Part shown: positions 1 to 64,000 of the stretch, piece by piece
Layout of the letters: each line of letters begins with the position of its first letter
Position numbering within the stretch: position 1 is the first letter of the stretch
NCBI RefSeq assembly: GCF_046119375.1
Contig: NW_027362761.1
Coordinates: 889,638,001-889,702,000 of the forward strand
Length of the DNA stretch: 64,000 bases
Source of the DNA: Phyllobates terribilis
Lineage: Eukaryota
Direction: 5' to 3'
Made by a program: the position numbers and the translations under genes
Notes under the pieces: model-generated
Seen by the model: only the letters and a program-made list of their open reading frames with translations
The model's database searches: none
Told to the model about the DNA's origin: nothing

Positions 1-275
1 TCGGCATGATAAACGTTGATAATACTAAAGCTTATAACGCACATGAGTATCATGAGTTTTTGAAAACATGTATTAAAAGTATTACTTAAGACCATACAAT
101 CAATATCACAATTTTGTTGTAATTCATAAAATGCTATTAAAATAAAGGCAATATTTACATAGGATGAGAGCTTAAAAGGGGCATTCCCATCTTCAAGATC
201 CTATCCTAATATGTTGTAGGTGTAAAAATAATAATAATAACATTAGCAAATACCTCCAACTAGAAATGTAATATA

Positions 276-753
276 CAGCGGGCAAAATAAGTATTTGATA
301 CACTGCCGATTTTGCAAGTTTTCCCACCTGTAAAGAATGGAGAGGTCTGTAATTTTTATTGTAGGTACACTTCAACTGTGGTAGACAGAAAAATCCAGAA
401 AATCACATTGTATGATTTTTACATAATTAATTTGCATTTTATTGCATGAAATAAGTATTTGTTACAATAGAAAAACAGAACTTAATATTTGGTATAGAAA
501 CCTTTGTTTGCAATTACAGAGGTCAAATGTTTCCTGTAGTTCTTGACCATGTTTGCATACACTGCAACAGGGATTTTGTCTCTCTCCTCCATACAGATCA
601 TCTCCAAATCTTTCAGGTTTTAGGGATGTTGCTGGGCAAAACTGAGTTTCAGCTACCTCCAAAGATTTCCTATTGGCTAGGCCACTCCAAGACCTTGAAA
701 TGCTTCTTATGGAGCCACTCCTTAGTTGCCTTGGCTGTGTGTTTCGGGTCATT
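276..753 (-). mobile_element. Tc1/mariner right end (long TIR plus C-terminal transposase), truncated
   Basis: TA|CAGCGGGCAAAATAAGTATTTGATACACTGCC terminus matches the TIR of the Tc1 at 51666-53260. The minus strand reads ...[25 protein letters not shown], like 52755-52830. Confidence 0.85.
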
Positions 754-761
754 TGATCGCC

Positions 762-3700
762 CTCAAATCCACCTCAGTTGCCGCCCCTATTGTGAATGAA
801 TGAGAAGCAAATCTGCCTGCTTCTAAACCCAAAACTGATAAACATTTCCGAAAAACCGTCATAAACTGATACCGCGATAAAAAGGACCCATCTTCATGCT
901 GCACTAAAGAACCAGAACTAATCTTTTTTTTCCCAAGGTATGCCTTGATGCAACCAACCAGGACATTTTTGATGTTCCCAACATACCCAACACTACTTTC
1001 CTTCTCCTTTCCGCCTGATCACATTTTGAGCACTGAACCCAAAATTCAACCAAGTCCTGTAACACCCCCATGTCCTGTTGCAATAAGACACCACCCTTAA
1101 CCGAGGATGGTGATACCAACTCACTTATTCACATAGGCCCGAAAAAGGCCCACGAAAAGGCCAATTGAAACAAAACTACCTTAAATGGCAAACTGCAAAC
1201 CTGGACTAAAATGCCCCCTAATTCCTCAAGCAATTTAACCGAAACTGGCCTATGAGAATCTACCTTCAAGTGCTGTTTCCGAAAACCTTTTAGCACCTGG
1301 ATTACCAGAAGATTCTTAGTGAAATCCTCTACACCCCTAAACTTACAACCAAAAGCTAATTCCACTACCCACCTATTAACTCGAGTGACCGACCAATCTT
1401 CTGTGGCTACATGCCCCAACCAAGACTGCAAGGCCCCTTCGTGATCCTCCTCGGATACGACCTTGCCTAACTGCTCAACCCAGCTCACCCAATTCTTCCA
1501 AGCTGCCTCATATGTCACCCATATATTGTTTGCAAGAGAAGCCCTTATTAAATGTCCTGGTGTTCGCAAGCAATTTCCAAGAGCTATACTGGCCAACTGC
1601 AGCCTGTGGATTCCGCATTTAGTGCCAAAGTTTGAAAACGGTCCCACTACAAAGGAGAGACAAAGTCAGTTATTGAATTCTTGACCCCCGGAACATGTAC
1701 TGCTCTCACCCAAGCAGTAAGATATAAGCACAAAATGACGCAACAAACAAACCACTTGAGGGGAAGATGCCGATAAGTTGTTTATCGCCATCACCACAGA
1801 CAAGTGATCAAAGTGAAACTTGATCTTTTTATTGTGGAAAAACTCACCCCACACTGACAATGCCACAACAATTGGAAAAAATTCCAATAAAGTCAAGTTC
1901 CTGGTGAAACCGGCATCCACCCAACATTTTGGCCATCTGCCTACACACCATTGACCCTTCAAGTAAGCGCCAAAACCTGTACCACTTGCTGCATCGGTGA
2001 ACAACTCGCAATCAAAATTCTTGACCGACTCTGTGATTATTATCGACCGACCGTTAAACTTCACCAGAAAATCTTCACAAACTACCAAATCTTCCTTAAG
2101 ACCCTTTGTTAGGTGAAAGTAATGACAAATAGCAGTCACCCCAGCCATGGCTGCCGCCAATCATCGAGGAAAAACCCTACCCATGAGTATGATACGGCAG
2201 GCAATGTTAAGCTTTCACAGCAGCGATTGAAGTTCCTTCAATCTGATCTTTTTTATTTGAATTGCACTATGAACCTCTCATGCAGGGCCTTTATTTTTTC
2301 TTCAGGCAACCTACACTCCATTCTACTTGTCTATAGTAATCCCAAGAAAACTAAGACAAGTAATGGACCTTCCATCTTCCCTAGGGCCAAAGGAACCCCA
2401 AAATGCTGCACCACCCATTCGATAGACTTCAACAACAATTGATACACGGGTGAAGTTGGTGGACCTATGCATAAAAAATAGTCTAGGTAATGAATAATCT
2501 ATGAAACCCTAGCAACATCCCGAAACGCCCATTCCAAGAATGAACTGAATGACTCAAACATTGCACAAGACAACGAACACCCCATTGGAAAACATTATCC
2601 AAGAAATACCCGACATCCCATAAACAACCTAACAAATGTAAACTTTCAGGATGCATTGGTAACTTGTAAAGCACCATTCCTGTACTTCCTAACCCAATCG
2701 ACAGCCTGATCAAAAGAGGTATAAACCACTGGTCAAAGCTCTGGGTCTATGCCGTCGTTCACAGAAAATCCTTTCAGAAACAATAAATGCTGAGTGAGCC
2801 AAAATTCGGCTCCATCTTCTGCACCAGTCCCAAAGGAGAAACTGCCAAATTTGCCAATGGAGGAGAATAAAAGGGCCTGCCATGCGACCCTTCACCACCT
2901 CAGACTGAATTTTCTGAGTTACCACTGTGGAATGCTGATAAGCAGACTTTACATTCTTAAGCCTGAACGGAACTTCATGAACTGGTGCAGGTATTTTGAA
3001 ACCGAGCTTAAAACCATTCTCTGACAACACTGCCTTCTCCCGATGAGGACATCTATTTAGATAAGGGGCCATCCTGTGAAAATTCACCAGAGTCTGTCCC
3101 CTTTCCACTCCCAGGCTTGTCCTTTCCTTTTGTAAAGCAGCGAGCTGATCCATGTGACGATCCATTGCATGAATAGCACCGGTGCTTAAACTTAACAGCT
3201 TGCTCCAAACTTGCATTGGCTCTCGTTAAACTGCCAACCCAATCGGAATTTTGACCCGACATTCCCAGCTTGCCTTGCAACTCCCGACGTTCTTTGCTGG
3301 CTGGAAAACCTTACTCCCCGATTAAAGGACTGACCAAAATGCACCGGTGCCATCACCTTCAGCCAAAAGCCTATGTCCTTTTGATTCCAGCGCAAACTGG
3401 GCCACACCGCCTGTCTCTGCCCTAAACTGTTTGTCGTTCCGCAACCATGTCTGGCCCCCATAAATATGATAAGCCTCCCCTATTGCATCTAAAAAACAAA
3501 ATAAGCCCGAACAATTGTCTGGAGCTTTTTCCCCAATTACACTTGCCAATATTACAAACGCTTGCAACCAATTTGCAAAAGTCTGTGGAATTAACCACCA
3601 TCTCCTCTTCTCCTCCTCTTTTTTGCTCTAGTCCTTCTTTTTCTCTTTATCCAAATTGAATTTCTCTAAAGATAGTAGCAAAAAAACTCAACATACTCAT

Positions 3701-4900
3701 CCTTCCAAATTTTCTCCTTCACCTCTTTCTTTAAATGTGCCCCCAGAGGACCCTCAAAGCAGACAAATTCTATCACCCTCTTTCTCCTTCTCAGTTTGAA
3801 CAGTTACGTACGTATCAAGCCCACTAGACGCTTGGAATGAAGCATCTTCCAATATCTGAACTGGAGAATTACCTCCGGCTTCCCAAACTGAGACAGGTGA
3901 CCCCCCCGACCGCACTGTTATCTCTTTCCAAGCGACTCAATGAATCCCATACCTTGCCTAATAAGGGACCCATGTAGTTAGACACCCAGTTTCCTGTGTC
4001 CACTATGCCCCCGCTAACACCCTTATTAAAATTATTCTGTACTAGATCTGACAAAACGCTATTTTCTGCCCCTAACAAGGCTATACTAGGAAAAGACACC
4101 CAAGACAAGGAGCATACTTACCAGGCTGCGAAGGCACACTAAACCCACCAAAAGCAGTTCCTGAATCCCGCTGCTCCTGATCGCTCTGACCTGATGTGCT
4201 GTAGCACCGACCACCACCTTACCATAAGTCCCCAATCCAGGCAGATCCCGTTCAGCAGGCACAACCACAGATGACCGACCAAATGCTGAGCCTCTTTACT
4301 AGCTTAACCACCACTCCGACGTGATTCCTCATCGGTCCTCAAAGACCCCACCGGAAGGGCCCGCCATCATATTGCTGTAGCCTGATGCAGTAGAGTGCAG
4401 GAGCCTGGTCACATGATCAGCTGCAGGCCAAGGCTCCACCCCCGCTGGTCTCGGCTGCCTGGTAGGATTCCTCCTCGGCCTGGACCTGCAGCCCACAGCT
4501 GAGTGCTGCAGGTCCCCGCAAGAAGGGTCCCTGGTGGGACTTCTGTGGTGCCGCCGAGACCTAGTGGTTACATCTGGCGAGAGACGATCCGATGGCCTGG
4601 TCCTGCGTGACTGCCGTGTCTAGGTGGGTTCTGCCTCACTGCCACCCGATGGCCCACCGATCTCCACCGATCTATCTCCTGCACATGGGACAGCACGCTG
4701 GACCCATCATCCCTGCCGACAGCAGCCTGAAGCTGCTCCATGAGCAGGTCCATATCCGACATCTTCAGCATGCTTTGTAAGGCCACAGGAGAGCAAGTAA
4801 AAAACAGAGGGGACGCCTTCACTAGTTGTACTACAGTGCCCTGAATGCCACCACAGCCCCAACAACCCTAACTGATGCCCTAAACCACACCCCTTAATAG
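762..4900 (-). mobile_element. Decayed DIRS-order (Ngaro-like) tyrosine-recombinase retrotransposon
   Basis: Gag-like W-MQAF..ILASVIGEK..LFCFLDAIGEAY..GG..W (3322-3567); RT N-terminus GFKLGFKIP..NVKSAYQH..EVVKGRMAGPF (about 2850-3060); RNase H FTDAASGTGFGAY..W..NLTLLEFFPIV (1666-2160); YR with RYQF..FRKCL..SHSFTIGAAT (762-880). Many frameshifts. The 5' limit is approximate. Confidence 0.8.
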
Positions 4901-5039
4901 ACCTCCCACTTAAACTTTTAACCCCAATACTCTGCTACGTGCAGGGCACTTAACCCCTGATTGCCCTACAAAGTCGAGTCATAGCACGCTCTGCTCATAG
5001 CTCTGCTATGGTTCCGCTTTAACCTTTATAGAGGTCTGT

Positions 5040-5189
5040 CTGAGGCAAAATTTTTAAAACAGACTGGGGTTTCAAGGTATACTGATCAGGCTCTTTTCAA
5101 GGAGTGCCATAAAAAATGGGTAATGTGGAGGACCATAGATGCAGTTGTTGGTCAAGGAAACTTAGTGCAGCAGGTGAAAGACACATCAT
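5040..5189 (+). mobile_element. Tc1 transposase fragment, left part of the element split by the outer hAT
   Basis: Reads GNVEDHRCSCWSRKLSAAGERHI, the GRPRK-type region of a Tc1 paired domain. It continues in frame at 61620. Confidence 0.8.
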
Positions 5190-5568
5190 TATGAGCAAGC
5201 ATGCTCGGCCATGCTCGGTACACGATCGAGCATCGGGGTGCTCGGGCATGCTTTGTACTCAATTGACTATCCCTGGTGCTCGTGCACATGCTCGTATCCC
5301 CGCCACACATGTTTTTCAGCTGTTTTTCTGCCACCATGTTGGCTACTGGCATTATTGTGTTTGGCTGGCGGCATGTCTATATAAAACCTGGTGACGCGAC
5401 ACTCACCACACTGTAGCCAGAATTACTGCTGGGAGAACTGCTGGAGAAGGGCTAGTAGTGTATTACCAGCCTTGCTGCAGAAGAAAAAAATTAAACTCCT
5501 TATCAGGCATATATCTATTCTATTCTAGCTCTTATTAATACCATTCTTAACTGCAGACCTAATTTAAT

Positions 5569-6916
5569 ATGCACAAGACATGTGGTAAGGGATGGGGAGG
5601 TGGACGTGCTGCTGCTGATGGTGCACGCCGAGGTCACGGTGAAACTGTGCCTGCTGTGGGAGCACAACAAACAGGTTCATCCATGTCACCTACATAGTTT
5701 CCAGTCCCACTTTGCAGGGGGGCACGGGACACCACTCTTAAAGCCAAAACAGTGCAAACAGGTGGTCGGTTGGATAGCAGATAATGCTTCCAGCTTGTTT
5801 CACAGCACCATCCTGTCTGCTGCATGGTCCAGCCTCACTAGCCAAGATTCTGGACCACATAATCCAGACCCGCATCCTCCTTCCTCCCTCCATGGCGATC
5901 CCACACTTGGACACTCCAAGGAGCTCTTTACATTTCCTGAAGACAAGAGTGGGGAATGGCAATTAGTGTCTCAAGTGGTAGGTGATGATGAGTCACAATT
6001 GCCAACAAGTCATGTTGTTAAGTCAACAAGTCAGGAGGAGAACCAGAGTGCGGAATTGGAAGACAAGGTGGTGGATGATGAAGTCTCTGACCCAACCTGG
6101 CAAGGTGTCATGCAGAGCAATGCCAGCAGCTCAGGGGGGAGGAATCTACAGCACCGCAACATGCAGGCAGAGGAAGTGGGGTGGCCAGAGGGAGAAGGCG
6201 GGCAAATGTTCCCCAGAACACCCACATGTGGTTAAATCCCAGGGTAGGTATTCCCCAATCTGGAGCTTTTTTACAAACAGTGCAGAAGACAAGAAAATGG
6301 TTATTTTCAACCTGTGCTGTACCAAGATCAGCAGGGTCCTGACCACTACCAGCCTAACCACCACCAGCATGCTCAGGCACGTCATCAAAGCACCCGACTA
6401 GGTGGGCCGAACACCTGGGTTTACAATAAGTGTTTACCGGTGACACCACTGCCTCTTCCCCTGTGCTATGTGCTTTCCAATCCCCTGTTCAGGACTCAGA
6501 CACGTATCCCTCCCGCCCTACACATGTCACTGCACATTCGCAACTACGATCATTAACCATGGCCATTCATCCATCATTGTCACAGCACAGCATTCAGCTG
6601 TCCTTACCCCAGGCTTTTGAACTCAAGTGGAAACACGTAGCTAACCACTCACAGGCCCAAATGCTAACCGGACACTTTTCCAGACTGCTTGTCCTGGTAA
6701 TGTTGCCATTTAGGCTTGTGGACACTGAGGCTTTCCACAACCTCATTGCGGCGGCCGTCCCATGGTACTCGCTCCCCAGCCACCACTATTTCTCCCGGTG
6801 TGCCATCTCCGCATTACACAAGAAGCACGTGTCTCATACACATCTCCCATGCCTTGACCAACACAGTTACTGGGAAGGTCCACTTAACCACCGACACATG
6901 GACAAGTGCTTGTGGC
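5569..6916 (+). pseudogene. hAT transposase N-terminal half (outer element), frameshifted
   Basis: RG-rich start, acidic region, BED-like WSFF..CCTKISR..TTTSMLRH, LPFRLVDTEAF..PSHHYF, and KVHLTTDTWTSACG (first catalytic D). Confidence 0.85.
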
Positions 6917-7144
6917 TAGAAACGAGCGAATGTTGCAATATTCGGTTTGGATTACGATCGTCAAATTTGCAATATTCGCTGATTTATTTGTCGAATATTC
7001 CTCGAACATTGCCAAATGCCATTGGATTCAATGGGGGGCAAAAAGAAACGCATACACCTTAAAATGGGCCCAAAAGCTGTCAAAACACATCAAATTAGGA
7101 GCAGACACCTGGAAAGTGCCATCAATTGACCCAGAGTAAAAGTA

Positions 7145-8368
7145 CTATAATTATTATTTATTATTATAGCGACATTTATTCCATGGCGTTCTACATTTGA
7201 AAAGGGGTCACCGACTGGTACAAGAGGAGAGAGGACCCTGCCTGCGAGGGCGCACAAACAATCTACAAGGGATGGGTGAGGATACAGTAGGTCAGGGTAC
7301 AGCTGGTCGTGCAGTGGTATGCTAGAGCGAGGGTTACCGCAGATTGTACGCTTGTCACAAGAAGTGGGTTTTCAGCTTCCTTTTCAAGGTTTCCAAGGTA
7401 GGCGAGAGTCTGATGTGTTGTGATACAGAGTTACACAGTAGGGGAGAAGCACGGGACAAATCTTGTATGTGATTTTTGCAAGAAGAGATAACAGTGAAGT
7501 AGAGAAGGAGATCTTGGAAGGATGGAAGATTTTGTGCAGGTAAGTACAGGAGACTAGGTCACACAAGTATGGAGGAAACAGATTTCCAATGGCTTGGTAT
7601 GCCAAAGTTAGCTTTCTAAATGGAGTCTCTGGGCAATGGGGAGCCAGGGCAGGGATTGACAGAGAGACGGGAGAAGCCGGGGAATAGTGGGGTGACAGTG
7701 GATTCGTCGGCCAGCACAGTTTAGGACAGATTAGAGGGGTTCAAGAGTGGTAGAAAGGAGGTCATAGAGGAGGAGCTTGCAGTAGTCGAGGCGGGAGTGG
7801 ATGAAGGCATGCACTGGTGTTTCTGTCGATTCTTGGTTGAGGAATGTGCGGATACCAGAGATATTTTGGAGTTGGAGTCAGTAGCAAGTGGAAAGGGCTT
7901 GGATCTGACGTTTAAAGGACAGATCATAATGGGCAGCCATTTACTTTGATGGATAGGTTGGACCGGTGAATGAGATGGAGGAAAGATGATAAATTCGGTT
8001 TTATTCATGTTAAGTTTTACAAATCTAGCAGAGAGGAAATATGAAATAGTGGACACACATTGTGGGATTCTGGTTAGTAAGGAGGTGATATCAGGTCCAG
8101 AGAGGTAGATCTGTGTGTCATTAGCATAGAGGTGATACTGAAAGCCGTGAGACTCTACAAGCTGTCCCAGGCCGAAGGTGTAGATGGAGAAGAGCTGGGG
8201 TCCTTGAACTGAATGTTGAGGGATACTGAATGTCTGGTCAGTTAGGTATGATGAGACAGCGTTATGCATTGTAGATGAGGGCCAGAAAGAACATGTTCTC
8301 CAGTAGATGACAAGCGCTGCATCAAGTGGCCTCTGATCCTCATCCTCAACCTTAACATTGCACACAGT
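7145..8368 (-). mobile_element. L2-type LINE 3' fragment
   Basis: RT motifs [33 protein letters not shown], and a TAA-rich tail at 7145-7170. Confidence 0.8.
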
Positions 8369-8669
8369 ACAGTCCTCAGAGGTGGCACCCTAATTACCCT
8401 TGTTTTCCCTCACGTCACAACTCTCCAACCACCCAACTGACTGTGGGGAAACACAGATAGGCGAGTCTGCAGAGCTGTTCACACATTCTATTCCGGGGCA
8501 TCAAAGGTCTAATCCAAAGCTTTACAGACTCAAGAGGGGGAAAGCATGTGTAGCGATGCCCAAAATTTTTTTCCGTTAATCCGGGCCAAGATGAAGTAGG
8601 GTCTGAGCAAAATCCAAACTCTCGTCACCAGATGTTAATCCCTGGGGGTGGGCATGGATGTGTTTGAGA

Positions 8670-9060
8670 ACGAAACAAATACACAGCAGAACATGGAGAA
8701 CTAAACGAATATACAACAGGGGTTGGAAAACTAAACTACTAAACAGCTAGGCTTGGAGAACTAAACTACTACACACCAGGGAATACAGAACTAAACCACT
8801 TGACACCAGAAGATGGAGAAACAAACTAATAGACAACAGGGGTTGGAGAACTAAACTACCAAACAGCTAAGGTTGGAGAATATAAGAAATACACACCAGA
8901 ACATGGAAAACTAAGCTAATAGAAAACAGGGAATGGAGAACGAAACTAATAGACAACAGGTGTTGGAAAATGAAACTACTAAATAGCTAGGGTTGGAGAA
9001 CTAAGCTACTACACACCAGGGGATTGAGAAGTAAACCACTAGACACCAAGGTGTCACTAG
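8670..9060. repeat. About 30-bp degenerate minisatellite, about 13 copies
   Basis: Recurring TGGAGAACTAAACTACTAxACAxCAGGGGT unit. Confidence 0.8.
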
Positions 9061-10049
9061 ACAGCAAGTGTTGGAATCCCAAGGCTTGTGGGACAAATAT
9101 CTGTATCTAACACTTCTTTCAGTGTTTCTGCCTCCTCCATCTCCTCAAGGGCCTCCACCTGCACCCTCAACCTCTATGTGTTTCAACAGTGGAAATAGAA
9201 TCCCCCCCACCTCCATACCAGCCAGGGCTCACCGCAATCAGGCAGTGTTAATATTAATATGACTTGGAGATCGCTGTCATACAGCTGAAGAGTTGTGGAC
9301 AGCTCTCCAGGCTGAGTTTGAGCAATGGCTGTCTCCACTGAACTTGGAGCAAGTCAAGGCTGAGTGCAATAATGGTGCAAACCTGGTGGCGGCCCAGCGC
9401 CGGGCAAACTCACACACGTGCCTTACATGGCTCGCACCCTCAACCTGACAGTACAGCAATTTCACGGCTACTATCCCGGCCTGGATGCACTGCTGCAGAA
9501 ACCACGGTCTCTGTGTGCTCACTTAATATAAGAATAGCAGGATCTTTAGTATAAAAAACAGATTCGCCAATGTAACCTCTTAATCCTTGCAAGCTTCAAC
9601 ACAATGTTCACAAGGTAGACAGCAACAGTGGTCAGTCCTCTAGACAACGAGCAAACTCCTTCATGATGATAGAGGTCACCATCTCCTTAGCTTGCTGCTG
9701 GTACTTTTCTGTGGGAATGAGCTTTTCTCAAACCACCCAAGAATATCCAGTGAATGGCACGCCATGGTTTGGTATTAGCACCCAGTACCGGAAGCGAAGC
9801 CATGCACAATTTCCATATCTCAGGAATTTTATTTGGTACACTGGCTGGCCAAACATTAGTTTCTCACAAAGGAACTGTAGACACTTAGTGGTAGTAAGTG
9901 CAAGTTTCTCCAGCATAAGCTGTATGTTATTGTTAGATATCAGAGGGAGAGGGAGAACAAAATTGGACCTTACCAAGGTGCCATATTGCATCTTAAGTCT
10001 TATAGACCCTGCCTTTGCGGGCTTACATGCTACAGGATGGTGGGGAAGG

Positions 10050-10425
10050 ACACAGTAGGTTGTGGAATTTCAGTAGCTCCAGTGGTGTTGAGGTGGCATT
10101 GAGGTAATGGCAGGCTGTAGGCTGTCTTGAAGAGATGGGCTTCAGGTTCCATCTGAAAGATCCGAATGTGGTGGCTAATCGGATGTATTGAGGCACAGAA
10201 TTCCAAAAGATGGGGGATATTTGGTAGAAGTCTTAGAGGCGATTGGGTGAGAAACGAATAAGTGTGGAGTAGAGAAAGAGGTCTTGGAAGGACCGGAGAT
10301 TACGTAAGGGAATATATCGGCAGATTAGTTCACAGAGAAAGGTTATCAATGGCTTTTTTAGGCCAGTGTTAGGAGTTTGAACTGGATACACTGGGCAATT
10401 GGGAGCCAGTGAAGAGATCTTATAG
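10050..10425 (-). mobile_element. L2-type LINE ORF2 C-terminal fragment
   Basis: The minus strand reads LHWLPIAQCIQFKLLTLA, a typical L2 ORF2 C-terminal motif. Confidence 0.7.
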
Positions 10426-10901
10426 ATTGCAATCGTATAGATTGCTGGAGCCAGTGAACAGTAAAAAAGCAGCCATAGAGTGTCCGGGAACCTTCACATA
10501 GACTTTTCTTAGCTAGGGCTGCTTCTCAGCAGGGTTGGCATGGCTTATCAGAGAACCGGAGACTTCTCCGGTGGGCCCTGGCTTCTCTTTCAGGAGAGTT
10601 TAAAATGCAAACCTTGCAGGTTGTGATGATGATAGAGGCCACCATCTCCTTAGCTTGCTGCAGGTACTTTTCTGTGTCTCCAACCTTGTCTGGAATATTT
10701 CCAGTGAATTATGGCATGCCATGGTATTAGCAGTGCACGCATTATCAGAAACAAAGCCATCCACAATTTTCTTCTCAGGAATTTTATTTGGTAGACAGAG
10801 TAGCTTCCCAAACATTAGTTTCTCACAAAGGAGCTGAAGATACTGAGTGGCAGTAGGTGCAAGTTTCTCCAGCATGTTAGATATCAGAGGGAGAACAGAG
10901 A

Positions 10902-11045
10902 GGGCTTCATGGTGGCTTGGTGGTTAGCACTGCAGCCTTGCACCCTGGGGTCCTGGGTTCAACTCCCACCAAGGACAACATCTGCAATGAGTTTGTATGT
11001 TCTTCCTGTGTTTGCAGGATGTTCTCCAGTTTCCTCCTCCCTTAA
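10902..11045 (+). mobile_element. tRNA-derived SINE head with V-SINE-like core
   Basis: A box TGGCTTGGTGG (10913-10923) and B box GGTTCAACTCC (10956-10966), followed by ACATCTGCAATGAGTTTGTATGTTCTTCCTGTGTTTGC..GTTTCCTCC. Confidence 0.75.
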
Positions 11046-11339
11046 AAAGCACCCATACATTGTCTGGGAACCTTCACACAGACTTTTCTTTGCCAGGCCT
11101 GCTTCTCGGCAGGGTTGGACAGAGAACCAGAGACTCCTCCAGTGGGCCCTGCCTTCCTCTTCAGGAGAGTTCATAGTGCAAAGCTTGCAGCATAAATCAA
11201 ATCCTCTTGTGGGCCCAGTGCTCTTTAGTCTGACACTGCTTCTCTTGTTTTTCACCACTGCCTTATTTCAGCTCTGTGAAAGGACTGGAATAGAGGGAAA
11301 CCGTATTTACTCCGGCTGTCATTTCTCCTAGGAAAGTCC

Positions 11340-13410
11340 TCTAATGCAGCTTGAAAATAGCAATGACAGCCCATCCAACATCAGCTCACACTTCTCGGTG
11401 GTGCTTCGACACACAAAGATCTTTCTTTGCGTCTTGAATTTCATGACTACAGAGTTGGGAAATGGCCTGATCTGCAATGTATTTTGAGAAATAGTGTGCA
11501 TAAGCAAAGCCACAGTTTAGGCCACTGAAGGTCATCATTAAGCAAAACTCATACAGCTTTCCCACAGACTGAAAGAAGGATATCAAGACTTCCAAGACAG
11601 CCAACATTTCCCTATCCTCACCATGAGGACCACTGTCCATGTTAGCCTCCTGCTCATTATCACCCAATCTGCATTGAGATGAGATGAGGCTGGTCTGTGT
11701 AGCATCATCCTGTATAGTTCCTTGCTCCGCCTGCAATGCTTCCTCTTTAATTGTGAGCAGCGAGCATTTCAGTAGATAGAGAAGTGGGATGGTGATGCTA
11801 ATTATGGCGTTATCACCACTCACCATCTTGGTGGAGTCCTCAAAGTTTTGGAGGACAACACAGATGTCTGACATCTATGCCCACTCATCAGAAGTTATGT
11901 GCAAAGGCTGACCTGAATTCCAACTGGCGTGTTGAAGCTGGTACTCAACAACTGTGCTCTGCTGGTCACAAATCATTCCCAACATCTGCAACATTGGTTT
12001 TCCAATGTGTGGTCACATCACACACCAGTCGGTGAGCTGGAAGCTGAAAATGCTGCTGAAGCACTGCCAAGGTGGCAGAAGCTGTAGCTGATTTTATGAA
12101 ATGAGCATCTGGGTAGGTTTTGAGAAACCGCTGAACCATTAAGTTGAGCACATTTAGTGCTCTCTCATTACTAGTGTGTACCCCTGTATGGAGAACAATA
12201 ATAGCACCAAAGAATTAAAAGATAAAAGGTAGCCTGCTTTATATACCACGGTACTAAGAAAAACAATTTTGATTATATCATGTGTACCCCTGTGACAACA
12301 ATATGTGCACCAAAGAATTATTTTCAATAGAGTAGAACTAGTATAATGGGGATCGACAACTCTTCCACTACAGCCAACCCAGTAGATGGGACAAAACCAG
12401 GAGTGTTCGCATTTCAAAAAATTAGAGCCTGACACCACCGTTTCTGTGGCCAACAGATTGGAGATGGCGGAGTTCAATCTCTTAGCTTTGTCATGTGTAG
12501 GAGGAAACAATCTTTTACGTGTCCTCAACTACAGGACCGAGGGATGGCTGCAGCACTGAGAGAGGGCGGAGTACGGTGAACCGGACAAACTGCAGGACCG
12601 TGAGTGAGGTGCAGGTGGAGATGTTACAGTGGATTGAGAAACATGTGGTGCGCTCGGTAAAACAAACACAGCAGGCATGTTTGCTTCTATTACAGCTGAC
12701 AGGCTCCCACTCAGCCTGACTGGAGCAGGGAAAGAACTGGAGGTTCGCAGGTCGGAGACCTGTGTGACAATGCTTGGCACGATAACAGAGAAGGAGGAAG
12801 AAGCAGCAGATGTGTTTGATGGGGCGGCTGATGGTTGTTGAGGTCCACTGGTCCGCATTTTATCGTAGAGAGATTGCTAGTGTAAAGCATGTTGATTGCG
12901 TATGTGAAGGTTCCTGCATGTAGTAGTCAAATTATTGGACTTTTTCCCTCTACTGAGTTTTTTCTTGCAAAGTTTGCAGATAACGTGAGTTGGCTTATCC
13001 TTTGCGGTCTCAAAAAAGGCCCAGGCTAGGCAATCCTTGCTGCCCCTGCGTGCTGCAGACCCATGACCACTGCTGGCCACAGCCACAGTTGTGGCTAAGG
13101 ATGCAGTGCTCATCGCGAATGCATCACTCCGTGGCTGCGAGGTAGCATGCAACATAACCTCCTTGTCTTCTTCCTCCTTCAACTCCTCAGATTAGCTACT
13201 CAGCTGTGTGCCTCTGGGTTAACACCAAGTGGGATCCCCAACCTCATCATCATCCAATGTGTTATCCCATTCCACGCCTTGAGAGTCACCCTCCTCCTCT
13301 TCTTGCCCTGACAGCACAATAAAGTCCGTGTGACCCTCAGGTATCTGAGTCTCATCAGGATCACTTCCCACCAGGGGTTAACGTCTGGTGACGTGTGTCC
13401 GGAAGCTGCT
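11340..13410 (-). pseudogene. hAT transposase fragments (acidic N-terminus, BED finger, catalytic core)
   Basis: LAWAFF..CKLCKKKLSRG..LHIRNQH; KAKRLNSAISNLLATE; HRLVCDVTTHW; [21 protein letters not shown]. Confidence 0.85.
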
Positions 13411-13559
13411 CGGACCCAACTTTTTTCTTACCTGTATGAAGAAAAGTATTTAACACAAAGAATTTGATGCTGAGATGTAGTCTGCTTGATATACCAATTT
13501 TGAGTTTATCATGTCTGTGTACCCATGTGTGTAGAACAACATCTGCCGCAAAGAATTCA

Positions 13560-14600
13560 TTTCAGTAGCGTAGAACTATTATAATGGGGACCGACACCTC
13601 CCCCACTACAGCCAACTAAGCAGATGGAGACACAATCAGGAAAGTTAACATTTAAAAAAATTAGAGCCTAACACCACCAAAGTGGCATCAATTTCATTAG
13701 AGTAGAAGAAGTATAATGGGGACCGACACTTCTTCCACTACAGCTAACCCTGCAGATGGAAACTCAATCAGAAGTGTTCACATTTAAAACAATTAGGGCC
13801 TAACACCACCAAAGTGACATCAATTTCACTATCGTAGAAATAGTATAATGTAGACCAAAACCTCTTCCACTACAGCCAGCCCAGCGGATGGAAACTCAAT
13901 CAGGAGTGTTCACATTTTAAAAAATTAGGGCCTAGCACCAAAAAAGTGGCATCAATTTTACTAGACTAGAAGTAGTATAATCGGGAACGACACTTCTTCA
14001 ACTACAGCCAGCCCAGCAGATGGAGACACAATCAGGAGTGTTCACGTTTGAAAAAAATAGGGCCTATGACCATCAAAGTGGCATCAATTTCATTAAAGTA
14101 GAAGTATAATGTAGACCAAAACCTCTTCTACTACAGCCAACCCAGCAGATGGAGACTCAATCAGGAATGTTCACATTTAAAATAATTAGGGCCTAACACC
14201 AACAAAGTGGCATCAATTTCATCAGAGTAGAAGTAGCATAATGGGGACTGACAACTCTTCCACTACAGCCAACCCAGTAGACGGAGACCCAATCAGGAGT
14301 ATTCACATTTAAAAAATTAGGGCCTAACACCTCCTTTTCCCTGGCCAACATATTGGGGATGGTGGAATTCAATCTTTTAGCTTTGCCATGTGTTGGATGA
14401 AACAATCTTTTACGTGACCACAACTACGGGACCGAGGGTGGGCTGCAGTGCTGAGAGAGGGTGGAGTACTTTGAACAGGACAAACTGCATCAATTTCACT
14501 AGAGTAGAAGTAGTATAATGGAGACCAAAACCTCTTCCACTACAGCCAATCCAGCAGATGGAGACACAATCAGGACTGTTCACATTTTAAAAAAATTGTG
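13560..14600. repeat. 132-bp tandem array (about 6 contiguous units plus displaced units near 12320-12440 and 14480-14600)
   Basis: The ATAATG anchor recurs at 13581, 13713, 13845 and 13977. Confidence 0.9.
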
Positions 14601-14706
14601 TTAACAACTGCAGCAGCAGCAAGAGCAGGCACAGAAGCCACGCTAAAGAAATCACAGACTGCAATTACGCGAGATCAATGCAGCACACTAAATACTACAA
14701 CATCGC

Positions 14707-15629
14707 CTAGTGTGTACAGTCTGTGATTGGGGTGCAAAAGTCCTTGGAGATCCATGACTTGTTCATCTTGATGAAAGTTAGGCAGCCTACACTTTGTGGG
14801 GACAGCCGGCTGCGCTTATCTGTCAGGACACCATCAGCAGTGCTGAAGACACGTTCTGAGAGAATGCTGGCTGCCGGGCATGATAAAACCTCCAAGGCGT
14901 GACAGGCAAGCTCAGGCCACTCATCCATTTTTGAAGACCAAAATGTCAAAGGGTCCATACCCTCCCTTATGGTATTGATATTGAGTTCTAGATACTTCTG
15001 CACCATCCTCCCCAATTGTTCATCATGTGTTAGACTTGTACTCTTTTTAGCTGATGCACGAGCTGGTCTAAAAAATGTGTGAAAGGACTCACAGAAATTG
15101 CTTCTGTCACTTACATTGCTGCTGCTGCTAATATTTTGGCGTTGACAAATTGACGTGCCGAGGTTAGAAGTGTAGAGCTGCTATGCACACTGTGTGCCTC
15201 ACTGCTATCTTGGGGGACACCTATCTTAAGGTTGTGCAAAAGCTTGTTTCGGTACTCCAGCATTCACGGGTCCCTTTCCAGGGCAGGAAGCATCTGGTAA
15301 AATTTACTCTTATAAAGTGGATGTAACAGAGTGGCAACCCAGTAGTCAGCACTATTTTGAATCATAACTATACGGGAATCATGTTGTAGATAGTGCAGCA
15401 ATAAGACACTCATATGTTTGGCTCTTCCATGAGTTTCAAGCACGTGCTGTGTTGGTGGCTGGGTAACTCTGATGATTGTTTTCTCCGTCCCCTCCCGCCA
15501 AACATGAACAGAGAGGAGATGATTATCCTCTTCCTCCTCCATTTGTTCTTTGCCTCTGGCACCTTCACTAACAGTTTGTCTGGCATCACCAACCCCCCTC
15601 GATTGCGTTGACCCACTCTCCCTTGGCAC
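14707..15629 (-). pseudogene. hAT transposase C-terminal fragments including the dimerisation domain
   Basis: DYWVATLLHP.YKSKF and FWSSKMDEWPELA..LSCPAASILSERVFS..LTFIKMNKSW. Confidence 0.85.
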
Positions 15630-16563
15630 CCTGAGATGTCCCCTACTTTATGACATTAGTAACAGAAGAAAGTATTTTTTAGTGTGGATGACTCCTGTAT
15701 AACATAGCAGATATGCTCCAAACTATTTCAAACTGAGATGTCCCCTGCTGTATAACTATAAAAAAGGTCAAAGTTGCCTCCTAAATTGCTAAGAGTGATT
15801 GCTCTAAGACATTGAAACTGCATTACTGCAATAGAAACATAAGAAAGCATTACAAAATGTACACATGGAATATTTAAAAAAAAAATTCTGTAATATTAAT
15901 ATAAAAAATTACAGTAAAGGAAAGCACTTAGCGCATAGATTGGCCAATATATGTGTGCCCAACAGCCAACATCAAGGCGTCTTTCATTGTTAGGTCCCTG
16001 TCCTTCTCTGCCACCTCTCTTGGGATGAAATGTAAGCCTATAGTTTATGGGTAGTGTTGAGCCACCCCCGTAGTGTTCGAGTTCGGTTCGGTTCGTCGAA
16101 CACCCGTGTGTTCGCCGAACTGTTCGTCGAACTGTTCGTCGAACACCTTCGAACACCGTTAAAACCAATGGCAGGCAAACAAAAACACATAGAAACACAT
16201 AGAAAACACCTTCAAAGGTGTCCAAAAGCTGACAAACTGCTCAGAAGACACAACTAACACATGGAAAAGTGACAAGTACATATAGTCATGCGAAAAGAAA
16301 AGAGGTGGAGGAGTAAAAGGAGGGGGAGACACAGATATAGGCATGTCATGCCCTTCTAAAATCCAAAAAGTGAGAAGCCGAGACGGCCAGTCCGCTCCTG
16401 CCCGTGCCACCTCCGTGTCGCCGGGTTTGTGCCAGAGCCGCGGTGAACCCTGACGGCCAGCCCCCCTCTCCCAATACTGGTGCCTGTCCGCTGGTGGGTC
16501 GAGAGAGCCCCCCTGTGGTGGAGGCAGCTCTAAGCTTTTTAATTTAAATTGTCCCTCTAATTT

Positions 16564-16822
16564 GAATGAATACACTTTAAATCCATTTACAAGGATCTAT
16601 TGGAGGGCAAGTCTCATGCCAGCAGCCGCGTAATTCCAGCTCCAGTAGCGTCCACTAAAGCTGCTGCAGTTAAAAAGCTTTTATAAGGATCGAGCTCGGC
16701 TGTCCACCGCAAGGCATCCTAGTGCCAGTCCCAGCCCCTATGCCTTGGGGTGCCTCCTGATGCTCTTCACTAAGTATCCCGTGGTCCCGAAGCATTTCCT
16801 TTGAAAAAATTAAGTGTCCAAA
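16564..16822 (+). pseudogene. Diverged 18S rRNA gene fragment (530-loop/V4 region) inside the hAT
   Basis: CACTTTAAATCC..ATTGGAGGGCAAGTCT..GCCAGCAGCCGCG(-)TAATTCCAGCTCC..GCTGCAGTTAAAAAGCT..GATGCTCTT..CCCGAAGC..TTTGAAAAAATTA are collinear with vertebrate 18S. One G is missing from the universal GCGGTAA. Confidence 0.9.
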
Positions 16823-16924
16823 CTACAGGTGGTGTAGCTTGCTTAACAGCCGGGATAATCCGCTGACTAGCAGACACTGCTACTAGGCACAAAGTATTTC
16901 CTGGGCTAGATGCAGTTAAAAATT

Positions 16925-18750
16925 TGTAAGTAGATACTCTCATTGGATGCTGAGAAAGCATTCCATAGAGTCTCCTGGCACGCCATATATGATTCTCTTA
17001 AAAAGCTTGGGGTAGGGGTCTAGGGGACCCTTTTATAGCCAAAATCACGGCCCTGTATCACAATACGTCACCTAGGCTGAAGATAAATGGAACTGTAGCA
17101 CCGAGGGCTCGGTTGCTACAGACGTATTGCACCTCACCCAGAGGTGTGATATCTCACTCTCAGATAAGGATGGAGTGTGGATCAGGACCCGACACCTGCA
17201 TGCATTACACCACATTGCCGTGGGGCAGGGCGACCAATATGCCCCTGAGATGGGCACGACAGTCCCTGTCCCTGGCTGGAGTGGGGGGAGGGAACACTGA
17301 GGAAGGGGAACCCTGCAGTGCAGGAGCAGGGAGGAAGCAGTTCCTGGGTGCATTGAGAAGGGAGTATAAAAGGTGGGCACCATCTTAGTTCAGTGCAGAG
17401 AAGTCTGAGCAGAAGTGGCAGGGAGCAGGGGCTCTGCATGAGCTCTGCTCCGGAGGCGGGCCTAGTAACAGAGGCCCAGGCCTGCAAGAGGGAGAAGGAA
17501 GGAAGAGGAGCGGAGAAGGCTCCAGGAATAAGGAATGAAGGGATCCCAAGGGTGCGGACGGGCGAGTCGCCACCGCACGCCCGAATCCACCTGCGTGGAG
17601 GGGTCAGGCCAAAGGGGGAGACCGGTCCCCGAACTAGTGGAGGCAGGAAACGACCCTCAGCTAGAAACCGGAGGCTCTGACATTTTATGTGGCGCAGCCC
17701 CTTGCTCCACCCGCTAGGAAGGCACCACATAGGGTCAGGGAAACTGGCGCCAAGTTTACCAAGAGGAGGCCCGAGGCAGCCGGACAGAAGTGTTGGTAAG
17801 AAAGGCCAGACAAAGGACACACAAAGGGGGTCCTGTGAAGCGCTCCAAAGTTATCTGGGAGTTGTCTGAGCCCCTCACCTGGTGAGCACAGTACGACGTG
17901 GGCAGCCGTTACCTGCAGACGTGGTCTGGATAATAAGAACTGTGAGTAAAGGCCCTGAACTGCATCACTGACTCCGTGTCGTTACTGCTGCTGCCCTGCA
18001 CCATCACCCCCATCCTCCGCATACACTGCCCTGAGGCTATACTCCTCCCGTGGGGAGTTATGCTACGCTCTGCTGCACCCACAACACCAGCCTTAGCGGT
18101 CTGCCCTGTAGCGGCGGTTCACTCTGACCGCAATCCACGGGTGGCGTAGTCGGACATTTAAACATCAAAACCACATAAATAGTTCCGCCACTGGTTTGAC
18201 CGCCCTGAGCCACGGAACCGGATCGCCGCCACGAAGACTACAACCACCAGCATCCACCAAAAAGGGTCCGGCTCCGGGTGTCCCAAGGCCCAGGGGGTGC
18301 GTCAGAACATTTTCATCACCTTTCACAATCACCAATGGGACAAGGCAGGGATGTCCTCTGTCCCCTCTCTTATACATCCTAGTGACAGAGCACCTGCTCT
18401 CATCAATTCGCCATAACCCCAATATTAGGTGGATTGAGGTGGGAGGCACCGAGTACAAGTGCTCTCTATTTGCTGATGATGTCCTAGTATATATCACTCA
18501 ATCACATATATCCATCCCTGCTGTTATGGCTGAAATAGATCACTTTGTTACATGGTAAAATTTTAAAATCAATGCAGCGAAGTCTGAGGCCCTCGATGTC
18601 TCCCTCCCTAAATCCATATAGGATTCCATCCAGTCCAACTTTCCCTTTGCCTGGCCCTCACAGGGTATCAAATACTTAGGAATTCCTATTCATAGAGACC
18701 TCTCCCATCTATGTTATCTTAATTTTGGGCCCTTTATTGAACAATTCCAT
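16925..18750 (+). mobile_element. L1-clade RT fragment, split by a solo LTR
   Basis: ILSLDAEKAF..W (16925-16970); LYHNTSPRLKING|TFSSPFTITNGTRQGCPLSPLLY..LFADD..IKYLGI reads continuously across 17094-18308. Confidence 0.85.
17094..18304 (+). mobile_element. Solo LTR (1211 bp)
   Basis: TGTAGCACC...GGTGCGTCA termini; 4-bp TSD GAAC (17090-17093, 18305-18308); TATAAAA near 17366. Strand is inferred from the TATA only. Confidence 0.85.
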
Positions 18751-18826
18751 ACAGACCACGGTTGGCAAGTTAGAACTGTAAGATTCACTACGTGAACCAC
18801 TGGTGTTTTGTGGAAAAGCACATGTA

Positions 18827-20197
18827 CACCGCGTTCCAAATTATTATGCAAAAAGTGTTTAGGAGTGATAAGGGAAGAATTTGTTTGTTTGTCAGTTAAA
18901 CTCATTGATGGTGATGTGTGTCAGGGCTCTTTATATCACTGTAAGCAATTGCAGACACCTGTGCTAATTAGTTTGGCAGGTGTGTCCAATGAAAGGCAAG
19001 ACTACTTAAGAAGGCTCTCTCACATTATTAAGCAGCCTACATTTTCTGCCAAAATGGGAAAGAAAAAGGATGTGTCGGCTGCTGAGAAGCAACAAATTGT
19101 GGAGTGTTTAGGTCAAGGCATGACTACAATCAACATTGTGCGATGATCAGGATGAAGTGTCTTGGCAATCAAGAAGTATGTAGCTGATTCACAGTACACA
19201 CGTGTGCGTGCTGATAAGGGCAAATTGAGGACTCTTTCCTACAGGCAATTACGTCAGGTTGAAAGAGCAGCGGCAAAAAAGCCTTGTCATAGCAGCAGAC
19301 AAGTTTTTGAAGCTGCTTGTGCCTCCAACGTCCCCCGAACAACAAGATGCAGGGTCCTTCAGAGGTTTGCAGCTGTGCATACGCCATCCTGTCGACCTCC
19401 TCTATCTACTTCACACAAGCAGAAACGGCTCCAGTGGGCCAAACATTACATGAAGACTGATTTCAAAACTGTTTTGTTCACGGATGAGTGCCGTGCAGCG
19501 CTCGATGGTCCAGATGAATGGAGTGGAGGATGGCTGGTTGATGGACACCCCACGCAAACACGGCTACAGCGCCAACAAGGAGGAGGTGGAGTAATGTTTT
19601 GGGCTGGAATCATGGGGAGAGAGATTGTCGGCCCCTTTAGGATCCCTGAAGGCGCTAAAGATGAACTCCATAATGTATGTGGATTTTCTCAAACAGCACT
19701 TCCTGCCATGGTTCAAGAAGAAGAACCGTGTATTTCACAGCAAGATCATTTTTCTGCATGATAATGCACCATCTCATGCTGCACATAAAACATCTGCATC
19801 TCTGGCTGATATGGGCATAAAAGGGGACAAACTTATGGTGTGACCCCCATGCTCCCCTGACCTCTACCCCATTCAGAACCTTTGGAGCAACATTAAAAGG
19901 AGTGTCTATGATGGCGGGAGGCAGTTCACATCTAAGCAACAGCTCTGGGAGGGTATTCTGTCCTCATGCAAAACAATTGAAGCAGAAACCATCCAAAACC
20001 TGACAAATTCAATGGACGAGAGAGTTCAGAAGCTCCTTTCGAACAAGGGGTCCTATGTGAAAATGTAACATCACCTAGAATAAAGTTTTGAGTTGAAAAC
20101 TGTTTGATTTCAGTTTCTAACAACCTGCTAATGCTTATAATTTCAAAAATGACCATTTTTTTGGTCTTTATTAAAATGAAAAGGTTGATCGAAAAGT
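18827..20197 (+). mobile_element. Tc1 element, frameshifted, right end deleted
   Basis: TA|CACCGCGTTCCAAATTATTATGC terminus; MGKKKDVS.., LFTDECR, FLHDNAPSH and SPDLYPIQNLW motifs spread over several frames. Confidence 0.85.
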
Positions 20198-20525
20198 TTG
20201 GGGGATCTAAGAGTGTGGCAACCCAGTAGTCATGATTACTTCGAATTCTGACAATATGAGGGTCATGCTGCAGGTAGTGCAGCAAGAAGGCACTTATGTG
20301 TCTTGCGCATCTCGGAGCCCCAAAATTATTTTCCGGGCTAGATGCAGCTAAAAATTATTTTTAATTTTAAATCTGGTGAAGCTTATTATAGATGGCCTAA
20401 TAGGATCAGTGCTGCACACTGCTACAAAGCCCAAATTATTTTCCAGTCAAGATACAGATAAACATGATTAGTAATTTGAAAGCTTAAAACGGTTGGTAGG
20501 GTGATTTTAACCAATCATCAAGCTT

Positions 20526-23500
20526 TTACTCTCCCCAGGATGACACAGGGGTAGAAAAGTCGTTTCGGATCCATGATTTGTTCATCTTTATGAACGTGAG
20601 TCTGTCTACATTATCAGTGGAGAGCCGCGTGCGCTTATCTGTCAGCACACCACCAGCAGCGCTGAACACACGTTCAGACAGAACGCTGGCTGCGGGGCAT
20701 GACAAGATCTCCAAGGCGTAAGTGGCTAGCTCCGGCCATTTATCCAGATTGGAAGCCCAAAAAGAGCAAGGGTCCAGTGACACAGTCGTGGCTTCAATGT
20801 TTACTTGGAGATACTCCTGTACCATCGTCTCTAGGCGTTGACTATGTGTCAGACTTCTTGTCTCCTGTGGCCTTGCAAAGGATGGGCTAAAAAAGTGGTG
20901 AAATGATTCCGCAAAATTGATGTTACCAGCAGATACTGTGGTTCTGTTACGGTTTGAGTGTTGAACACTTGACGGTCCCACGGTTGGCAAGTTGGAACTG
21001 TGAGATTCACTACGTGCACCACTGGTATTTTGTGGAAAAGCACATGTAAGATTCTGCAACAGTCTCTGCTGATACTCCTGCATGCGTGCATCCCTTTCTA
21101 TGGCAGGAATAATTTCTGCAAATTTACTTTTGTACCGGGGATCTAACAGTGTGGCAACCCAGTAGTCAGGATTATTTCTAATTCTCACAATTCGAGGGTC
21201 ATGTTGCAGGTAGTGCAGCAAGAAGGCACTCATGTGTGTTGCGCATCCAGGAGCACCAAGTCCCTGTTGTGTTGGTGGCGAGGTAACAATCATGCTTCCT
21301 TCCTCTGTCCTCTCCCCCCAACCTCGCACAACAGAAATGTGATCAAGGTCTCCCTCATCTGATGAGTCTTCCATCAGTTCGTCCTCCACTTCTTCCTGGG
21401 CTCCTGCACCTTCCTCACTAGTTTGGCTGCTACCATGCGCCCTGGTTAAACCATCTCCCCCACCCTCACATGCCTGCCGCCTTGGTGCTGCCGACCGTCT
21501 GGACCTTGCAGATGTTAGCCCTTCCGCATACAACTCCTCCTCCTCTACTTCCTCCACCTCCTCTTGTGCCACCACCTGACTCCGAATTCTGTTTAACATG
21601 TGCTCCAGCATGTAAATCACCGGAATAGTCATGCTGATAATGGCATCGTCAGCACTAAACATCTTCGTCGCCATTTCAAAACTGTGCAGAAGGGTGCATA
21701 GGTCCCTGATCTGAGACCACTCCTCCAGCGTGATTTGCCCCACCTCTGAATCTCGTTGGCCCAGGCTATACGTCAGAACGTATTGCACCAGGGCTTGTCG
21801 GTGCTGCCACAGTCGCTGCAACATGTGCAGAGTTGAATTCCACCGGGTAGGCACATCGCATTTTAGCCGGTGAAGTGGCAGGCCCAACGACTTCTGTAGA
21901 GATGTAAGTCGCTGAGCTGCGGGATGCGAACGGCGGAAGTGAGCACACAGCGACCGTGCCCTCTGCAGAAGGCCATCTAGTCTGGGATAGTGGGCTAAAA
22001 ATTGCTGGACAACCAGGTTCAACACGTGAGCCATACAAGGCACGTGTGTGACATTGCCCCGGCGAAGGGCAGCACCCAGGTTTGCAGCATTGTCGCACAC
22101 GGCCTTCCCTGGTTTCAGGTCCAGTGGAGACAACCATTCATGAAATTGGTTCTCCAGAGCTGACCACAACTCCTCAGCTGTGTGACTCACATTTCCCAGA
22201 CATTTCAATGTAAAAACCGCCTGATGACGTTGAGCCCTACTGCCAGCATAGTAAGGAGGTGTGCAGGATCCCTTCTGCGCAGTTAGAAAGCTTGTGGCAT
22301 GACCAGACAGGCTTTGGGTGCAGGTGGAAGACCGAGAGGAGGTTGAGGAGGCAGAAGCAGTGGAGGAAAAATGACATAAAGAGGATTGACGCACAACTCG
22401 TGGGGACGGCAAGACTTGGACAGCAGCCCCTTGTCCTGCTGTCACCATAGTTACCCAGTGCCCAGTCAGCGACATGTAACGCCCCTGTCCATGCCTACTC
22501 GTCCAAGTGTCTGTGGTGAAATGCACCCTGTCACACACAGAGTTTCTCAAAGAAGCGGTGATGTTGTGTGCGACATGCTGGTGGAGCGCAGGCACACCTT
22601 TCTTTGAGAAGTAGTGCCGACTGGGCATCTGGTACTGGGGCACTGCGACGGACATAAGGTCTCGAAAATCCTCTGTGTCCACCAGGCGGAAAGGCAGCAT
22701 TAATGTAGCCAAGAGCTTGCAGATGGTGAAATTCAACCTCTTAGCTTTCTCATGGCTAGGAGGAAATGGTCTTTTACTTGTCCACATCTGAGGGACCGAG
22801 GGCTGGCTATTGTGCTTAGACGGGGTTGATAAGGGTGTCCCCGGCAAACTGCCGGTCTGTGAGGAAGATGCAGGCGGACATGTTAGGTTGCCTTGATCCA
22901 AAGGTGGTGCTATCGATGTCGGACAGCGCTCAAGACCAGCTGGTGTTACCACCTCCAAAGAAAATGATGACCTGCCAATCACGCTGGCTGTTGCGGGTAA
23001 AGAGGTGGCAGGTCTGCGCCCCAAAACAGGTGTGACTGCTGTCCTCCCAGTCACAGAGGATGAAGAGGCTGCGGATGCACAAGATATGGCAGACGGTGGT
23101 TGGCCCGGCCGGCTAGACCGCATTGTAGCACACTGAGCTTCCCACTGCAACTTATGCTTCATGTCCATGTGCCGGTTCATGCATGAAGTACTCAAACTAT
23201 GTATTTTTTGGCCTCTACTTAGCTTTTGCTGACAAATGTTACAGATAACACGAGTTGGGTCATCTTTATCGATCTGAAAAAATGCCCAGGCTATGCAAGG
23301 CTTAGCACCCATGCGACCTGAAGAGCCACCACGACTTGTGGTGAGAGGCAGAGTTGTGTTTGAGGATGCAGTTGTTGACGTGCTTCCAGTACTACGTCTC
23401 TGTCCATGAAGGCGCAACCTGACCTCGTCGTCACTAGCATCTTCCTCCACCTCCTCTGCTGACCTCATCTCTTGGCTGACTGTGGGTTGACAGTAAGTGG

Positions 23501-24206
23501 GATCTCCGACCTCATCATCATCACCCTGTGCGTTATCACACCCGTCGTCCTCAGAGCCAACCTGTTCCTGCCCTGACAAAAAACTAAAGTTGTCGCTCCA
23601 ATCAGGTATTTGAGTCTTATCATCGTCTTCCTCATTGTCTCCACCAACAGGAGTTACAGTTTGGGAATGAGGGTCTACATTATGGTCAGAACCTTCTGCG
23701 TCTGGTCCTGGATCCGACTCATAAAGATTCTGGGCATCAGTGCAGATCATTTCCTCGTCTGGATTCACAGAAGCGCTGGAGTCGACCTCTGATTCCCAGG
23801 CTATAGTATGAGTAAACAGCTCTGCAGACTCAACCATCTGTTCTACCTCATACTCAGACGGGCAGCTGGAGATTTGGGAGCTGTGAGGAAGCAAGTGCGA
23901 TTTGGGTGAGACCTTTGAGGACTGGAGTATTTGTGATGTTGAAGTTGATGTGGAGGAGAGCCCACTTAAAGGAGCACTTGATATCCGTTGAAGCACCTGC
24001 TGTTTTTGTGCCTCATCTGGAATTTGTAGCGATTGGCGTGTCCGTAAGAAAGGGATCTTATCACATTGTCCGCTAAAAGAAGTAGACATTTTAGTTTGGC
24101 TGGAAGATGGTCTTTCTTCTGCACCTACCCCACGGACACAACCTTTTTTCCCCTTCCCAACACGCCTATTCCCCTTTCCACCAGCAGCAGGCCTTTTTCC
24201 ACTCAT
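20526..24206 (-). CDS. Intact hAT-family transposase with BED zinc finger, 1226 aa
   Basis: Uninterrupted ORF with basic N-terminus, BED WAFF..CNIC..HMDMKH, FTTDTWTS (D), VCDNAAN (D), CMAH, TRWNST, SERVFS (E) and a C-terminal dimerisation domain. Confidence 0.95.
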   Translation of the reverse strand: MSGKRPAAGGKGNRRVGKGKKGCVRGVGAEERPSSSQTKMSTSFSGQCDKIPFLRTRQSLQIPDEAQKQQVLQRISSAPLSGLSSTSTSTSQILQSSKVSPKSHLLPHSSQISSCPSEYEVEQMVESAELFTHTIAWESEVDSSASVNPDEEMICTDAQNLYESDPGPDAEGSDHNVDPHSQTVTPVGGDNEEDDDKTQIPDWSDNFSFLSGQEQVGSEDDGCDNAQGDDDEVGDPTYCQPTVSQEMRSAEEVEEDASDDEVRLRLHGQRRSTGSTSTTASSNTTLPLTTSRGGSSGRMGAKPCIAWAFFQIDKDDPTRVICNICQQKLSRGQKIHSLSTSCMNRHMDMKHKLQWEAQCATMRSSRPGQPPSAISCASAASSSSVTGRTAVTPVLGRRPATSLPATASVIGRSSFSLEVVTPAGLERCPTSIAPPLDQGNLTCPPASSSQTGSLPGTPLSTPSKHNSQPSVPQMWTSKRPFPPSHEKAKRLNFTICKLLATLMLPFRLVDTEDFRDLMSVAVPQYQMPSRHYFSKKGVPALHQHVAHNITASLRNSVCDRVHFTTDTWTSRHGQGRYMSLTGHWVTMVTAGQGAAVQVLPSPRVVRQSSLCHFSSTASASSTSSRSSTCTQSLSGHATSFLTAQKGSCTPPYYAGSRAQRHQAVFTLKCLGNVSHTAEELWSALENQFHEWLSPLDLKPGKAVCDNAANLGAALRRGNVTHVPCMAHVLNLVVQQFLAHYPRLDGLLQRARSLCAHFRRSHPAAQRLTSLQKSLGLPLHRLKCDVPTRWNSTLHMLQRLWQHRQALVQYVLTYSLGQRDSEVGQITLEEWSQIRDLCTLLHSFEMATKMFSADDAIISMTIPVIYMLEHMLNRIRSQVVAQEEVEEVEEEELYAEGLTSARSRRSAAPRRQACEGGGDGLTRAHGSSQTSEEGAGAQEEVEDELMEDSSDEGDLDHISVVRGWGERTEEGSMIVTSPPTQQGLGAPGCATHMSAFLLHYLQHDPRIVRIRNNPDYWVATLLDPRYKSKFAEIIPAIERDARMQEYQQRLLQNLTCAFPQNTSGARSESHSSNLPTVGPSSVQHSNRNRTTVSAGNINFAESFHHFFSPSFARPQETRSLTHSQRLETMVQEYLQVNIEATTVSLDPCSFWASNLDKWPELATYALEILSCPAASVLSERVFSAAGGVLTDKRTRLSTDNVDRLTFIKMNKSWIRNDFSTPVSSWGE

Positions 24207-24330
24207 TTTGGTGGTTAACTAATTCACAACTCTGGAGTTGTTTGCACAAAAAAACAATGGATGGTAACCGAGCAGAGCTGAGTGGCCAAACTGTGGTATT
24301 AGGCCAAAACTATTGGCTGGGTTAGATGCA

Positions 24331-26479
24331 GAAAAAAATTATTTTTAATTTGCAACCTGATGGAGGTCAGTATAGATGGACTAATAGACCAAGTCCCACA
24401 CACCGCTAGAAGCCCAAATATTTTTTCAGAGCTAGATGCAGAAAATTTTTTTATTCAATTTGCAACCTGATGGAGGTCAGTATAGATGGACTAATAGACC
24501 AAGTCACACACACTGCTAGAAGCCCAAATATTTTTTCAGAGCTAGATGCAGAAAAAAATTATTTTTAATTTGCAACCTGATGGAGGTCAGTATAGATGGA
24601 CTAATAGACCAAGTCCCACACACTGCTAGAAGCCCAAATATTTTTTCAGAGCTAGATGCAGAAAAAAATTATTTTTAATTTGCAACCTGATGGAGGTCAG
24701 TATAGATGGACTAATAGACCAAGTCCCACACACTTCTAGAAGCCCAAATATTTTTTCAGAGCTAGATGCAGAAAAAAATTATTTTTAATTTGCAACCTGA
24801 TGGAGGTCAGTATAGATGGACTAATAGACCAAGTCCCACACACCGCTAGAAGCCCAAATATTTTTTCAGAGCTAGATGCAGAAAAAAATTATATTCAATT
24901 TGCAGCCTGCTGGACGTCAGTATAGAAGGACTAATAGAACAAGTCCCACACACTGCTAGAAGCCCAAATATTTTTTCAGAGCTAAATGAAGAAAAAAATT
25001 ATTTTTAATTTGCAACCTGATGGAGGTCAGTATAGATGGACTAATAGACCAAGTGCCACACACTGCTAGAAGCCCAAATATTTTTTCAGAGCTAGATGCA
25101 GAAAAAAATTATTTTTAATTTGCAACCTGATGGAGGTCAGTATAGATGGACTAATAGACCAAGTCCCACACACCGCTAGAAGCCCAAATATTTTTTCAGA
25201 GCTAGATGCAGAAAATTTTTTTATTCAATTTGCAACCTGATGGAGGTCAGTATAGATGGACTAATAGACCAAGTCCCACACACTGCTAGAAGCCCAAATA
25301 TTTTTTCAGAGCTAGATGCAGAAAAAAATTATTTTTAATTTGCAACCTGATGGAGGTCAGTATAGATGGACTAATAGACCAAGTCCCACACACTGCTAGA
25401 AGCCCAAATATTTTTTCAGAGCTAGATGCAGAAAAAAATTATTTTTAATTTGCAACCTGATGGAGGTCAGTATAGATGGACTAATAGACCAAGTCCCACA
25501 CACCGCTAGAAGCCCAAATATTTTTTCAGAGCTAGATGCAGAAAAAAATTATATTCAATTTGCAACCTGCTGGAAGTCAGTATAGAAGGACTAATAGAAC
25601 AAGTCCCACACACTGCTAGAAGCCCAAATATTTTTTCAGAGCTAAATGAAGAAAAAAATTATTTTTAATTTGCAACCTGATGGAGGTCAGTATAGATGGA
25701 CTAATAGACCAAGTCCCACACACTGCTAGAAGCCCAAATATTTTTTCAGAGCTAGATGCAGAAAAAAATTATTTGTAATTTGCAACCTGATGGAGGTCAG
25801 TATAGATGGACTAATAGACCAAGTCCCACACACCGCTAGAAGCCCAAATATTTTTTCAGAGCTAGATGCAGAAATTTTTTTTATTCAATTTGCAACCTGA
25901 TGGAGGTCAGTATAGATGGACTAATAGACCAAGTCCCACACACTGCTAGAAGCCCAAATATTTTTTCAGAGCTAGATGCAGAAAAAAATTATTTTTAATT
26001 TGCAACCTGATGGAGGTCAGTATAGATGGACTAATAGACCAAGTCCCACACACTGCTAGAAGCCCAAATATTTTTTCAGAGCTAGATGCAGAAAAAAATT
26101 ATTTTTAATTTGCAACCTGATGGAGGTCAGTATAGATGGACTAATAGAACAAGTCCCACACGCTGCTAGAAGCCCAAATATTTTTTCAGAGATAAATGAA
26201 GAAAAAAATTATTTTTAATTTGCAACCTGATGGAGGTCAGTATAGATGGACTAATAGACCAAGTCCCACACACTGCTAGAAGCCCAAATATTTTTTCAGA
26301 GCTAGATGCAGAAAAAAATTATTTTTAATTTGCAACCTGATGGAGGTCAGTATAGATGGACTAATAGACCAAGTCCCACACACCGCTAGAAGCCCAAATA
26401 TTTTTTCAGAGCTAGATGCAGAAAAAAATTATATTCAGTTTGCAACCTGATGGAGGTCAGTATAGATGGACTAATAGAA
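24331..26479. repeat. 110-bp satellite, about 19.5 near-identical units, just upstream of the transposase ATG
   Basis: Exact 110-bp period of GAAAAAAATTATTTTTAATTTGCAACCTGATGGAGGTCAG...GCTAGATGCA. Confidence 0.97.
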
Positions 26480-26949
26480 TGATGCTATGCCCAAAAGATT
26501 TTACTTCACTAAGTGCAGTAAAAAAATTGGTATTCTATACACAGGTGGTATATCTTGCAACACAGATAGGCTACTCCACTGACTAACACACTCTGCAATA
26601 GGCCAAAAAGGATTAGCTTTGCTAGATTCAGCCAAATGCTGTGAAAAAAACTTGCACAGCACTGGCACAGACCTGCCTGGCAAAAACTGATAGGAACTGA
26701 TGTAACCTAGTCCTGAAAAGGACTCCAATTACAATTAGTCTTTACTCCCACAATCTATCTATTTAAGAGCACAGACCTGCCTGATAAAAGTCGTAGGAAA
26801 TGCTGTAACCTAGTCCTTAAAAGGACTGCAATCACAACTATTCCCTGCTCCCAAGCTATCTGTATATTTGTGCGAAAATTGGCTTGAAATTAACAAGGTA
26901 TAGCGCACACAGCAACAGCGGTGCCGTCTAACACGAAGCTGCAGCAGTG

Positions 26950-27020
26950 AGAAAATGGTGGCGACGGGGAAAATGGCTTGGTCTTATAGGGCAAGGACAT
27001 GTGACATACACTGCCAATCA
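26950..27020 (-). promoter_or_regulatory. Putative hAT transposase promoter (CCAAT / TATA-like / YY1-like)
   Basis: CCAAT 27014-27018, minus-strand CTATAAG 26983-26989 and AAAATGGC 26970-26977. The same order occurs in the element at 33145-33200. Confidence 0.45.
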
Positions 27021-27439
27021 CACATGCCCTTGCTTGTGTGAAAAAAAGCACTTCGCTCCGTGTGTGCGCTGCTGATAGGCTGACAGATTGCACCTCCCCA
27101 CTGCAAATGCGGGAAAGAGAAAAAAAAATGGAGATCTTCATTGTTCCTGCAGAGATCCATCCCCTGCCCCTCCCCCCGCCCCGCTGTACACTCAAACTGC
27201 GTATTAACATTAATTTTCATCATTACTGAGAAAAAATCCAGTTATGATTTTGGTGCACGAACAGTTATCGAACATAACCTCGAACAGCCGAATTTTTCTC
27301 AAATTGTTCATGTTCACCGACCGGCTCGAACACCGCCCAAAACAGCTCGAATTTGAGATTGGCGAACAGTTCGAGTAGAACAACGCTCATCTCTATTTAT
27401 GGGTCAGGACTGAACCAGCTAACTACTTAAAATCACCAG

Positions 27440-28826
<1,387 letters not shown>

Positions 28827-31516
28827 CATATATATATATATATATATATCAGAGCTAGAAAGGCAGTCTATGTGGCAGACTGCAGTGCATACATCACAAG
28901 AGGCTCCATTCTAGTTCTGTCTGTTCCTGCTGTTACAGATATTTCTTAAAATAGCCCCAGGTATCAGGGGCCAGGGATAATTATTTATTTTATCTTAATT
29001 CTGATTATTTGCATATAAAGCAATCCAGAGAACACCGTTTTTCTGCTCCATTTGCTTGTTTCCACAGCAGAATACAGACAGATTCTTTCCATATTACAGC
29101 GATAAAAATCCAGAAATTTGTAGTGAATGTGGAAAATATTGGCCTCTATTTAAATTTTGTTGCAGTGTGTTAGTGAAGTTATTGACACGAGGTCGCTGTG
29201 AAAAAAAGTAACCTACAGGCCAGCTATTTAAAAATGTGGTTTACCACCACACGTATCATATATAAGTGTGCTCCAAATTCAGGCATTTCAGGCCTCCATT
29301 TAAATTTTGTTGCAGTGTGTCAGTGAAATTATTGACACAAGGTCGCTGTGAAAAATAGTAAACAATTGCTAGAAAGTCCGGAGGAGGACCTGGGTGCGGA
29401 AGTGGAAGACGAGGTGGTGGATGATATAGTAACTGACCCAACCTAGCAGGGGGACATGCAGAGCGAGGACAGCAGCACACAGGGGGAGGGAGGCGCAGAA
29501 CCACAACAGGCAGGAAGAAGCAGTGTGGTGGCTGCAGACACAAGGAAAGAATGCGTTCCTCGTAACGCCAACATGACAAAAGTTGCCAGTATAACTGTTA
29601 GGTCTTCCCTAGTCTGGTTGTTTTTTAAAGACTCATTTGATAAACCCAAAAAGGCCATTTACACCACCTGCCAGGCCAGCATTAGCAGGGATAGCAAAAC
29701 TACCAGCCCGACCACCACCAGCATGATCAGGCACATGGCAGTAAAGCACCAGACTAAGTGGGCCGACCCCCAGGGTCCAGCAAAACTGTCTGCGGGTGAC
29801 ACCACTGCTTGTTCCTCTGTTGTGCGTGCATGCCAATCCCCTATCCATGGCGCATGCCAAGATGCCTCCCACCCTGCACCTGTCATTGAACACTCTCAAC
29901 TAGCACCATCAGCAAGCACGTCCATGTCCTTTTCCCAGTGCAGCGTTTAGTTGTCCCTACCCCAGTCCTTGGAACGCAAGCGCAAATATCCACCTAACGT
30001 CCCACAGGCCAAACTACGAAATTCACACATTTCGTGAATGCTTGTGCTCGAAATGTTGCCTTGTAGGCTCGTGGAGACAAAAGGTTTCCGCAACCTGATG
30101 GAGCCGGCCATCCCTCGGTACACGGTCCCAAGCCGCCACTATTTCTCCCTGTGTGCCATTCCTGCATTACACGAGCACGTGTTCCACAACATTAGCCGTG
30201 CCCTCAACTATGCAGTTACTGGGAAAGTCCACCTAACTACAGAAATGTGGACAAGTACTTGTGGGCAGGGACGGTACATCTCGCTGACGGCATGCTGGGA
30301 TAACATAGTGGAAGCCGGGACCCAGTCAGACCTTGGGATGGAACATGTCCTCCAGACGCCGAGGATTGCGGGCCCTGGGTCAATCAGGGTTGCCCCCACA
30401 TTCTACAGCTCCTGCAACTCATCCTCCTCGTCCTCCACTTCAGCCTCCATCTCCGAAATTACCACATCAGTCACAAGCTGGAAGCACTGCAGCACTGCCA
30501 ATCGGCAACAGGCTATGCTGAAGCTAATATGCTTAGTTGACAAATCATACAATACTGAAGAGTAGGCAGATCTGTGGCTGACACCGTTGAAACTTTAGCC
30601 AGGTATGGTCGTGTGTGACAATGGCCGGAACCTGGTGGAAGCTCTGAGTCGAGGCGAGCTCACACACGTACCATGACTGACCCATGTGCTTAATCTCGTG
30701 GTTCAGCAGTTTTTCAAAACCTACCTGGATCTGTCGGATCTGCTTGTCAAAGTACGCCACCTGTGTGCCCATTTTAGAAAGTCAGCTACACCTTCCACCG
30801 CCCTTGCCGTGCTTCAGCAATGTTTGCAGCTTCCAGCTCACTGACTGATCTGTGATGGTCCCACGTGTTGGAACTCTACATTGCAGATGTTGGGAAGGAT
30901 TTGTGAGCAGAAGAGGGCAGTTCTTGACTACCAGCATCAACAAGGGCGTCGGTATTCAGGTCAGACTTCACATATAAAACCTCAGGAGTGGACATGGATG
31001 TCAGACATATGTACCATCCTCCAAAACTTTGAGGACTCCACCTAGATGGTGTGCGGCGATGACGCCATAATTAGCGTCACCATCCCCCTTCTCTGTCTTC
31101 TGAAACGCTCTTTGCTCTCAATTAAAGAGGATGCATTGCAGGCGGAGCACGATGAGATGGAGCAAGGAACCATACAAGGTGATTATACACAGCCCAGCCT
31201 CATCTCATCCCAACGTGGATTGGGTGACAATGAGGAAGAGTAGGAGGAGGAGAAAGAAGAACAGGAGCTAGTTTTCTGCGCTATATACTACCTGCACAAC
31301 CGTCATACCGTCTGTTCAGCGTGGATAGCCTGAAGACAGGGAGTAGGAGGAAGAGAAGGAGGAGGAGAGCATGGTCAGTCGTCCTCTTGGTGAGAACACG
31401 GAAGTCTTGCCTCCTTGCAGTCTAAATCCAAAGGCGGTGAAAGTAGAGATATACGTCCGCGCCGCTGAAAGATCCTCAAGTCAGGAACATGTAATAATAT
31501 CCTTGTTTATTGGTAA

Positions 31517-31561
31517 ATGCCTACGCGTTTCTGGGTGTTCCACACCCCTTCATCAGGGCAC
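31517..31561 (-). ncRNA. Minimal type I hammerhead ribozyme
   Basis: GTGCC-CTGATGA-A-G-GGGTGT-GGA-ACACCC-A-GAAA-C-GC-G-T-A-GGCAT: both core boxes, stem I GTGCC/GGCAT, palindromic ACGCGT stem III, GUA triplet. Confidence 0.75.
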
Positions 31562-31906
31562 CAACAGATATATCAATGTATGCACTGAAACACTCCATTT
31601 ATATACAGACAGCAAATGAAAAAAAAGGGTTCAAAAAGGAAGAGCAGAAAAAAACCAAACATAACCTTTGCACCTGAGGCCGTGTGCAAAAGAGAGAGAA
31701 AAAAAAAAAAAAAAAGGGGGCAAAAAGATAATGTTGTACAGAAAAGTATAAATAATCAAAGGTATCAGTCAAATGGAGTAATTACATAAAAGCAATATTA
31801 CTTACTAACAAGGTTTTTTTCTGCTCTTCCTTTTTGAACCCTTTTTTTTCATTTGCTGTCTGTATATAAATGGAGTGTTTCAGTGCATACATTGATATAT
31901 CTGTTG

Positions 31907-31951
31907 GTGCCCTGATGAAGGGGTGTGGAACACCCAGAAATTCGTAGGCAT
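31907..31951 (+). ncRNA. Second hammerhead copy with a mutated stem III
   Basis: Same motif but GAAATTCGTA, so the ACGCGT palindrome is lost. Confidence 0.6.
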
Positions 31952-33144
31952 TTACCAATAAACAAGGATATTATCACATGTTCCTGACTTGAGGATCTTT
32001 CAGCGGCGCGGACGTATATCTCTACTTTCACCGCCTTTGGATTTATTCTGGTCCTGTGGGACACCCATTGGAGATCCGCTGCAGCTGCTTTTTATACGTT
32101 ATGGTGGTTGTGTCCTTACACAACCAAACCAGGTGAGCACCACCTTTTTATTTTTCATTCCTATGTCTACAGGTGAAACTCTATTGGTCTTTGCTCTCTC
32201 TCTCTCTTTGTATTTCTCTTTGCAGTCTGTCACACATGGCTCAGTTTATGTTATGCTGCCTTTCCCATGACCCTCGAGTCGTCCAAATTTTGGGTGACCG
32301 TCATTACTGGTTGGTGACGCTTCTAAACCCACATGGAACATGGTGAGGGAGTACCTTGCCGACCATACCAACATCCTCCGTGATTCCTCTGTGCCTTATA
32401 ATTATTGGGTATCCAAGCTGGACCCGTGGCATGAACTGGCTCTTTATGCCTTGTAGGTCCTGGCGTTTTGTCAGAGTGGGTTTTTAGTGCCACCGGTGGA
32501 ATTATTACCGATAGGTGCATCCGCCTGTCAACTGAAAATGCTGACAGGCTGACTCTTATAAAAATTAACAAGGGCTGGATTGGGCCAGACTTCTCAACAG
32601 CACCAAATGATAGCAGCGTAACATAAACTCAAATACAGTGTCTTTTTTTGGGGAGGTCTAACTCTCTTCCCATGCACCTCTGTCTTCACACCCAGACATT
32701 GGTATACTCTTCCTGATTTTGTATATATGCTCTTGTCCTCCTCCTTCTCCGCATTCTCATCCTCCACCACCATATCACCAACATATGTACCATATCAACA
32801 TATCTACGTCTCTTGCAGGGGGCATTGGAGTTCCTCCAAATTTTTGGCAGCCGTTGCTTCACTGCATAGGCAAACACTATGGGAGACCCACTTCCTATTT
32901 ATTTCTGTTAATGTTAATGATAATGGCTAGTGTTGAGCGAACATGCTTGACACTGCTCGGTACTCGCCCGAGCATCACGCTACTCGGGATGTTCGGCGAG
33001 CACCGAGCATTTCTGGGTTACTCGGGTGGGAGCTCGGGTCTCCACCCTGCATGTTTGGCGCTCTTTACAGAGCCAATGAACATGCAGGGATTGCCAGCCA
33101 GTCACTGTAATGCCGCAGCCATGTTGGTTGTGGGCATTACATTG

Positions 33145-33200
33145 ATTGGCTGGCCGCACAGCGTCACCTCGAGTATTTAAAACCGGGCGCCGCCATCTTG
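33145..33200 (+). promoter_or_regulatory. Putative hAT promoter (ATTGG, TATTTAAAA, CGCCATCTTG)
   Basis: Motifs at 33145-33149, 33174-33182 and 33191-33200. Confidence 0.5.
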
Positions 33201-33499
33201 GACACAGACGGCTGGGATCAGACAGTGTAGGGACAGCGCTGCTGATTTAGGGAGAGATATATACTCCGAAATAGTTAGTGTAGGGTCTGTAAAGGCTGCC
33301 AGATCAAACAAACTATCCTTCTCAGGACTAATATCCATCCCAGATATCAGGCAGGCAGGCAGGCTGTATAGGAGACGCAGTGGTTATACCAGCAAAATGC
33401 TGCAATACAGTCCTGTGTGCTCCTGTTGCTGAAATTGCTGCACATAGCTCCAGGTCTCGGGGGCCAGGAAAAATCCTTTTTTTTTCATCTAAATCCTCT

Positions 33500-35190
33500 T
33501 TTTTTTTTCCTCCTTCACACTGTACAAATACCCATCTTATTAACCTTTTGGTGTCCCCCCCCCCCCAAAAAAAAAGTGTGTCTGTGACAGTTCAGACACA
33601 AATATATCTGTTGAAAATAGTCTGGTGTAGGCCAGAGAAACAGAAGTGTGGTTTTGCAGTTCCATGGTTCAAACCTCTGTATTATCCACTTTTGGGCCAT
33701 TTGTATGTAAAAAAAAAACAGTTTGAGTGTGTCGCTCACTGTTCAGCCGCAAATATATATATTTAAAAAAGGTGTGGTATACACCAGTAAATTATAACTG
33801 TGGTTTTGCTGTTCCACGGTAAAAAATCTCTATTATCCTGCTTTTGGCATTTTTTGCCGTAAAAAAAAACCGAATAGTGTCTCCCTGATTTTTCAGACAC
33901 AAATATATCTGTTGAAAATAGTCTGGTGTAGGCCAGAGAAACAGAAGTGTGGTTTTGCAGTTCCACGGTTCAAACCCTCTGTATTATCCACTTTTGGGCC
34001 ATTTGTTTCTAAAAAAAAAACAGTTTGAGTGTGTCGCTCACTGTTCAGCCGCAAATATATATATTTAAAAAAGTCTTGCATACACCAGTAAATTATAACT
34101 GTGGTTTTGCTGTTCCACGGTAAAAAATCTCTATTATCCTGCTTTTGGCATTTTTTGCCGTAAAAAAAAACGAATAGTGTCTCCCTGATTTTTCAGACAC
34201 AAATATATCTGTTGAAAATAGTCTGGTGTAGGCCAGAGAAACAGAAATGTGGTTTTGCAGTTCCACGGTTCAAACCTCTGTATTATCCACTTTTGGGCCA
34301 TTTGTTTCTAAAAAAAACAGTTTGAGTGTGTCGCTCACTGTTCAGCCGCAAATATATATATATAAAAAAGTCTTGTATACACCAGTAAATTATAACTGTG
34401 GTTTTGCTGTTCCACGGTAAAAAATGTCTATTATCCTGCTTTTGGCATTTTTTGCCGCAAAAAAAAAACGAATAGTGTCTCCCTGATTTTTCAGACACAA
34501 ATATATCTGTTGAAAATAGTCTGGTGTGGGCCAGAGAAACAGAAGTGTGGTTTTGCACTTCCACAGTTCAAACCTCTGTATTATCCACTTTTGGGCCATT
34601 TGTATCTAAAAAAAACCAGTTTGAGTGTGTCGCTCACTGTTCAGCCACAAATATATATATTTAAAAAAGTCTGGTATACAGCAGTAAATTATAACTGTGG
34701 TTTTGCTGTTCCACGGTAAAAAATCTCTATTATCCTGCTTTTGGCATTTTTTGCCGTAAAAAAAAAACGAATAATGTCTCCCTGATTTTTCAGACACAAA
34801 TATATCTGTTGAAAATAGTCTGGTGTATGCCAGAGAAACAGAAGTGTGGTTTTGCAGTTCCATGGTTCAAACCTCTGTATTATCCACTTTTGGGCCATTT
34901 GTATCTAAAAAAAAACAGTTTGAGTGTGTCGCTCACTGTTCAGCCGCAAATATATATATTTAAAAAAGTATGATATACTGTACACCAGTAAATTATAACT
35001 GTGGTTTTGCTGTTCCACGGTAAAAAATCTCTATTATCCAGCTTTTATTATTCTTTCCGTAAAGAAAAACGGTAATAGTTTCTCCCTAATTGTTCAGATT
35101 GTTTAAAAGAGTCAGGTGTAGGCCAGAGAAATAGAACTGTGGTTTTCCTCTTCCACGGTTCTAATCTCCTTTATATTACCCTTTTTCCAT
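33500..35190. repeat. About 300-bp array (about 5.5 units), each a dimer of two related ~150-bp subunits, upstream of the transposase ATG
   Basis: CAGACAC anchor at 33593, 33894, 34194, 34492 and 34791. GTGGTTTTGC occurs twice per unit. Confidence 0.95.
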
Positions 35191-38105
35191 TGATAATGCG
35201 AGTGTAAGCTATTTTACTTCCTTTACAATGGGCAAGGCGCGGGGCAAGGGACGTGGAACTGGACGTTCTGGTGATGGTGCGTTCAGAGGACGGGGCCCGT
35301 GGCCAAGGTGAAAATGTGCCACAACCAACAGCCACATCTTCTCGCCCCCACTTCTTGATCGAATTACTAGGGAAGCACAGAACAACACCAGTATTGCGAA
35401 CTGATCAGTGTGAACAGGTTATTAATTGGATAGCAGATAATACTTCCAGTTACCTGGGCACCACCACCTCCGGTATGTCTTCCACACGGTCAAATCTTAG
35501 TAGCCGTGAGTCTCGACCGCATACTCCTCCTCACCATGATGCTCCATCCTCCCACCGTGCCGAGTGTCGTCAGACAGCAACTGATCCCACACTTGGACAC
35601 TCTGAAGAGCAGTTCACTGGTCCATTTCCAGATTTGTGCCCCTCGCCTGCTCCGCTTGAAGTGGTGGAAGAGGAGATCCCATGTAGCGATGCCAAAATAT
35701 TTGAACAGCCACGGCCACAGGAAGTAGACGCTGGCAATTTGTCACAAGAGGTGGACGATGACGAGACAAAATTGCCAGGAAGTGAGGAGGAGGATCGTGG
35801 GGTGCAAGTGGAAGAGGAGGAGGTGGTGGATGATCTAGTAACTGACCCAACGTGGCAGGAGGACGTGCAGAGCGAGGCCAGCAGCACACAGGCTGAGGGA
35901 GGCAGAGTACCCCAACAGGCAGGAAGAAGCAGTGTGGTGGCCGCTCACAGAAGGCTGGCAACAGTTCCCCGCAACACCAACACGAGGGACATTGCCAGTT
36001 CAACCTGTAGATTTTCCAGAGTCTGGAATTTTTTTAAAGACTCTGCTGATAACCCCAAAAAGGCCATTTGTACTACCTGCCATGCCAGTATCAGCAGGGG
36101 TGACAAAACTACCAGCCTGACCACCACCAGCATGATCAGGCACATGGCAGCAAAGCACTCGACTTTGTGGGGCGAACCCCAGGGTCCACGACCAGTGTCA
36201 GCGGGTGTCACCACTGCTTCATCCGCTGTTGTGCGTGCAATAGAACCCCCTGTTGTGTGTGCAAGGCAATCCCCTGTCCATACTGCATGCAAAGATGCCC
36301 CCTCCTCTCAGTCTTCACTTGTTATGGCAGTTTATCAAGAAACACCATCAACGTCCACGTCCCACCGCAGCGTTCAATTGTCCACATCACAGAGCTTTGA
36401 ACGAAAGCGCAAATTCGCAGCCAACGCCCCACAGGCCACAGTCCTAAATTCGCACATTTCACGACTGCTTGCGTTGGAAATGCTGCCTTTTAGGCTGGTG
36501 GAGACGGAATCCTTCCGCAACCTTATGGCGGTGGCCGTCCCTCGGTACTCGGTCCCCAGCCGACACTATTTTGCCCGGTGTGCCATCCCCGCACTACACA
36601 AGCACGTGTCCAAAACATCTGCCGTGCCCTCAACAACGCAGTTACTGGGAGAGTCCACCTGACCACAGACACGTGGACAAGTGCTTGTGGCCAGGGACGG
36701 TACATCTCCCTGACGGCACACTGGGTAAACATAGTGGAAGCCGGGACCCAGTCGGACCTTGGAACAGAACACATCCTCCCCACACCGAGGATTGCGGGCC
36801 CTATGTCAGTCAGAGTTGCCCCCACAGTGTACAGCTCCTGCGCATCATCCTCCTCCTCCTCCTCATGTTCAGCCTCCATCTCAGATTTCACCACATCAGT
36901 TACAAGCTGGAAGCACTGCAGTACTGCCTCCGCCAAGAGGCAACAGGCTGTGCTGAAACTCATAAGCTTAGGTGAGAAACCTCACACTGCTTGTGAGTTG
37001 TGGACAGCTGTGAAAGAGCAGGCAGATATGTGGCTGAGACCGCTGAACCTACATCCAGGCATGGTCGTGTGTGACAATGGCTGTAACCTGGTGGCGGCTC
37101 TGAGGCGAGGCGAGATCACACGCGTACCATGCCTGGCTCATGTGCTTAACCTCATGATTCAGCGGTTTCTTAAATTGTACCCCGAGTTGCCAGATCTGCT
37201 CGTCAAATTACGTCGCGTGTCAGCTCATTTTCGCAAGTCGGCTACAGCTTCCGCCGCCCTTGCTGTGTTGCAGCAGCGTTTGCAGCTTCCGTCACACCGA
37301 CTGGTGTGTGATGTCCCCACACATTGGAACTCTACCCTCCACATGTTGCAAAGGATTTGTGAGCAGAAGAGAGCAGTTGTGGAGTACCAGCTGCAACAAG
37401 GCCTTCAATATTCAGGTCAGACTCCACATATAAGACCTCAGGAGTGGACCTGGATGTCTGACATATGTACCATCTTGACCTACTTTAAGGAGTCCACCAA
37501 GATGGTGAATGGTGATGACGCCATCATTAGCGTCAGCATTCCACTTGTCTGTCTTTTGCAATGCTCTCTGCAGAGAATTAAAGAGGAGGCATTGCAGCCA
37601 GAGTATGATGAGATGGATCAAGAAGCCATAGCGGTCGATTACACACAACCCCGCCTCATCTCATCCCAACATGCATTGGGGGACAATGAGGGAGAGCAGG
37701 AGGAGGAGGAGGAGGATGAAGAACAGGAGCTTGAATCATGCACTGTAGACGGTAGTACCTGTACAACTGTCATACCGTCGGTTCAGCGTGGGTGGCCTGA
37801 GGAAAGGGGGGAGGAGGAGGAGGAGGAGGAGAGCATGGTCAGTCGTCATCTTGATGAGGACACGGAAGTCTTGCCGTTACCGGTCTGGCACGCATGGCTG
37901 ACTTTATGTTACGTTGCTTTAACCGTGACCCTCGCGTTGTCAAAATGTTGGGTGACAGTCATTACTGGTTGGTGACACTTTTAGACCCCCGCTACAAGGA
38001 GAACTTTCACTCTCTTATTCCTGAGGTGGAGAGGTCTACAAAAATGGGGCAGTGCCTGAAGGCCCTTGATGCAGAACTGTTAAAAAAATTCCCATCTGAA
38101 CACGC

Positions 38106-39275
38106 TGTAACGGGTCTGGGAGGTGGAACCTCTGAGCAACTATACAAGGGGGCGGTCCTTGTAAGGAAGCGGGTGGCTCCCAGGGAAGACGGGCAGGTAT
38201 TCACGGCAAGTGACAGGGACAGTCTCTGGGTAGAAGGGCAGGTAGTCACGGCAAGTGACAGGGACAGCCTCTGGGTAGAAGGGCAGGTAGTCACGGCAAG
38301 TGACAGGGACAGTCTCTGGGTAGAAGGACAGCAGGCAGGTGGCTGGTGAGCGGGCGAGAGTCTCTGGACAGGCAGGTGGTCACGGCAAGTGACGGCTGAA
38401 CCTCCAGGTAGACTAGCAGACAGGTAGCAGGTGAATGCTCCCAGGTGAGCGGGTAAGAGTCTCTGGACAGGCAGGTGGTCACGGCAAGTGACGGCAGAGC
38501 CTCCAGGTAGACTAGCAGACAGGTAGCAGGTGGACGCTCCCAAGTGAGCGGGCAAGAGTCTCTGGACGGGCAGGTGGTCCCGGCAAGTGACGGCAGAGCC
38601 TCCAGGTAGGCTAGCAGACAGGTAGCAGGTGGACGCTCCCAGGTGAGTGGGCAAGAGTCTCTGGACGGGCAGGTGGTCACGGCAAGTGACGGCAGAGCCT
38701 CCAGGTAGGTTATCAGGCAGGTAGCAGGTGAGCGCTCCCAGGTGAGCGGGCAAAAGTCTCTGGACAGGCAGGAGGTCACGGCAAGTGACAGCAGAGCCTC
38801 CAGGTAGGCTAGCAGGCAGGTAGCAGGTGAGCGCTCCCAGGTGAGCGGGCAGGCTGGTCCATAGAAAGACTGACAGGTGTCGGAAGGCAGACCGTCGGAC
38901 CGCAGGCTTGCAAGCAGATAAGCGGATATCAGGCAGGTATCAAGCAGGAATCTGGCAGGTGACTGGCAGGTAACTGGTAACGGGACCTGAGGGCTGAAGC
39001 AGAGTGAAGGCTTTGCAACAACATTGCTCGGGCACCTCCATTTTGGAGGAGGTGCCTTATATATGGTGAAGTCCTCCGGCCATTGGCCGGGGACTCATTA
39101 TGACGGCGCGCGCGGCCCCTTTAAGAGAGGGGGAGAGCGCATGCGCGCCCTAAGCACCGTGGCCGGGAAGCAGCGCGCGCTGCCAGCAGAGCGGGAGGAA
39201 GACGCCGGGCACGGAGCGGAGAGGTGAGGGGAACAGCGTCCCTGCCTAGCAGGAGGCAGGGACGCCGATGCTTCA
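38106..39275 (-). repeat. 3' LTR (1170 bp) with three 45-bp and about five 99-bp internal repeats
   Basis: 99-bp anchor at 38457, 38556, 38655 and 38754. The 45-bp unit encodes TASDRDSLWVEGQVV on the plus strand. Confidence 0.92.
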
Positions 39276-42200
39276 GTACCCCCCCCTTTAGGCCCCCCCT
39301 TTTTTAGGCCAGAGAGAAATTTATCAAGGATGAGAGGGGCATGGATGTTCTCCCGGGGCTCCCACGTTCTCTCCTCAGGACCAAACCCCTTCCAATCTAC
39401 CAGAAAAAAGGTTTTTCCTCTTACCCTTTTGGTGGCCAGAATGTTCTCTACCTCAAACTCGTTCTCAGCGGAAACCGGAGCAGGGGGCGTACCTGTAGAC
39501 TTGGAAAAAGAGTTAAGTACCACGGGTTTGAGGAGAGATACTTGGAAGGAGTTAGGGATTCGTAAGTTGGCCGGGAGTTTCAATTTATAGGCCACCGGAT
39601 TGATTTGTTTGATAACTTCCAGTGGGCCGATGAACCGAGGCCCTAACTTGTAGGAGGGAATCTTGAGCCGGACATACTTGGACGAGAGCCAGACTTTATC
39701 TCCAGGACGGAATTTTGGAGGATCCAGGCATTTTTTGTCAGCGTATTTTCTCATCCGCTCGGACGACTGAAGGAGTGCGGATCGGGTACTCTCCCAAATG
39801 GAGGAGAATTCGCTAACGAGAGATTCTGCAGCCGGATTGTCCACCGAGGTGGAGACGGGAAATGGGATCCGAGGATGCTGACCGAAGACTACAAAAAACG
39901 GGGATTTGGAGGAAGATTCGCTCTCGTGATTATTGTAAGAGAACTCGGCCCATGGTAGGAGATCCACCCAGTCCGAATGGTGGGCATTAACGAAGTGCCG
40001 GAGGTAACTGGTCAGGTTCTGATTGATCCGCTCCACTTGACCATTGGACTGTGGGTGGTAAGCGGAGGTGAAGTCCAGAGTGACGTCAAGCAACTTACAT
40101 GTGGCTCTCCAGAAGCGTGAGGTGAACTGAAACCCACGATCCGACACGATGTGGAGGGGCAGGCCATGGAGACGGAAGATGTGGCGGATAAAGTCTTTAG
40201 CCAGTTCGGGTGCAGACGGGAGGCCCGGCAGGGGAATGAAGTGCGCCATCTTGGAAAAGCGATCAGCGACCACCCAAATGACCGTACAACCGGCAGAGAC
40301 AGGGAGATCCGTTATAAAGTCCATAGCTATATGCTGCCACGGGGCAGCAGGTACTGGAAGAGGAAGGAGGCGACCGGCTGGCAGGTGTCTCGGAACTTTG
40401 TTGCGGGCGCAGGACACACAGGCTGAAACAAAGTCTATTACATCCTTGGGCAGGGTAGGCCACCAGTAATGCCGGGTAATGAGCTGGAGGGTCTTTTTCT
40501 GACCGGCGTGGCCAGCTAGCTTAGACGAGTGACCCCAGTGTAGGACCTTCTTCCGATCAGGTACTGTTACGAGCGTCTTACCGGGAGGGAGACGATTTAG
40601 ATTCACGGGGGCCACTTGCATTACTCTGGCGGGGTCAATGATGTGCTTAGGTTCCTCCTCTAGATCAGATACCAGGAAGGATCAGGACAAGGCGTCAGCT
40701 TTGATGTTTTTGTCTGCCGGGCGAAAATGAAGAATGAAATCAAAGCGGGCAAAAAGCAAGGACCACCGGGCTTGGCGCGGGTTAAGTCTCTGGGCGCTCT
40801 GAAGGTAAGCCAAGTTCTTGTGGTCCGTGTAAATTATTACTGGGTGAAGAGCCCCCTCGAGCAGGTAACGCCACTCCTCCAGTGCCATCTTAATGGCTAA
40901 CAATTCTCGGTCTCCAATAGAATAATTGCGCTCATTAGAGGAGAAGAGTTTGGAGAAGAAGCCGCAGGTTACCATTCTTCTGGAAGGCGACTTTTGGGTA
41001 AGTACCGCTCCGGCTCCAGAGGAGGAGGCGTCAACTTCCAGGAAGAATTGTTTGTTGCTGTCTGGACGATGCAGCACCGGGGCGGAAGAGAAAGCCTGTT
41101 TTAAGGAAAGAAAGGCCTCCTCTGCTTCGGGCGGCCATTCTCTGGGATTAGTACCCTTACGGGTGAGCGCAGAGATTGGGGCAGTCCGGGAAGAGAAGTG
41201 CGGTATGAAGAGGCGGTAGTAGTTGGCGAAACCCAGGAACCGCTGAATAGCTTTCAACCCCTCTGGTCGGGGCCACTTCTGGATGGCAGACAGTTTCTCA
41301 GGATCCATTCATAGGCTGGTCTGAGAGATTATATAGCCCAGAAACGGAAGCGAGGTCTGCTCAAAGAGGCACTTCTCATATTTAGCGTAGAGGTGGTTCT
41401 GCCCGAGCCTGAGCAGGACCTGACGAACGTCCCTCCGGTGTGTGAGAAGATCCAGAGAAAAGACCAAGATGTCGTCCAGGTACACCACTACGCAGGAGTA
41501 GAGAAGGTCCCGGAAGATGTCATTGACCAACTCTTGAAAGAAGGCGGGAACGTTACAGAGACCGAAAGGCATTACCAGGTATTCATAGTGGCCGTCCCGG
41601 GTGTTGAATGCCGTCTTCCATTCATCCCCCTGACGGATACGGACCAGGTTATACGCCCCACGGAGGTCCAGCTTGGTGAAGATTCTAGCCCCCCTCAGAC
41701 GGTCAAATAATTCCGGAATAAGCGGAAGGGGGTATTTATTCTTCACCGTGATCTGGTTAAGGCCTCTATAGTCTATACAGGGACGGAGAGAGCCATCCTT
41801 CTTTTTGACGAAGAAGAAGCCTGCTCCCGCCGGGGAGGTAGATTTCCGGATGAATCCCCGGGCCAGATTCTCCTCAATATATTCAGACATGGACCGGGTC
41901 TCAGCAGCGGACAAAGGGTAAATGCGCCCACGGGGAGGAGTAGCGCCGGGCATCAGGTCGATTGGGCAGTCGTATGGTCTATGAGGGGGTAATGTCTCTG
42001 CCTCCTTTTTATTAAAGACGTCCGCATAAGACCAATAAGGAACCGGAAGACCAGGTAGGTTGGCTGGAGTAGGAGAAGGACGGACAGGATGAACGGGAAC
42101 TAAACATGTCTTATGGTAGTCCTGTCCCCAGCAAAGGACTTCTCCGGTCTGCCAATCAAGCACGGGTGCATGCTTCTGAAGCCAAGGTAGGCCTAGTAAG

Positions 42201-42540
42201 AGGGCGTGAGAGAGTCCAGGCAGAACATGAAAGATGATGCTCTCTGAGTGCAGCATTCCAACCTGCAGGGTTATGGATTCGGTGATGAGTTGGATGGGAT
42301 GTGGTAAGAGGCCCCCATCCACGGCAGCAACAGATAAGGGTACAGCTAGAGATTTGGTGGGAATGCGGTATTTCTCTACCAGGGACTGAGAAATGAGATT
42401 TCTGGCAGCTCCAGAGTCAAGTTGGGCAAGTTCAAAATAACGGTTCTCCCCGCAGATGATAGAGACCGACAGCAACAGAGATGGAGAGGGTTTACTCTTG
42501 TCTAGGACGACCTCTCTCAGCGATCCTAGACACAGGCGTT
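39098..42540 (-). pseudogene. Gypsy pol (protease, RT, RNase H, integrase, chromodomain) with two in-frame TGA stops
   Basis: LDSGA, YLDD, LEVDAS..DHKNL, MDFITDLP..SDRG..QVERIN, and chromodomain FEVENIL..FLVDWKGFGPEERTWEP. Stops near 41309 and 40682 keep the frame. Confidence 0.93.
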
Positions 42541-43475
42541 TCCCGACCTCTCCGGGCAGGAACGGATCCGGTGCTCCTTACTGCCACAGTAGAAGCAGCT
42601 CCCTTCGGCTCGGCCTAACTCTTGACGGGTTTTGACCATCTTGGTCAGGTCGACCTGCATAGGCTCGGGAGAGTGCGCCGGGGGAGTAACGGGAGAAATG
42701 ACGGAATTCTGGAAGGTAGGGGCTAGACGTGGAAACCTCCTCTCACGGGTGACCTCTTTGGCGCGCTCCTGGAACCGGATGTCAATCTGGGTGGCAAGGG
42801 TTATTAAGTCGTCGAGAGTGGTAGGAATGTCTCGACCGGCGAGTTCATCTTTAATACGGCCGGACAGACCCTCCCAAAAGACAGACACCAGGGCGTCGTT
42901 ATCCCAGGCCAGCTCCGAAGCAAGGGTACGGAACCGTATGGCATATTGGCCCACGGTGAGATTTCCTTGACGGAGGCGTAGCACAGATGATGCGGATGAG
43001 GTCTTCCGTCCTGGTTCGTCGAAGACTTTCCGGAAGGCCGTGAGAAAGGCTGGCAGGTTGGACACCAGGGGGTCTCCTCTCTCCCATAGAGGATTTAGCC
43101 AAGCCAGTGCCTCTCCCGTGAGATGGGACATGATAAAGGCTACTCTGGCTCGGTCGGTGGAAAACTGGTGTGTCAACAGTTCGAAGTGCAGAGTGCACTG
43201 GTTAATGAAGCCCCGTGCCTGGCTGGGATCTCCGCCAAAACGAGGAGGAGCGGAGAGGGGGGACCGGGAAGAGATGCCATGGTGTTGATGGGCTGCGGCG
43301 GTGCCGGGGTAGTAAGTGTGCGAGTGGAGGCCGCTCCCGAAGAGGTAGTCAAAGTGTCCAGGCGGGAGTTAACACTATGCAGGTGACTCAGGATGGACTC
43401 CTGTTTGGACCTCTTACGGGAAAGTTCATGACATAGGTCCGAGAGCGAGGGAGCTTGGGTGCCACCGGATTCCAT
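42526..43475 (-). pseudogene. Gypsy gag with one frameshift and a CCHC knuckle
   Basis: [47 protein letters not shown]. Confidence 0.9.
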
Positions 43476-43488
43476 GGCCCGAGCAAAC

Positions 43489-44609
43489 TGTAACGGGTCT
43501 GGGAGGTGGAACCTCTGAGCAACTATACAAGGGGGCGGTCCTTGTAAGGAAGCGGGTGGCTCCCAGGGAAGACGGGCAGGTTGTCACGGCAAGTGACAGG
43601 GACAGTCTCTGGGTAGAAGGGCAGGTAGTCAAGGCAAGTGACAGGGACAGTCTCTGGGTAGAAGGACATCAGGCAGGTGGCTGGTGAGCGGGCGAGAGTC
43701 TCTGGACAGGCAGGTGGTCACGGCAAGTGACGGCAGAACCTCCAGGTAGACTAGCAGACAGGTAGCAGGTGAATGCTCCCAGGTGAGCGGGTAAGAGTCT
43801 CTGGACAGGCAGGTGGTCACGGCAAGTGACGGCAGAGCCTCCAGGTAGACTAGCAGACAGGTAGCAGGTGGACGCTCCCAAGTGAGCGGGCAAGAGTCTC
43901 TGGATGGGCAGGTGGTCACGGCAAGTGACGGCAGAGCCTCCAGGTAAGCTAGCAGACAGGTAGCAGGTGGACGCTCCCAGGTGAGCGGGCAAGAGTCTCT
44001 GGACGGGCAGGTGGTCACGGCAAGTGATGGCAGAGCCTCCAGGTAGGCTAGCAGGCAGGTAGCAGGTGAGCGCTCCCAGGTCAGCGGGCAAGAGTCTCTG
44101 CACAGGCAGGAGGTCACGGCAAGTGACAGCAGACCTCTAGGTAGGCTAGCAGGCAGGTAGCAGGTGAGCGCTCCCAGGTGAGCGGGCAGGCTGGTCCATA
44201 GACAGACTGACAGGTGTCGGAAGGCAGACCGTCGGACCGCAGGCTTGCAAGCAGATAAGCGGATATCAGGCAGGTATCAAGCAGGAATCTGGCAGGTGAC
44301 TGGCAGGTAACTGGTAATGGGACCTGAGGGCTGAAGCAGAGTGAAGGCTTTGCAACAACATTGCTCGGGCACCTCCATTTTGGAGGAGGTGCCTTATATA
44401 TGGTGAAGTCCTCTGGCCTTTGGCCGGGGACTCTTTAGGACGGCGCGCGCGGCCCCTTTAAGAGAGGGGTGCGCGCGCACGCCCTAAGCACTGTGGCCGG
44501 GAAGCAGCGAGCGTTGCCAACAGAGCAGGAGGAAGACGCCGGGCACGGAGCGGAGAGGTGAGGGGAACAGCGTCCCTGCCTAGCAGGAGGCAGGGACGCC
44601 GACGCTACA
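43489..44609 (-). repeat. 5' LTR (1121 bp), with one fewer 45-bp unit
   Basis: Aligns to 38106-39275 with scattered substitutions. Confidence 0.92.
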
Positions 44610-45336
44610 CACGCTAGCGCCAGAGGTCACAGTTTGTTGCCCAACCAAGGCGTACATGCGAGAGAGATGCAACTCCAATCCAGCAGAGGCAGGGGAACAC
44701 TGTCAACGTTCTGGGACAGTTTTCTCAGACCCTCCCTTCGGACAGACCCTGAGGCGCGGGGTACTCTCACAAAGAGTGGAAAGTTTCAAAAGATGGTGAG
44801 GGAGTACCGTGCCGACCGTACCAGCATCCTCCATGATTCCTCTGTGCCTTTTAATTATTGGGTATCCAAGCTGGACACTTGGAATGAACTCGCTCTGTAC
44901 GCCTTGGAGGTCCTGCCCTGCCGCTAGCGTGTTATCGGAGCGTGTCTTTAGTGCCACTGGGGGAATTATAACTGATACGCTCACTCGCCTGTCAACTGAC
45001 AATGCTGACAAGCTTACCCTTATCAATATGAACAAGGACTGGACTGGGCCAGACTTCTCATCACCAACAAATGACAGCAGAGTAACATAAAGACAAATCC
45101 ACTGTGTTATTTCGGGAGGTGTATTCCCATGCACCTCTTCACACCCACACATGGATATACGCTTCCTCATTTCGGCTGACCAGGGTGACCATGGTCAGTG
45201 TTGCCATTATTGAAAGTACCTCCGTCCTAATTTTTGGCAGCTTTTGCTTGGAAGGCATAAGCAAAGACTGTGGGAGACCCACTCCCCAATAATGGGAATA
45301 ATATTTTTAAGATGCTATACTGTATGTCTTTTGTAA

Positions 45337-46440
45337 GGGGCATTCAAGCTGTCTTGTTAAGCTACTGGGACCTCCACATCTCTTCCGAGGGTCATTAAAA
45401 CCGTTTTGTTAAGCTACTGTGACCTCTACGTCTCTTCCAAGGGGCATTAAAACCGTCTTGTTAAGCTACTGTGACCTAAACGTCTCTTTCAAGAGGCATT
45501 AAAACCATGTCATTAAGCTACTGGGACCTCCACGTCTCTTCCAAGGGGCATTAAAACCGTCTTGTTAAGCTACTGCGACCTCCACGTATCTTTTGAGGGG
45601 CATTAAAGCTGTCTTGTTAAGCTACTGTGACCTCCACGTCTCTTTCGAGGGGCATTAAAACCATCTTGCTAAGCAACTGTGACCTCCACCACTTTTCCGA
45701 GGGGCATTCAAACCATCTTGTTAAGCTACTGGGACCTCCAGGTCTCTTTCGAGGGGCATTAAAACCGTCTTGTTAAGCTACTGCGACCTCCACCACTTTT
45801 CCAAGGGGCATTCAAACCGTCTTGTTAAGCTACTGGGACCTCCACGTCTCTTCCGAGGGGCACTAAAACCGTCTTGATAAGCTACTGTGACCTCCACGTC
45901 TCTTCCGAGGGGCATTAAAACCGTCTTGTTAAGCTACTGTGACCTTCACGTCTGTTCCGAGGGGCATTAAAACCGTCTTGTGAAGCTACTGTGACCTCCA
46001 CGTCTCTTTCAAGTGGCATTAAAATCATCTTATTAAGCTACTGTGACCTCCAGCACTTTTTCAAGGGGCATTAAAACCGTCTTGTTAAGCTACTGTGACC
46101 TCCACCACTTTTCCGAGGGGCATTCAAACCATCTTGTGAAGCTACTGGGACCTCCACGTCTCTTCCAAGGGGCATTAAAACCGTCTTGTTAAGCTACTGT
46201 GACCTCCACGTCTCTTTTGAGGGGCATTAAAACCGTCTTGTTAAGCTACTGTCACCTCCACCACTTCTCCAGGGGGCATTAAAACCGTCTTGTTAAGCTA
46301 CTGCGACCTCCACGTCTCTTCAAAGGGGCATTAAAAGCGTCTTCTTAAACCACTCTGAACTCCAGAGCTCTTCCTAGGGACATTGAAATGTTGTTTTTAA
46401 TTACCTCTAACCTCCACGACCCTTCCAACGGGCATTGCAT
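45337..46440. repeat. 52-bp tandem array, about 21 units, 3' of the transposase
   Basis: GGGGCATT anchor at 45545, 45597 and 45649. Confidence 0.95.
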
Positions 46441-46799
46441 TTCCTCTTAATTTTAGTCAGCTTTTGCTTTTCAATGCAAAGGCGAAAACTAAGGGAGACC
46501 CACTCCCCAATAATGGGTAGGAGGTTTTTAATACGCTGCAATCCACGTCTGTTTCAAGGGGCATTGCATTTCCTCATAATTTTTGGAAAGCCTTCCATTC
46601 ACTGCTTAGGCCAACAGTGTACAGGAGACCCAGTTGTTATAAATGGAAAAAATGGTTTAGTTAAGGCCCTCTGACCTCCATGTCATTTCCAAGGGGCATT
46701 GGAGTGCCTCAAAATTTTTGGTAGGCATTGCACTCACTGTATGCCCTCTAACTGTGTAGCCGAACCGCTTGTTTTGTTACAGAAACATATCCTACAAGA

Positions 46800-48600
46800 C
46801 ATATGTGGTTGACTGGCCTGATATTGATGTGAATGGTCCCTGTTCCTCCTGCTCTTTCTCCCTTGCCACCACCTCATCCATGATTTATAACCTGAAGCTT
46901 TGTTTTAACGGGAGTCATAGAACTGGGATAGTAGCAGGAAAACATCCAGCAATCCTCGGAGGAGGTAGGATATGCGCCAAAACGCTGACCACCTCAGGCC
47001 TAGCCGCTACTGCATACATGCGCTTGCATTCCAAGAAAACAAAGCAGATGCTAACTTCTATCATCATCATTATGCTCCTCACCTTGGCACTCTCAACTCC
47101 CCTGATGGAGAAGCCAGGGCCCACCGGAGGAGTCTGGTTCTCTGGTGGGCTCGTCCAATGCTGCCCTAAAGCAGGCCAGGCTAAGAAAAATGTGTGGGAG
47201 GGTGACAGGAGAAATAGGGGTGGCTGGGGACCGTTTATGGACACCCGGCCGCCTCCTGGCGTCTGGGGAACGTGTGTGGACACCCGGCCGCGTGGCGGCT
47301 GGGGACCGAGTATGGACACCCGGCTGCCCCCTGGCGGCTGGGGACCGAGTGTGGACACCTGGCCGCCGGGCGGCTGGGGACTGAGTATGGATACCAGGCC
47401 GCCAACGCAGCCATGACGTGGTGGCCAGATTCTACCTCCACATGCCTAAAAGGCCCAATTTAAAGTGAAAGCAAGCAAGCAGTATGGTATTGCAGCCTGG
47501 GGGTGGGTGGGTGGCAGGCTGCATACTTACCCTTGCATTGCTAGGAATGGGAGAGGTACAATTGAACACTGCCCTGGGACAAGGACTTGAACGGGGATAG
47601 TTGCAAGTCTGCAACGACACTTGCAGGGTGGGAGGCATCTTCGCATGTACCATGAACAGGGGTTTAGCATGCACACACTACAGCGGAACAAGCTGTCCTT
47701 CCCACTAAATGCACTGGGGAGGGCACAGGTAATGTTTGGGTATGCGCGCTTAGTCTTATGTATACGGCACACCGGGACAAATAGGGGCGGCTGGGGACCG
47801 AGTATGGATACCTCGCTGCCGTAGCAGCCATGAAGTAGTGGCCAGCTTTGACCTCCTGCAAACTAAGGGCCCCCTTTCAAGTGCAAGCTAGCAGTATGGC
47901 ATTGCAGCCTGGGGGTGGGTGGGTGGCAGGCTGCACAGTTACGCTTGCATTAAAAGAAAACAAAGCAGATGCTAACTTCTATCATCATCATCATGGTCCA
48001 TACCTTGGCACTCTGAACTCCCCTGATGGAGAAGCCAGGGCCCACCGGAGGAGTCTGGTTCTCTGGTGGGCTCGTCCAATGCTACCCTAAAGCAGGCCAG
48101 GCTAAGAAAAGTGTGTGGGAAGGTGACAGGAGAAATAGTGGCGGCTGGGGACCATTTATGGACACTCGGCCGCCCCCAGGTGGCTGGCCACCGTGTGTGG
48201 ACACCCGGCCGCGGGGCGGTTGGGGACCGAGCATGGACATCCAGCCGCCCTCTGGCGGCTGGGGACCGAGCGTGGACACCCGGCGGCCGGGCGGCTGGGG
48301 ACTCAGTATGGATACCTCGCTGCCGACGCAGCCATGAGGTAGTGGCCAGCTTCGGCCTCCTCCAAACTAAAAGGCCCCATTTCAAGTGCAAGCTATCAGT
48401 ATAATATTGCAGCCTGCGGGTGGGTGGGTGGTTGGCTGCATATTTGCGCTTGCATTGCAAGGAATGGTGGAGGTACAATTGAACACTGCCCTGGGACAAG
48501 GACTTGCACGGGGATAGTTTCAAGTCTGCATCTTCTGATGCGGCAAGGATCACTTCTGATGGGCACACATTTAGGCAGTGACCTGGGTGTCAGAGATGCT
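46800..48600 (-). repeat. Repeated, antisense hAT-transposase-derived module with a short GC-rich (about 35-40 bp) repeat
   Basis: The minus strand gives QGSVQLYL..CKRKYAA..PFRHVEVES..YPYSVPSRH-like text about three times. The GGCGGCTGGGGACCGAGT unit is the reverse complement of the YSVPSR codons. Confidence 0.7.
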
Positions 48601-50241
48601 TCCAGGGGTCTTCCCCATGCTGTTCCCATGTCTTTTCCGCACTGTATGCATGTGTCACACAGCACATGGCCAGATAAGGTTGTAAAATGTTAAAATGACA
48701 TTTCCCGATGAATGCATTTGTCACGGTTGAAAGCAATACAAAAGTGCAAAAACGCATAAAAAATGCTACTTGTGAACATAGCCCAAGTTGTGGAGGAGTA
48801 TTTTTTTGGGGGTTATTTATTTTACCTTATACACAAGTCTTTACCCTGGAAAGGAACTTCCTTAACATATTTCACAGGAAAGCAGTTTCAGTTTTGTTTT
48901 TGAAAGTTTTATTGTGAGCCCTTAAAACTGGCTTAATACCTCTGACCACGTTGTTGACAGCAGTGACCTGGGGGTCAGAAATGCTTCCTGGGGTGAAGCC
49001 CATGCTGTCCCCATGTCATTTGAGCACTGTCACTATCATTTTGGGCACTTGTTGGGGTTTTAAAAGACTGCCGGGGGTGCCGCCGCAAGAATCCTCGGGT
49101 CTCCCATAGACTAACATTGGGCTCATTGCTCGGGTTGAGCACCCGAGTAGCACGGCGAGCTCGGCCCGAGCTTCGAGCACCCAAGAATTTTAGTGCTCGC
49201 TCAACACTAATAATGGCGTAAAGCCAATGAAAACACAAAAGTCATTAACTCAGTAAATTAGAATAATTAACAAATAACACCTGCAAAGGCTTCCTACGTG
49301 TTTAAAATGGTCCCTTAGTCTGTTTCAGTAGGCTCCACAATCATGGGGAAGACTACCAACTTGACAGATATCCAGAAGGCTGTCATTGACACTAAGTAAA
49401 TGCAAAGTAAATTTTGCGTTACATTTGGATATCAAGGTCCCAGAGTCTGGAGGAAGAGTGGGGAGGCACACAATCCAAGCTGCTTGAGGTCTAGTGTGAA
49501 GTTTCCACAACCAGTGATGGTTTAGGGAGCCAGGTCATCTGCTGGTGTAGGTCCACTGTGTTTTATCAAGACCAAAGTCAGTGCAGCTGTCTACCAGGAA
49601 ATTTTAGAGCACTTCATGCTTCCCTCTGCCGACAAGCTTTTTGGAGATTGAACTTTTATTCTCCAGCAGGACTTGGCACCTGTCCACACTGACAAAAGTA
49701 CCAATGCCTGGTTTAAAAGCAACAGTATCACTGTGCTTGATTGGCCAGCAAACTCGCTTGACCTTAATCCCATAGATAATCTATGGGGCATTGTCAAGAG
49801 GAAGATGAGAGACACCAGACCCAACAATGCAGATGAGCTGAAGGCTGCTATCAAAGCAACCTGGGCTTCCATAACACCTCAGCAGTGCCAAAGGCTGATC
49901 GCCTCATGAAACGCCGCATTGAAGCAGTAATTTATGCAAAAGGAGCCCCGACCAAGTATTGAGTGCATTTACTAAACATACATTTCAGTAAGCCAACATT
50001 TTGGATTTTAAAAACATTTTGCAAGCTGTTGTTATAAAGTATTCTAATTTACAGAGACAATGACTTTTGTGTTTCCATTGGCTGTAAGCCATAATCATCA
50101 ACATGAACGGAAATAAACACTTGAAATAGATCACTCTGTTTGTAATGACTCTATATAATAAATGAGTTTCACTTTTTGTATTGAAGAACTGAAATAAATT
50201 AACTTTTTGATGATATTCTAATTTAGTGAGATGCACCTGTA

Positions 50242-51430
50242 TATTGGCAAGGATTTGTGAGCATCAGAGAACAGTAATTGAATGCTAGCTACAACATGCC
50301 CATTTGTATTCCGTTCAGCCTCCGCACATAAGATCCGTAGAGTGGGCATGGATGTCTGACATCTGTGTGGTTCTCCAAAACTTTGAGAAATCAACAAGGT
50401 GGTGAGCAACGATGACACCATAATCAGCGTAACCATCTCACTTCTGTGTTTACTCAAACGCTCCCTGCTCACAATGAAAGAGGAATGCTGACCAGGTGGA
50501 GTTGAAGGAAGAAAATACACAGGGTGATACTATCCAGGCCAGCCTCATCTCATCTTCTCAGTGCGGATTGGGTAATAATGAGGAGAAGGAGGAGAAGGAA
50601 CAGGAGATGGTTGCCTGCACTGTAGAGGGTACTACCAACAACAGCTTCTCGTCTATTCAACGTGGATGGCCTGAAGAGTAGGAGCAGAAGGAGGAGGAGA
50701 AGGAGAGTCATGCTCCTCATGGGGAAAGAGAATTCTTGCCTGTTGGGAGTCTGACAGGCATGGTTGACTTAATGTACAGCGGCCTTTCCAGTGACACTCG
50801 TGTTATACACATTTTGACCAATACTGATTACTGGCTGTTCACTCTTCTCAACTCACGCTAAAAGAAGAACTTTTCATCTCTCCTACCTACTGTGGAGAGG
50901 GTCAGTAAAATGGTGCAATATCAGAAGGCCCTAGTTGAACAATTAGTCAAAAAATTTTCATCTGACAATTCTGGCTGCAGGAGTCAAAGTTCTTTGTGCA
51001 ACCAAGGAGTTGAGATGAGGGAGACACACTCCAGATCCAGCAGAGGCATGGTGAACTCTATCAAAGGTCTGGGACAATTTCATTAGACTATCCCAGCACC
51101 TATGCCCTGATGTGTGGGTGCTGGAAACGTTTTGGAAGATGGAGAAGGAGTACCTAGCCGACCCTACCAGCATCCTCCGTGATTCTTTTGTGCTGTACAA
51201 TTATTGGATATCCGAGCTGGATACCAAGCATGAACTGTCCCTCTACGCCTTTGAGGTGATTGCGTGCCCTACATCTAGGGTTTTGTGTAAGCGTGTCCTT
51301 AGTGCTGCCGGTTGCATAATTAGTAATAGGCGCTTCTGCCTGTCAACTGAAAATACTGACAGGCTGATTCCTATCAAAATGAACAAGGCCTGGATTGACC
51401 TAGACTTCTCAACCCCACCGGATGACAGCA
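50242..51430 (+). pseudogene. hAT transposase C-terminal half (right part of the outer element)
   Basis: RICEH.., ISVTISLLCLLKRSLL, DYWLFTLL, YWISELD..LYAFEVIACP..KMNKAW. Confidence 0.85.
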
Positions 51431-51665
51431 GCAGAACAAAAAGTCAGTTAAAGTGTTCCTTTTTTTCTGCTGTATTTCCATGCGCCACTTCCCACCCATA
51501 CAAGGGTATACGGTTCTTGTTTTCTAATTTTTCGTGTCCTCCTCTTCCACTACAGGGTCATAATTTGACCCTCGATCTTAATTTTTCCAGGGTGTGTATG
51601 ATACCCTAATACATAATTTTTTCAGGATGCGCATGAGGCCTACCTCTATAATTCTCTTACATATA

Positions 51666-53260
51666 CATTGAGGAAAATAAGTATTTGATACACTGCCAAT
51701 TTTGCAAGTTTTCTCATCTAGAATGGACAGGTCTGTAATTTTTATTGCAGATACACTTCAACTGTGAGAGACAGAATCTAAAAAAATCCAGAAAATCACA
51801 TTGTATGATTCTTACATAATGAAATTGCATTTTATTTCATGAAAAAAGTATTTGATCACCTACCAACCAACAAGAATTCTGGCTCTCACAGGCCTGTTAG
51901 TTTTTCTTTAAGAAGCCCTACTACTCTGTACTCATTATCTGTATTAATTGCTCCTGTTTGAACTCATTACCTGTATAAAAGGCACCTGTCCACACACTCA
52001 ATCAATCACACAACAACCTCTCCACCATGGCCAAGACCAAAGAGCTGCCTAACGACACCAGAGACAAAATTATAGACCTGCACAAAGCTGGAATGGGCTA
52101 CAGGACAGTAGACAAGAAACTTGTTAAGAAGGCAAAAATTGTTGGCGCAATTATTATAAAATGGAAGAAACACAAGATGACTGTCAATCTTCCTCGGTCT
52201 GGGGCTTCATGCAAGATCTCACCTCGTGGGGTAAGGATGATTCTGAGAAAGGTCAGGAATCAGCCCAGAACTGGAAGATGTGAGCAAAGACCTGAAGAGC
52301 GCTGGGACCACAGTCTCAAACATTACTGTTAGTAAAACACTCTTTCGTCATGGATTAAAATCCTGCAGGGCATGCAAGGTCCCCCTGCTCACGCCAGCAC
52401 ATGTCCAGGCCTGTTTAAAATTTGCCAATGACCATCTGGATGATCCAGAGGAGGCATGGGAGAAGTTCAAGTGGTCAGATGAGACCAAAATAGTACTTTT
52501 TGGTATCAACTCTACTCACAGTGTTTAGAGGAGGAAGAATGATGAGTACAACCCAAAGAACACCATCCCAACTGTGAAGCATGGTGGGGGAGGCATTATA
52601 CTTTTGAGGTGCTTTTCTGCAAAGGGGACAGGGCGACTGCATTATATTGAAGGGAGGATGGAGGATGGGGTCATGTATGGCGAGATTTTGGCAAACAACC
52701 TCCTTCCCTCAGTAAGAGCATTGAAGATGGGTCGTGGCTGGGTCTTCCAGCATTACAATGACCCGAAACACACAGCCAAAGCAACTAAGAAGTGGCTCCA
52801 TAAGAAGCATTTCAAGGTCCTGGAGTGGCCTAGCTAGTCTCCAGACCTGAATCCAATAGAAAATCTTTGGAGGAAGCTGAAACTCAATGTTGCTCAGCGA
52901 CAGCCCTGAAACCTGAAAGGTCTGATGAAGATGTGTTTGGAGGAGTGAGCCAAAATCCCTCCTGCAATGTGTGAAAACTTGGTCAAGAACTACAGGAAAT
53001 GTCTGACCTCTGTGATTGCAAACAAAGGCTTCAATACAAATATTAAGTTCTGTTTTTCTATTGTATCAAATGCTTATTTTGTGCAATAAAATGCAAATTA
53101 ATTATGTAAAAGTCATACAATGTGATTTTCTGGATTTTTTTTAAGATTTTGCCTCTCACAGTTGAAGTGTACCTACATTAAAAATTACAGACATCTCCAT
53201 TCTTAGTAGGTGAGAAAACTTGCAAAATCAGCAGTGTATCAAATACTTATTTCCCCTCTG
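51666..53260 (+). mobile_element. Full-length Tc1 element (about 1.6 kb, long TIRs), decayed ORF
   Basis: TA|CATTGAGGAAAATAAGTATTTGATACACTGC ... GCAGTGTATCAAATACTTATTTCCCCTCTG|TA; MAKTKEL.., [23 protein letters not shown]. Confidence 0.92.
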
Positions 53261-54995
53261 TATATATATGTATACCCCTCCAGGGGTAAATGTTTTAGCC
53301 CTTACACTTAGTGCATTGGCTTTACCTGTCTAGGAGTCCCACTCCTTCCAAATAGTAAAAAAAAATTTTCTGAGGCTCTACTCTGCATGTCTTACATGGT
53401 GTAATGGAGTGCCTCCTTCTAATTTTTGGAAGCTCTTGTACATAGTACATGTGCTTTACCACTCTAGGAGTACCACTCCTTTAATAATGGGGAAAAAATG
53501 TTTTCTGAGGCCCTCCTCTGCACATCTTCCAGGGGGTATTGCAGTCCCTCCTTCTAATTTTTGGCAGACCTTGCACTTAATGTATAGGCTTTACCAGTGT
53601 AGGAGTCCCACTCTTTATTAAATTGTCAAAAAATGTGTTCTGAGGCCCTCCTCTACATCTCTTCCAGGGTGTATGGATTAAAATCCTGCAGGGCATGCAA
53701 GGTCCCCCTGCTCACGCCAGCACATGTCCAGGCCTGTTTAAAATTTGCCAATGACCATCTGGATGATCCAGAGGAGGCATAGGAGAAGTTCAAGTGGTCA
53801 GATGAGACCAAAATAGTACTTTTTGGTATCAACTCTACTCACAGTGTTTAGAGGAGGAAGAATGATGAGTACAACCCAAAGAACACCATCCCAACTGTGA
53901 AGCATGGTGGGGGAGGCATTATACTTTTGAGGTGCTTTTCTGCAAAGGGGACAGGGCGACTGCATTATATTGAAGGGAGGATGGAGGATGGGGTCATGTA
54001 TGGCGAGATTTTGGCAAACAACCTCCTTCCCTCAGTAAGAGCATTGAAGATGGGTCGTGGCTGGGTCTTCCAGCATTACAATGACCCGAAACACACAGCC
54101 AAAGCAACTAAGAAGTGGCTCCATAAGAAGCATTTCAAGGTCCTGGAGTGGCCTAGCTAGTCTCCAGACCTGAATCCAATAGAAAATCTTTGGAGGAAGC
54201 TGAAACTCAATGTTGCTCAGCGACAGCCCTGAAACCTGAAAGGTCTGATGAAGATGTGTTTGGAGGAGTGAGCCAAAATCCCTCCTGCAGTGTGTGAAAA
54301 CTTGGTCAAGAACTACAGGAAATGTCTGACCTCTGTGATTGCAAACAAAGGCTTCAATACAAATATTAAGTTCTGTTTTTCTATTGTATCAAATGCTTAT
54401 TTTGTGCAATAAAATGCAAATTAATTATGTAAAAGTCATACAATGTGATTTTCTGGATTTTTTTTAAGATTTTGCCTCTCACAGTTGAAGTGTACCTACA
54501 TTAAAAATTACAGACATCTCCATTCTTAGTAGGTGAGAAAACTTGCAAAATCAGCAGTGTATCAAATACTTATTTCCCCTCTGTATATATATGTATACCC
54601 CTCCAGGGGTAAATGTTTTAGCCCTTACACTTAGTGCATTGGCTTTACCTGTCTAGGAGTCCCACTCCTTCCAAATAGTAAAAAAAAATTTTCTGAGGCT
54701 CTACTCTGCATGTCTTACATGGTGTAATGGAGTGCCTCCTTCTAATTTTTGGAAGCTCTTGTACATAGTACATGTGCTTTACCACTCTAGGAGTACCACT
54801 CCTTTAATAATGGGGAAAAAATGTTTTCTGAGGCCCTCCTCTGCACATCTTCCAGGGGGTATTGCAGTCCCTCCTTCTAATTTTTGGCAGACCTTGCACT
54901 TAATGTATAGGCTTTACCAGTGTAGGAGTCCCACTCTTTATTAAATTGTCAAAAAATGTGTTCTGAGGCCCTCCTCTACATCTCTTCCAGGGTGT
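52350..54995. repeat. 1323-bp tandem duplication (52350-53672 / 53673-54995)
   Basis: Identical ORF pairs are offset by 1323. Only two differences were noticed by eye. AT microhomology at the junction. Confidence 0.95.
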
Positions 54996-55760
54996 ATTGC
55001 AATCCCTTCTTTACATTTTTGCTAGGCCTTGCACCATGTGCATAGGCATTAGCAGTGTAGGAGTCCCACTGCTTTTAAAATTCTCTCTCTGGACATGAAT
55101 CTCAGAGAAAATAGCCATGGACAGTGACTCACTACACACTTCCTGCGCACGTAAGTCCTCCTCTTCCAGGGTCAGTCTGCTGATGCTGCCAGTCACTCTC
55201 TTCAACTGAACTGCTCTCACCCTCTGCTCTTCACTAGTTACATTGAATATGGCCTTCTCCATCCCATCATTGTTGTGAGATATTTCTTCAATTTTTATTA
55301 CAGCAATGGTGGTAAGATGTTCACTTCCCACATAATTTTCACTCAGCACATCAACAACTTTAGTTTCATTCAAGTCATATTCTTGCTTTTTCCCATCTTG
55401 TTCTATTTCTCTTTGTCTCTTGTCGGTGTCATCTGATGGAAATGAAAGTTCCTTCTGGTCACATAAATCTCTTGCACAGTCCACAACATGATAGCTTCTT
55501 TCCATGAATTCATTGACAAATTTTGTCTCTTTGTACAATCTTTTCTTAAGGCTTTGAACTTGGTGCATAGGCTTTACCAGTATAGGAGTCCCACTGTTTT
55601 AAAAATTCTTAAAAAATTTATTCTGAAGCGATCCTCTACCTGTCTTCCAGGGTGTATTGCAGTCCTTCCTTCTAATTTTTGGCAGCTCTTGCACTTGGTG
55701 CATATACTTTATGATTCTAGGAGTCCCACTACCTAACAATTTTAGGAGAATGTTTATGAG
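53265..55760. repeat. Degenerate ~134-bp array in the 3' arm of the outer hAT (interrupted)
   Basis: GGAGT(C/A)CCACT anchor at 53333, 53467 and 53602, with further units up to about 55740. Confidence 0.8.
55078..55545 (-). other. Unassigned E/K/D-rich open frame inserted between array units
   Basis: About 155 uninterrupted codons in AT-rich DNA that does not resemble the flanking repeat. No family recognised. Confidence 0.4.
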
Positions 55761-55984
55761 GCAAATGAATGCAATGAGAGAATGCAAAAATGGATCAAAA
55801 ACGCTATTTGTGAACATAGCCTAAGTGGTTGAGGAGGCATTTTTTTTGCTCTCTTTTTTTAAAATTTGTCTTATATGCATGTAATTATAAAGGAAATAAT
55901 GTTTCCTAACATATTTTTCTGTAAAATCCATTTTATCTTTGGTTTTGAATGTTCTATCGTCACTCCATAAAAGTGGCGCAATAC

Positions 55985-57066
55985 TGTAAGGTGCCCCAGC
56001 GAGGTAGTCGTGGGCGAGCTGTAGCCCCCTCTCGCTATGGCACCCTACAGACAATACGTGTCCTCCCTCTGAAGTGTGGCTGTGTATGTAGTGCTCTTCA
56101 CTTACTTCAAGCCATCCGATCGCGGCTGTCTCCAGGCAATTTTCTTCTGGGACCAGGGCAGCAATAATTTCAGAGGACACGAGGTTCTTAACCAGAACTT
56201 GGACTTTACTTGGGGAAGAGGAGTATATACAATATTTACAGTCAGATATAATGGATAAGGCCCGACAGGCAATCATCTCTCTCACATGCGCTGTTAACTG
56301 CTTCAGCCCTGGTTCCCTCTTTAAGCGGAGCATCTCTGTGGCTATAATCCCTGGCCCAAGAGAGTCCTCTGTATTGACAGTGACCTGGATCTGATATCTC
56401 TCCCCCACGTCTTAGCCTGGAGTCCTATTTAGCTTCCTCTGCTTCCTGCAGACTAGAAGTGCACCGTGTCCTCAGTACGCTTTGATGAGTTTCTCCGGTG
56501 GGCTGACAGGACTCGTGCTCTTGTGTGGGGAGACTTGCACTGGGATCCCACTGTCTGAGGGTGCGGAGCTCCTGTCTACCCTAGCAGCCACTATAATCAG
56601 GCTGTCTGAACAACTTGCAGTCTCAACTCGTACTGAAGAATCACTTCCTGATTCTGGAAACTAAACAGAGACTTTCCTAATATGCCCACCCTCAGTGAGC
56701 TGTCATCACAGAACTTTAACCCATCACTGTTTATAACTTTGCTGGCAGACTCAACCTGACATCTGCACCCAGTACAGTGGCATCTTGTGGCTGTTTTCAG
56801 GTACTGCAGCCCAGAAGGAATTATACCAGGAACAAGCTTTATATCTCTCTAGACTTGATAAGGGCACTAAGTTCCCCCTCTACTCTACTAACTGGACCAC
56901 TAAAGCTAACCCCCTTAGCTTGGTCTACCACAGAGAGGGAGGTCTGACCTCAGGGACACTTCCTTTAACTATCTCAGTACCAAGGGAAGGCTACGCCCTT
57001 CCCCACTATTACAATACTCTGACAACATTGTTCCCAGTAGCAACCTGCGAGTCAGAGTTGTATACA
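55985..57066. mobile_element. Possible LTR-like insertion
   Basis: Begins TGTAAGGTGCCCC and is compositionally distinct from its flanks. No TSD or matching end confirmed. Confidence 0.3.
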
Positions 57067-57188
57067 GGCATCTTCCTCATGTTGTTCTTATTCTATTTGA
57101 ATCATAGAATCATAGAATCATAGAATGGTAGAGTTGGAAGGGACCTCCTGGGTCATCTGGTCCAACCCCCTGCTCAAAGCAGGATTCA

Positions 57189-59978
57189 CTAGATCATCTC
57201 AGACAGATGTCTGTCCAGCCTCTGTTTGAAGACGTCTATTGAAGGGGAACTCACCACCTCTAGTGGCAGCCTGTTCCACTCATTAATCACCCTAACTGTC
57301 AAAAAGTTTTTTCTAATATCTAATCTGTGTCTCCTCCCATTTAGTTTCATCCCATTGCTTCTAGTCTTTCCTTGTGCAAATGAGAATAAAGATGATCCTT
57401 CTACAATGTGACAGCCCTTGACATATTTGTAGACAGCTATTAAGTCTCCTCTCAGTCTTCTTTTTTGCAAGCTAAACATTCCCAAATCCTGCAACCGTTC
57501 CTCATAGGACATGGTTTGCAGACCAGTCATCATTCTGGTCGCTCTTCTCTGAACTTGCTCCAGTTTGTCTATGTCTTTTTTAAAATGTGGTGCCCAAAAC
57601 TGTACACAGTATTCCAGATGAGGTCTGACCAAAGAGGAGTAAAGACCGATAATGACTTCACGTGATCTAGACTGTATGCTTCTGTTAATACATCCCAGAA
57701 TTGTATTTGCCTTTTTTGCTGCTGCATCACACTGTTGACTCATGTTCAGTCTATGATCTATTAGTATACCTAAGTCTTTTTCACATGTACTGTTGCTTAG
57801 CTCTATTCCTCCCATTCTGTATATGCTTTTTTCATTTTTATTGCCCAGATGTAGTACTTTGCATTTTTCCCTGTTAAAAACCATTCTGTTGGTTGCTGCC
57901 CACTGCTCCAGTTTATTTAGGTCTTTTTGAATCCTCTCTCTCTCTTCTCTAGTATTAGCTATACCTCCTAGCTTTGTGTCATCAGCAAATTTAATCAGTT
58001 TACCCTCAATTCCTTCATCTAAATCATTGATAAAGATGTTGAACAATACAGGTCCCAGGACGGAGCCCTGTGGTACCCCAATTGAGACATTCATCCAGCT
58101 GGATGTGAAGCCATTTACAACCACCCTTTGAGTCCGATCACTAAGCCAGTTATGAATCCACCTAACAGTTGCCTGGTCCATTGCATACTTGGTCATTTTT
58201 TCAATAAGGATGGTGTGAGATACTTTGTCAAATGCTTTGCTGAAGTCAAGATATACTATATCTACAGCATTTCCCTGATCTACCCAGTCAGTGGTTATGT
58301 CATAGAAGGAAATTAAGTTAGTCTGACATGACTTGTTAGTTACAAACCCTTGCTGACTCTGGTTAATCACTTCATTCTTATCCATGTACTTACATACATG
58401 TTGTTTAATAATTTGTTCAAAGATCTTTCCTGGTATAGAAGTCAGACTCACCGGCCTATAGTTCCCTGGGTCCACCTTCTTCCCCTTTTTGAAGATAGGA
58501 ACAACATTTGCTCTTCTCCGGTCTTCTGGGACTTCTCCTGTTATCCAAGAATTTTCAAAGATTATGGAGAGTGGTTCTAAAATTTCTTCTACGATCTCCT
58601 TCAGTACTCTGGGGTGTAATTCATCTGGACCTGGAGACTTGAACTCATTTATGTTAACTAAATATTCCCTCACAATCTTTCTGTTTACAGATAACTTGGA
58701 TTCCTCTATTCCTTTAAAAGGACAGTGAAGATCAGTTGATGTTACATTTTCTTTCTGAGAGAAAACAGATGCAAAATAGGAATTAAAAAGTTTGGCCTTC
58801 TCAACACCCTCTCTTACCATTTCTCCATTTTCATCCTGTAAAAATCCTATAGCATCTTTGACTTTTCTTTTACTTTTGACATACCCCCAAAATCCTTTTT
58901 TATTGCTTTTGACATCTCTTGCAAGCCTTAATTCATTGTCAGCTTTAGCTAACCTGATACGTGCCCTGCAGGATCTGCAGACTGCACTATAATCTTCTTT
59001 AGATATGCCTCCCTCTTTCCATTTAATAAACATTTCTTTCTTTCTTTTTAGCATGTGTTCAAGTTCTGTGTTCATCCATCCTGGTTTCCTTAAATGCTAC
59101 CCATTCTTCCTACTTTTCGGGATTGTTAACGATTGTGCTTTGAGAATCTCATTTTTAAAAATTTTCCATCCTTCCTGGACATTTTTGTCCTTAAGGACAT
59201 CCAGCCATTGGATCCCTCCTATTCTCTTTCTGAGTCTCTTAAAATCTGCCTTTCTAAAATCTAACCTTGAAGTTTGAGTCTTCACATGTCTTCCTCCTCT
59301 AGTTATCCAAAATTCTATAATAGCATGATCGCTGCCTCCTAGGGTCCCAGCCACCTTTACCTCCTCAACCATTTCCTCCCTGTTTATAAGGATTAGATCC
59401 AAAGTAGCAGATCCCCTTGTTTTCTCCCCTACCTTTTGGAAGATAAAGTTGTCAGCAAGAGAGGATAAGAATTTGCTTGACCTGTTAGTTTTACTTGAGA
59501 GAGATTCCCAACAAATGTCTGGATAGTTGAAATCTCCCATGACCACTACGTCATATTTTTTGGAGAACCTGGTGATTTGATACATAAAGAGTTCATCCAT
59601 ATCTTCAGCTTGCCCAGGTGGCCTGTAGTAAATGCCTACAATGGTGTCCTTTCCGTTGTTCTCTCCTTGTATTCTTACCCAAACAGTTTCCACAGAACTC
59701 CCAGTCTCTGAAGCTTCAATCTCTGTGCAGATATTCGCTTTTCTAACATACAATGCAACACCTCCTCCTCGTTTATCAAGTCTGTTTCTTGCAAATAAGT
59801 TGTATCCTTTTAGCCTTTTATTCCAATCATGTGTATCATCCCACCAAGTTTCAGTGATTCCAATGACATCATATTCCTTTTCCTGCATTAGTAGTTCCAA
59901 TTCTCCTTGTTTGTTGCCCATGCTTTGTGCATTTGTATAAAAACATTTTAGTTTGTGATTGGTTTCTCTTCCTCCCAT
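57189..59978 (-). pseudogene. CR1 ORF2 (APE endonuclease + RT) with one in-frame TAG at 59097-59099
   Basis: YTNAQS..ETWW..GDFN..SDH; YRPVSL, DFSKAFD, PQGS, FADD. The two ORFs are in frame, seven codons apart. Confidence 0.93.
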
Positions 59979-60100
59979 ATTTTTATTATTTAAATTGTTT
60001 TGTCTTTGTTCTTCCTTTCCACTTCCAGTAGCAGAGATCTCAATAGTATTTGTCAGCTGTATGGCTTTTTCTGGCCTTTTGCTTCCCTTCCCACATTGTT

Positions 60101-61063
60101 CTAGTTTAAAGCTCTTCTGATGAGTGTAGCAAGGCGACTTCCAAATACATGTTTTCCAGTCTTCGTAAGGTGCACCCCATCTCTAGCAAGTAGTCCATCG
60201 TATAGGTAATTCATTCCGTGATCCAGAAATCCAAATCCTTGTTGACGGCACCATCGACGTAGCCAGTTGTTCACCTGTAGAATCTTATTCCACCTCATTG
60301 TTCCATGGCCATCCACTGGGAGGATGGATGAGAAGACCACCTGCGCTCCCAATTCTTTCACTTTCTTGCCTAAGTCTTCAAAGTCACTGCAGATGGTTTC
60401 CAGGTCCTTTCTTGCGGTGTCATTTGTCCCCACATGTATTAGCAGGAATGGGTAGTGATCTGTAGGTCTGAAGAGTCTTGATATCCTGTCAGACACATCT
60501 TTAATTTTTGCTCCTGGAAGACAGCACATTTCTCTTGAGGTTATGTCTGGTCTGCAGATAGCGGCCTCTGTTCCTCTTAACAGGGAATCCCCCATGACCA
60601 CCACTCTCCGTTTTTTCTTCACAACATTCTTCTTTCTCCATCCAGGAGGATTCTGAGGGCTTACAAGGTTATTCATTGCTGGCAAAGTCTTATTTTGCTG
60701 TATTTCTTCATGGTTCTCCTGCGTGAGAGCCTGGTTCTGGTTCCTGAGCAGTATGGGTGCTGACTGCCTCTCGATCCTCCTGCTTCTGTGGGTCACATGC
60801 TTCCATTCCTCTGTTTCGTCAGGTGCAGTTCGAATTTCTTCTCTTTCTGAATCATGAAGAGATAATTCTGCTCTGTCTAAGAACTCTTCACCTTCCTTAA
60901 TGATTTTCAAGGTAGTTAACCTCTCTTCTAGATTTCGCAACTTTTCCTCCAACAGGGACACAAGCTTGCATTTCTGGCATGTGAAGTTTGGCTTTTCCAC
61001 TGGCAAGTCTGTGAACATGTAGCAGGATATGCAGCTCACCAAATGGCTCCTGTACTCTTCCAT
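60101..61063 (-). CDS. CR1 ORF1p (Cys-rich N-terminus, coiled coil, SGNH esterase), intact, 320 aa
   Basis: CISC..CQKC, GDSLLRG, HVGTND, DGVHL. Confidence 0.92.
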   Translation of the reverse strand: MEEYRSHLVSCISCYMFTDLPVEKPNFTCQKCKLVSLLEEKLRNLEERLTTLKIIKEGEEFLDRAELSLHDSEREEIRTAPDETEEWKHVTHRSRRIERQSAPILLRNQNQALTQENHEEIQQNKTLPAMNNLVSPQNPPGWRKKNVVKKKRRVVVMGDSLLRGTEAAICRPDITSREMCCLPGAKIKDVSDRISRLFRPTDHYPFLLIHVGTNDTARKDLETICSDFEDLGKKVKELGAQVVFSSILPVDGHGTMRWNKILQVNNWLRRWCRQQGFGFLDHGMNYLYDGLLARDGVHLTKTGKHVFGSRLATLIRRALN

Positions 61064-61121
61064 GTTCTTATTGTTAATGTTCTGAAAACAGTGAAAAAAG
61101 CTTAAAAAAAAGCTTCAAAAT

Positions 61122-61428
61122 GAATATGCAAATTATCTCCTCAGGACTCCTCCCCTGGTTTACCAATGTCCTCTTTTCAGCTCCAACAGCCAAAATCCAG
61201 TGTTCTTTGAGCTCGCGGAGACTCTTCACTTACCCCAAAATGCAGTGGGAATATGCAAATTATCTCCTCAGGACTCCTCCCCTGGTTTACCGATGTCCTC
61301 TTTTCAGCTCCAACAGCCAAAATCCAGTGTTCTTTGAGCTCGCGGAGACTCTTCACTTACCCCAAAATGCAGTGGGAATATGCAAATTATCTCCTCAGGA
61401 CTCCTCCCCTGGTTTACCGATGTCCTTG
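61122..61428. repeat. 127-bp 5' UTR monomers (about 2.4 copies) of the CR1
   Basis: GAATATGCAAAT anchor at 61122, 61249 and 61376. Confidence 0.92.
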
Positions 61429-61619
61429 AGTGCTGTTTACATCCATTTCAGCTATTTTCCTGCCCCCCAGCCTCCGGGTAGGGTCTGTTGGAAAAATGCT
61501 TGCGTTTCCCATTGACTTCCAATATACTCGTTACTCCAAGCGAGTGTGAGTGTCCGCCCTGCTCGATTCGAGTACAAAGCACTTGAGCATTTTAGTGCTC
61601 GCTCATCACTATACATCAT

Positions 61620-62050
61620 TCTTACTTCCTTTGGAAATCAGATGTTCAGCAGTGCCATCAGCTCAGAACTGATAGCAACCACTTGGACTTAACTATACTT
61701 ATCTACTGTTCGGGGAAGTTTGACCAGAAGTGATCTTCATGGAAGAATTGTGGCACCAAAAACCCATATTTTCCACATGGAAACAAAGCTAATTGACTCA
61801 TCTAAGCATGAAAACATACCAATGTGCAGAAAAATGGCAGCAGGTGATCTGGACTAATGAGATAAAATTTGAAATAGTTTGCTTTAAAAGAAATCTGTTT
61901 ATTTGCCAAAGGGCTCGTGCGCAGTACAGCAATGAGTTTCCACAGTGGAGGCTCCTTAGGCATTTGGTCAGATTAATGGTGTCCTCAATGATGAGAAATA
62001 CAAGCAGATACTTATCTATCATGTTGTACAATCTGGGAGGCATCAAATGT
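61620..62050 (+). mobile_element. Tc1 transposase fragment, right part of the element split at 5189
   Basis: ILTSFGNQMFSSAISSEL..STVRGSL..HGR, then EKWQQVIWTNEIKFE. Confidence 0.85.
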
Positions 62051-62353
62051 ATTCAGTAACAGGGTGGTCATACCAACTGATTAAGATTTTACTTTAGTTC
62101 CCAAACTTTGCATTTTTTTTAAATTGACAAAAATAAACGTAACGTTTCTATTTGTAAATATCTTCTTACTTTTCAACATCCTTTGCCAAAAAACTTTTGC
62201 ACAATACTGTGCATATACATTTATATTTTGCACAGTACTGTGTAAGTATGTGTATAAAAATCTTATATACGGTATTTATAGTTACTGTAGTGATGAATAT
62301 TAATATATAAGATCTGTATATAGATATACTGTACAGTGTGTGGTTATATACAT

Positions 62354-62357
<4 letters not shown>

Positions 62358-62401
<44 letters not shown>

Positions 62402-62468
62402 TGGTGGCCAAAAGTATTGGCACCCCTGCAATTCTGTCAGATAATACTCAGTTTCTTCCTGAAAACTG
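62358..62468 (+). mobile_element. (TA)n microsatellite followed by a Tc1 left terminus stub
   Basis: About 20 TA units, then CAGTGGTGGCCAAAAGTATTGGCACCCCTG at 62399. Confidence 0.7.
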
Positions 62469-62619
62469 TTCGCCAATCTCAAATTCGAGCAGTTTTGGGC
62501 GGTGGTCGAGTTGTTGGGTGGTGGTTGTGGCATTACAGTGATTGCCCAAATCGATGGGAACAGTGCTCACAGCGAAACACGAAAAGCCGGCAACTCAGCA
62601 GCGACATACACCTGTACCC

Positions 62620-63140
62620 GGCAATTTAGAACCGAAAGAATAGAGCTTCACACATAGATTAGATAGATAGAAATATGTCAGTCACATATATAAGAAGTAC
62701 AGTGACAGTGTTGATTACTGTACTTGTCATTTAGTGTAAAGGATTTATTAAAAAAAATATTAGTGTTTTCATGCACCGTCTCTTTAAAAAAGCCGGCCGG
62801 CAATTCAGCAGCAGTACCCAACAATTTATAAGACAGAATAGAGCTTCACACATAGATTAGATAGATAGAAACATGTCAGTCACATATATAAGAAGTACAG
62901 TGACAGTGTTGATTACTGTACTTGTCATTTAGTGTAAAGGATTTATTAAAAAAAATATTAGTGTTTTCATGCACCGTCTCTTTAAAAAAGCCGGCCGGCA
63001 ATTCAGCAGCAGTACCCGACAATTTAGAATAGAAGGAATAGAGAATCACACATAGATTAAATAGATAGAAACATGTCAGTCACATATATATGAAGTACAG
63101 TGACAGTGTTGATTACTGTACTTGTCATTTAGTGTTAAAA
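62620..63140. repeat. About 199-bp tandem repeat, about 2.6 units, with an internal palindrome
   Basis: TAGAG anchor at 62641, 62839 and 63039. AAGTACAGT...ACTGTACTT in each unit. Confidence 0.9.
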
Positions 63141-63268
63141 TAAAGGATTTATTTAAAAAAAAATTGGCGTGGGGTTCCCCCTAATTTTAGTCTCTAGTGG
63201 AGGTTAAGCAGACAGCTGGGGCAGATGTTTGAAGCCTGGGAAGGGGGTAATACCCAGGGAGCTTCCCA

Positions 63269-63655
63269 GGCTATTAATATCAGCCCCCAGCTGAATACCT
63301 AGCCTTTACTAGCTATTAAAATGGGGGACCCCCCCAAAAAATGACGTGGGGTCCCCCCTATTTTAATAGCTAGCAAAGGCTAGGCAGACAGCTGGGGGCT
63401 GATATTAATAGCCAAGGGAGGGTGCCATGAATATTGGCCCCCTCCCAGGCTAGAAACACCAGCCGTCAGCCGCCCCAGAAATGGCGCATCCATAGGATGC
63501 GCCAATTCTGGCACTTAGCCTCGCTCTTCCCACTGCCCTGTAGCGGTGGCAGTGGGGTAATAGGGCTGGGGTTGATGTCAGCTTATAATGCCAGCTGACA
63601 TCAAGCCCAGGTTAGTAATGGAGAGGCATCTATAAGACACCCCCATTACTAACCC
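63269..63655. repeat. Multi-hairpin module (one ~60-bp stem and three shorter stems)
   Basis: Inverted repeat at 63269-63413; TGGCGCATCC/GGATGCGCCA; TTGATGTCAGCT/AGCTGACATCAA; GGTTAGTAATGG/CCATTACTAACC. Confidence 0.85.
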
Positions 63656-64000
63656 CATAGTCAAAGTTAAAAAAAAACACAAACACCCAGAATAAAGTCC
63701 TTTAATTGAAATAAAGACACAATTCTTTATTGTTCTAAATTAAACCATACTTACAATCACCCCCATTCCAGCTGAAGCCAACGATCTCCTGCAATAAAAG
63801 AAAAATAATAAAGCAACATAATCCTTACCTTTCCATGGTTCCCACGACAGCTTCAGCTCTGCTACATCGAGATGACAGGCTGGACCGCAGCAGAAAGCTG
63901 CCATCCATCCTGTCATCCCGCAGACACTGAGAAGCGCAGGCTTGCTTGCGCTCCTTAGCGTCTCTCTGTGACGGCATCCAGATGAGCCGAGTTCATGTCC

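Follow-up and report, generated by a model that had tools for sequence, protein, structure and literature searches.

In the 64,000-nucleotide stretch of Phyllobates terribilis DNA analysed here (the window), a single ancient BED-finger hAT transposon lies in a dead Tc1 element and has come to span 56 kb, as later transposons, at least one deletion and one duplication accumulated inside it. The pieces that belong to this element itself (P1, of a family designated P) amount to about 5.1 kb or 9% of the span and are collinear with a 9.8-kb sister copy in the same window whose two ends are intact (P3). The other 91% is later material. As the preliminary description had claimed, several inserts come from P1's own family, namely three more hAT copies (P2, P3, M1). 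A second hAT family (Q) contributed one intact copy and fragments, and the remaining guests are four Tc1/mariner elements, one Ty3/gypsy element, a CR1 element and other LINE fragments. The sequence itself shows the ends of P1, target duplications, empty sites restored on excision, and collinearity with related copies. It is very probable that one P-family hAT inserted into Tc1 and was later inflated by ordinary transposition, deletions or rearrangements and a duplication, under a general load of transposable elements (TEs).

The outer hAT element and its Tc1 host

The host, T0, is a truncated Tc1 remnant on the plus strand. Its left part (4990-5189) reads ...GAAAGA CACATCAT and ends with this target copy (5182-5189). 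The 5'-type hAT end starts at 5190 as TA followed by TGAGCAAGCATGCTCGG, and the right hAT end, ...GCTCGCTCATCACTA, has its last base at 61611, so P1 spans 5190-61611 (56,422 bp). The right target copy TACATCAT (61612-61619) follows immediately and opens the rest of the decayed Tc1 (61612-62100). CACATCAT and TACATCAT form an 8-bp target duplication with 7/8 bases identical; a match of at least 7/8 between random 8-mers has a calculated chance of about 4e-4. Terminal inverted repeats (TIRs) are of the YARNG type, the hAT TIR consensus: TAGTGATGAGCGAGC at the right end of P1, TAGTGTTGAGCGA at both ends of P3, and TA, a 4-nt gap and TGAGCAAGC at the left end of P1, where alignment against the other three ends reveals a 4-nt deletion (GTGA/GTGT). 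The left end carries the 5'-type subterminal sequence of the family (76% identity to P3 over 55 nt) and the right end the 3'-type signature GAGCACTAAAAT; the P1 3' terminus (61427-61611, plus strand) is a 3'-type hAT end, TAGTGATGAGCGAGCACTAAAAT in reverse complement. The two ends are correctly oriented relative to each other. The hAT ends proposed earlier at 5190, with its 4-nt TIR deletion, and at 61611 are thus a pair in type, orientation and flanks. The imperfect target duplication (7/8) and the damaged left TIR are the weak points of this pairing.

Excision of 5190-61619 restores a decayed Tc1 copy, and two independent paralogues from public data cross the join without a gap. The frame predicted for this join, KLSAAGERHI/ILTSFGNQMFSSAISSEL, reads exactly as claimed once the segment is removed. 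Pfam models and the Tc1 proteins of the window were too distant to serve for the join test; a phmmer search against 1.84 billion proteins retrieved decayed Tc1 copies belonging to the family of T0. The joined flank matches five of them (P0019-P0023, E down to 4.7e-20), including P0023, which has the PF01498 domain HTH_Tnp_Tc3_2. P0023 aligns in a single HSP over joined nucleotides 131-715 (E 4.7e-20) and crosses the junction gap-free, and P0021 and P0022 likewise span it. In the unexcised controls the Tc1 matches break at the hAT boundary, with P0020, P0021 and P0023 stopping at 5188/5189. At the DNA level two loci, L001 and L002, are collinear over the join at 66-67% identity, and their target reads CACATCAA. 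The in-silico excision suggested in the preliminary description thus yields flanks collinear with Tc1 relatives in protein (P0023) and in DNA (L001, L002). Its wording of the host as a Tc1 gene has to be given up: T0 is badly decayed and internally deleted, gives no direct Pfam match, and has no detectable TIRs, as a comparison of 4300-5189 with 61620-64000 revealed no inverted repeat.

One decayed transposase in two parts

Seven blocks of P1 are collinear with the P3 reference (P3ref). The length of roughly 10 kb assumed earlier for the element agrees with P3, which measures 9,773 bp minus its gypsy insert. The P1 5' part (5190-6916, plus strand) comprises the 5'-type end, the 5' region and a transposase N part that reaches to the TTDTWTSACG motif, and follows P3ref 7-61, 2458-2636 and 2853-3772; stops and frameshifts interrupt its reading frame. 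Compared with the protein pieces of P3, the N part (5576-6916) corresponds to P3a residues 10-470 and P3b residues 7-66, and P3a, its homologue, carries a zf-BED domain. The P1 C part (50242-51665, plus strand) begins at the counterpart of P3b residue 284 and takes in the hAT dimerisation domain and the first part of the 3' region. Here 50241-51267 corresponds to P3b residues 284-435 and P3c residues 5-185, and Pfam detects Dimer_Tnp_hAT at 51055-51606 (E 1.5e-6). Both transposase halves are therefore present as described, one near the left end and one further right. They are complementary with zero overlap, since the N part ends at P3b residue 66 and the C part begins at residue 284. The decayed gene is short of 217 core residues; the corresponding 650 bp or so (P3ref 3765-4415) were found nowhere in the window. 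By K2P distance each half falls outside the pair of P2 and P3, at a like distance (0.35/0.35 vs 0.30-0.41), P2 and P3 being 0.19-0.23 apart. Complementarity and similar distance from the sister copies support one element rather than two. The 3' region of P1 continues at 53261-55984 (plus strand) with 135-bp arrays resembling P3 46552-46775 and with subterminal sequence (55766-55984) equivalent to P3 48728-48939.

Macrotransposition of hAT elements is known in maize, and the whole 56 kb might have moved as a composite on the outer ends of two P copies, in which case the nest would be older than the Tc1 insertion. Nothing specific favours this reading, and we consider it highly improbable: the N and C parts complement each other without overlap, there are no P1-like inner ends in the window, CpG decay, LTR divergence and open frames make the guests look younger than P1, and the damaged left TIR would have hindered a late move.

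Guests within the outer element

Clean target duplications prove the chain of a Tc1 holding a hAT, which holds a Tc1-like element, which holds a hAT, which holds a gypsy element. The Tc1-like element T-b (32898-50241, plus strand) has its own DNA at 32898-32927 and 49210-50241. Its left inverted repeat lacks the outer 125 bp or so; its right end and the TA meet P1 exactly, at a site where P2, P3 and M1 are uninterrupted. Within it lies P3 (32928-49209, plus strand), with both ends complete and a perfect 8-bp duplication, ATAATGGC; when P3 is excised, the inverted repeat of T-b aligns straight over the insertion point. P3 has 299-bp arrays at its 5' side and 52-bp and approximately 135-bp arrays at its 3' side, and its transposase best matches a Phyllobates terribilis 'ZBED4-like' protein (90% identity). 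A Ty3/gypsy LTR retrotransposon with a chromodomain (38106-44609, minus strand), flanked by the 5-bp duplication CACGC, interrupts P3. Its gag is open, its pol frame has two interruptions and its LTRs differ by a K2P of 0.030. With the gypsy element excised, the P1 C part aligns to P3ref over the site without a break. The CpG observed/expected ratio is 0.15 for T0, 0.33 for the ORF part of P1, 0.50 for P2, 0.55 for P3 and 0.65-0.72 for the gypsy element. The relative ages given by these ratios and the LTR divergence are consistent with each host being older than its guest.

In the left interior, a 3'-type end of the Q family (H4, 6917-7130, minus strand, TAGAAACGAGCG...) sits directly after CTTGTGGC, where P3 instead runs on as CAGGGACGG. 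H4 resembles, at 6975-7084, the 3'-end region of the Q-family element M2 (16111-16236) in direct orientation, and its second end was not found in the window. It adjoins a scrambled block (7131-16051, the scramble being counted from 6917 too) of hAT fragments in both orientations. This block consists of a non-LTR reverse transcriptase (RT) fragment (about 7130-8250, minus strand), a Q-family fragment (8259-9525, plus strand), the internally deleted P-family copy M1 (about 9526-12173, minus strand, with one end, at 12173), the non-collinear N-part, arrays and C-part of Q-family sequence designated E1/E2 (12174-15650, minus strand), and a last stretch to which no element is assigned (15651-16051). 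Neither paired ends nor target duplications were found in 7131-16051. M2 itself (16052-27395, minus strand) is flanked by a perfect 8-bp duplication, TTTATGGG, and has an open frame of 1,230 codons (20529-24218; 1,226 counted from the first ATG) and 110-bp arrays at 24323-26478. Non-LTR RT fragments and a mariner-like element lie at about 17390-20160, within its 3' region. The Tc1 element T-c (27404-28850, plus strand) has an open frame of 387 codons (27522-28682); its left TIR was not found, and its right end adjoins P2 at about position 420 of P3ref. P2 (28861-32897, plus strand), 78-80% identical to P3, lacks the first 420 bp or so and the 3' terminus.

In the right interior, the Sleeping-Beauty-like Tc1 element T-d (51666-53260, plus strand) has TA duplications and inverted repeats of about 200 bp. 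A 1,323-bp tandem duplication (52350-53672 = 53673-54995; 99.85% identical, 2/1,325 positions differing) repeats stretches of both T-d and the 135-bp array of P1. Between P1 3' homology blocks lies a 1.1-kb segment (55985-57096) assigned to no element, with no Pfam match and no repeat elsewhere in the window. A CR1-type LINE (57097-61426, minus strand) follows, with a (CATAGAAT)n tail at 57103, frames for RT (57192-59096) and endonuclease (59100-60182) separated by one in-frame stop, and an esterase-type ORF1 (60104-61114). The 127-bp array beside the right hAT end (61122-61426, 2.4 copies, units 99% identical) lies upstream of CR1 ORF1 and is more likely the CR1 5' region than hAT sequence. 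Of the C-half and 3' arrays reported before the right end, the C part is present, but the nearest array is probably that of CR1.

Clean junctions with target duplications are those of P1 in T0, P3 in T-b, the gypsy element in P3, M2 and T-d; a single surviving junction supports H4 in P1, T-b in P1 and T-c in P2. The proposed nesting of at least four layers is correct as to deep nesting, but strictly proven inside P1 are three (T-b, P3 within it and gypsy within P3), and a depth of at least four is reached only through containment (P2 holding T-c, T-c holding M2 and M2 holding LINE and mariner sequence). For H4, T-b, T-c, P2, M1 and E1/E2 we did not find both ends, a target duplication and a restored host together. 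With one end missing from each of H4, T-b, T-c, P2 and M1, simple insertion is not demonstrable for much of 6917-32897. Sequence has gone from the P1 core (650 bp), from T-b (the outer 125 bp), from the 3' end of P2 and from H4 (the other end). These missing pieces, the scramble at 6917-16051 and the 1,323-bp duplication mean that at least one deletion or rearrangement, or else assembly errors, also played a part. The picture of layers of insertions therefore holds for the real nesting and is incomplete for the losses, the tandem duplication and the scramble.

An interior that is in part an assembly artefact, with same-family repeats misjoined, would account for junctions without target duplications and for the nearly identical tandem copies. 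The junctions at about 9525, 12173, 15650 and 32897, and at 6917 for the partner end, lack the expected partner sequences, the tandem copies differ at only 2/1,325 positions, and dendrobatid genomes are reported to be hard to assemble (PMC12208295). However, the outer and four inner end pairs have matching duplications tens of kb apart, unlike a badly chimeric assembly, and the window has zero runs of N. We regard this explanation as unlikely.

History and setting of the nest

For the preferred reading, a single insertion inflated by general TE load, we infer the order of events, the deletion and the attribution to that load rather than to a specialised locus. A P-family hAT of about 10 kb would have cut and pasted itself into a Tc1 copy, generating the 8-bp target duplication. 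P1 would then have become immobile, with a 4-nt deletion in its 5' inverted repeat and a transposase that carries stops and is split in its catalytic core. Over a long time, transposition into P1 and its guests may have expanded P1 about tenfold: a Q-family hAT end would have entered at 6917; T-b would have entered at 50241, P3 then T-b and the gypsy element P3; elsewhere the arrivals would have been P2, T-c, the intact Q-family M2 with its LINE and mariner inserts, T-d and the CR1 LINE. At least one deletion or rearrangement presumably removed adjoining element ends and the 650 bp of P1 that lay between the two central insertion points, and a recent 1.3-kb tandem duplication would be a small extra gain.

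Dendrobatid genomes measure 5-13 Gb, and Tc1, hAT, Ty3 and CR1 are among their commonest TE classes (PMC11152451, PMC12208295). The TE mix of the window is the dendrobatid genome-wide mix, except for a roughly 14-fold excess of hAT. Linked transposition of Ac/Ds and deletions and inversions through alternative transposition are established. By local hopping or target preference, P and Q copies might likewise have gathered here, with aberrant (alternative) transposition producing the truncated ends, the 650-bp loss and the scrambled block. The 56 kb contain four pieces of the P family and at least five of the Q family; hAT sequence makes up about 55% of the window as compared to 3.9% of the Dendrobates tinctorius genome (D. 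tinctorius; PMC11152451), an excess beyond what general TE load alone explains, and the hAT ends of H4 (6917) and M1 (12173) adjoin unrelated DNA with the partner end missing. Against this, the P copies are 20-35% apart and not recent siblings, the tree ((P2,P3),P1) equally fits independent arrivals, and a breakpoint signature of alternative transposition is not demonstrated. We therefore hold this explanation to be possible but improbable. Still more doubtful is the wider proposal that both families favour their own kind and Tc1 and so build hAT islands, which aberrant transposition scrambles and which might serve as a germline small-RNA source.

The preliminary description had suggested a specialised insertion sink, such as constitutive heterochromatin or a piRNA transposon trap, in which insertions are tolerated or selected and the element swells. 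In favour of it, later TE material accounts for 91% of the P1 span, the 64 kb showed no host exon, young near-intact elements (M2, gypsy, CR1) lie next to very old ones, and hAT, Ty3 and CR1 are enriched in Xenopus tropicalis B compartments (PMC10794172). However, in a genome consisting mostly of repeats most new insertions strike older repeats anyway, and the window was selected for being striking. TE sequence is divided almost evenly between the strands (in the parts list, about 29 kb plus-sense vs 27 kb minus-sense, approximately 52:48); the locus is therefore not a one-strand cluster. A sink seems to us an unlikely cause of the swelling. Like the Drosophila piRNA clusters flamenco and 42AB, the locus is a dense graveyard of many TE families with young copies included; unlike them, it has no strand bias.

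Under the general-load reading the nest, though well documented, is an ordinary feature of a giant genome full of repeats, and nests of this kind are expected in dendrobatids. It raises no new question, and the sink or piRNA idea is a hypothesis. Elements within elements recall the nested clusters of maize intergenic regions and of heterochromatin, the targets of TEnest and TE-greedy-nester. As in maize-type nests, there are clean layers with their own target duplications, hosts are restored on excision and the host is older. Unlike there, hAT and Tc1 DNA transposons alternate as host and guest instead of LTR stacks, and scrambling or deletion has taken the place of clean layering in part of the nest. 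The hAT elements resemble BED-finger (Ac/Charlie-like) hATs, 'ZBED4-like' or 'ZBED6-like' in frogs, in their 8-bp duplications, TIRs starting with TAGTG, BED finger, Hermes-like DDE core and C-terminal hAT dimerisation domain. They differ from the usual forms in a length of about 10-11 kb, tandem arrays flanking the gene on both sides, and a 1,226-codon open frame with an N-terminal extension of about 300 residues. The nest provides a coordinate-level worked case of DNA transposons, besides LTR elements, inflating a giant amphibian genome (from 10 kb to 56 kb). By appearance, the M2 hAT with its 1,226-codon open transposase and perfect duplication, the near-intact gypsy element and the near-intact CR1 look recently mobile.

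P1 and its decayed Tc1 host

P1, an ancient P-family hAT element, spans 56,422 bp (5190-61611) inside a Tc1 copy, T0, which confirms both the length and the single-element reading put forward in the preliminary description. There are no N runs in the window. T0 ends at the left boundary with CACATCAT (5182-5189), followed by TA/TGAGCAAGCATGCTCGG from 5190; at the right boundary, GCTCGCTCATCACTA finishes at 61611 and is followed by TACATCAT. The flanking 8-mers are equal at 7/8 positions (random 8-mer probability ~4e-4). The ends of P1 were compared by alignment with both ends of P3, another P-family copy. The left end lacks 4 bases of the inverted repeat and otherwise shows the 5'-type subterminal sequence of the family, and the right end carries the 3'-type signature GAGCACTAAAAT.

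Removal of 5190-61619 yields the frame KLSAAGERHI/ILTSFGNQMFSSAISSEL. A Pfam search of the joined Tc1 peptide and the T0 pieces gave no Tc1 match, and the 91-residue joined peptide retrieved nothing from a word index. Alignment of the joined flank to the window's own Tc1 proteins (tblastn, Smith-Waterman) was collinear and non-significant, the score being reached by 19 of 200 shuffles, and no T0 inverted repeats were found in the flanks. Since the flanks are too decayed for such direct tests, we used one open right-flank piece (61793-62056) as phmmer query against 1.84 billion proteins. This retrieved P0019-P0023, proteins predicted from further decayed members of T0's Tc1 family; P0023 contains the Pfam domain HTH_Tnp_Tc3_2. 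P0023 and the joined flank align as one HSP (E 4.7e-20), gapless over the junction, which is also spanned by P0021 and P0022. With the unexcised controls every match ends at the hAT boundary. Two paralogue DNAs (L001, L002) are collinear over the join with 66-67% identity and read CACATCAA at the target site. The joined flanks thus align collinearly to Tc1 relatives, protein and DNA alike, as the single-element reading demanded. The host, previously called a Tc1 gene, is instead a dead, internally deleted Tc1 remnant.

P3 (32928-49209) has both ends and a perfect duplication, ATAATGGC; with its gypsy insert taken out it measures 9,773 bp (P3ref). The pieces of P1 itself follow P3ref in collinear order: 5192-5246 corresponds to P3ref 7-61, 5729-5898 to 2458-2636, 6028-6924 to 2853-3772, 50241-51524 to 4416-5737, the arrays 53300-55076 to ~7116-7338, 55766-55984 to 9292-9503 and 61492-61611 to 9651-9773. 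In terms of P3 piece b, the N part of the P1 transposase runs up to residue 66 (exactly at 6916) and the C part sets in with residue 284 (at 50241); the two parts are complementary. Compared with P2, a further P-family copy, and with P3, the N part of P1 gives K2P distances of 0.35/0.35 and the C part distances of 0.30-0.41, against 0.19-0.23 between P2 and P3. Each half thus falls outside the P2-P3 pair, by much the same distance, which gives no support to an origin from different subfamilies. P1's own DNA amounts to ~5.1 kb; foreign sequence makes up the other 91% of the span.

The 3' region of P3 holds two reverse-oriented copies (47411-47804 and 48332-48510) of ~300 bp of its own family's transposase N-terminal coding region, within a ~600-bp repeat (47010-47613/47931-48530). 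They could derive from an older insertion in inverted orientation, or could provide the element with an antisense RNA source of its own.

Layered guests

Duplications and restored hosts prove several junctions. P3 lies in the Tc1-like element T-b, whose long inverted repeat aligns straight over the P3 excision point. P3 in turn harbours a minus-strand, chromodomain Ty3/gypsy element (38106-44609; duplication CACGC; LTR K2P 0.030). The right end of T-b adjoins P1 at TA, exactly where P2, P3 and M1, another P-family copy, continue. Equally proven are the Sleeping-Beauty-like Tc1 element T-d in P1 (51666-53260; TA duplications) and M2, a minus-strand, complete-ended copy of a second hAT family, Q (16052-27395; duplication TTTATGGG). 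The chain T0 > P1 > T-b > P3 > gypsy thereby establishes three layers within P1, and for a second chain, P2 > T-c > M2 > LINE/mariner, containment gives a depth of at least four, T-c being a further Tc1-type guest.

The gypsy element is nearly intact, with LTRs 97% identical and five 99-bp tandem units per LTR, an open gag and a pol frame broken only twice. M2 encodes an uninterrupted 1,226-codon transposase (20529-24218, minus strand) between perfect 8-bp duplications. Aligned to Hermes, its protein retains the DDE-associated motifs (TTDTWTS, D in CDNAAN, CMAHVLNL, PTRWNST, SERVFS), which makes M2 a candidate for a still-active autonomous hAT. A public protein collection has no entry for exactly this sequence.

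Other junctions survive on one side only. A lone Q-family 3'-type end (H4) begins at 6917 directly after CTTGTGGC, where P3 continues; a search for its right end and a second CTTGTGGC target found neither. The right end of T-c adjoins P2 at ~P3ref 420, and no left TIR of T-c was found. P2 stops in its own 3' arrays against T-b, which is without its outer 125 bp. The right flank of M1, GTGTGTAC, was rejected as a duplication, being part of an array unit, and a search for a mariner TIR pair found none. The block 6917-16051 contains a fragment of a LINE together with hAT pieces of both families, P and Q, that lie in both orientations and in non-collinear order. The unassigned 1.1 kb between P1 3' homology blocks (X, 55985-57096) are without Pfam match, repeat in the window or recognisable ends.

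Two of four hAT insertions with known target, possibly three, lie in Tc1-type elements (listed targets at 5182, 32920 and 16044), and all three Tc1 insertions with known target (50240, 28850, 51664) are in hATs of the P family. This alternation, seen in a small sample, may simply mirror the make-up of the locus at the time.

CpG observed/expected ratios rise from host to guest (T0 0.15, P1 ORF part 0.33, P2 0.50, P3 0.55, gypsy 0.65-0.72). M2 has its perfect duplication and open frame, and a CR1 LINE near the right end of P1 has nearly intact frames and 127-bp units 99% identical. These data fit the rule that the host is older than its guest.

Probable deletion, duplication and an array probably of the CR1

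Insertion alone does not explain the locus. Absent from P1 are 650 bp (P3ref 3765-4415), a segment that we searched for and did not find, and several element ends are missing too. M1 was rejected as an inverted form of this segment, since it overlaps the P1 C part over P3ref 4416-4763. A single deletion from the P2 3' arrays to T-b position 125 would account for the missing junctions on the right side. In addition, 1,323 bp are duplicated head-to-tail (52350-54995, 99.85% identical); the repeated stretch takes in two-thirds of a Tc1 element, on its 3' side, plus ~400 bp of hAT array, and the two copies meet at a short microhomology. Either this duplication arose very recently or it is an assembly artefact, and assembly error may also have contributed to the other non-insertion features. 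The earlier claim of at least four insertion layers thus covers one part of the history.

The CR1 LINE (57097-61426, minus strand) comprises a (CATAGAAT)n tail, endonuclease, RT and an esterase-type ORF1 (GDSL/OSK-like), with one in-frame stop separating the endonuclease frame from the RT frame. A 127-bp unit is repeated 2.4 times upstream of ORF1, an arrangement that recalls monomeric LINE promoters. This array (61122-61426) had been taken as hAT sequence. We reject that assignment, as P3 contains nothing homologous to the array, unit identity is 99% versus 78% in P1's own arrays, and the array's position is immediately upstream of the CR1 ORF1. It is probably part of the CR1 5' region, and the hAT 3' arrays proper lie at 53300-55082. 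Deletion and duplication besides insertion, the assignment of the array to the CR1 and the Tc1 remnant as host thus correct a structural interpretation that was largely right.

A transposon nest in a giant frog genome

Dendrobatid genomes measure 5-13 Gb (PMC11152451; PMC12208295). In the D. tinctorius assembly, Tc1 elements account for 6.6%, hAT for 3.9%, Ty3/DIRS1 for 13.8% and LINEs for 7.4% (PMC11152451; also PMC12208295), and B compartments of Xenopus tropicalis are enriched in hAT-Ac, Ty3 and CR1 (PMC10794172). With genomes of this kind, deep nesting is no surprise. The sole feature exceeding expectation is the hAT share, ~55% of the window. The layered insertions, several of them from P1's own family, had suggested an insertion sink such as heterochromatin or a piRNA-cluster-like locus, a reading which is unsupported. 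The sense strands of the TEs are balanced (~29 kb vs 27 kb). As a source of the own-family guests, local hopping by hAT elements is equally plausible. Because the copies differ by 20-35%, however, neither explanation is backed beyond the clustering itself. We regard the locus as an ordinary, nicely resolvable transposon nest of a giant frog genome.

For the P3 transposase, identity is 90% with a protein of Phyllobates terribilis that bears the name ZBED4-like and 69% with a protein of Ranitomeya; for that of M2 it is 40-46% with ZBED4/6-like proteins of frogs. The parts of the window that flank P1 are TE debris as well. Minus-strand frames at 1132-4867 give only a weak RNase H hint, the left flank contains a Sleeping-Beauty-like Tc1 fragment (271-753, 84% to T-d), and the right flank a Q-family hAT subterminal fragment (62464-62520, 89% to 27315-27371, reversed).

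Follow-up and report, generated by a model that had tools for sequence, protein, structure and literature searches.

Can a hAT transposon with an intact transposase carry DNA that is older than itself, and did it move together with that DNA? This question is raised by an 11,344-bp element of Phyllobates terribilis, found at positions 16052-27395 of a 64-kb stretch of contig NW_027362761.1 (the window). The initial annotation had described a young composite hAT with decayed cargo in its 3′ arm, and the anatomy is confirmed. The reading preferred here, to which we give a probability of roughly 0.6, is that a young autonomous hAT from an anuran lineage with long transposases loaded its 3′ arm with old DNA and afterwards jumped to the present site as a composite.

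Ends, transposase and tandem array

The 8-bp TSD TTTATGGG, a hallmark of the hAT superfamily, flanks both ends of the element (16044-16051 on the left and 27396-27403 on the right), and its two copies are identical, as the initial annotation had stated. The 11-bp TIRs, TAGTGTTGAGC and TAGAGATGAGC, are imperfect and agree at 9 of 11 positions. The ends begin with TAGTG and TAGAG, which conforms to the YARNG motif given for the start of hAT TIRs (PMC3014272, available part). At the 3′ terminus (16052-16170, minus strand) the TIR is accompanied by a subterminal GTTCG/CGAAC array of 12 intact motifs, and one word of decayed appearance lies at the margin of the scanned 130 bp. The 5′ terminus (27226-27395, minus strand) holds six intact and two decayed-like motifs next to its TIR. 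At the threshold used, CGAA/TTCG clusters were confined to the two end bins of the window; subterminal repeat motifs at both ends are a feature of hAT elements.

The transposase ORF lies on the minus strand (20526-24206) and runs from an ATG at 24206 to a TAA at 20526, encoding 1,226 aa with no internal stop. Pfam domains were found at 310-356 (zf-BED) and 1137-1211 (Dimer_Tnp_hAT; stop-to-stop numbering). The catalytic residues are D566 (within a TTDTW motif at 564), D705 and E1178, and the further hAT residues are C724xxH727 and W789. All the DDE, CxxH and W residues claimed for this 3.7-kb ORF are thus present and its 1,226 codons are open. With its BED finger, these motifs, a C-terminal dimerisation domain and a Hermes-like predicted fold, the product has the composition of a hAT protein. 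An intact transposase ORF between two ends is also one of the properties of an autonomous active element. Hermes (PDB 4d1q, 8edg) gave the best matches, with E 3e-19 by sequence and with E 2e-13 and a target TM of about 0.7 by fold. Hermes has 612 aa; the extra length of the present protein consists of a 305-aa N-terminal arm and S/T/P/E/D-rich loops, which in the predicted structure are of low confidence (pLDDT <50) at about 608-649, 879-972 and 1061-1117.

The size of the element and the length of its protein had been regarded as exceptional, a view that found no support. Frog relatives of the transposase reach 1,036-1,144 aa, and those of 1,135 and 1,144 aa align with it from end to end. 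A neighbouring hAT in the window (32928-49209), which has a perfect TSD, three frameshifts and a nested Gypsy whose LTRs differ at 31 of 1,121 sites, measures 9,773 bp once the Gypsy is subtracted, and hobo_AC elements span 9-15 kb (PMC3014272, available part). The element is of ordinary size for its lineage. No description of this anuran lineage was found in the mostly open-access papers searched.

The relatives carry the database name 'ZBED4/6-like', and from this name and a TIR resemblance the lineage may tentatively be placed in the Ac group, as opposed to Buster or Tip. The name would also suit a domesticated ZBED-like host gene, that is, an old fixed insertion in which selection on the host preserved the ORF but not the decaying 3′ region, as would the purifying selection on the ORF lineage seen against the own-family coding pieces of the cargo (see below). 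Domesticated ZBED genes are generally expected to lack ends and TSD, whereas the present element retains intact TIRs, an intact TSD and intact subterminal motifs, which makes this explanation very unlikely. Moreover, the window holds many broken relatives of the family, and the 25 frames scanned gave only TE-type Pfam matches. The relatives nearest to the present protein, at 71-89% identity, come from dendrobatoid frogs and are gene models in truncated or fused form, none of them a full-length orthologue. A domesticated ZBED gene would be expected as a single copy with syntenic orthologues (PMC3606216, available part). In a quick tree, which held no Buster, Tip or named active-element rows, the protein grouped with frog sequences and separately from the rows labelled ZBED1 and ZBED4; the clade has 21 rows (SH-aLRT 100), and every named member comes from a frog. 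The DDE triad does not discriminate here, since it is also retained in domesticated ZBED genes (PMC3606216, available part). Six of 133 conserved columns deviate in the ORF, against a range of 0-14% in 22 relatives; this is no excess, in a test of little power.

Upstream of the coding region lies a 110-bp tandem array (24323-26478, plus strand) of 19.6 units at 94% identity, with a loose higher-order period of 6-7 units and 10 singleton variants in 2,090 bp (0.5%). It is the near-homogeneous satellite that had been reported. Degenerate repeat units and a 103-bp two-copy repeat follow (26483-26869, plus strand; units at 26483-26636). Promoter-like words were located at 26970-27018 on the minus strand (ATTGG at 27018 and GCCATTTT at 26977), which are consensus matches only. 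A search for a splice donor of a 5′-UTR intron around the array found none, and an acceptor-like stretch is present upstream of the transposase ATG. Just past the stop codon, about 1.6 further degenerate units (20311-20484, plus strand) match the array unit at 134 of 172 positions. A candidate ATTAAA poly(A) signal on the minus strand is found within them at 20365.

Cargo of the 3′ arm

Inward of the 3′ terminus, the arm continues (16171-16545) to a GC-rich stretch (16366-16545) that had no Rfam family at its own score and no self-match in the window. It is followed by a decayed 18S rRNA relic (16546-16824, plus strand), whose right end was placed by eye against the Rfam consensus. The Rfam SSU_rRNA_eukarya match (16532-16651) scored 63 bits (E 2e-14). 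By hand count, 10 of 85 upper-case consensus positions differ, and a deletion affects the best-conserved stretch, in agreement with the heavy divergence first noted. Through an A-rich microhomology the relic overlaps a degenerate 110-bp unit (16804-16924, plus strand), which is identical to the array at 76 of 117 positions and has an alignment score of 53-54, compared with a maximum of 31 over 200 shuffles.

Next comes a non-LTR reverse transcriptase (RT) fragment in two parts on the plus strand, 16925-17093 with one frameshift and 18309-18755 with two stops and a missing 3′ end (Pfam RVT_1, E 6.7e-11; one frameshift and two stops in total). The parts are separated by a 1,211-bp TG...CA insert (17094-18304, plus strand) flanked by the 4-bp TSD GAAC (17090-17093 and 18305-18308). 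From its ends, its TSD and the absence of a Pfam match, the insert is probably a solo LTR; the window holds no second copy of it. Of the broken L1 split by a solo LTR that had been proposed, the broken and split RT fragment therefore stands. Its clade is presumably L1/Tx1-like, going by its motifs, and the solo LTR is putative.

The remaining cargo includes two pieces of the family's own coding sequence on the minus strand. Piece A (18756-18826) matches 20978-21048, about codons 1053-1076, with 4 of 71 bases different, and piece B (20201-20323) matches 21137-21259, about codons 983-1023, with 13 of 123 different. The diverged copy of the element's own coding sequence is thus present, but it amounts to merely 194 bp and is split by a Tc1 transposon (18827-~20200, plus strand) inserted at a TA of the own-coding piece. 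The frameshifted and truncated state reported for this Tc1 was verified, as its ORF (19054-20068) contains one stop, one frameshift and a ~33-nt inversion, and its 3′ TIR is lost. Piece B is joined to the following repeat unit through microhomology. Only the ~0.3-kb 18S relic is captured non-TE host sequence, which is what a Pack-TIR carries in the strict sense. The Pack-type label given in the initial annotation therefore applies to this relic and not to the rest of the cargo, which is TE-derived.

Three cargo junctions fall in repeat units, and apparent microhomologies at the coding/unit and 18S/unit joins were seen by eye. Junctions of this kind could arise if the assembly had joined two loci at repeats. 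However, the same 8-bp TSD stands on both sides (chance probability 1.6e-5) and the junction units, just 65-78% identical to the array, are too distinct to collapse, so that such an artefact is extremely improbable. A macrotransposon with inner ends was rejected, as the element interior holds no further TIR of the same family.

In gene order, the arm consists of a repeat unit, the RT fragment with the LTR, and coding codons 1076 to 983 with the Tc1 inside, in the orientation of the live gene. It probably represents, for the most part, an old copy of this hAT family. Such old DNA would have entered by template switching or inter-element recombination, and the repair of a double-strand break, whether at once or stepwise, would have fused the old arm to the 3′ UTR of a young copy. 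Microhomology at the satellite-like units would have provided the fusion point.

Relative ages of cargo and body

Within the coding sequence of the cargo (1,817 bp) six lesions were counted, and none in the 3,678 bp of the ORF (P=0.0013). Decay appears to amount to about 4-12% in the cargo and to about 0.5-1% or less in the body, so that the cargo is several times as old as the body. Compared with P0046, the Tc1 shows 36 differences in 325 residues; because its relatives come from other organisms, this divergence is an upper bound. The array offers a rough clock (4 of 7 arrays, 4-19 units each), with singleton rates of 0.5% here, 1.3% and 2.2% in the neighbouring hAT, and 5.5% in an older relic. 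At a neutral divergence of 0.5% the ORF would remain intact with a probability of 12-24%, and at 2% this falls to 0.3% or less. As the age of the cargo is several times the free-decay time of the ORF and array, joint decay of the cargo with an ORF free of selection is ruled out. Relative to the ORF, the own-coding pieces have a pS of 0.19 and a pN of 0.054 (P=0.009 against neutrality), and they carry the derived residue at G987, M992, R1005 and A1064. Bulk CpG o/e was tried as a clock and rejected, since it is 0.52 both in this ORF and in a relic with 8-9 stops. Of the claim that the cargo decayed before the latest jump, the age difference was upheld; that the jump followed capture is the inferred part.

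The perfect TSD had been read as a sign of youth, but it does not date the element, because the broken neighbour at 32928-49209 keeps one as well, and at 5% divergence the two copies of a TSD would still be identical with P 0.44. This would fit a long-resident copy with an old TSD, whose 5′ half and ORF were lately replaced by those of an active copy, either through gene conversion or through a nested insertion combined with recombination. Two decayed-like motifs among eight at the 5′ end (P 0.015 at 0.5%, unless these words are the family consensus) and the collinearity of the cargo with a dead copy point the same way. At the 3′ end, however, all 12 motifs are intact, for which the probability is 0.74 at 0.5% divergence, 0.03 at 5% and 0.0003 at 10%. 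Rewriting in place is thus distinctly improbable.

The right flank of the element enters a Tc1 (frame 27522-28685), and dating of the target site through it was attempted. This failed, as the other flank has no matching left TIR and that Tc1 was hence not the landing site of the hAT.

Movement of the composite and known systems

That the composite moved as a unit is somewhat favoured. Since a transposase requires just two ends, cargo would ride along and decay while the ends and ORF are kept by selection on mobility. The jump would then be later than the capture, and the time spent in the lineage before landing would far exceed the time after it. In favour of such a jump, four copies of hobo_AC have one cargo structure in common (PMC3014272, available part). 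Against it, only four animal Pack-TIRs (1.4%) are multicopy, with 3 of 23 in Xenopus tropicalis (PMC8277862, available part), although these elements are mostly old and short.

The same sequence could also be yielded without movement, if a young element landed without cargo and its 3′ arm later broke and was mended with an old family copy as the template, leaving a single-copy composite that never jumped. This gap filling accounts equally well for the young ends, ORF and array and for the old cargo. Junction microhomology and a single copy are the rule for animal Pack-TIRs, and the single-copy ones arise mostly by in-place gap filling (PMC8277862, available part). The 64-kb window contains no second copy with the cargo junctions. 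Nevertheless, capture would have to be squeezed into the brief interval after landing (at most about 0.5% divergence). Neither the 16 kb on the left nor the 36 kb on the right contains a donor for the 18S, RT, LTR or Tc1 pieces, whereas the donors of Pack-TIRs lie within 15 kb in 57% of cases (PMC8277862, available part). Gap filling in place is accordingly rather unlikely, and transposition of the loaded element is preferred.

Cargo-laden hATs of 9-15 kb were already known from hobo_AC of Anolis carolinensis, which carries older TE fragments, recombines between elements and is still replicating (PMC3014272, available part). At 11,344 bp and with old TE cargo, the present element is a frog instance of this phenomenon. 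Both are autonomous vertebrate hATs with 8-bp TSDs and 11-bp TIRs starting with TAG, and both hold TE fragments older than the element in composites attributed to inter-element recombination. A likeness in sequence is seen in the TIR, where that of hobo-N7_AC, TAGGCTTGAGC, matches the present 3′ TIR at 9 of 11 positions. Like the present element, hobo_AC is young (1.12% from consensus). The replication of its cargo structures is evidenced by multiple copies, whereas the present composite is known from one copy in the window. The 18S relic, the long internal tandem array and the 1,226-aa protein belong to the present element and go unmentioned for hobo_AC in the available part of that account (PMC3014272).

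Animal Pack-TIRs, including Pack-hAT-N8_XT of Xenopus tropicalis, likewise have hAT ends around captured DNA. They show breakpoint microhomology, which is apparent by eye in the present element, and include multicopy cases in a frog. They are mostly short and old with non-TE host cargo, whereas the present element encodes a transposase and carries mostly TE debris (PMC8277862, available part). The maize filler elements Ac/Ds2/Ds-l also enclose DNA from elsewhere between hAT ends, and Ac/Ds ends have mobilised nested retrotransposons totalling up to 100 kb. Neither Ds2 nor Ds-l is autonomous, and the inner ends of the Ac macrotransposon have no counterpart at the 20311-20323 junction (PMC3260210, available part).

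A wider reading is put forward only tentatively. Frogs may harbour a widespread hAT lineage, undescribed in the literature searched, of 8-11-kb autonomous elements with 1,000-1,200-aa transposases, whose internal repeat units serve as hubs of template switching through which foreign DNA, here including rDNA, is taken up again and again. The present composite would then be an active multicopy subfamily spreading an 18S relic and TE debris, and its transposase a natural large-cargo vector. If multicopy, it would be the amphibian counterpart of hobo_AC, and large frog genomes could grow by autonomous hATs that re-amplify fragments of dead TEs and of rDNA, in which case repeats of old appearance within hATs would misdate activity. 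An intact transposase with ends spanning 11 kb is also a candidate gene-transfer tool, and caution is warranted with 'ZBED4/6-like' frog gene models, which are often transposases. None of these implications overturns current understanding.

The Tx1/Tx2 composites of Xenopus also combine a frog DNA transposon, internal tandem repeats and an inserted non-LTR element. Their retroelement is whole and site-specific, whereas the RT in the present element is a 0.6-kb broken piece. FEDoR of Rana temporaria, compared by description only, is likewise a DNA element of a frog and has both TSDs and tandem arrays in its interior, but unlike the present element it measures about 3.5 kb and is non-autonomous, with no ORF (PMC12054243, available part).

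Structure and lineage of the element

The element spans 16052-27395 (11,344 bp) and is flanked by two identical copies of TTTATGGG, an 8-bp identity expected by chance with a probability of 1.6e-5. Its two ends agree at 9 of 11 bases, and clusters of GTTCG/CGAAC motifs are found at both. The transposase is encoded on the minus strand (24206-20526) by a stop-free ORF of 1,226 aa, which contains a BED finger and a hAT dimerisation domain (Pfam) and the key residues D566, D705, E1178, C724xxH727, and W789. Hermes was the top match by sequence (E 3e-19) and also by fold, when the predicted 747-aa core was compared (E 2e-13; model mean pLDDT 70.6). Upstream of the gene lies a 110-bp array of 19.6 units. 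The cargo-bearing hAT described in the initial annotation is thus real in its anatomy, with the TSD, open ORF, motifs, array, and every named piece of cargo recovered.

Amphibians are rich in hATs (PMC11872487, PMC6278860). Of the 39 strongest matches to the transposase, 32 are named proteins, every one of them anuran; the closest pieces (71-89% identical) belong to Ranitomeya and Anomaloglossus. A frog host is accordingly very probable. Although element size and protein length had been considered exceptional, they are ordinary for the lineage: a related hAT, its neighbour in the window, measures 9,773 bp without its nested Gypsy, and 10 of the 39 strongest matches reach at least 1,000 aa, two of them through extra domains (674-2,146 aa range searched). 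The alignments of two such database proteins, P0003 (1,135 aa) and P0004 (1,144 aa), cover residues 4 to 1,222 of the transposase, which at 1,226 aa lies at the upper end of the lineage's lengths. Its extra length is low-complexity, consisting of a 305-aa arm at the N terminus and of three loops with predicted pLDDT <50. No description of a long-transposase anuran hAT lineage was found in the papers searched. Five frog gene models (P0009, P0019, P0020, P0187, and P0298) join pieces of the lineage to other sequence and show extra Pfam domains or host-gene names; the P0298 match covers 98 of 454 aa. These are probably annotation chimeras, real fusions being the alternative.

A young body and an old cargo

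The computed probability that the ORF would remain open falls from 12-24% at a neutral divergence of 0.5% to 1.5-6% at 1% and to at most 0.3% at 2%. The element's array shows singleton variants at a rate of 0.5% (10 in 2,090 bp), compared with 16/1,194 and 22/988 in the neighbour's arrays and 36/657 in an older relic, a comparison that covers four of seven arrays with unequal unit numbers. The cargo is older. By hand count, 10 of 85 strongly conserved positions differ in its 18S relic, and its non-LTR RT fragment, with one frameshift and two stops, is interrupted by a TG...CA insert of 1,211 bp that is flanked by a 4-bp TSD. The cargo Tc1 is broken by a stop, a frameshift, and an inversion, and lacks its 3' TIR. 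Compared with the closest full-length relative, 36 of 325 residues are different; among 122 conserved columns it departs at 9, versus 1-4 for its three nearest relatives. The inversion is a small one of about 33 nt within its ORF, at 19139-19171, where the missing residues can be read on the opposite strand.

On both sides of this Tc1 lies coding sequence of the element itself, 194 bp in all, which differs from the live ORF by 9 synonymous and 8 non-synonymous changes (pS 0.19, pN 0.054). Four of the non-synonymous sites are clearly derived in the pieces, two in the ORF, and two are ambiguous. The pieces therefore derive from a sister copy that is dead, whereas selection continued to act on the ORF lineage. 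Coding lesions number 6 per 1,817 bp of cargo against 0 per 3,678 bp of ORF (P=0.0013). With the divergence of the Tc1, 18S, and own-coding pieces, this bears out the earlier proposal that the cargo predates the body, and from sequence comparison it holds that the cargo is older than the transposase ORF and array.

Starting at the 3' end, the arm runs inward through the terminus, the 18S relic, one repeat unit, the RT piece with its LTR, codons 1076 to 983, which are oriented as in the live gene and interrupted at a TA by the Tc1, and repeat units that come after the live stop codon. Such an order would be expected if an old family copy had been joined to a young one. In its 3' arm the old copy would have received the retroelement; it would next have lost the segment between this and codon 1076, taken up the Tc1 in its remaining coding sequence, and then become fused to the young copy. 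At the fusion point the coding sequence and the repeat unit share short homology (by eye), and repeat units also host two other cargo junctions. Template switching in break repair, or inter-copy recombination, would explain it most simply. Ahead of the fusion point lies a candidate poly(A) signal, which means that the mRNA could be left undisturbed by the cargo.

Probable movement of the composite as a unit

We favour, at a probability of roughly 0.6, the reading that the composite moved in with its cargo already aboard. Large autonomous hATs moving old cargo have already been published for a vertebrate: the hobo_AC elements of Anolis are autonomous, 9-15 kb long, and owe their length to incorporated genomic DNA that includes older TE fragments. 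Their replication is unimpaired, some arose by recombination between other copies, and four elements share one structure, so that replicating composites with old cargo like that of the present element are known there (PMC3014272). Further precedent comes from frog elements that contain internal arrays (PMC12054243) and, in maize, from Ds fillers and macrotransposons (PMC3260210).

A cargo-free young element that gained its cargo after landing would show the same sequence, and sequence alone is no arbiter between the two. Single-copy gap filling is the rule among animal Pack-TIRs, with 3 of 23 multicopy in a frog; however, the elements concerned are mostly old and short (Tan et al., PMC8277862). 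Moreover, a young autonomous copy should have spent a far longer span before landing than after. For this reason, and given the replicating anole composites, carriage is weighted above filling in place, which we regard as unlikely, though the most credible alternative.

Rewriting of an old element in place is more doubtful still. The perfect TSD, previously taken as a sign of youth, does not speak against it, as an old pair may stay identical (P 0.44 at 5% divergence). Two of eight motifs at the 5' end are decayed-like (P 0.015 at 0.5%), which favours rewriting unless these motifs are the consensus; the young-looking 3' end, where 12 motifs are intact (P 0.03 at 5%), counts against it. Since ZBED genes retain the DDE triad (PMC3606216), intact catalytic residues are no proof of mobility. 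Domestication as a host gene is judged quite improbable, and an assembly artefact still more so.

Other features of the window

The window is densely packed with remains of transposons: 25 reading frames searched against Pfam gave transposon-type families only, and tblastn placed related hAT transposase pieces at many positions. The neighbouring hAT (32928-49209; 16,282 bp) has a perfect TSD, ATAATGGC, and a transposase frame with three frameshifts that is stop-free in its aligned parts. It has 149/299-bp and 52-bp arrays, both arms being array-bearing, and its 3' arm holds inverted, diverged hAT coding pieces and a 600-bp duplication (88%). It thus resembles the element in its arrays and in the diverged hAT coding pieces of its 3' arm. 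Nested in its ORF is a Ty3/Gypsy with a chromodomain (38106-44609; 5-bp TSD CACGC), whose LTRs differ at 31 of 1,121 sites and whose frames are broken.

A related family has left an older hAT relic (12183-15578) that alternates 132-bp repeat units with coding fragments; one unit/coding junction is duplicated, a repeat-linked rearrangement as in the element. The sole other trace of the family's ends in the window is a 47-bp piece at 62464-62510 that shares 96% identity with the element's 5' subterminal region. A Tc1 at 27522-28830 retains a 387-aa stop-to-stop frame with four Pfam matches; an inverted copy of its right end was sought in the window and none was found. Within a decayed hAT, an inverted repeat (31418-32050; about 235 bp) has arms 98-99% complementary and 155 bp apart. 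A 1,325-bp tandem duplication at 52350-54997 shows two mismatches and is either very recent or an assembly duplicate. Finally, a minus-strand non-LTR retrotransposon (57189-61114) combines a GDSL/SGNH-like ORF1 with endonuclease and RT frames that are separated by a stop.
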